Virus record (IMG/VR): IMGVR_UViG_3300045988_116509
Source: a virus
Length of the DNA: 18,581 nucleotides
Reading direction: 5' to 3' (one strand)
This document shows positions 1 through 18,581 of the stretch, piece after piece. Within the stretch, counting starts at the first letter, position 1, and each line of letters begins with the position of its first letter. The notes below the pieces were generated by a model. It was given only the letters and a program-made list of their open reading frames with translations, did not search any database and was not told the DNA's origin. Position numbers and translations under genes: made by a program.

Positions 1-220
1 AGGAGGGGAGGGGTCCCAGCAGCAATCCTTTTTCCATAGCTGCTCTGTTGTGTGTTTTGCTGTTGCGCTCTGTTATTTGTTTTTCGTGGCTGTCTTTGTT
101 TTGTTTTTGTTTCTCTGTTTTGTTGTTTTCGGTTTTGTTCTTGTCTTTTTTGTTGCTGGTTTTTTTGCTGTTTTATTCTGCAGTTTGGTCGCGTGGTTTT
201 TTTATCGTTTTTTTGCCGCT
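1..220. repeat. Left inverted terminal repeat of a complete linear genome
   Basis: Bases 1-220 are the exact reverse complement of 18362-18581. I checked this by eye, and the ORF-track translations from both ends are identical. It consists of a 39-bp unique terminus (AGGAGGGGAGGGGTCCC...) followed by one 179-bp T/G-rich unit (40-218, about 5 A in total). Confidence 0.95.
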
Positions 221-282
221 TCGGCGTGTCGTGTTTTTTTGTTGTGTTATTATTATAAGTATCAACCAAGGATACAGAAAGG

Positions 283-720
283 ATGGTGTTTGAGGTGACT
301 GGTCTTTCAGTTAGATTCGACACTAGTGTGGATGATGGTATTGAGGTTATTACTTTGTACTATCGTGTTGATGGTCGTTTGTGTGGTTGTAGGTGTTTTA
401 CTGAAACGTATGATTCTTGTTCTGGCGTGACTTGTTCTGCTTTGTTGAATATGATGCGGTTTGTTTATCGTCTTAGGGGGGTGAAGATGTCGGAGCCTGG
501 TAGTATTATGGATGTTTGTATGCAATTGTATGCTCAGTGGTCTGAGCGGGGCGCTCATATTGCTGCTGTTAGGGGGTTTGAGCGTGGTGTGTTGGACGCC
601 GCGGAGGGTAGGTCCGAATGCGAAACGCTGCCCTGTGATATTCATAGGATGTATGAGGATGATTATTGTCGTGGATATCGTGAGGGGTATTGTCATGGTA
701 ATGAGCAACCGGAATTTTAA
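283..720 (+). CDS. Early protein of unknown function, Cys-rich (145 aa)
   Basis: ATG at 283 with AAGGA 10 nt upstream. Third codon positions are strongly T-biased, and the alternative frames look like composition noise. I recognise no domain. Confidence 0.7.
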   Translation: MVFEVTGLSVRFDTSVDDGIEVITLYYRVDGRLCGCRCFTETYDSCSGVTCSALLNMMRFVYRLRGVKMSEPGSIMDVCMQLYAQWSERGAHIAAVRGFERGVLDAAEGRSECETLPCDIHRMYEDDYCRGYREGYCHGNEQPEF

Positions 721-745
721 TAAGGTTGAGTATGAGGGGGAGCAA

Positions 746-964
746 GTGGTGTATTGTTTACGCATTGAGCCGCTTGTTTCGGACCATTCCATGTTCCCGA
801 TTTATTCGGAGGAATACACTGCATCGAATTATGTGAAGGAACTGCAAGCCATTGCGAAGATTATTAACGACGGCCATAGTTTTAAGGCTGACGTTATGTG
901 TCGTAAAATTGGCGTTTACTCATGTCAGGAGTTTAAGGGAGGTTGGGAACGCTATGAGGAATGA
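746..964 (+). CDS. Small early protein of unknown function (about 72 aa, start uncertain)
   Basis: This is the downstream part of track ORF 512-964. The portion overlapping 283-720 looks non-coding. GTG at 746 is preceded by GAGGGGGAG, and an alternative ATG lies at 791. Confidence 0.45.
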   Translation: MVYCLRIEPLVSDHSMFPIYSEEYTASNYVKELQAIAKIINDGHSFKADVMCRKIGVYSCQEFKGGWERYEE

Positions 965-1481
965 TGATAAGGACCGTACGAACTGGTTTGATGATGGCGT
1001 GCTTGATGATGACCGTGTGCGTCGTGTCATTCGTGGTCGTCATCGTAACCTACACTTGTGTGAATACAATCGTGGTGATGGTGATTGGGAGACGTTTTGC
1101 CGTACTGTAGCGCTGCTTAAGGGTTTTTATGAGCCTCAGGGGGCTCAGGTGGCGTTTGCTGACGGCATTGAACATGCGGCGGGCGTTTGCTTGTCTTTGT
1201 CTCCGAGTACGTCTCGTATTGGCGCGTTGGCGCGAACTCAGGATATTGAAATGCTGGGTGGTGTCATTTATGCTCCGGCGATGGTGGCGTGGTGTGCGGT
1301 CTGCCATGTTAAGGGCGCGTCATGCTATGAGATGTGTAAAACTTGGGCTGGTAACGAGTTTGCTCAAACTATCATTAAAATCGCGTGTCGTTGTTTTGAC
1401 AATTTAACTGATTCGCGATATACTGATGAAGACATCGTAAGGATGTCTCGACAGCAGCAACATTATGATAAGGTGATATGA
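954..1481 (+). CDS. Early protein of unknown function containing a CxxCH...C...C cluster (175 aa)
   Basis: Internal ATG at 954 of track ORF 852-1481, with AAGGGAGG at 935-942. It overlaps the stop of the upstream ORF by 11 nt. The sequence contains the motif CAVCHVKGASCYEMC. Confidence 0.65.
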   Translation: MRNDDKDRTNWFDDGVLDDDRVRRVIRGRHRNLHLCEYNRGDGDWETFCRTVALLKGFYEPQGAQVAFADGIEHAAGVCLSLSPSTSRIGALARTQDIEMLGGVIYAPAMVAWCAVCHVKGASCYEMCKTWAGNEFAQTIIKIACRCFDNLTDSRYTDEDIVRMSRQQQHYDKVI

Positions 1482-1798
1482 TTATGGCATACATTAAGCG
1501 AGCAAAGCATTATAGTATCGTGCGTGGCATTATGCGCGGCGACGATGGCGAACTTATTGACACCGAAGTGGTCGTGGATGGCGCATGCCGTACAGCTGAC
1601 ATGGCAATGAAGAAGGCCCGTAAGATTAATAAGGACATGCTGCCTATGTCCGCTGAATATCATGCTCAGGAGGCGCGCATGGATGAGGCAATCTATTGGG
1701 CTAATTGTGAGTTTGGAGATGATAGCATTGTTGACTATTCGGGTCCGGTGAACGGCAACGTGGTTGAGGATGATGTTATCTCTGAGGAAAATAAGTAA
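1478..1798 (+). CDS. Putative p6-like histone-like dsDNA or origin-binding protein (106 aa)
   Basis: The start overlaps the upstream stop as ATGA. It matches phi29 p6 in size (p6 is 104 aa), in position directly upstream of the SSB, in having an acidic C-terminal tail (VVEDDVISEENK), and in a loose by-eye pattern (M..DGE..., basic K/R patch). Confidence 0.35.
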   Translation: MIMAYIKRAKHYSIVRGIMRGDDGELIDTEVVVDGACRTADMAMKKARKINKDMLPMSAEYHAQEARMDEAIYWANCEFGDDSIVDYSGPVNGNVVEDDVISEENK

Positions 1799-1825
1799 TA
1801 ACCCCTATAAGGAAAGGCAACAATC

Positions 1826-2263
1826 ATGGCTGACAACGAAATGACCGTAGTGAACGGCAATAATTTTGCGGCAAACGGCGCTAACGCCGTATCCCACTTC
1901 TTCGACACTACCTCCATGGAAGGTAAGATGGCGCTCTATAACGCCATGCAGACTGCCGATAAGGTTGATGAACATCTTAATGAACCGTTGCATGTCACTA
2001 ACGTGCTTGCTCAGGCTATTGAGGTCGCTAATCAGGAAACCGGCGAAATTAACTCTTCTACCCGCGTTGTTATTCACGCGGAAGAGGGTGACTTCGCCGC
2101 TGCTTCGCCTACGCTGGCGCACGCTTTTGGCAACCTGTTCGCCATTTTCGGTGCGCCGAACACGTGGACTGCGCCTCTTGTTCTTAAGGTGGTGGAGAAG
2201 AAGAGCCGCCGTGGCCATAAGTTCTTCGACCTTGAATTGGTGACCGAGGGCAAGAGTAAGTAA
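1826..2263 (+). CDS. phi29 p5-type single-stranded DNA-binding protein
   Basis: Strong RBS (AAGGAAAGG). By-eye alignment to phi29 p5, recalled from memory, gives FDTTSMEGKMALYNA against FDTETLEGQIKIFNA and LKVVEKKSRRGHKFFDLEL against FKVKVVQGTSSKGNVFFSLQL. A strong hairpin follows the gene. Confidence 0.65.
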   Translation: MADNEMTVVNGNNFAANGANAVSHFFDTTSMEGKMALYNAMQTADKVDEHLNEPLHVTNVLAQAIEVANQETGEINSSTRVVIHAEEGDFAAASPTLAHAFGNLFAIFGAPNTWTAPLVLKVVEKKSRRGHKFFDLELVTEGKSK

Positions 2264-2326
2264 CATGAATGTCCACACCATTTGGTAATATGGTAATGTC
2301 CCTATAGGGGATGTTGCCGCCAGACT

Positions 2327-2374
2327 CACCCCCCCTCGTCGTTTTCCATCCTTGCGGCGAGGGGGGGTGTTTTA
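2327..2374 (+). terminator. Rho-independent terminator or attenuator after the SSB gene
   Basis: A 15-bp stem (CACCCCCCCTCGTCG with CGGCGAGGGGGGGTG, one G:U pair), a 13-nt loop, then TTTTA. Confidence 0.6.
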
Positions 2375-2392
2375 CACTCGTAAGGAGAGGCT

Positions 2393-3337
2393 GTGGCAAA
2401 ACGTAAAGCTAATCGACGCGCCGACAATCTGAAACGCAACGCCGCAATCAGGTCAGCTCAGGTACGTCAGGAGCGGGCGGTAAGGGATTATAGTACCGGA
2501 CGTCTCCCCAAACAAATCACGGAAACGTTTTTGGGAAGGCTTAGCGCCCAGCAGCTTGAACAGGTCGCACGACGTATCGGACAGGAGTTCGGGGAACAAC
2601 AGCAAGCCTTAAGGGCGCGGGATAATGAACCGTATCGGGTTGTGCCTGACGTGCGGATTACGAAACTCGATAGGGAGATGGCGGCTCGACCGTTGATATC
2701 CGACGTGGAGGTTGCCAATGCCCCTTCGAAGCGGCGGAAGACGCTGCGTCAACAGCAGCGCCGTCGGATTGAGGCGCGACGGAAAATCAAACGTGCCCAG
2801 CAGTTCGATGCGTTGAGCATGGCCTCTTATACCGTGGGTGAAGTGCGTGAAATGGAACGTGCGGGCGAATCTCCGTTCGATGTGTTGGGTACTCATACGG
2901 TTGGCGGTTCGGCGCGTGATGACCTTACGCGGAGTCGGGTGAACGTGTTCGGTACGGAACGTGGCATTAGCCATGCGCGTGCGATGATACGAGACGGAAG
3001 CCGTGGGAAGCTCAAACAGGAGATTTTGGAGTATGCCGGGCTTGTGGGACGTGCGCCGTTACGCGCGGGAACCAAGTGGATTCCCGAGAGCGAGGGGGCT
3101 ACGGATTTTGGTAGGGTCGAGCAGCAGTTGGAGGCGTTCGACTCCAGTGTCGCGCAGAAATTCGCGGCTTTGTCCGACCGTCAGAAACGCTGGCTGATGA
3201 ACAACACGAATTTTAGTGCCGTGGTGCGTGAAGCGACATGGTATAATGACAAGGCGCATAAATGGGAGACCAAAGCGGACGCGGGTGACGTTGACACGCG
3301 GATTGACGAATGGATGACCAGCGCAGCACGACACTAA
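2393..3337 (+). CDS. Putative terminal protein that primes DNA replication (314 aa)
   Basis: GTG start with AAGGAGAGG immediately upstream. It lies directly upstream of the protein-primed polymerase, as phi29 gene 3 does. The N-terminus is very basic (MAKRKANRRADNLKRN...), and size and charge pattern resemble known terminal proteins. I could not see direct sequence homology. Confidence 0.5.
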   Translation: MAKRKANRRADNLKRNAAIRSAQVRQERAVRDYSTGRLPKQITETFLGRLSAQQLEQVARRIGQEFGEQQQALRARDNEPYRVVPDVRITKLDREMAARPLISDVEVANAPSKRRKTLRQQQRRRIEARRKIKRAQQFDALSMASYTVGEVREMERAGESPFDVLGTHTVGGSARDDLTRSRVNVFGTERGISHARAMIRDGSRGKLKQEILEYAGLVGRAPLRAGTKWIPESEGATDFGRVEQQLEAFDSSVAQKFAALSDRQKRWLMNNTNFSAVVREATWYNDKAHKWETKADAGDVDTRIDEWMTSAARH

Positions 3338-3350
3338 AAAGGATGGAATT

Positions 3351-4811
3351 ATGAAAGAGCGTCGAATGGCGGCAACGGACGGCGCAACATTATTGACGGA
3401 TGACGGTGTGGAACCGTTGGGGACCTCTGCCGTCATCCGTCTTACCATGCTCGATTGTCATACGCGCGTATGGTGTGCCCACGGATGGCAAGATATCAAG
3501 CCCCTGGCCACCGAACTGTTGAATCGCCTTCCATTGCAACCGAACCCCAGTAAGGACGGCGTGTGGGGGACGTTTAACATTCGTGGCCACTTCTACAGTT
3601 TTCGGGTGCGCATGGGCGGTGTCACCGTGGATTTCTTGGACGTGCGCAATATCACGCGCGATGACGGGCTGAACGTTTCCCGTGAGACGTTTGGCGGTGC
3701 GAATGACTTGGAAACCACGTGGAACATCGTACAGGAGTGTGCCGCACTGAATCTCACGGGCGTCACGATAGCGTCCATGGCGATGACCGATTATATCGGC
3801 GGGGATTACGCCGGGTTCAAACGCCGGTTTCCGCCATTGGATAAGAAGGATTATCGCCGGATGCGTCCCGCCTACTATGGGGCGATAGTACGCAGCAAGC
3901 CGGGCGAATACGGGGATTGTAGGAGCTGGGATGTGAACAGTCTGTATCCGAGCATCATGCACGATATGCCCATGCCGGTAGGTACTCCCGTATGGTATGA
4001 CGGGGAATATCGGGATGATGATGATTATCCACTGCATATCGATGTCGTCGCGTTTGACGCAACGCTGAGGAAGGGGAAGACGGCGACGCTCACCAATATT
4101 CTGCCTGTATGGGGGTATGAGGGCGAACGCTTGGACAGTACGCTCGGCGTCGTCACCATGCCGGTCACGGATGTGGATTGGCAGACGCTTGTGGAAAACT
4201 ATGACGTCCACGTGTGGGAGCATGTCGGCGGCTGGAAATTCCGCAAGTCATACGCCCTTTATCGTGAGTATGTGGACAAGTGGTTTCATGTGAAGCAGAC
4301 CGCGACCGGGGAACGGCGGCAGATGGCGAAACTATTGTTGAATTCACTGGTGGGGAAGTTTGGGGCGTCGCTGTACCGGCCCATGCTGCATCCGAAGCCG
4401 TCCATGGATGGTGGAGTGGATTTTACCGTGGAACAACCCGAGTCGGCCAGCTCTCTCGCATGGCTGCCGACTGCCGCCTATGTCAACGCCTACGGTCGGC
4501 GAATACTGTCTCGTGCGATGAACGCGAACGCCGAACGTGTGCTCTACGCCGACACGGACGGCATGATATTGGAGGGGTTGGATGGGCCCATTGGCATTGA
4601 AACGGATGATAGGAAACTGGGCGCATGGAAGAATGACCACTCTTATGAGAAACTTCGTATTCTCGGCAATCGTAAATATTGCGGCGTAGAGGAAGATGGC
4701 GGCACGGTGATGCGGTTGAGTGGCGTGCATCGTGCCTCCCCCATTCCTTATGACCGGTTTCTGCCGGGGTCTCGCCATCGTAATGACGGTGGCCATACTT
4801 TCGTGCTATAA
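3351..4811 (+). CDS. Protein-primed family-B DNA polymerase, phi29 gp2-like (486 aa)
   Basis: Motif A is DVNSLYPSIM, motif B is KLLLNSLVGKFG and motif C is LYADTDGM. The phi29-like strings YPLHI, DKWFHVKQT and KLGAWK are also present. RBS is AAGGA, 7 nt upstream. Confidence 0.95.
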   Translation: MKERRMAATDGATLLTDDGVEPLGTSAVIRLTMLDCHTRVWCAHGWQDIKPLATELLNRLPLQPNPSKDGVWGTFNIRGHFYSFRVRMGGVTVDFLDVRNITRDDGLNVSRETFGGANDLETTWNIVQECAALNLTGVTIASMAMTDYIGGDYAGFKRRFPPLDKKDYRRMRPAYYGAIVRSKPGEYGDCRSWDVNSLYPSIMHDMPMPVGTPVWYDGEYRDDDDYPLHIDVVAFDATLRKGKTATLTNILPVWGYEGERLDSTLGVVTMPVTDVDWQTLVENYDVHVWEHVGGWKFRKSYALYREYVDKWFHVKQTATGERRQMAKLLLNSLVGKFGASLYRPMLHPKPSMDGGVDFTVEQPESASSLAWLPTAAYVNAYGRRILSRAMNANAERVLYADTDGMILEGLDGPIGIETDDRKLGAWKNDHSYEKLRILGNRKYCGVEEDGGTVMRLSGVHRASPIPYDRFLPGSRHRNDGGHTFVL

Positions 4812-4949
4812 TGACCGGTAGCGGGGTGTGCGTCCCAAGCTGATTCGATGGCCCGACCGACAGGCAGTCGGTAAGGCGATTCGGTCGGATGTAGACGTGC
4901 GTAGCCAACGCCCATTGACGGCGAGGGAACCCGCACAACCTAGCAATCC

Positions 4950-4980
4950 GGCCTGGCAGCGTGATTGCTGCCGGGCCTTT
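4950..4980 (+). terminator. Terminator-like hairpin downstream of the polymerase gene
   Basis: An 11-bp stem (GGCCTGGCAGC with GCTGCCGGGCC, one G:U pair) and a 6-nt loop, followed by only TTT. The U-tract is weak. Confidence 0.4.
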
Positions 4981-4997
4981 AACTGTAAGAGGTGATT

Positions 4998-5339
4998 ATG
5001 GACGATACCGAAAACGATGACAAGCCGGACATCGCGCCGGACACTGAATCGGACGCGACCGCCGATGATAATGCGCCGAATCCGGAGCCTGAGGTTCAGG
5101 ACGATGGCGAACCGGAGGATGCGGGGGACGATAAGAATGCCGATATGGCCAACCGTCTCAGCGCTCTCGAAGCGACCGTGGCCGAATTGTCGAAGACCGT
5201 TGAGGCGATGCGGGATGCGGCGGCCGAGCATGTGCTGAACGATGGTCCTGATGACGATAAGGAGCCGGAATCGTCCGAAATGGCCGACGATGACTATAAC
5301 GGCACTTACGGCACTTTCGACGACCTGTATGAAGAATAA
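4998..5339 (+). CDS. Scaffolding protein, phi29 gp7-like by position
   Basis: ATG at 4998 with AAGAGG 5 nt upstream. The protein is extremely acidic, with a central predicted coiled coil (ANRLSALEATVAELSKTVEAMRDAAA). It sits immediately upstream of the capsid gene. Confidence 0.6.
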   Translation: MDDTENDDKPDIAPDTESDATADDNAPNPEPEVQDDGEPEDAGDDKNADMANRLSALEATVAELSKTVEAMRDAAAEHVLNDGPDDDKEPESSEMADDDYNGTYGTFDDLYEE

Positions 5340-5360
5340 TCATTGGAAAGGAACATTATC

Positions 5361-7097
5361 ATGTCGACTTCTCCTGTGGTGACGCCGAAGCAGCAGCTCA
5401 GGCCGCTCACCGAATTCAACAACGCCCAGATTCTGAACATGATTCGTAATGAGGCGTCTCCCGAATATCAGCGGCGCATGCCTTCCGCCACTCAGATGAA
5501 CATGGACAGGCAGATGGCCACTCTCATGTCCAGCACTCAGCTTAAGAACGAGTTCTATTCGGCGCTGGTCAACCGTATTGGCGGCACGTACGTCAACACG
5601 TGGCGGTGGAACAACCCGTTGGGCGTGTTCCAGCGGGCCTCGCAAGCGTATGGCGATACGTGGCAAGAGATTGCCGTGGGTATGCCGTTGGCGCAAGTGT
5701 ACGACCCGAATGCGGAATATCTCGGTGCGGACAATTTCCGTAAGTGGAAGATTGACGTCGATTCGCTGTATCACCGGCTGGACTTCGCCCACTGGTATCC
5801 GGCCACAACGGACGACAAGACGTTGCAGCGTGCGTTTACGTCCGAAAACGGCTTGGCGTCGCTCACTTCGCAGATTCTCACCTCGTGCTATAACGCGGCC
5901 GAAGTCGACCTTTTCGAAGCCATGTGTCATCAGTTCGTCGAGTATGCGAAGCTCGGCGGCTATTGGCGTGTCCACATGAACAACGATTTGAACGATATGG
6001 GGTCCACGGAAACTCAGGCCCGTGACATGCTGAGGCAGATTCGCGCGTGGGCCGATACGTTGAAGTTCGTCAGCACGCGATACAATGCGCGGCACATGCC
6101 GACGTTCGCCCGTCCTGACGAGCTCGTATTGTTCTGTTCGCCTGAAGTCAAGTCGGCGCTTGACGTGCAAGGCTTGGCCACGGTGTTTCAGCGGACGGAC
6201 GCCGAGCCGACCATCGACCGAATCATCGTCATCCCACAGGACCGGTTCGGCATGGATGGCGTGCAAGCCATTCTCACCACCGATAAGTTCCTCATCGACA
6301 TTCCCGTCATCAACGAGATGACCCAGCAGACGAACCCGGTGAACATCAATTCGGTCAACCATTATCTGCATGTCCAGCACATCGTTTCGGTGTCCGGTTT
6401 CGCTCCCGCCGTAATGTTCTGGACCGGAGACGGTTCCACTGCGAACGCGGTGATGCCGACCGGTACTATGGCCAAAGCGCCGGAGTTCCAGCTGAAGCTG
6501 GCCATGTATGGTGGTGGCTCTGAGACTCCGGCCAATGTGGCTCGTGGCGGTGCGGTACAGGTCACCGCCGATACGACCATCAGCAATGAGGGTGGGGCTT
6601 CGTTCCGTTCGGATGCGGTCAGGTATGCCATCGGCGATACTGTGAAGCCGAAGAGCGATTACACGTACGTTTCGCCTACCGGCGTACTGGTCGTCGGCCT
6701 TGACGAACCGAACACTACCATTCCGGTCACGGCCACCGCGCTGTATACCAATCCTAAGACGCCGGAGGTGTCGGACACCGTATCCGCGGCTTTGGATGTG
6801 TCGGTTGTCGGCGATGGTGTCATCGGCTTCAATCCGTCCATCATCGCGTCGATTGCCGTTACGGTTCCGGCGGTGGCGGAGAAAAAGACGGTTCAGGCGA
6901 GTGCCGTGGCGACCATGATTGACGGACGGACGGCTGATGTGACCATGCAAGCCGCTTGGACTTCCTCCGTTTCGACGAATGCTGCGGTATCCGAGTCGGG
7001 TGCCGTCACCGGTGTTACGGCCGGCGCTTCCGTCATTACCGCCACGCTGTTCGGCGTGTCCGGAAAACGGAGCGTGACCGTAGCCAGCGGAAAGTGA
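5361..7097 (+). CDS. Major capsid protein, phi29 gp8-like, with C-terminal Ig-like (Big_2-type) domains
   Basis: By-eye matches to phi29 gp8: ILNMIRNE against IVNAIRN, NEFYSALVNRIG against NDFITSLVDRIG, CYNAAEVDLFEAM against IYNSAEVDEYEYM, and VSVSGFAPAVMF against LSVSRFANAVAF. The C-terminus (VQASAVATMIDGRTADVTMQAAWTSS...GAVTGVTAGASVITATL) fits the Big_2 pattern. Confidence 0.92.
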   Translation: MSTSPVVTPKQQLRPLTEFNNAQILNMIRNEASPEYQRRMPSATQMNMDRQMATLMSSTQLKNEFYSALVNRIGGTYVNTWRWNNPLGVFQRASQAYGDTWQEIAVGMPLAQVYDPNAEYLGADNFRKWKIDVDSLYHRLDFAHWYPATTDDKTLQRAFTSENGLASLTSQILTSCYNAAEVDLFEAMCHQFVEYAKLGGYWRVHMNNDLNDMGSTETQARDMLRQIRAWADTLKFVSTRYNARHMPTFARPDELVLFCSPEVKSALDVQGLATVFQRTDAEPTIDRIIVIPQDRFGMDGVQAILTTDKFLIDIPVINEMTQQTNPVNINSVNHYLHVQHIVSVSGFAPAVMFWTGDGSTANAVMPTGTMAKAPEFQLKLAMYGGGSETPANVARGGAVQVTADTTISNEGGASFRSDAVRYAIGDTVKPKSDYTYVSPTGVLVVGLDEPNTTIPVTATALYTNPKTPEVSDTVSAALDVSVVGDGVIGFNPSIIASIAVTVPAVAEKKTVQASAVATMIDGRTADVTMQAAWTSSVSTNAAVSESGAVTGVTAGASVITATLFGVSGKRSVTVASGK

Positions 7098-7105
7098 TAT
7101 GATGG

Positions 7106-7127
7106 GAGTGTGGCTTAAGCCGCACTC
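7106..7127 (+). other. Stem-loop immediately 3' of the capsid gene
   Basis: GAGTGTGGC-TTAA-GCCGCACTC, a 9-bp stem with one G:U pair. Confidence 0.4.
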
Positions 7128-7150
7128 TCTCACGGTGTGATGCAAGTCAG

Positions 7151-7190
7151 GACCCGGAACGTGACCTTCGTGAGCGTTCCGGGTCTTGTC
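7151..7190 (+). terminator. Terminator or attenuator after the capsid gene
   Basis: A perfect 11-bp stem (GACCCGGAACG with CGTTCCGGGTC) and a 13-nt loop, followed by TTGTC. Confidence 0.5.
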
Positions 7191-7200
7191 ATACTGGAGG

Positions 7201-9504
7201 ATGATGATGATTGATGATGTGAATCCTTACGTGGAATCCAGTTTTTCGTGGGCGGAGTGGACGCCTAACACCACGTTGAAGCTTTGCCGTGTCCCGTGGG
7301 ATGCGAGCTATCGTGATATCGTACGGTTCGCTTCACGTGAAACGCAGCGGGAATGGTTTGACGGATTGGATGGCGTTCAATGCCGTCCGGCCACCATGCA
7401 TGTCTTCGGAGCGCCCGTACGTGTCGACATGCCGTTCAATCAGGCGTCGAATTATAATTATCTTGTTGCCGTCAACGATTACCCCGAGTTGGAATCTGTG
7501 CGGGCATGGTATTATTTCATCGAATCCGTGGAATACGTTAACGCGCACACCACGCAGCTTACGCTTATGTTGGATGTGTGGCAGAGTTTCCAGCATGACG
7601 TGATGTTTGGCAGCTGTTATGTGACGCGCGGGCATATCGGCGTGGCCAACGAACGTCAGTGGGATGATTACGGGCGTACCGCGCTTGCATTGCCGGAGGG
7701 TTTGGACACCGGTGCGGAAACCGTCGTCACCTCCCAATCGTATAAGGCGTTGATGTCCAGTAAGCCCGCACAACCCGGTTTCAATTCGCCGACCTTGGAT
7801 TATGGTGTCATCGTCGTGGCCACGACCGACCTTGTGGCGTCGGGCGGTACTGTCGAGAAGCCGTCATTGAAGACCGCACAGGGTTCGCAATTCGAGAATC
7901 AATCCAATGGTGCGGGAATCTACTATTTCGATACCGCCGATGATTTTACGCGCGTCATGCAAGCGGGCAGTTCGCTCCCGTGGGTGACCCAAGGCATCAC
8001 GGCGATTTACGCCATACCGAAGATTAGCGCCGACTATGTCGCCGAAGCGGGCCATGAAGTGACGCAATTCTTCGGAAACGGCACGGCCGGCGTCGTCAAG
8101 GGCCACGTGTACACGTTCGTGTGGGAGGCTAGGAGCGACAACCGGTATGACGACATTGTCTCCATCAGGAACTTTCGCGATAATTTCAACATTCCGAACC
8201 GGTATCGCAATCTGAGGAAGCTGCGGTGCTACCCGTATAGCATCGTGGAATGCTCATGCTTGAACGGCTCCAACGTTATCTATCGGCCCGAAGACATCCA
8301 ATCCGATGATTTGGTCATCCGCGAAACGTGGAATTATGCGCCACCGTCCCCGCGTCTGAACTTCTACCCGGTGAACTATAATGCGAGCGGCGCGGCTACG
8401 GTGGACTCCCCGTCCGGCAACGGTGCCGGGTTGCCGATTGATGGCGGGGAGATGCTGAACGTCAGCTTCGGCATCACCGACTTTCCCCAATTCATGGTGG
8501 TGAACAACGGGGCTTCGCTTGCCATGGCCAACAGTTCCTACAGTCGGGCCTACGCCGAACAGTCGGCCGGATGGGCCCAGCAGAAGGCGACCATGAGCGC
8601 CGCGAACACGCTGTCCCAAGCCGGCACGTCGATTCGCACCCAACAGGAGATGACCCAATTGGGCGTCACCAACCGGAATGCGTTGAACACCATCGCAGCC
8701 AACTCGCTGAACCAGTCGCTGGCCATCGGACAGGCGAACACCAACGCCATGACCGACCTGAACATATCGCAGAACAATGCGCAGACCGCGTGGGGGCTGG
8801 TCTCCAATGCCGGGAGCGCGCTCATGTCGGGGAATGTGGCCGGACTGGTCGGAGGCACCATCGGCGGAATCGTACAGAATGGCATCACCAATACGGGATT
8901 GCGTGCCAGCCGTGATATCGCCAACGATACGGCGGCGGCGAATACGGCCAACAGCGTGGCGACCAATGCGGCGCAAACTTCACAGGCGAACGCGTACGCG
9001 CAACGCGCCCAGCAGATTCAGGGTACTTCCAGCGCTCTCATGGCCGGACAGAACTATCGGTTGGCCACGCGCTTCGCCGAAGGCGACTATGAGAATACGA
9101 TAGCGGGAATCAATGCGCAAGTGCAGCAAATGCAGATGACCCCGCCGACCACGAGCGGTGCGGTGGGCGGCGATTCGTTCAACCTCGCCAATGGCATCAT
9201 GGGTGTGCTGGTGCGGTTCCGCACGTGCGCTCCCAGCGCGTTGCGTAGCGTCGGGGAGTTCATGTTACGGTTCGGATATTTTGTCCAACGGTTCATCACT
9301 CCCCCCGCAAGTCTGCAATGCATGGAGAAGTTCACGTACTGGCAGATGCAAGAATGCTATGTCAGGGGCACGCTGCCCGAACAGGCGCGATTGGCCATCA
9401 AGGGCATGTTCGAACGTGGCGTGACCGTGTGGGCTAAGCCCGAGTATATTGGTGTGACCGATTGGGCGGACAATGACCCACTGCCGGGAATCGGCTATGA
9501 GTGA
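7201..9504 (+). CDS. Tail knob (distal tube) protein, phi29 gp9-like
   Basis: Three consecutive ATGs (7201, 7204, 7207) follow GGAGG, so the exact start is ambiguous. By-eye matches to phi29 gp9: [28 protein letters not shown] against [38 protein letters not shown] against MYPYCVTEI, and FGYFVQRF...[12 protein letters not shown] against YGYKINRV...GITLWHTDNIG. Confidence 0.9.
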   Translation: [767 protein letters not shown]

Positions 9505-9516
9505 TATGATGATGTC

Positions 9517-10467
9517 ATGAGTAGGTCTAGGAAGAACCGGGTCGGCGGCGCGTTGCATCCTCGCGGCAATTATGCGAAGGCGCGTGCCGCCGGCCTTGAT
9601 TACATGTATTATCATCTGTTGGAAGAGTTGGCGTTGAACCGGTTCAGCTGGCGTGGATTGCCTCCGACGGTGGATGAACGATGGCTTGAAATGTGTTTGT
9701 GCGAATACGGGTGCGCCCTCTTTTTCGAGGATGGGCGCATAGGCCGGTTTCTGGTGACCCAGGCTGGATATCAGGGCCGACTGAACGTGTATAATAATCC
9801 GACGTGTTTCGAGCCGGTGGGCGTCAACTACCGTTACAGGCAGCTTAAGGCGGGCCGTGAATGCATTCCCATCTGGGACAACCGCATGCGCATGTCGTTC
9901 AAGGACATCCTATGGCAGTATGCGCGGCGTCTTGCGGACATTGACAAGGCGTACGACGTGAACTTGGAGAGTTTGAAACTGCCGACCATCATCACTGCCG
10001 ACCCTCGGACCAAGCTTACCGTCCAGAACATGCTGCAACAGCGACAGGATGGCCAGGATTATATCATCGGCTATGATTCGTTGGACCCTGGCAGTATGTT
10101 CCGGCCGTGGCCCAACACTACGCCGTATCTGTTGGATAAGTTCATTCAGCAGAAGACACAGGTGACCAACGAGGTGTTGGGATATTTGGGTATCCAATCC
10201 AGTGGTACGGAGAAGAAGGAACGTCTCATTTCGGATGAGGTGGCGCAAGCCAATGAGAAGGTGGACGTGTTCCGACTGAGTTTCCTTAAGGCTCGACAGA
10301 CGGCGGCGACGGAAATTAACCGACTGTGGCCGCAGTTGAACGTGTGGGTCGAGTATGCGGACGCGCAAAGCTCCGGAGTGTCCAACGCTCTTGATTCAAG
10401 CACGGGCGGTACGACGGATATCGACATGCCCGCATCATACGACGCGGGTATCGGAGGTGTGTTATGA
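9517..10467 (+). CDS. Portal (upper collar connector) protein, phi29 gp10-like
   Basis: By-eye matches to phi29 gp10: FSWRGLPPTVDERWLE against FEWENLPPTINPSFLE, and GTEKKERLISDEV against NLEKKERMVTDEV. The size (316 aa) and position also fit. Confidence 0.9.
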   Translation: MSRSRKNRVGGALHPRGNYAKARAAGLDYMYYHLLEELALNRFSWRGLPPTVDERWLEMCLCEYGCALFFEDGRIGRFLVTQAGYQGRLNVYNNPTCFEPVGVNYRYRQLKAGRECIPIWDNRMRMSFKDILWQYARRLADIDKAYDVNLESLKLPTIITADPRTKLTVQNMLQQRQDGQDYIIGYDSLDPGSMFRPWPNTTPYLLDKFIQQKTQVTNEVLGYLGIQSSGTEKKERLISDEVAQANEKVDVFRLSFLKARQTAATEINRLWPQLNVWVEYADAQSSGVSNALDSSTGGTTDIDMPASYDAGIGGVL

Positions 10468-11258
10468 CACAGGATTTTAGCGCCTATGCGATGGAGACGC
10501 CGGGGGAGTACACCGAAACCCTCGGCAATCTCATCGCATTCGGATATGATACCGACGACAAGCTGCATTTGAGCGCCGATTATTACCCGATGTATGATGA
10601 ATCTCACCGCGCGGAATTGAATGAGAAGATTGTCCGCCATTACGCGCTGCGGGAGATTGGTCAGGAAACCGCGCAGCAGTTCGTCTTCTATCTGGGCATG
10701 ACGATGGCGGAGGTCATGCCCTATTTCAACGAACGCTATAGGACGCTGGACCTGGAATATAATCCGTTGGATTCCATGGACATGACGACGGATAGCGAGA
10801 ACGGCAGCGAATCCCAGTCATCCGGCAAAGCGTCCAGTACACAGGATTCGACCAGCAACAGTGCCAGCAAGTCGGATACCAACAGCACCACCACGTCGAA
10901 AAGTTTCGATAGTGACGTACCCCAGACCGGCGTGGTCGGCGACTTCGCACGCTACGCCAGCCATGCGAACGAATCTCAGGCGGACAGTTCGGGTACCGCG
11001 TCCAGTTCACAGGATTCGACCAGTCACACCACCGCTCAAAGCGCCACCGATTTTCAGCATGATTCAAGCAATTCCAAGGGCGTGAGTCATGTGACGGGGC
11101 GTAGCCAGTCGGCCATGAGCCTGATTCAGGAATACCGACAGGCGGTCATCAATGTGGACATGGAAGTCGTGCGGAGTCTCGAACCGTGCTTCATGCAAGT
11201 GTGGGGCTCGTATGATACTATTTTCGATAACTGCCATAACTATGGAGAATGGGAGTGA
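10464..11258 (+). CDS. Lower collar protein, phi29 gp11-like
   Basis: ATGA overlap with the portal gene, and GGAGG 6 nt upstream. The N-terminal pattern YDESHRAELNEKIVRHYALREIGQETAQQF...MPYFNERY is typical of the lower collar family, as I recall it. The central region is Ser/Thr-rich. Confidence 0.75.
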   Translation: MTQDFSAYAMETPGEYTETLGNLIAFGYDTDDKLHLSADYYPMYDESHRAELNEKIVRHYALREIGQETAQQFVFYLGMTMAEVMPYFNERYRTLDLEYNPLDSMDMTTDSENGSESQSSGKASSTQDSTSNSASKSDTNSTTTSKSFDSDVPQTGVVGDFARYASHANESQADSSGTASSSQDSTSHTTAQSATDFQHDSSNSKGVSHVTGRSQSAMSLIQEYRQAVINVDMEVVRSLEPCFMQVWGSYDTIFDNCHNYGEWE

Positions 11259-11261
11259 AAA

Positions 11262-11894
11262 ATGTCAGTTAATGCCCTTATTCCGCGCACGTATCCGCTG
11301 GTGCGCATTCCAACGTCGGTACCGTTCACCTACCGTGACGGAGCGACCACGTTGCAGCTGATTGAAAGCATCCGGTGCAATCTCGACGGTTTGCAGTCCG
11401 ATTTTAATACGCTGGTCGAACAAGTGAACCAGTCGATTGCGGACAGTGACGCCACCGTCCGGCAACTTGCCGACAATCTGGTTGGCCAGATGGCCATCCT
11501 CCGCGAGGAGCTTGTCCAGCTCATCGAACAGTCACAGTCCACCGGATTGGCGTGGTCGCCGGTGTACGGCAAGCAAGACGCCTTGCAGACGGTACTTGAT
11601 GGCATGTACGATAATACCCGCAACCATGCGCTGTTCTGGTCCGATTACGACGGCATGGAACTTGAGGCATCCACGTATGACGGTCTGGGGTTGAGCGCCC
11701 GCGAATTTGACCTCCACGCCACCGCCGTCGACAATGATGTACCCGGGAATTTTCCGGGACGGTCCCAATTCCCCTACGGCAAGAGCATTCCCGAGGGTGA
11801 ACCGACTGAAGTGTATTTGACCAAGTTCGACGCGGACGCCACTTACGTTCAGCGTCATCCGACCGTGTCGAACTTCGAGAATCGTGAGGTGTGA
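11262..11894 (+). CDS. Virion structural protein of unknown role (neck or appendage-associated, coiled-coil N-terminal half)
   Basis: Tightly packed between the collar and fibre genes, with GGGAG upstream. It has heptad-like segments (LVEQVNQSIADSDATVRQLADNLVGQMAILREELVQLIE). I recognise no domain. Confidence 0.45.
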   Translation: MSVNALIPRTYPLVRIPTSVPFTYRDGATTLQLIESIRCNLDGLQSDFNTLVEQVNQSIADSDATVRQLADNLVGQMAILREELVQLIEQSQSTGLAWSPVYGKQDALQTVLDGMYDNTRNHALFWSDYDGMELEASTYDGLGLSAREFDLHATAVDNDVPGNFPGRSQFPYGKSIPEGEPTEVYLTKFDADATYVQRHPTVSNFENREV

Positions 11895-11896
11895 AC

Positions 11897-12574
11897 ATGA
11901 CGGCCTCCAACCATACCGAACATTACGGATTAAGCCAGTATATGGAGGACGACTGCCCCACGTATACCGGCGACTATAATGGCGACATGTCGAAGATTGA
12001 CGCGGCCATCTATGCGGCGTCACAGTCCGGCGGTACGGGCGGATTGGCGACGGTTGCGCATGACGGCACGTTGACGGGGGATGGGTCGACGGCTGATGCG
12101 TTGTCCGTCGTCGGTTCGTTTAAGAACGCGACGAGACTATATAAGCCCGCCGCCACCAAGTTCGACCCGAACGATTGTAACGACCCCGGAGTCTACTACC
12201 TTTCCATGCAGAGGAACGACGTAAATGTCGCGAACATTCCGTCGGACCTACGGAATATGTTCATCAGGGCATCTCTGGTCGTATGCAGATGCGGGTACGG
12301 GAATATCGATATCGCACAGTTATGGTTGAATAGGTCGGGAGGCGAGGGGGAACCGTTCATCGCATATCGTATCCATGGCGATGCATGGACTTCATGGCAA
12401 CGCCTTGCGTTCGTGAGCGATATCCCGGACGTTTCCGCATTGACGGCCCGTATCGCCGCCTTGGAGTCTCGAGTGTCGGCGCTCACTGCCGCCGCAACCC
12501 CGAGTGTCCCGGCCGCGACTCCGAGCGCTACGGGCCTCACCCCCATATGGTTGGACACGAATCATTCCCGATGA
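11897..12574 (+). CDS. Tail fibre or receptor-binding protein 1
   Basis: The N-terminal motif TEHYGLSQY...GDYNGDMSKIDAAIY is shared with the next fibre gene. There is a globular middle domain and a C-terminal coiled coil (ALTARIAALESRVSALTAAA). ATG at 11897 follows GAGG. Confidence 0.6.
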   Translation: MTASNHTEHYGLSQYMEDDCPTYTGDYNGDMSKIDAAIYAASQSGGTGGLATVAHDGTLTGDGSTADALSVVGSFKNATRLYKPAATKFDPNDCNDPGVYYLSMQRNDVNVANIPSDLRNMFIRASLVVCRCGYGNIDIAQLWLNRSGGEGEPFIAYRIHGDAWTSWQRLAFVSDIPDVSALTARIAALESRVSALTAAATPSVPAATPSATGLTPIWLDTNHSR

Positions 12575-12581
12575 TTATAAT
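12552..12581 (+). promoter_or_regulatory. Candidate sigma70-like promoter for the esterase fibre gene
   Basis: TGGACA (12552-12557), an 18-nt spacer, then a perfect TATAAT (12576-12581). A 7-bp stem-loop at 12588-12607 follows, which could form a 5' mRNA hairpin. Confidence 0.3.
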
Positions 12582-12633
12582 AGTATTCGGGTAAGCATGG
12601 TTACCCGTAGTATGGAAAGCGAGGAACCTCACC

Positions 12634-14094
12634 ATGAGTAGTCTCAACAAAACCCCTCATTATAATCTCAGCCAGTTCGGCGACAGTCCGGACGACAAGC
12701 CGTCATGGCGTGGCGATTACACTGCGGACATGAGCCGAATCGACACGCAAATATATAGGAACGCGACCGATATCACCACGGCGACGGCAGCGGCGAACAA
12801 TGCGAACACGGCGGCGGGTCAGGCGAAAACCGCAGCCGATGGCGCTTTGAGCCTTGCACAGGCCAATAAGACCGATATCGCCGAACTGAACGGCTATTTC
12901 GACGAACTTGGCGTCACTTCCACGGTCACGGCGCAAAATCTGCTGACCACCATCAACGGCAAGGCCGATTCCAGTACTCTCGCAAGTAAGGTGGATGCCG
13001 GTGCCGTATACACCAAGGGCGAAGCGGATGGTCGTTATCTGCAATTAGGCGGATATTCCGGTACGGCGGCGAGCATCAACTCCACTGCCATCACGGCGAA
13101 GGATGATGCCAGTGCGGCGAAGTCGACGGCTGCCGTCGCGCAGACTGCCGTGAACTCCGTCGCCGCCGTGACCACCGACCTTACCGAATTGGTGTGGATT
13201 GGTGACAGTCTCAGCACCGGCTATCAGCCGGGGAGGTCCGCGCTCGCCGAAAGCAAGCGTATCCCCCAGCGTGTCGCGTCGAAGCTGGGGCTTAATCTGC
13301 ATGTGTTCGCCAATAATGCCAGTGGCTATGGTACGGCGGGCGATGGGGGTAAGACGTTCCTTACCCTTGCCAGCGAGGCGCTTTCCGCAATGGATGTCAA
13401 CGCCCGTAGGAAGGTCAAGTATGTGGTGGTCTGCGGTGGTAGGAACGATACCGGCGACACGTATACTTCGGCGCTTGGCGTGTTCGACACGCTATTGGGT
13501 ACCGGACCGCGTGCGGACCGGAATTTTCCGAACGCTTCGGCTCACGCCATTTTCCTCTGGGATAATGCGAGCATTCCACCCGCGAACGCCAAGGCGATGA
13601 ACGGCATCGCTTCGGCGGCGGCGGCGAATGGTCTGACATGGCATCCTTGGACGTGGACGCTTGGCATGGGTCATGCTGATTGGTTCGTCGAAGAAAACGA
13701 CCCTCATTACAATGAGGACGGCGCGAATTATATCGCCGGCATTCTCGCTTCGGCCATTGCGGGCGATTGCGAACCGTGCATGGGTGAGCTTTGCGGCGAA
13801 GTGGATATGACCGGCGGTTGTTCGGGTAAGCTTCATTGGCGTTTCGCGGGCGGCGTGGTAACGCTTACCGCGAAGTTCACCGCTTCCAAACCGGCCGGTA
13901 CTATTGCGACGCTGCCGAAGTTCATTGCCCTTGGTGATAATTTCATCATGATTTTGGGCAATTCGGGCAATCAGCAAGCGTTTGCCCGCTTGGATGGCGG
14001 CGTTCTGAACATAACCGGTGTTGTCGGTGGAGGCATATTGTCCGGTAGTTGTTGGATTACACCCCAGAGTTTCATTCCTATCGGTAGAGAGTGA
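12634..14094 (+). CDS. Tail fibre or spike protein 2 with an SGNH/GDSL hydrolase (esterase or deacetylase) domain
   Basis: The N-terminal anchor motif is TPHYNLSQF...GDYTADMSRIDTQIY, followed by an Ala-rich coiled coil. The SGNH blocks are WIGDSLSTG (block I), VVCGGRNDTG (block III) and NDPHYNEDGANYIA (block V-like). RBS is GAGGAA. Confidence 0.75.
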   Translation: MSSLNKTPHYNLSQFGDSPDDKPSWRGDYTADMSRIDTQIYRNATDITTATAAANNANTAAGQAKTAADGALSLAQANKTDIAELNGYFDELGVTSTVTAQNLLTTINGKADSSTLASKVDAGAVYTKGEADGRYLQLGGYSGTAASINSTAITAKDDASAAKSTAAVAQTAVNSVAAVTTDLTELVWIGDSLSTGYQPGRSALAESKRIPQRVASKLGLNLHVFANNASGYGTAGDGGKTFLTLASEALSAMDVNARRKVKYVVVCGGRNDTGDTYTSALGVFDTLLGTGPRADRNFPNASAHAIFLWDNASIPPANAKAMNGIASAAAANGLTWHPWTWTLGMGHADWFVEENDPHYNEDGANYIAGILASAIAGDCEPCMGELCGEVDMTGGCSGKLHWRFAGGVVTLTAKFTASKPAGTIATLPKFIALGDNFIMILGNSGNQQAFARLDGGVLNITGVVGGGILSGSCWITPQSFIPIGRE

Positions 14095-14114
14095 TGGCGT
14101 TTTCATGTGAATCA

Positions 14115-14142
14115 TACCCCGTCCGGCATGCTGGGCGGGGTA
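14115..14142 (+). promoter_or_regulatory. Stem-loop overlapping the likely SD of the downstream hydrolase gene
   Basis: TACCCCGTCC-GGCATGCT-GGGCGGGGTA, a 10-bp stem with one G:U pair. The G-rich 3' arm ends 6 nt before ATG 14147. No U-tract follows. Confidence 0.4.
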
Positions 14143-14146
14143 TACT

Positions 14147-15418
14147 ATGATTATGGACAATACGGCATATTATGCGATGTACGTAATCGGCACCGTGGAA
14201 AGCAATTGCGATTGGGGTGCGTGCAATTACGTTGACGCAATCACTATGGGCATGATGCAATGGTATGGCAGTCGTGCTCGGAATCTTTTGGAGCGCGGAC
14301 GCACCGCAGACCCGGGCGGATGGACGACGTTCGCTACGGCAGCTCCCACATTGGCCCGGCAAGTACAGGACAATGACATCGATTGGACATCGCGCTACCT
14401 TTCCACCGCCGAAGGCAATGCGTGGAAGGCGTGGGCGCAGCACGACGAAAACCACGCTTTTCAAGAGGCGCAATGGGAGGCGGATTGGGACGGGTACCAG
14501 TCAACTATGACCAACTTCGGGTTCCCGTCCGATAATGTCAAAGAGCGTATCATGTGGGCGTGCGCTTATCACCAGTCGCCCGCACGGGCGCAGCACGTAC
14601 TCGCGTCATGTTCGGGCACCGCCACGCTTGAGCTGATTTACTCGACGATTTTGGCGGACGGCGTGCTGGGGCAATACCGCAATCGGTACACCACCGCATA
14701 TAACCTATTGAACGCATGGGATGGCACTTCCGCGCCGCCCGACTTCGGCCAAACCTCCGAACCATCCGATACGCCCGGAGGCGACCGACCCGGCATCGAC
14801 GGAAAGCCCGGCAGCACCGCATGGATACAATTGCAAGGCGACAACCTTATCCTTCACAGCGGGGGTACTGTTTCCGTTTTTATGAAAAGCTCCGCGCAGA
14901 CATGGATGTACAAGACTTCCGAATCCACCGAGCCGAGCGGTGGACAGACTGGCGGCGGCTCAGGCTCGGGCGGCGGTAGCGAGGATGCGGCGCGGGTTGT
15001 GGAATGGTTGAGGTCACGAATCGGCAAATACGCCTACTCGCAAGGGGCGGGACGGTTGGACCCGGATTCAACCGGGTACGGCGATTGCAGTTCGGTCTGT
15101 TGGCGTGCATATCAGGATGTGTTGGGTATCGATGTGGGTACATGGACAGGGCAGATGGCCGGCAAGGGTACGCGCATATGCGGTAGTTCTGACACAAGCG
15201 TATCTGACGCCATCCGCATGGCACACGCCGCCGATTTGCTGTTGCTGGACTGGGGGGCGTACACGCAGTCATGGGACCATGTGGAAATGTTCACCGGTGA
15301 TGGCAAGGATGAGACATTATCGCATGGAGGGCCGGGGAACGGCCCGAATCCGTTCGCCGCGTCCGGTGAGATGAATATGGCGAGCCGGTGGGAGATACGC
15401 AGATACATTACCGGCTAG
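14147..15418 (+). CDS. Tail-associated peptidoglycan hydrolase (phi29 gp13 analogue): lysozyme or transglycosylase-like N-domain, Gly/Ser linker, and NlpC/P60 C-domain
   Basis: The N-terminal half contains GTVESN...MMQWYG, which is glycosidase-like. The linker is GGQTGGGSGSGGGS. The C-terminal half carries GYGDCSSVCWRAY (catalytic Cys) and WDHVEMFTG (His), typical of NlpC/P60. Confidence 0.75.
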   Translation: MIMDNTAYYAMYVIGTVESNCDWGACNYVDAITMGMMQWYGSRARNLLERGRTADPGGWTTFATAAPTLARQVQDNDIDWTSRYLSTAEGNAWKAWAQHDENHAFQEAQWEADWDGYQSTMTNFGFPSDNVKERIMWACAYHQSPARAQHVLASCSGTATLELIYSTILADGVLGQYRNRYTTAYNLLNAWDGTSAPPDFGQTSEPSDTPGGDRPGIDGKPGSTAWIQLQGDNLILHSGGTVSVFMKSSAQTWMYKTSESTEPSGGQTGGGSGSGGGSEDAARVVEWLRSRIGKYAYSQGAGRLDPDSTGYGDCSSVCWRAYQDVLGIDVGTWTGQMAGKGTRICGSSDTSVSDAIRMAHAADLLLLDWGAYTQSWDHVEMFTGDGKDETLSHGGPGNGPNPFAASGEMNMASRWEIRRYITG

Positions 15419-15471
15419 TGTGACGATGAGCCTGTGGGTGTCCACCGATTTTATTACTGTCGTATGATATC

Positions 15472-16578
15472 ATGGATAATATGGAGAAACTGTTAGACGA
15501 AGGCGATTACTACGACTATGGTCACGTGCTATCATATCACGCGCCATGGATGTTCGTTATCGGCGCTCGCGGTCTCGGCAAGACCTATGGCGCCAAGAAA
15601 CTGGTCATCGGTGACTGGATTAAAAAACGCTGGCAATTCATCTATCTGCGACGCACCGCGGAAGAACAGAAGAACAAAGGCACATGGTTTGCGGACATTG
15701 CGGAACAATACCCGGATTTGGAATTCAGAGTGTCCGGCAATCAGGCGGAATGCCACTGGCTGGACGATAGGGACACCACCGTGGACAAGCACGGAAAGAC
15801 ACGCCCGACATGGCATATCATGGGATATTTCATCGCCCTCAGTCAAGCCGGACAAGTCAAGTCGGTCGCCTACCCCAAGGTACGGACCATCATCTTCGAT
15901 GAAATATTTCCCGACAACATGCGGTATCTCGGCGGCGAAGTCACGGCGCTCGAAGAATTCTACAATACCGTCGACAGGTGGAACGACCGCGTGAGAGTCA
16001 TCATGTGCAGCAACGCCGTAACCCTCGCCAACCCATATTTCAGCGCCTTCAACATCAACCTCAAACCACAGCTTGACCACCACACGCAATACCAGCGTTA
16101 TTGCGGCGGGTTCATCATGGTTGAATTAGCGGATTACGGCGGATTCAGCGCCAAGGTCGCCACATCGAAATTCGGAACGTTCCTACGCAACTATGATGAG
16201 AACTATGCAAACTATGCAATCGACAATGATTTCAGGGACAACGCCAACACCCTCATCAGCGACTTCAACAACGCCGGATACGCGTTCACGCTGAGGACCA
16301 CCGAATACGGTGTCTTCAACGTATACCAACAATTAAGCGATGCCGATGAGGTATTGTATATCATCACCAAGAAACAGCCGAAAATCACCCGCGACTTTAC
16401 GTTCGACTATCGGCTGGTCGATAAGGATTGCATCATGCTCAAACGTTCGGACGACATGACACAGAAAATATTAAACGCCTATCGCGTCGGCCGGCTACGG
16501 TTTGAAACACCGCAAATCAAAGCGGAATTCAGTATGATTCTTGGCGGCTTATTACAACAATCAGGCATAAGAAAGTGA
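15472..16578 (+). CDS. DNA encapsidation ATPase, phi29 gp16-like
   Basis: Walker A is FVIGARGLGKTY (phi29 has FVIGARGIGKSY) and Walker B is RTIIFDE (phi29 has STIVFDE). RVRVIMCSNAVTLANPYF matches phi29 RVRCICLSNAVSVVNPYF. There is no obvious SD upstream. Confidence 0.93.
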   Translation: MDNMEKLLDEGDYYDYGHVLSYHAPWMFVIGARGLGKTYGAKKLVIGDWIKKRWQFIYLRRTAEEQKNKGTWFADIAEQYPDLEFRVSGNQAECHWLDDRDTTVDKHGKTRPTWHIMGYFIALSQAGQVKSVAYPKVRTIIFDEIFPDNMRYLGGEVTALEEFYNTVDRWNDRVRVIMCSNAVTLANPYFSAFNINLKPQLDHHTQYQRYCGGFIMVELADYGGFSAKVATSKFGTFLRNYDENYANYAIDNDFRDNANTLISDFNNAGYAFTLRTTEYGVFNVYQQLSDADEVLYIITKKQPKITRDFTFDYRLVDKDCIMLKRSDDMTQKILNAYRVGRLRFETPQIKAEFSMILGGLLQQSGIRK

Positions 16579-16585
16579 GGAAACG

Positions 16586-16957
16586 ATGACGGAAACCTTA
16601 TTTTACGAAACACTGGCCATACTCGTGTTCATCATCATGGACTACGTTACCGGCGTTATCAACGCCGTAATGCACGGCAAACTTTCCAGCACGAAAATGC
16701 GGGAGGGACTCGGCAATAAATTCGCCTACCTTTGCGTATTCTTCATCGCATGGTTCATCGACTTCGAAATGGAACACATAGACATCGGATTCCATAGCGC
16801 ATTGACACCGCTAGTTACCGTAGGTATTGTTTTCATTGAGCTGTCCAGCATCATCGAAAATATCGGCAAAATCAATCCCAAACTCAAAAACGCCCCATTC
16901 ATGAACATCTTCTCCCAAAACGACAATCAGCCAAACCACAAGGAGGACCGACCTTGA
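16586..16957 (+). CDS. Holin (Phage_holin_4_1 / LL-H-type pattern)
   Basis: Three hydrophobic segments. The characteristic strings are DYVTGVINAV...SS..MREGLGNK and IELSSIIENIGKINP. RBS is GAGGAA, and the endolysin gene follows directly. Confidence 0.85.
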   Translation: MTETLFYETLAILVFIIMDYVTGVINAVMHGKLSSTKMREGLGNKFAYLCVFFIAWFIDFEMEHIDIGFHSALTPLVTVGIVFIELSSIIENIGKINPKLKNAPFMNIFSQNDNQPNHKEDRP

Positions 16958-17823
16958 ACGATATCACATGGATAGGCTCACCCAACCACTACAACGGCCG
17001 TAACGGCCTCACCATCACCCACATCACACTCCACATCATGGTCGGCCACCTCACCGGCACCGACAGCGTATTCCAACACCCCAGCGGAGCCTCAGCACAC
17101 TACGGAATCGGCGCAAACGGTGCCATCCATCAATACGTCAACGAAAACGACGGCAGCTGGAGCGACGCAAACTATACGAGCAACAACAGCACCATCAGCA
17201 TCGAACACGAAGGCGGCATGAACGGCATCCCATGCACCCAAGCATGCATGGACGCATCAGCCAAACTCTGCGCCGACATCGCCCGACGACAAGGATGGAC
17301 ACACCTCTGGCATGACGGACTCAACGGCAACATCTGGCTCCACCGCGAAATACCCGGCACCGACCATTACGGCTGCCCCGACCTAGCACCAAACGGACTT
17401 GACGTAAACTACGTCATCAACAAAGCAAACCAAATACTAGAAGGAGACGACATGTCAGCAGAAGACGTGTGGAATTTCGACCAAAACGGTGTAAAAATGC
17501 GCGACCGCATGCAAGGCACCGACACAGCAGCCAACGCCACCAAAACCGAACTCTTCCGCCTCTCAAAATGGGACAACAAAACCCACGCATCCCCACTAGG
17601 CAACCTCATCATCGAACAGCCAATCCAAGGAGGAGCCAAACTCGGCGACCGAGTAGCCGGCATCGACAACAAAACCAGCCAACTCATCACACAAGTAGCC
17701 GCACTCACCGCAGCCGTAAAAGCCCTCTCCGAAAGCATGGGCGCCAACCCCGACACCATCGCACAAACCGTGCAAAACGCCGTAAAAGCCAAACTAGACT
17801 CGCTCACCATCACAGTGGAATAA
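16954..17823 (+). CDS. Endolysin: N-acetylmuramoyl-L-alanine amidase (Amidase_2/PGRP fold) with a non-canonical C-terminal domain
   Basis: TTG start 6 nt after AAGGAGGA, overlapping the holin stop as TTGA. The amidase pattern is HIMVGH...SAHYGIGANGAIHQYVNENDGSW...ISIEHEG...HREIPGTDHYGCP. Confidence 0.88.
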   Translation: MNDITWIGSPNHYNGRNGLTITHITLHIMVGHLTGTDSVFQHPSGASAHYGIGANGAIHQYVNENDGSWSDANYTSNNSTISIEHEGGMNGIPCTQACMDASAKLCADIARRQGWTHLWHDGLNGNIWLHREIPGTDHYGCPDLAPNGLDVNYVINKANQILEGDDMSAEDVWNFDQNGVKMRDRMQGTDTAANATKTELFRLSKWDNKTHASPLGNLIIEQPIQGGAKLGDRVAGIDNKTSQLITQVAALTAAVKALSESMGANPDTIAQTVQNAVKAKLDSLTITVE

Positions 17824-17834
17824 CACCACAACAT

Positions 17835-17868
17835 AAAGAAAAGCCCCGCAGATTGCGGGGCTTTTTTT
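17835..17868. terminator. Bidirectional rho-independent terminator
   Basis: AGCCCCGCA-GAT-TGCGGGGCT forms a 9-bp GC-rich stem. It is flanked by an A-run (17835-17842) and a T-run (17862-17868). It lies between the + strand endolysin stop and the - strand ORF stop. Confidence 0.8.
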
Positions 17869-17900
17869 ATCAAGCAATAAAACCATCCAACAAAACAGTC

Positions 17901-18105
17901 TCAATACTCGCAAGCACCCAACATTTCCTCAAAAATATCACGCGGAAACGCGCAACACGAACCAATACCATTAGCCTCCATAAAATCAGCCATCTCCTCA
18001 ACCACCTCTGCAACACCATAATCACAATCATCCAAATCAGACTTGTCCAAATAATCATAAACATAATCCCAAACAGCATCCCTATCAACACTATGACCAA
18101 AACAT
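17901..18105 (-). CDS. Small, very acidic right-end early protein (about 67 aa) transcribed leftward; reading frame interrupted just after its SD-linked ATG
   Basis: The minus-strand frame from 18104 to 17901 reads ...GHSVDRDAVWDYVYDYLDKSDLDDCDYGVAEVVEEMADFMEANGIGSCCAFPRDIFEEMLGACEY*. Its NNT codon bias matches the left-end genes, and the rare A residues fall at codon position 2. AAGGAAAGGA plus ATG (18105-18103) lies one base out of frame, across a T4 run. This ORF is absent from the track because no long ATG, GTG or TTG-initiated version exists. Confidence 0.45.
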
Positions 18106-18183
18106 CAACAATCCTTTCCTTGAAGTTCGCAACAACAGTACACTATACAACAAACAATACAACCAAAACACGACACGCCGAAA

Positions 18184-18542
18184 CGGCAAAAAAACGATAA
18201 AAAAAACCACGCGACCAAACCGCAGAATAAAACAGCAAAAAAACCAGCAACGAAAAAGACAAGAACAAAACCGAAAACAACAAAACAGAGAAACAAAAAC
18301 AAAACAAAGACAGCCACGAAAAACAAATAACAGAGCGCAACAGCAAAACACACAACAGAGCAGCGGCAAAAAAACGATAAAAAAACCACGCGACCAAACT
18401 GCAGAATAAAACAGCAAAAAAACCAGCAACAAAAAAGACAAGAACAAAACCGAAAACAACAAAACAGAGAAACAAAAACAAAACAAAGACAGCCACGAAA
18501 AACAAATAACAGAGCGCAACAGCAAAACACACAACAGAGCAG
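18184..18542. repeat. Tandem direct duplication of the ITR unit, present only at the right end
   Basis: The inner copy is 18184-18363 (180 bp) and the outer copy is 18364-18542 (179 bp). They differ by two substitutions and one extra A in a homopolymer. The left end carries a single copy (40-218). Confidence 0.9.
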
Positions 18543-18581
18543 CTATGGAAAAAGGATTGCTGCTGGGACCCCTCCCCTCCT
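18362..18581. repeat. Right inverted terminal repeat
   Basis: Exact reverse complement of 1-220. The window ends precisely at the repeat, as expected for a full-length linear genome. Confidence 0.95.

Follow-up and report, generated by a model that had tools for sequence, protein, structure and literature searches.

What makes the two ends of a linear phage genome mirror images of each other in strand composition? The question is raised by an 18,581-nt stretch of viral DNA (IMGVR_UViG_3300045988_116509), here called the window, which spans an entire linear genome and carries inverted terminal repeats (ITRs) at both of its ends. Its sequence marks it as a phi29-like podophage of Bifidobacterium, most likely with protein-primed replication. 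An earlier note described the left 1.5 kb or so of the + strand as T/G-rich and the right 2.5-3 kb as A/C-rich, and proposed that cytosine and adenine are deaminated on the strand displaced when replication starts from both ends. The four 60-nt hand counts that it gave are all exact.

Genome organization

The phi29-type SSB, connector, lower collar and packaging ATPase are all present (PF17427, phrog_2038, phrog_3225 and phrog_2150, respectively), and the gene order is syntenic with that of BD811P, BP1 and Av-1 (Table 1). All large genes lie on one strand. The + orientation is backed by homology for the SSB, PolB, capsid, tail, collar, ATPase, holin and amidase, and by conserved relatives for 852-1481, whose product is 35% identical to a BD811P protein of matching position and orientation, and for 1478-1798. 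At the leftmost gene, whose product has no PHROG or Pfam match, the choice of strand follows from its protein-like ORF as against a low-complexity antisense ORF (307-792). The earlier placing of the genes of both arms on the + strand is thus borne out, except at the extreme right end, where a small gene with no family match in profile searches probably runs on the minus strand; its third codon positions are G/T-rich, the mirror image of the left-end genes.

The polymerase is 32% identical to phi29 gp2 across residues 204-497. Its ExoI/II/III catalytic residues are not conserved, whereas both phi29 and Cp-1 keep them. From gene order only, we infer that the ORF at 2393-3337, which has no Pfam or PHROG family match, encodes the terminal protein; together with PolB it would supply the replication machinery that a displacement model assumes. 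No Rfam match to a pRNA was found at E<=1, and a conserved promoter, structured RNA and terminator at 4804-4985 mark a pRNA candidate.

Table 1. Features of the window that bear on the terminal skew (fourfold G+T refers to the + strand)
Feature	Position	Strand	Fourfold G+T	Basis and remarks
Left ITR	1..244			Inverted repeat I1, 244 nt, 96% complementary to the right end; + strand T 54%, G 26%, C 15%, A 5%
Leftmost gene, hypothetical protein	283..720	+	0.89	ORF; Cys 6.9%
Second left-end gene, hypothetical	852..1481	+	0.78	ORF; Cys 4.8%; left skewed domain ends at ~1450
Transition zone	1478..2263	+	0.55-0.64	
Hypothetical gene in transition zone	1478-1798	+		Strand supported by conserved relatives
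phi29-type SSB	1826-2263	+		PF17427 and phrog_6243 matches
Putative terminal protein	2393-3337	+		Position between SSB and Pol, as for the annotated terminal proteins of Av-1 and PineapplePizza
Family-B protein-primed DNA polymerase	3351-4811	+		PF03175 (E=2.8e-33), phrog_1907 (E=7e-52)
Packaging ATPase	15472-16578	+	0.34	phrog_2150 match
Holin	16586-16957	+	0.33	phrog_199 match; with the ATPase, the intermediate step of the right skewed domain (15472..16957)
Endolysin (amidase_2), most skewed gene	16954..17823	+	0.07	PF01510 match; fourfold sites A 0.36, C 0.57, G 0.04, T 0.03
Bidirectional terminator hairpin	17836..17870			12-bp stem, T runs on both strands; endolysin/right-end boundary
Small acidic gene, probable	17901..18050	-		Frame open and 62% identical in genome L004, where the overlapping frame has stops
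Right ITR and extra tandem copy of ITR interior	18165..18581			Inverted repeats I1, I2, I3; offset ~179 nt; + strand A 57%, T 4%

A mirror-image skew at both ends

Over all sites, the G+T content of the + strand is 0.795 in the left ITR and 0.631 in the adjoining non-ITR DNA (245-1481; Fisher p vs centre 6e-15), compared with 0.515 in the centre (2401-15471). It falls to 0.395 in the right coding region (15472-17823; p vs centre 5e-27), 0.279 in the right unique non-coding DNA (17824-18164) and 0.185 in the right repeat, in agreement with the arm compositions first described. Mirror symmetry inside the ITRs themselves is trivial, but because the skew also occupies 245-1481 and 15472-18164, the symmetry reaches well past the 244-nt repeats. 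The G/T-rich strand at each end is the 5'-ending strand, and G+C drops at both ends.

Silent sites confirm that this terminal skew is real and strong. Fourfold G+T is 0.82 in the two leftmost genes together and 0.46-0.68 in the central genes (about 0.55-0.56 overall), and falls below this range in the ATPase, holin and endolysin; p values for the fourfold comparisons, left and right, run from 1e-11 to 1e-32. Codon positions 1 and 2 are shifted only mildly, fourfold sites being far more skewed, and non-coding DNA carries the same skew as coding DNA. The expectation that the skew would be most extreme in the ITRs holds over all sites; the first and last genes go beyond the ITR values at their fourfold sites, with extremes of 0.93 and 0.03-0.07, respectively.

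The skew had also been thought to reshape protein composition. This is evident in the left-end proteins, which have the Cys contents given in Table 1 compared with ~1% elsewhere and F+V+C+W+G fractions of 0.25-0.30. It is weak for the endolysin, whose H+T+N+P+Q+K fraction of 0.325 compares with 0.24-0.31 in central genes of the window and lies within the range of the relatives' central gene families (up to 0.36).

Dependence on position and strand

The mirror pattern is present in 56/56 near-complete genomes, comprising the window, its IMG/VR clade and the BD811P isolates, and the isolates BP1 and BadAztec2 are likewise skewed. Six right-end lysis-region gene families, mutually <70% identical at the protein level, have fourfold G+T values of 0.09-0.28, and six equally divergent left-end families (mutually <70% identical) have values of 0.63-0.85. 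No family found at either end departs from this pattern, so it is where a gene lies, rather than which gene it is, that sets the skew.

Genes on the opposite strand separate the skew from transcription. The relatives have a clear minus-strand gene family at the right end (pN/pS 0.49 vs 0.75 and 1.05 in other frames). This family and two other protein-like right-end minus-strand ORF families have a coding-strand G+T of 0.79-0.92, which on the + strand is 0.08-0.21 and matches the neighbouring + strand lysins. Conversely, the left-end genes of Microbacterium phage PineapplePizza are on the minus strand, yet + strand G+T there is 0.73-0.81. Since many families and genes on either strand behave alike, the skew tracks the polarity of the DNA strand with respect to the closer end, independent of transcription direction, and the earlier argument that coding-strand bias cannot explain the symmetry stands.

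The skew is not universal among phages of this type. In phi29 and Cp-1 we found no mirror terminal skew at fourfold sites; these phages share the mechanism, so protein-primed strand displacement does not in general bring about such a skew. Little skew is seen in Curtobacterium phage Reje or in 15 diverse environmental relatives (contigs), and Av-1 shows a clear skew in its right arm only, the left arm being irregular.

Shape of the skew

The skew takes the form of a terminal plateau, with length constants of ~0.9 kb on the left and ~1.8 kb on the right, and reaches baseline ~1.5-2 kb from the left end (~1.9 kb) and ~3 kb from the right end. Under symmetric two-ended strand displacement, exposure time is predicted to fall linearly to the centre. 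A linear-to-centre model fits clearly worse than a decay model on the left (SSE 0.216 vs 0.052) and modestly worse on the right (0.083 vs 0.058), and the central slope of the left arm has the sign opposite to the linear-exposure prediction. With the plateau confined to the ends, a skew proportional to full single-strand exposure time does not fit. In the Av-1 clade, the right arm has a long gradient, from 0.69 to 0.22.

A gradient toward the ends had been anticipated in the earlier note, which named sharp blocks coinciding with gene boundaries as evidence against its view. The profile of the window does step at gene boundaries (1481, 15472 and 16954), and this part of the claim is not borne out.

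Substitution spectra

We reconstructed substitutions at conserved fourfold codons of related genomes by parsimony on NJ trees, with the caveat that recombination among these metagenome genomes makes such reconstruction approximate. The C>T/G>A rate ratio is 2.70 [1.69-4.33] on the left, 1.24 [1.14-1.33] in the centre, 0.52 in the ATPase and 0.29 [0.23-0.37] on the right. The corresponding A>G/T>C ratios are 2.07 [1.26-3.38], 1.00, 1.13 and 0.67 [0.47-0.95]. C>T and A>G are thus in excess on the 5'-ending strand at both ends, as the deamination proposal had predicted, and the trend is alike in the window and L004 lineages when five outgroups are used for polarity. Equilibrium G+T values calculated from the inferred rates (0.71 left, 0.51 centre and 0.30 right) lie beside observed values of 0.73, 0.49 and 0.24. 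The skew is therefore under ongoing maintenance, with present composition predicted by the inferred rates, although rate ratios from a near-equilibrium skewed composition cannot alone tell a mutational bias apart from selection for strand composition.

In the pooled data, T/(T+C) on the 5'-ending strand climbs from ~0.30 to 0.72-0.78, whereas G/(G+A) barely moves. T in place of C accounts for most of the pooled effect, as is characteristic of cytosine deamination, which also predicts the fall in G+C at both ends. Changes toward and away from the skew are equally frequent on terminal branches (p=0.3-0.9), and C>T shows no strong 5'-neighbour preference; neither selection nor a motif-specific enzyme is indicated by the branch and neighbour-context data. 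Transversions toward G/T are raised as well, for example T>G vs A>C, and these deamination does not explain.

Comparison with known systems

One of the closest known parallels is vertebrate mtDNA, in which strand-displacement replication leaves the displaced H strand deaminated and produces a heavy-strand skew (PMC3269012, PMC4182315). In mtDNA the single-stranded strand, and in the window the strand presumed to be so, turns G/T-rich via C>T and A>G; in both, the effect peaks at fourfold sites, and codon and amino-acid usage are shaped by it. However, mtDNA skew scales with single-stranded time over most of the genome, whereas that of the window is held to the terminal 10-15% per end, forms two mirror-image domains on a linear molecule and has a minor A>G component in the pooled data.

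Adenovirus also has a linear genome that is protein-primed and copied from both ends by strand displacement. Its GC skew, the subject of a 1999 study by Grigoriev (Virus Res 60:1) that PMC12483504 and PMC1783863 cite, is reportedly opposite in the two halves of the genome and attributed to single-strand exposure. The adenovirus skew reportedly changes roughly linearly across the genome, whereas the window has a flat centre and extreme ends. Bacterial leading/lagging skew likewise places a G and T excess on the strand whose parental copy is exposed and is separable from transcription. Bacterial skews amount to a few percent, whereas fourfold sites in the window span 7% to 93% G+T, and the protein-primed model has no lagging-strand synthesis.

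With phi29 and Cp-1 the window shares a linear genome, terminal repeats and homologous PolB, SSB, connector, lower collar and ATPase (by tblastn and alignment for PolB and ATPase, and by common PHROG/Pfam family for the remainder). It differs from them in its terminal skew and PolB exonuclease residues, and in having its large genes all on one strand. We found no published description of such a skew in phi29-like phages, and we class the end-limited mirror skew as an apparently new form of replication-associated mutational skew.

Possible origins of the skew

We lean, with little more than even confidence, toward end-limited single-strandedness of the 5'-ending strand, acted on mainly by cytosine deamination, as the cause of the skew. 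Near each terminus, the strand ending 5' there would gain mainly C-to-T and fewer A-to-G changes, becoming G/T-rich and leaving its complement A/C-rich. This strand would often be single-stranded over the terminal 1-3 kb, being presumably the one that the polymerase displaces as it initiates there. Cytosine deaminates much faster unpaired than paired, and the change would be fixed at the next copying. Its identity as the displaced strand follows, by analogy, from the phi29 model of strand displacement from the ends (PMC4974454), and the deamination chemistry is established for mtDNA (PMC3269012). We infer both this cause and the role of replication start in exposing the strand. Since the skew is confined to the ends, exposure must be end-limited, and slow or abortive early elongation, stalled forks, or nibbling and refilling of the 3' end may provide it. 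The original deamination idea is therefore only partly supported: sign, silent sites, position and spectra agree with it, but there is no gradient to the centre and the skew is absent in phi29 and Cp-1.

The discrete domain, a plateau followed by a drop with steps at gene boundaries, could instead reflect selection that keeps the terminal 1-3 kb G/T-rich on the 5'-ending strand for some end function. A scarcity of complementary bases would keep a displaced strand from folding, or binding by SSB or an origin protein may be favoured, and silent sites would respond since they are cheapest to change. Selection would also accommodate the variation in skew among lineages with a common replication mechanism and the raised rate of every change class toward G/T, transversions included. 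We nevertheless consider it unlikely, because young branches show no enrichment of changes that run counter to the skew, the predominance of T replacing C with a fall in G+C looks chemical in origin rather than like a general keto preference, and the skew is missing from phi29; we know of no such strand-composition requirement in phi29. Transcription-associated mutagenesis, in which strong inward early promoters at both ends would expose the non-template (5'-ending) strand to deamination in the bubble or in R-loops, seems still less probable. The left-end + genes and the right-end minus-strand genes do both run inward with G/T-rich coding strands, the left domain stops at an operon-like boundary, and the centre has a mild coding-strand C>T excess. 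However, the endolysin, holin and ATPase run outward with A/C-rich coding strands, a strong bidirectional terminator parts the lysis genes from the right-end unit, and the left genes of PineapplePizza run outward where the + strand is still G/T-rich.

Mosaic history or gene-specific codon usage, with terminal genes drawn from sources of other composition and the symmetry coincidental beyond the ITRs, is very improbable. It would fit the sharp steps at gene boundaries, the differing skew of the lysin families and the recent exchange of the endolysin module, which is 88% identical to the BD811P lysin in amino acids (87% in nucleotides) compared with 25-56% for other matched proteins. Yet ~12 gene families at two mirror positions all skew as predicted across 56 genomes and several genera, the skew extends to non-coding DNA and is reproduced by current substitution rates, and fourfold values of 0.07 or 0.93 are far outside the central-gene range. 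As a sole cause, mosaic history is largely refuted.

Returning to end-limited deamination, a bolder extension, which we regard as possible but doubtful, is that DNA metabolism in actinobacterial phi29-like phages includes a separate, end-limited phase that is absent in phi29 and is mutagenic enough to drive silent sites to >90% G+T and reshape Cys-rich early proteins. During this phase, 5' single-stranded tails of 1-3 kb could persist for long, owing to the slow or abortive early elongation or the 3' end processing suggested above, or to forks stalling head-on against late transcription. A link is conceivable to the polymerase of the Bifidobacterium clade, which appears to have lost its proofreading and strand-displacement motifs. 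If this holds, the skew profile would allow in vivo replication dynamics to be read from the sequences of uncultured phages.

Genome organization

On the strength of its terminal repeats, its gene content and its synteny with the Bifidobacterium dentium phages BD811P1-3, we read the window as the complete genome of a Bifidobacterium podophage of the phi29-like type. Both ends of the 18,581 bp carry a 244-nt inverted terminal repeat (ITR); an additional tandem copy of the ITR interior, offset by ~179 nt, lengthens the right terminal repeat region relative to the left. BD811P1-3, the closest cultured relatives, have a gene order identical to that of the window and matching proteins that are 25-56% identical, the exception being the endolysin at 88%.

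Features and composition regions of the window, with counterparts in relatives (L-numbers are relatives' genomes)
Feature	Position	Strand	G+T, all sites
Left ITR	1-244		0.795
ORF crossing left ITR	48-298		
Left region	245-1481		0.631
phi29-type SSB	1826-2263	+	
BD811P SSB	L002 1699-2133; L003 1754-2197		
Putative terminal protein	2393-3337	+	
Centre	2401-15471		0.515
Family-B protein-primed DNA polymerase	3351-4811 (L002 3204-4655; L085 12884-14293)	+	
Promoter, structured RNA and terminator hairpin	4804-4985		
Major head, tail, upper collar and lower collar proteins		+	
Packaging ATPase	15472-16578	+	
Right-arm genes	15472-17823		0.395
Holin	16586-16957	+	
Endolysin segment close to BD811P	16850-17817		
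Amidase endolysin	16954-17823	+	
Right unique non-coding DNA	17824-18164		0.279
Bidirectional terminator	17836-17870		
Small acidic ORFs, probable gene in window	17901-18050 (L012 17375-17886)	-	
ORF crossing right repeat	18091-18534		
Tandem copy of ITR interior	18165-18378		
Right repeat	18165-18581		0.185

Mirror-image skew at the genome ends

The earlier note had proposed, from hand counts on four 60-nt lines, that the strand whose 5' end sits at each terminus is rich in T and G, and all four counts were exactly correct on recount. Symmetry inside the repeats is trivial, but the regions outside the ITRs at left and right also differ from the centre in G+T of the + strand (p=6e-15 and p=5e-27), so the mirror symmetry reaches well past the repeats. 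The ITRs alone are not its source, as the skew continues at 245-1481 and 15472-18164; no inverted similarity was found in the window outside the ITR region. G+C drops at both ends.

The skew lies mostly at silent positions. From left to right, G+T at fourfold-degenerate sites is 0.89, 0.78, 0.55, 0.64, 0.65, 0.55, 0.68, 0.59 and 0.54 in genes 1-9 and 0.62, 0.46, 0.51, 0.50, 0.57, 0.49, 0.34, 0.33 and 0.07 in genes 10-18. Across 18 kb it spans 93% to 7%, with the central genes occupying only 0.46-0.68. Fourfold sites of the leftmost gene are T 0.61, G 0.28, C 0.08 and A 0.03, and those of the endolysin are A 0.36, C 0.57, G 0.04 and T 0.03. The skew is large enough to change protein composition, which the note had suggested for both ends: two left-end proteins contain 6.9% and 4.8% Cys versus ~1% elsewhere, whereas the endolysin is only slightly shifted. 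Since stop codons require A, long ORFs with a high content of F, C, L and V stay open across the ITRs on the G/T-rich strand; these ORFs, some of them annotated in BD811P records (e.g. BD811P3_00022), are probably spurious.

Conservation across the clade

A connector-protein scan of IMG/VR yielded 80 relatives, with connectors 93-99% identical and genomes 75-96% identical in nucleotide sequence to the window over the alignable part. Each of the 56 near-complete genomes, a set that includes the window and the three BD811P isolates, is rich in G/T at the left and in A/C at the right (mean G+T 0.69 and 0.60 at the left, 0.48 in the centre, 0.35 over the final 1 kb). When + strand ORFs of the clade were grouped into families at ≥70% identity, fourfold G+T was 0.63-0.85 in six left-end families, 0.41-0.57 in central families and 0.09-0.28 in six separate right-end families. 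Since separate families at one end share the direction of the skew, it is tied to position rather than to particular genes, and mosaic acquisition is not its sole cause.

Independence from coding direction

The note had placed the genes of both arms on the + strand. This is true of the identified genes within 3 kb of the ends, but one small minus-strand ORF lies at the right end of the window. It is probably a small gene, and is common only to the window and L004. In many clade genomes the last 300-700 nt hold minus-strand genes, and other members have a different family there (MFKVNAYVTEIEPGHVY...) with conserved start and stop; its pN/pS is 0.49, and the other two frames give 0.75 and 1.05. 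This family and two further protein-like minus-strand families at the right end have a fourfold G+T of 0.79-0.92 on their coding strand, that is, 0.08-0.21 on the + strand, equal to the adjoining + strand lysins. The bidirectional terminator sets off the small acidic ORFs at the extreme right end of the window and its relatives; these are probably transcribed leftward as an early operon, an arrangement seen also in phi29, Cp-1 and Av-1. Neither left-end nor right-end small proteins matched PHROG or Pfam.

Microbacterium phage PineapplePizza has minus-strand genes at its left end whose products look like genuine proteins, and its + strand G+T is 0.73-0.81 over these genes and 0.12-0.46, mostly <0.4, over the right-end genes. 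The 5'-ending strand is thus G/T-rich irrespective of gene direction. Coding-strand or translational bias does not explain this rule, as the signs are opposite on one coding strand and identical on opposite coding strands. The opposite end skews of one-strand genes in the window, together with the reversed orientations in relatives, make replication- or end-linked mutation pressure separable from transcription and translation.

Substitution spectra

For each gene family, we built codon alignments and neighbor-joining trees and counted substitutions by Fitch parsimony at codons with an invariant amino acid, normalizing by branch-length-weighted opportunity.

Substitution rate ratios at fourfold sites, with intervals in parentheses
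Region	C>T/G>A	A>G/T>C
Left	2.70 (1.69-4.33)	2.07 (1.26-3.38)
Centre	1.24 (1.14-1.33)	1.00
ATPase	0.52	1.13
Right	0.29 (0.23-0.37)	0.67 (0.47-0.95)

The excess of C>T and A>G on the 5'-ending strand, with ratios that reverse from left to right, is what the note expected of deamination on single strands displaced by replication from both ends. Differences between the window and L004, polarized with five outgroups, follow the same trend. Stationary G+T from the inferred rate matrices (left 0.71, centre 0.51, right 0.30) is near that observed (0.73, 0.49, 0.24), and the skew is therefore under current maintenance. In the pooled data the 5'-ending strand has a T/(T+C) of 0.72-0.78, up from a baseline of ~0.30, while G/(G+A) is nearly constant, so that the change is chiefly T for C; with the lower G+C of the ends, this is the pattern of cytosine deamination. 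We saw no strong 5'-neighbor preference for C>T, which argues against an APOBEC-like motif-specific deaminase. Transversions toward G/T are raised too, a misfit to the note's model since deamination gives no account of them. In the central genes of the clade (window 2400-15400), C>T mildly exceeds G>A on the coding strand, which fits weak deamination of the non-template strand during transcription.

Shape of the profile and origin of the skew

With initiation at both ends, single-stranded time at distance x from the 5' end is proportional to L-2x, and a linear gradient to the centre is therefore expected. What the pooled profile shows is a plateau and then a drop. At the left it is 0.77-0.79 over 750 nt and down to 0.50 by ~1.9 kb; at the right it is 0.24-0.27 over 1.5 kb, 0.41-0.45 at 2-3 kb and ~0.48 thereafter. 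An exponential fits clearly better than a line at the left (SSE 0.052 versus 0.216) and modestly better at the right (0.058 versus 0.083), and past 3.5 kb the left-arm slope has the wrong sign for the linear model, which we reject. Nor is the running profile of the window gradual, as the note had supposed: it steps at gene boundaries, near 1450, 15500 and 16950. Skew also varies among lineages. Terminal skew is absent from phi29 and Cp-1; there is little of it in Curtobacterium phage Reje or in 15 diverse environmental contigs, the latter giving irregular or weak signals; and Av-1 has a long right-arm gradient from 0.69 to 0.22 and an irregular left arm.

The best-supported explanation is a strand-asymmetric mutation pressure, mainly cytosine deamination, acting on the 5'-ending strand. 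This strand would be single-stranded near the genome ends, and the exposure would be end-limited and variable among lineages. Fork stalling, early elongation that is slow or aborts, and nibbling and refilling of the 3' end could each produce exposure of the right shape. Transcription-associated mutagenesis from inward early promoters is possible but less likely, as it fails for the lysis genes, which are transcribed outward and lie beyond the bidirectional terminator, and for PineapplePizza. Selection that keeps the displaced strand G/T-rich and unstructured is likewise possible but less likely. Selection against anti-skew changes found no support in a weak test: the shares on terminal and internal branches were alike, and terminal branches carried changes in either direction, with or against the skew, equally often. 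Confinement to the ends and absence from phi29 indicate that textbook symmetric strand displacement misdescribes single-strand exposure in these phages.

That strand exposure produces skew was reportedly proposed for adenoviruses by Grigoriev in 1999. The principle is already established in mitochondrial DNA (PMC3269012). Our literature searches found no description of skew in phi29-like phages, and a review of these phages does not mention it (PMC11476376). New here are its size, its confinement to the ends and its restriction to some lineages. Such skew breaks the reversible, strand-symmetric substitution models of phage phylogenetics, marks the true ends and the orientation of phi29-like contigs from metagenomes, and cautions gene callers about spurious ORFs in terminal regions.

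Polymerase, candidate RNA and other genes

The DNA polymerases of the window, BD811P3 and BadAztec2 are ~100 aa shorter than those of phi29, Av-1, PineapplePizza and Cp-1. They lack the ExoI DxE motif (TDGATLL instead), ExoII NxxxFD, ExoIII YxxxD and part of the thumb. The Pfam match on the window enzyme is limited to residues 132-340, and the N-terminal domain is strongly conserved in 67 clade members. Judged by its motifs, this may be a proofreading-deficient protein-primed enzyme. Exonuclease-site mutants of phi29 are also impaired in strand displacement. Motif loss does not track the skew, as PineapplePizza is strongly skewed with its motifs intact.

Between the polymerase and the next gene lies a conserved extended -10 promoter (TGcTATAAT), then a nearly invariant structured RNA of ~130 nt and a terminator hairpin in which compensatory changes occur. 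The z-score of the fold is -3.5, and 7 pairs carry double changes among 16 genomes that are only ~79% identical overall. An Rfam search for pRNA gave no match; the RNA is a candidate for the packaging RNA of the clade.

The SSB gene of BD811P is a sharp outlier (fourfold G+T 0.26-0.33, C 0.57-0.64) directly after a left block at 0.61-0.84, and may owe this to the strong codon bias of a highly expressed gene. At the lysis region, which is occupied by at least six gene families across the clade, the endolysin is 87% identical to that of BD811P in nucleotides and 88% in amino acids, and its contrast with the other matching proteins indicates that distantly related phages of Bifidobacterium have recently exchanged the lysis gene.

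Follow-up and report, generated by a model that had tools for sequence, protein, structure and literature searches.

A compact phi29-type DNA polymerase of a probable Bifidobacterium podophage, with an eroded and probably proofreading-deficient exonuclease domain

Background

The DNA polymerase of Bacillus phage phi29 (gp2; PDB 1XHX, 2PYJ, 2PY5) is the model of protein-primed replication, and its N-terminal exonuclease motifs show little or no variation. In this enzyme the exonuclease domain forms a tunnel together with TPR2, palm and fingers, with Y101 and T189 as template-tunnel contacts, and the D12A/D66A double mutant is in use as an exonuclease-deficient enzyme (PMC6351526). Reduction of the exonuclease domain to a remnant, or its loss, has been described for the protein-primed family-B polymerases (pPolBs) of Mavirus-type virophages and the pPolB-S1H fusions of polinton-like viruses, for which the authors infer lower fidelity (PMC11161782). 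The cellular enzymes Pol alpha and Pol zeta of eukaryotes and PolB2 of archaea still have the exonuclease fold, with the catalytic residues replaced (PMC7544198). Polymerases of a more compact, phi29-like type are encoded by the cultured Bifidobacterium phages BadAztec1 (469 aa), BP1 (471 aa) and BD811P1-3. In the records of BadAztec1, BP1 and BD811P2 the gene is annotated plainly as 'DNA polymerase', and in the literature on exonuclease-deficient phi29-like, protein-primed and Bifidobacterium-phage polymerases we found no account of the exonuclease domain of this clade.

Here we describe a polymerase gene from an IMG/VR virus record (IMGVR_UViG_3300045988_116509), whose whole 18,581-nucleotide stretch was analysed and is referred to as the window. 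We consider it probable that the gene encodes the replicative pPolB of an uncultivated phi29-like Bifidobacterium podophage, in which the exonuclease fold has been kept as a scaffold and is dead for proofreading.

Results and discussion

Genome and gene neighborhood

The window is a phi29-like phage genome of 18.6 kb with inverted terminal repeats of 244 nt (nt 1-244 pairing with nt 18338-18581, neither assigned to a strand), which are 96% complementary; because they occur at both ends, we regard the genome as complete and linear. Phi29 likewise has a linear genome with inverted terminal repeats, which in its case measure 6 nt. When the entire 18.6-kb genome was compared with GenBank phages by megablast, the endolysin region was the sole match.

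The gene order SSB-X-pol is that of phi29-like phages. The genes for a phi29-type single-stranded DNA-binding protein (nt 1826-2263, plus strand; Pfam PF17427, 54.6 bits; PHROG 6243), for a candidate terminal protein of 314 aa with a basic N-terminus (nt 2393-3337, plus strand) and for the polymerase, which the candidate adjoins on the 5' side, are consecutive, as they are in phi29 itself. BadAztec1, BD811P2 and BP1 each have a homologue of the candidate in the same place (E 4e-22 to 7e-14). Since neither phmmer nor hhalign detected similarity to the terminal proteins of phi29, Athos and Curie, we infer the putative terminal protein function from synteny alone.

The polymerase and its catalytic core

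In agreement with the original prediction, the ORF at nt 3351-4811 (plus strand, as are all motifs described below) encodes a protein of 486 aa; an AGGA ribosome-binding sequence lies 9-12 nt 5' of its ATG. The protein matches Pfam family PF03175 (DNA_pol_B_2) with 115.9 bits against a cutoff of 25.8, over aa 132-340 only, and PHROG 1907 (E 6.7e-52), and phmmer aligns its aa 155-444 with phi29 residues 206-501 (1xhx; E 1.5e-42), so that the proposed similarity of the polymerisation domain to phi29 DNAP holds. Foldseek matches the full-length AF2 model (pLDDT 91.1, pTM 0.88) to phi29 DNAP chain 2pyj_B (TMq 0.84, E 3.8e-39), with which it shares an exonuclease-like N-domain, palm, TPR1, fingers, TPR2 and thumb. 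Both TPR insertions are present, in unbroken alignment to phi29 261-358 and 398-420 (phmmer, hhalign), the latter corresponding to a TPR2-equivalent beta-hairpin insertion at aa ~343-365 (nt 4377-4445) with strands E345-350 and E356-361 in the model. The compact polymerase is 89 aa shorter than phi29 DNAP, and the earlier statement that the shortening is mostly N-terminal is roughly right: according to hhalign, the region before phi29 residue 197 accounts for 50 of the 89.

Polymerase motifs A, B, C and KxY are all present and the catalytic Asp residues are kept. Motif A (DVNSLYP, nt 3930-3950) supplies D194 and Y199, equivalent to phi29 D249 and Y254, and motif C (YADTDG, nt 4545-4562) supplies D401 and D403, equivalent to D456 and D458; the steric-gate Tyr and the motif-B Lys are also shared with phi29. 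The deviations are V334 in motif B (KLLLNSLVG, nt 4329-4355) in place of Y390, Gly in motif C in place of S459, and R441 in place of K498 in the KxY motif, which reads RKY (nt 4671-4679); T434 of phi29 is replaced with Asn (N379). These data identify the ORF as the gene for a compact phi29-type protein-primed family-B DNA polymerase whose catalytic core is intact.

Across the clade of compact polymerases, the equivalents of phi29 D249, Y254, K383 and D458 are invariant, and three changes with respect to phi29 are clade-wide, namely Y390 to V/I, K498 to R/G/N and T434 to N. Tyr at the Y390 position was found in 0/25 compact representatives vs 119/128 canonical enzymes, and Lys at the K498 position in 0/25 vs 128/128. 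The three substituted residues are primer-terminus and nucleotide-selection residues of the polymerase site.

Fold and homology of the N-terminal domain

In a Pfam search with E up to 1, the 486-aa polymerase matched no exonuclease family, and an HMM of the canonical exonuclease domain, which scores 77-303 bits with ordinary relatives and at most 17 bits with members of the compact clade, gave no significant match to it. The N-terminal domain (aa 1-135, nt 3351-3755) is only 8-11% identical to phi29. Used as a single sequence in hhalign, it aligned with the exonuclease profile over the central hairpin only (aa 67-110 with phi29 82-142; 17.7% probability), and a clade profile was needed for the match to the canonical exonuclease profile at 96% probability (E 2e-9). 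A model of the N-domain alone (pLDDT 89.7) retrieved with Foldseek phi29 DNAP chains only from the PDB (TMq 0.60-0.65, 8-10% identity), and from BFVD the BadAztec1 polymerase as the top match, followed by other pPolB N-termini. The secondary-structure order in the AF2 model is b1-b2-b3-aA-b4-aB-b-b-b-a-a-a, which we take to be that of the phi29 exonuclease domain. Profile and model comparisons together show that the N-terminal 135-155 residues are genuinely homologous to the phi29 3'-5' exonuclease domain but extremely diverged from it; the DnaQ/RNase-H-like fold is kept and the catalytic site is degenerate.

The domain is under purifying selection with dN/dS ~0.1: in unsaturated pairs the ratio is 0.08-0.16 for the N-domain vs 0.09-0.10 for the polymerase domain, values that come from the three closest pairs only, because dS is saturated in more distant ones. 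These ratios, the invariant catalytic residues of the polymerase and the existence of cultured phages with the same polymerase indicate that the gene is functional and not decaying.

Erosion of the exonuclease motifs

Residue equivalences to phi29 were established with MAFFT, hhalign (profile-profile), HMMER (A1 profile vs 1xhx) and AlphaFold/Foldseek. The ExoI remnant RRMAATDGAT (aa 4-13, nt 3360-3389) has D10 at the position of phi29 D12, A12 in place of E14 and T13 at the position of T15 in both local and global hhalign alignments; in another register, from MAFFT, D10 falls on E14, and only one of the two ExoI carboxylates is left whichever register is chosen. The ExoII remnant HTRVWCAHGWQDI (aa 37-49, nt 3459-3497), modelled as strand E37-42 and helix H46-59, has H44 at phi29 H61 and G45 in place of N62, while D48 falls, with a one-residue ambiguity of register, on D66 or F65. 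It is followed by a beta-hairpin and strand (aa 74-97, nt 3570-3641) in which Y82 and D97 align with phi29 Y101 and D121 (hhalign), and by the segment VRNITR (aa 98-103, nt 3642-3659), which aligns with the D121-K125 loop and stands in place of the phi29 ssDNA-ligand motif S122/L123. Between aa 117/118 and 119 there is a deletion of 27 aa, and the helix after it (aa 119-132; deletion site and helix together nt 3699-3746) is the remnant of ExoIII, with D119 corresponding to phi29 D169; HMMER with the A1 profile places 'tD' on phi29 N168-D169. A gap of about 25 aa had been noted earlier, after ExoII; it lies in fact directly before ExoIII and removes phi29 K143 to Y165, and with them the auxiliary Lys (K143) and the ExoIII Tyr (Y165) (hhalign, MAFFT). 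The exonuclease-polymerase linker (nt 3765-3806; hhalign, phmmer) comprises TIASMAM, with T139 at phi29 T189, and YIGGD (aa 148-152).

At the positions of phi29 D12, E14, D66, Y165 and D169 the erosion suspected from the sequence is thus partial: E14 has become A12 and Y165 is deleted, but D10, D48 (register with F65 allowing) and D119 are still Asp, which leaves as many as three of the four carboxylates in place. The compact enzyme lacks E14, N62, K143, Y165 and the ssDNA ligands S122 and L123 of phi29. None of the motifs ExoI DxE, ExoII Nx2-3[F/Y]D and ExoIII Yx3D is intact; the complete set of four carboxylates of an active DEDDy exonuclease is absent, as is the general-base Tyr of Yx3D. 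By comparison, all four carboxylates (D12/E14/D66/D169) stand at the aligned columns in 118/128 non-degenerate sequences, most of which read DETN[FYW]DS.KYD, the remainder being sequences without the N-terminal columns only; among the compact representatives the count is 0/25. Because no intact DEDDy site is left, proofreading has probably been lost. The headline of the original prediction, a compact polymerase with an eroded exonuclease site and lost proofreading, therefore stands as probable, with different motif placements.

Conservation within the compact clade

A neighbor-joining tree was calculated for 171 representatives of roughly 1000 strong family members. The compact polymerases form a monophyletic clade. 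They include those of the cultured phages BadAztec1, BP1 and BD811P1-3, which share 35-38% identity with the 486-aa polymerase over ~90% of its length, as well as gene order and the loss of exonuclease motifs; they differ in being more eroded, with the D48 and D119 equivalents also gone.

Conservation was counted in 27 diverse compact members of 454-496 aa, the cultured Bifidobacterium phages included. No acidic residue is conserved across them: position 10 is acidic in 20/27, position 12 in 4/27, and positions 48 and 119 in 8/27 each. At ExoII position 45 only two of the 27 have Asn. The N-domain positions conserved in at least 80% of the members are N100, R103, T139, A144, F160 and P161 only; N100 and T139 are found in all 27 and R103 in 22. 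Position 82 is Y, F or I throughout (27/27) and D97 is Asp in 17 of the 27, N100 being aligned to phi29 K124, within the D121-K125 loop.

Proposed role and alternative explanations

The original prediction had read the domain differently, with an exonuclease site surviving in which His replaces two carboxylates (DxH and Nx3H) and ExoIII is kept as YIGGD; this would imply an altered metal chemistry, such as a His-ligated site. The strings it quoted are indeed present, MLDCHTRVWCAHGW at aa 33-46 (nt 3447-3488), TFNIRGHF at aa 74-81 (nt 3570-3593) and YIGGD (nt 3792-3806), and H37, H44 and H80 are kept in 88-91 of 95 close relatives with 83-91% identity. This conservation does not extend to the clade, where the three residues occur in only 7, 7 and 9 of the 27 representatives, Y148 and D152 of YIGGD in 18 and 11, and where we found no conserved cluster of His or acidic residues that could stand for a different metal chemistry. 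Moreover, MAFFT, hhalign and HMMER place the segments on other structural elements. The proposed ExoI, HTRVWCAHGWQD (LDCHT / RVWCAHGW), aligns with ADLYFHNLKFD, the strand and helix of ExoII in phi29; TFNIRGHFYSF matches phi29 IISRMGQWYMI (~92-103), a later beta-hairpin; and YIGGD corresponds to phi29 ~198-202, past the MTAGS linker and ~30 residues after ExoIII. Of ExoIII itself the true Tyr has been deleted, and the Asp (D119) alone survives, in the enzyme's own subclade. None of the three His residues is at a metal-ligand position, and H44, as the equivalent of phi29 H61, is His in canonical enzymes also. The by-eye register (ExoI as LDCHT, ExoII as TFNIRGHF, ExoIII as YIGGD) is likewise rejected by the order of secondary structures: it leaves 34 N-terminal residues, modelled as b1-b2-b3-aA, unexplained, and puts three consecutive strands where helix aB should come after ExoII. 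We consider a His-ligated site extremely unlikely. Still less weight, practically none, can be given to an artefact of truncation, start calling or assembly, or to a pseudogene. The BD811P2 homologue is annotated with a start that seems to be too far downstream, which shows that starts in the compact clade can be mis-called; but the 486-aa form recurs in >80 clusters of homologues on contigs of up to ~19 kb (longest per cluster), residues 1-13 are conserved among close relatives, the N-terminus is modelled at high confidence, and the AGGA sequence, the dN/dS of ~0.1 and the complete genome with its terminal repeats all speak against it.

A weak or specialised exonuclease, confined to the subclade of the 486-aa polymerase and using D10, D48 and D119, with perhaps E121 or water for the missing Glu and Tyr, agrees with several observations: the three Asp residues lie at or beside phi29 D12, D66 and D169 and are kept by most of the subclade (94/95, 89/95 and 87/95), E121 is acidic in 17/27 of the compact representatives, and purifying selection on the N-domain is strong. 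This selection is, however, even across the domain, with no focus on D10, D48 or D119; in most of the remaining clade, viable cultured phages among them, D48 and D119 have disappeared; and the ExoI Glu, the ExoII Asn, K143, Y165, S122 and L123 are all gone. In phi29, single substitutions at these positions cut exonuclease activity ~10- to >100-fold. Residual activity of this kind seems unlikely to us. Alternatively, the proofreading function could reside in trans, in a separate protein of the phage or in an exonuclease of the host (a DnaQ-like epsilon, for example), in which case replication would be no less faithful. Bacterial replicases do have proofreading subunits that act in trans, and several early ORFs of the phage lack an assigned function (nt 283-720, 852-1481, 1478-1798 and 4992-5339). 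Against this, no other ORF of the genome matched an exonuclease family in Pfam or PHROGs, and hhalign with the pPolB exonuclease profile gave each of them a probability of <1%; we know of no protein-primed polymerase with a trans-acting proofreader. Proofreading in trans is in our judgment very unlikely.

The preferred reading, that of a scaffold without editing function, would imply an enzyme with little or no proofreading activity, whose N-domain is kept and would form, with TPR2, palm and fingers, the downstream-template tunnel for strand displacement; it may contact the terminal protein as well. A role in the tunnel is suggested because the conserved Y82, D97/N100 and T139 align to phi29 Y101, the D121-K125 loop and T189. 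The clade-wide replacement of Y390, K498 and T434 would be consistent with a relaxed or re-tuned partitioning between polymerase and exonuclease sites after the loss of editing.

Comparison with other exonuclease-reduced polymerases and implications

Reduction of the exonuclease in a protein-primed PolB is shared with the Mavirus-type pPolBs and the pPolB-S1H fusions, which differ as eukaryotic-virus enzymes with TP and vOTU domains. In these, most of the exonuclease domain is physically gone and a helicase has been gained, whereas in the compact polymerase the whole fold is kept under purifying selection, and no helicase family was matched by the other ORFs of the genome (Pfam, PHROGs). The resemblance to Pol alpha, Pol zeta and archaeal PolB2 is one of analogy and not of membership, as these cellular enzymes, primed by RNA or DNA, have a different architecture and different partners.

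With the catalytic residues gone and the fold under selection, the compact clade may offer a natural experiment that parts the structural role of the domain (tunnel, strand displacement and possibly docking of the terminal protein) from editing, and the co-varying changes at Y390, T434 and K498 would flag residues whose constraint depends on an editing site. The reading predicts unusually error-prone replication in common gut phages, with a bearing on their micro-diversity and host-range evolution. It also points to a smaller, naturally exonuclease-free and probably strand-displacing scaffold for amplification and sequencing chemistry.

More tentatively, and as a possibility to which we would not yet commit ourselves, the Bifidobacterium-associated phi29-like podophage lineage might replicate with no proofreading whatsoever and with no compensating helicase or trans-exonuclease, the dead fold serving only to wall the strand-displacement tunnel. 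Were this true, mutation rates would be expected to exceed those of other dsDNA phages by one to two orders of magnitude, and the polymerase would be a naturally minimised, exonuclease-free, strand-displacing pPolB of at most 486 aa. Other exonuclease-degenerate pPolBs are apparently scattered in the family, and proofreading loss would then be recurrent in very small phage genomes. Bifidobacterium-associated phi29-like podophages are abundant in metagenomes, and some have been isolated in culture.

Identity of the compact polymerase and placement of its exonuclease motifs

The ORF at 3351-4811 (+) encodes a protein of 486 aa, in whose translation every string quoted by the original prediction is found. 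By its sequence, the C-terminal two thirds of this protein are unmistakably those of a phi29-type polymerase: phmmer aligns aa 155-444 with phi29 residues 206-501 (1XHX, E 1.5e-42) and Pfam PF03175 scores 115.9 bits, restricted to aa 132-340, in agreement with the earlier proposal for the polymerization domain. TPR2 is found both in the alignments to phi29 and in an AlphaFold2 model. The protein belongs to the phi29-type family of protein-primed B polymerases (pPolB), with which it shares the profile, polymerase motifs, TPR insertions and fold, but it lacks the intact exonuclease motifs of that family, and by sequence criteria it would not be an active DEDDy exonuclease. It has 89 residues fewer than phi29 DNAP. 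The earlier claim was that the shortening is mostly N-terminal; according to the hhalign coordinates (window/phi29 pairs 24/43, 147/197 and 476/552), 50 of these residues are missing from the N-terminal domain, 26 from the polymerase domain and 13 from the C-terminal tip.

The motifs of the N-domain (aa 1-135) were placed using MAFFT alignments of the window protein with phi29 DNAP and full-length relatives, a profile-profile hhalign comparison of 19-sequence alignments of the compact clade (relatives of 454-496 aa) and of canonical full-length enzymes, and an hmmsearch of the PDB with the clade profile. The three approaches are concordant. The segment HTRVWCAHGWQD (aa 37-48), previously taken for ExoI, corresponds to the strand and helix of ExoII (ADLYFHNLKFD in phi29), with H44 equivalent to phi29 H61, G45 in place of N62, and D48 equivalent to D66 (on F65 in the ungapped MAFFT register). 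TFNIRGHFYSF, the first part of which had been assigned to ExoII, corresponds to the phi29 hairpin IISRMGQWYMI (Y82 to Y101), and YIGGD, regarded as a retained ExoIII, lies past the conserved MTAGS linker, at phi29 ~198-202. The real deletion is not a gap of ~25 aa following ExoII; it comprises 27 residues and removes phi29 K143 to Y165, and D119 is equivalent to D169, with the same placement by HMMER. In ExoI, both local and global hhalign pair D10, A12 and T13 with D12, E14 and T15; one MAFFT run puts D10 on E14, and either register leaves a single ExoI carboxylate. When the comparison is limited to the N-domain, with 27 compact sequences set against the profile of the canonical exonuclease, hhalign yields a probability of 96% and E 2e-9. 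The original register was rejected on these alignments and on the order of the modeled structural elements, as it would leave 34 N-terminal residues unexplained and put three strands where helix aB must come after ExoII.

The AlphaFold2 model of the window protein (42-sequence alignment) has a pLDDT of 91.1, 87-95 in the N-domain, and a pTM of 0.88. Its N-domain elements (E4-9, E13-16, E19-22, H25-32, E37-42, H46-59, three strands, and helices) follow the order of the phi29 exonuclease domain counted from residue 1. The top Foldseek match of the full model in the PDB is phi29 DNAP (2pyj_B, TMq 0.84, E 3.8e-39). The N-domain modeled separately (pLDDT 89.7) matches only phi29 DNAP chains in the PDB (TMq 0.60-0.65, 8-10% identity), with nothing else at E < 0.1, and in BFVD it matches best the BadAztec1 polymerase, followed by other pPolB N-termini. 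These matches to the predicted structures show that the N-domain is a true but very diverged exonuclease-domain homolog.

Erosion of the exonuclease site across the compact clade

An HMM built on the phi29 1-190 region of canonical relatives scores canonical polymerases at 77-303 bits (median 193.5), and the window protein and its clade from no match to 17 bits. A profile search run exhaustively over 1.84 billion representatives revealed ~22 compact clusters (50% identity, 454-496 aa), beyond which scores fall sharply to ordinary 540-600-aa enzymes that match only from profile position ~117 on. Among the 128 sequences classed as not degenerate in our 171-sequence alignment, 118 have D12, E14, D66 and D169 at the aligned columns; in the remaining 10, the only columns missing are N-terminal ones. 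The pattern DETN[FYW]DS.KYD (phi29 positions 12, 14, 15, 62, 65, 66, 122, 123, 143, 165, 169) is present in most of these 118 and in none of 25 compact members.

In 27 diverse compact sequences, including those of cultured phages, an acidic residue is present at D10 (phi29 D12) in 20, at A12 (E14) in four, and at D48 (D66) and D119 (D169) in eight each, and Asn at G45 (N62) in two. The only N-domain positions conserved in at least 80% of them are N100, R103, T139, A144, F160 and P161. The idea that carboxylates were replaced by His does not fit this distribution: H37, H44 and H80, whose conservation in relatives had been proposed as a check, are His in seven, seven and nine of the 27, and H44 aligns with a His of phi29. 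D152, the Asp of YIGGD, has no phi29 equivalent and is retained in 11. No catalytic-looking cluster of acidic or His residues is conserved in the 27 sequences, which leaves no sign of an alternative metal chemistry. The window's own subclade retains D10 (94/95), D48 (89/95) and D119 (87/95), hence the window enzyme is a less eroded member of the clade. The alignments, HMM scores and clade counts thus bear out the central claim that the polymerase is compact and its proofreading site eroded, and full proofreading has very probably been lost.

The polymerase site also differs systematically between compact and canonical enzymes (25 vs 128 sequences). The motif B Tyr (phi29 Y390) is replaced by V/I/T/A in all compact sequences and present in 119 canonical ones, and the Lys of the KxY motif (K498) is found in no compact and in every canonical sequence. 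T434 of the Tx2GR motif is Asn in 17 compact and Thr in 123 canonical sequences, S459 is Gly in 16 and Ser in 125, and D456 is Asn in 10 and Asp in all 128; D249, Y254, K383 and D458 are invariant in both groups. According to phi29 mutagenesis, residues of this kind act in primer-terminus stabilization and nucleotide selection. Such co-variation would be expected if the constraints of pol/exo partitioning had been lifted. The ten enzymes with Asn at D456, the leading Asp of motif C (giving YxNTD), are representatives P0094, P0099, P0100, P0121-P0125, P0132 and P0137; the window protein retains D401 in its motif C (4545-4562).

When the polymerase domains of 171 representatives are placed in a neighbor-joining tree, the compact clade forms one group, adjoined by two longer enzymes, P0144 with 526 aa and P0134 with 543 aa. 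The K143-Y165 segment is already absent from these two, which suggests that it was lost early on. Some 17 more enzymes of 516-584 aa, scattered over several other places in the tree, look exonuclease-degenerate, with intact ExoI, ExoII or ExoIII apparently missing and canonical exonuclease HMM scores of ~0-114 bits; they hint that proofreading loss may be recurrent among phi29-like polymerases, in a sample biased by the query profile and a tree that is weak evidence. The degenerate-looking representatives are P0134, P0135, P0144, P0162, P0177, P0204, P0205, P0212, P0217, P0222, P0230, P0236, P0239-P0241, P0244, P0251 and P0262. In phage BD811P2 (OP172659.1, ~3240-3387) the polymerase (445 aa) is apparently annotated from a start that lies too far into the gene: upstream of it and in frame, the sequence VTVLDGRVGLWCVDETIRFTDGTEL can be aligned with the N-terminal strands of the other compact polymerases and with the 483-aa metagenomic relative P0124.

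A probable retained role of the N-domain

Nei-Gojobori analysis of the window gene against three relatives at the DNA level gave, for pairs with unsaturated dS, dN/dS of 0.08-0.16 in the N-domain and 0.09-0.10 in the polymerase domain; the N-domain is not decaying. The same compact enzyme is present in the plaque-forming cultured phages BadAztec1 (469 aa), BP1 (471 aa) and BD811P1-3, and is therefore a working replicase. Conserved N-domain positions include Y82 (phi29 Y101), D97 and N100 (the D121-K125 loop) and T139 (T189). In phi29, the narrow tunnel that holds the downstream template and forces the strands apart is built from the exonuclease domain, TPR2, palm and fingers; Y101 and T189 contact the template there, and the 121-125 loop packs on the 183-189 linker (PMC6351526). 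No helicase family (Pfam, PHROGs) and no exonuclease family (Pfam, PHROGs, hhalign) is matched by the window ORFs. We infer that editing would have been abandoned and the exonuclease fold kept as a tunnel wall, possibly also as a surface on which the terminal protein docks. Retention of a homologous, proofreading-dead exonuclease fold as a structural scaffold is likely, and the specific scaffold/tunnel role of the N-domain is somewhat favored.

That Pol alpha, Pol zeta and archaeal PolB2 contain inactivated exonuclease domains is well established (PMC7544198), and mavirus pPolB has a remnant exonuclease domain, the loss being tied to helicase gain (PMC11161782). We found no description of exonuclease loss in tailed-phage pPolBs in the literature searched; a 2024 review of phi29-like phages covers BadAztec and BD811P without mentioning it (PMC11476376).

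The presumed terminal protein (2393-3337, 314 aa) has a very basic N-terminus, AKRKANRRADNLKRN, and homologs in Bifidobacterium phages only; similarity to the phi29, Athos and Curie terminal proteins was undetectable, profile-profile comparison included.

Genome organization and host

Inverted terminal repeats (ITRs) of 244 nt are located at the exact ends of the 18,581-bp window, which encodes a phi29-like podovirus gene set: phi29-type SSB (PF17427), major head protein, tail protein, upper and lower collar, packaging ATPase, holin and endolysin. The gene order is that of Bifidobacterium phage BD811P2, and near polymerase homologs are found on contigs up to ~19 kb, one labeled as a Bifidobacterium breve MAG. 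The sole megablast match to GenBank phages is the endolysin region (16850-17817), 86-87% identical to Bifidobacterium dentium phages BD811P1-3, which supports a Bifidobacterium host. Together, these features establish that the window is complete and is the genome of an uncultivated phi29-like phage of Bifidobacterium. The polymerase is only ~36% identical at the protein level, against 86-87% at the nucleotide level for the endolysin region, which suggests a recent exchange of the lysis module.

Both termini start with AGGAGGGGAGGGG. At the right end (18165-18400 vs 1-244) a portion of the T-rich ITR sequence occurs once more internally, as repeat I2 (25-214 pairing with 18189-18378, offset from the terminal copy by ~179 nt), so that the ITR is partially duplicated in tandem in the right terminal region. 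In the tail-gene region, the ORF at 12634-14094 encodes another 486-aa product. It matches the GDSL/SGNH lipase-esterase domain PF13472 below threshold (27 bits, cutoff 32.9; relatives give the same weak match), and may be an esterase of the tail that acts on the cell envelope. A 601-aa open frame at 5340-7145 (-), on the strand opposite the major capsid gene (5343-7097), most likely arises from the high G+C content and codon bias and is not a gene.

Follow-up and report, generated by a model that had tools for sequence, protein, structure and literature searches.

The first gene by the genome end is the classic position of an anti-restriction gene, and the very acidic small proteins T7 Ocr (gp0.3) and ArdA, of ~116 and ~166 aa respectively, were among the known mimics compared with the locus described here. 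Further comparisons were made with phi29. Its p56 is a UDG inhibitor and DNA mimic (PMC2018632, PMC3239192, PMC3711442), described in one structural report as a dimer of β-strands and one helix (PMC3239192). UDG inhibitors are structurally diverse (PMC3794593). The right early operon of phi29, genes 17 to 16.5, is transcribed early and leftward from the right end (PMC11476376).

In Bifidobacterium phages, two proteins deposited as ‘hypothetical protein’, BD811P2 gp01 (YP_010756014) and BD811P3_00001 (WAX06332), were found to be true homologues of the protein described here. BD811P3_00001 corresponds to P0035 in the homologue search (E 3.3e-12), and BD811P2 gp01 was seen by eye to differ from P0031 (E 3.3e-17) at 3 of 61 positions. 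Both resemble the protein described here in size, in acidity (net −14) and as first gene inward from the genome end. They differ from it in lying at the left end, co-directional with the replication genes, where the window gene faces left from the right end. They share only ~31–40% identity with it, and the BD811 frames are intact.

The stretch of DNA analysed (the window, 18,581 nt) represents all or nearly all of a linear genome bounded by inverted terminal repeats (ITRs) of 244 nt. All large genes are rightward, a phi29-type DNA polymerase among them, and the contig of a close relative carries a phi29-type packaging ATPase, holin and amidase with the right-end arrangement of the window. Among GenBank phages, nucleotide similarity was found only to the Bifidobacterium dentium podophages BD811P1, BD811P2 and BD811P3; the phage biology of this host genus is barely explored. 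The nearest record found was an IMG/VR contig of 18,499 nt, also with ITRs (G001), at 95.9% identity over 18.1 kb. Identity falls to 73% across the acidic gene at the right end, which marks it as part of a mosaic, fast-evolving module.

The leftward gene and its signals

The acidic frame was read on the minus strand at 17901–18104. It is open from just after a TGA at 18107–18105 to the TGA at 17903–17901, comprises 67 sense codons plus the stop, and translates as CFGHSVDRDAVWDYVYDYLDKSDLDDCDYGVAEVVEEMADFMEANGIGSCCAFPRDIFEEMLGACEY. Aspartate and glutamate total 18 against 3 lysine and arginine in 67 aa (net charge −15), and third codon positions are T 42, G 19, C 3 and A 2, so that 61 of 66 are T or G. 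The first canonical in-frame start is a TTG at 18050–18048, giving a 49-aa product that is present in a public protein collection as P0008. Searched with the family profile, the window yielded this single copy. Its remaining long minus-strand ORFs are antisense shadows of rightward genes, and none is credible as another leftward gene.

The Shine-Dalgarno (SD) sequence AAGGAAAGGA at 18121–18112 is followed by the 6-base spacer TTGTTG and by an ATG at 18105–18103. This ATG opens a 4-codon ORF (ATG TTT TGG TCA TAG, 18105–18091) whose frame stops at the TAG at 18093–18091; the acidic frame lies one base over, across a run of four T (18102–18099). If TTTT is read as a single codon, the product begins MFGHSVDRD..., as the preliminary description had predicted for removal of one T, and this matches the N-terminus of the nearest homologues (MFGNS.../MMFGNS...). 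Direct reading of the minus strand likewise bore out its account of a highly acidic right-end frame as the only leftward gene, with an SD-linked ATG out of frame by +1, 67 codons to the TGA, the same excess of acidic residues and a T-biased third position (T in 42 of 66).

The SD is kept as AAGGAAAGGA or AAGGAAGGA in L012, L014, G001 and BD811P2. About 30 nt upstream of it, relatives (L012, G001, L016, L009 and BD811P2) carry TGTGGTATACT or TGTGGTATGAT, which resemble an extended −10 element. From consensus and conservation we infer that the corresponding region of the window (18147–18137) is the −10 region of a promoter for the leftward gene. It contains TATAGT at 18147–18142 and, at 18142–18137, TGTACT aligned with TATACT of the relatives, with three substitutions relative to them. 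Where relatives have TGTGGTATACT the window reads TATAGTGTACT; the A in second place of the aligned hexamer is lost, and TATAGT has arisen ~5 nt further upstream.

Downstream, a bidirectional intrinsic terminator is predicted at 17868–17835, shared with the convergent endolysin gene (16954–17823, plus strand). The hairpin AAAAGCCCCGCAATCTGCGGGGCTTTT at 17865–17839 has 12 pairs, 7 of them G-C. It is matched on both strands, below threshold, by Rfam models of terminator-containing leaders, and an equivalent hairpin occupies the same place in relatives, in agreement with the convergent terminator proposed at the outset. The suggested mirror of the phi29 right early operon stood in part. As in phi29, a predicted gene runs leftward from the right end and converges on the late/lysis genes at a terminator; yet the window has a single tiny gene there and G001 two small ORFs, and no homology to p17 or p16.7 was detected with Pfam or PHROGs.

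The acidic frame is a real, conserved gene. It is open in all ten relatives for which DNA was available, whereas the other two frames are not. When searched with a family profile built from alignment A3, the window's own sequence included, the window frame (17904–18104) scored 115.9 bits (E 1.5e-35, profile positions 2–65). The contrary reading, a chance open frame in T/G-rich, A-poor DNA where stops are rare, can point to the +1 frame, which in the window is also open across the whole stretch as a 76-aa ORF starting with TTG, a sign that long ORFs can arise from composition alone. This hydrophobic ORF (17870–18100) was rejected as a composition artefact because five of nine relatives interrupt its frame; the third frame has 12–16 stops. 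In addition, the acidic protein is 31–40% identical to left-end and prophage copies of different composition and its fold is predicted at a pLDDT of 88–93. With the frame open in every relative, distant homologues and a confident fold, a chance origin is effectively refuted.

The extra T in the second codon

Three contigs with the nearest homologues (L012, L013 and L014) read GGATTG ATG ATG TTT GGT, where the window reads GGATTG TTG ATG TTTT GGT. The homologues continue with AAT AGT (M(M)FGNS... or MMFGSG...) and the window with CAT AGT. Alignment requires exactly one gap column, unique to the window, and no counterpart of the extra T exists among ten aligned homologues; the window has also lost the earlier of the tandem ATGs (ATG to TTG). 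The mini-ORF ATG-TTT-TGG-TCA-TAG occurs in no relative, where the same ATG opens the acidic protein. As written, therefore, the window copy is a frameshift allele, the frame from its SD-linked ATG being interrupted by the extra T.

Three explanations had been offered for the offset ATG: a homopolymer error, a +1 slip of tRNA-Phe, or initiation at an internal codon. The accompanying check on homologues was run and speaks against programmed frameshifting. All homologues have a clean in-frame ATG. A plain single-base insertion is favoured; a programmed slip, which is not conserved, and the internal start are not. We consider a non-programmed insertion, real or artefactual, highly probable, and all programmed or alternative forms of expression, taken together, unlikely. 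The apparent recoding puzzle thus reduces to one inserted base in one copy of a conserved gene.

In a programmed frameshift, tRNA-Phe would slip on AUG-UUU-U-GG so that the SD-linked AUG yields MFGHSVDRD.... The P-site UUU_U (18102–18099) would re-pair perfectly in +1, the 0 frame is over after four codons, and the N-terminus of the product would match that of the homologues exactly. The slippery P-site codon able to re-pair in +1 recalls prfB (RF2), where the SD lies ~3 nt upstream of it. Here 9 nt separate the end of the SD from UUU, and the A site is occupied by UGG, which is not a stop and not known as a hungry codon. The site is also unconserved, being absent from all ten aligned homologues, with ATG TTT GGT in the nearest three, and a second frameshift allele (L023, below) has a different context (UAU UUU GGA UGA) with no shared signal. 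As read from the sequence, recoding signals are absent at the T4 run, and we regard programmed slippage as extremely improbable.

Internal initiation would give a functional 49-aa protein from TTG 18050, possibly through a promoter-like TTGATA-17-TATGTT at 18088–18060. The TTG is the first in-frame start, its product is reported by gene callers, the sigma-70-like match lies just upstream, and leaderless translation is common in Actinobacteria. Against this, UUG is a poor leaderless start and no SD lies within 15 nt upstream. The promoter-like match is no better than expected from shuffles (1 found, mean 0.7), and the 49-aa product would be without conserved helix 1 (residues 8–21) of the three-helix bundle. 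BD811P3_00001 is also 49 aa long, but it starts at base 39 of its record and its homologue P0030 has 16 more N-terminal residues; it thus looks like a truncation at the record end and not a natural short form. An internal start is accordingly very unlikely.

The insertion may be a genuine, recent, non-programmed mutation in the DNA, a reading to which we give an even chance and towards which we lean, or an error of sequencing or assembly. In the latter case the true sequence is ATG TTT GGT, the 67-aa protein is made normally and the fourth T is a consensus artefact. We hold this to be quite possible, at somewhat under even chance. It would account for the in-frame ATG of all homologues and for a downstream frame that is fully intact, scores like any member and shows no excess of private change. 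Protein-linked genome ends are often poorly covered by sequencing, an odd 179-nt tandem duplication lies in the same terminal region, and at the other end a further homopolymer difference, GGGG to GGGGGG at 475–480, also changes a frame.

The distribution of indels argues the other way. Between the window and G001, six small indels were counted in 696 nt of non-coding DNA and one frame-changing indel in 16,878 nt of coding DNA; a 4+2-nt pair in the endolysin gene is net in-frame. Indels thus avoid coding DNA, as if filtered by selection, unlike random base-call or homopolymer noise, and no other frame-breaking indel was found in 16.9 kb of coding sequence against this 96% relative. An expansion from three to four bases is short for platform-typical errors, and the neighbouring ATG-to-TTG and −10 substitutions are not of an error type; changes in both the −10 element and the first ATG were counted toward a genuine mutation.

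Two further alleles in the family were counted toward a genuine mutation. In L023 (ENA ERZ28638088, 1–240) TTT has become TTTT, so that TAT TTG GAT reads TATTTTGGATGA; in L024 (Logan SRR23087443, 150–350) a G is gained (TGGGAT to TGGGGGT). Each insertion splits the gene and leaves the downstream frame intact, and the two come from independent, unrelated metagenomes. They sit on short metagenome contigs (697 and 1224 nt), where errors are plausible too.

The polymerase may be relevant. In its N-terminus (window 3351–3830) the ExoI DxE-like motif reads D-C-H (TMLDCHTRVW) and the ExoII NxxFD-like motif N-I-R-G-H, and phmmer aligned the polymerase domain alone to the phi29 DNA polymerase. The ExoI and ExoII carboxylates appear to be replaced and the proofreading site inactive; a raised slippage rate from their loss would fit a genuine mutation. 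In the window gene, 2 private substitutions were counted in the protein and 15 in the DNA, both inside the span seen among its relatives. With no excess of such changes, the mutation, if real, must be very recent. No near-identical copy spanning the T run was found in metagenome_contigs or viral_contigs, nor among GenBank phages by blastn or tblastn.

If the mutation is genuine, an extra T entered the second codon (ATG TTT GGT to ATG TTTT GGT) outside any programmed mechanism. Ribosomes recruited by the SD would make Met-Phe-Trp-Ser alone, and the acidic protein would be absent or at trace level. In that case the phage would have lost an accessory, presumably dispensable, early gene by natural mutation, and it could serve as a natural knock-out for comparison with relatives carrying intact alleles. 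Intact members of the family may act early by inhibition or mimicry, binding a host nucleic-acid-binding protein in anti-defence or host take-over.

With L023 and L024, homopolymer frameshift alleles amount to three independent cases among ~27 family clusters, all with intact downstream frames. Such recurrence, in phages whose polymerase appears to have lost its proofreading carboxylates, could mean that a costly counter-defence gene is switched on and off within populations, in analogy to phase variation; low-level +1 slippage on UUU_U might then give leaky expression in the ‘off’ state. We consider a switch of this kind improbable.

An acidic three-helix family and its candidate function

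The gene belongs to a new, previously unnamed family of extremely acidic three-helix proteins confined to Bifidobacterium phages. Word-indexed searches gave ~27 uncharacterised proteins of 61–70 aa (10 close, 17 more distant). When 1.84 billion cluster representatives were searched exhaustively with the profile, only 13 proteins reached E<=0.001, from which the family is judged small and narrowly distributed. Members were found only in Bifidobacterium phi29-like podophages and in the early regions of two Bifidobacterium prophages. The window protein is 85% identical to P0006 and 82% to P0007. Estimates of dN/dS were 0.27–0.49 at distance and ~1 among the closest relatives, values distorted by saturated T/G third positions.

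All but two podophage members (−7 and −10) have a net charge of −14 to −18 per ~65 aa. T/G mutational bias was considered as the source of the acidity and rejected: left-end genes of equal bias are only mildly acidic (−2 to −7 per 100 aa), and prophage members of normal composition are still acidic (−7 to −12).

AlphaFold2 predicted three helices for the window protein (residues 8–21, 31–45 and 55–64; pLDDT 88.1, pTM 0.72) and the same three for a distant left-end member (pLDDT 92.8). Residues D7, R8, D9, Y14, V15, D17 and L19, in or near helix 1 (8–21), are invariant or nearly so.

In phages, the family gene is the first gene inward from the genome end. The window copy is ~480 nt in from the right end, with the ITR and its tandem duplicate on the outer side; in the relatives L012–L018, G001 and L009 the gene lies 33–340 nt from the contig end and points inward. 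In the window lineage the acidic gene is followed by the hairpin and then by the convergent endolysin and holin genes, and in the BD811 lineage (L020; BD811P2 gp01) its homologue opens the left end, ahead of the genes for SSB, terminal protein and polymerase. Two distant members lie in Bifidobacterium chromosomes. The one inspected (L019) is among small genes downstream of HTH regulators in an integrase-bearing prophage, and its neighbours gave no functional clue.

Searches of Pfam, PHROGs and NCBIfam gave nothing significant for the acidic protein. The sequence profile found nothing below E 0.9 among all PDB chains, a set of all entries in which the deposited structures of p56 (PMC3239192, PMC3711442) should be present. 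Foldseek searches of the PDB with the two high-confidence models gave best E values of 2.4–3.2 and TM scores below 0.6, within the limited sensitivity of the method for small folds. Weak matches to Stl and TetR-like helices in these searches were rejected. In BFVD the best match was an unnamed 182-aa viral protein (E 0.066).

The preliminary description had linked the protein to p56 and UDG inhibition. Like p56, the family protein is small and acidic and comes from a protein-primed podophage, p56 being an early protein of 56 aa. The analogy is conceptually attractive for a phage with single-stranded replication intermediates and genome ends that look deamination-biased. The comparison did not support the link: neither with the profiles nor with the two models was any resemblance to p56, Ugi, SAUGI, Ocr or ArdA seen. 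Where p56 is an obligate, β-rich dimer with anti-parallel strands and a helix, the family is predicted to be all-α with three helices and has no sequence or Foldseek match to it. Ugi and SAUGI have an α/β fold that places a β-strand in the UDG cleft, which again contrasts with the all-α model and its lack of Foldseek hits. The UDG idea is weakened by this modelled difference in fold and by the presence of members in integrase-bearing prophages, to which the rationale for a UDG inhibitor in protein-primed replication does not obviously apply. Given the structural diversity of UDG inhibitors, a protein of another fold could still act as one.

For the broader proposal, a possible role as DNA mimic or anti-defence protein, the high negative charge (net −15) was observed, and no sequence or fold match to known mimics was found. 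The family protein shares with Ocr and ArdA its high acidity, small size and place as first gene by the genome end; it is much smaller than either and has no PDB fold or sequence similarity to them. First-gene position, small size, acidity and rapid mosaic evolution would suit a protein that acts early against a nucleic-acid-binding protein of the host, whether as an anti-restriction protein or as another DNA or RNA mimic. We propose this function tentatively, as one possibility. Extremely acidic, confined to Bifidobacterium phages and always first from a genome end, the family may reasonably be considered a candidate for inhibition of host factors or of host defence.

Variation at the genome ends

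Base composition is heavily skewed at both genome ends, in mirror image. In the window, a 179-nt ITR unit is tandemly duplicated (94% identity) at the right end alone (18189–18546); the left end carries it once. At the left end, GGGGGG at 475–480 (GGGG in G001) fuses gene 1 (GTG 295) in frame with the next gene (ATG 486) into an ORF of 283/295–720.

The inverted repeat at the right end of G001 (L003, 1920–2021) matches the left end of the window out to ~387 (window 295–387). Within this match lie a leader with an SD (aaggatggtg) and codons 1–31 of left-end gene 1, so that G001 has a leftward ORF of 33 aa ahead of its acidic gene. In L017 the left-end leader is joined straight to the acidic gene. 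From these two arrangements the genome ends appear to swap cassettes.

BD811P2 gp21 (L002, 17460–17777) and its counterpart in L001 (17343–17606) are unrelated to the family and represent another very acidic, leftward right-end gene. In BD811P3 the copy of this gene is cut by the record end, and the BD811 records appear to be without terminal repeats. Homology of the family to gp21 was rejected (hhalign probability 0.2%), only the leader and SD being common to both. The leader, AACTTCAAGGAAGGATTG, stands ahead of gp21 in the BD811 phages and is also present in the window. Unrelated right-end genes behind a common leader suggest that the ends exchange gene cassettes behind a conserved expression signal.

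One family sequence from a representative library, P0018 (94 aa), looks A-to-G hypermutated throughout (D to G, E to G, Y to C, N to D, M to V, and the stop TGA to TGG). The pattern fits a strong, strand-specific, deamination-type pressure that may act on the 5′-terminal strand at these genome ends.
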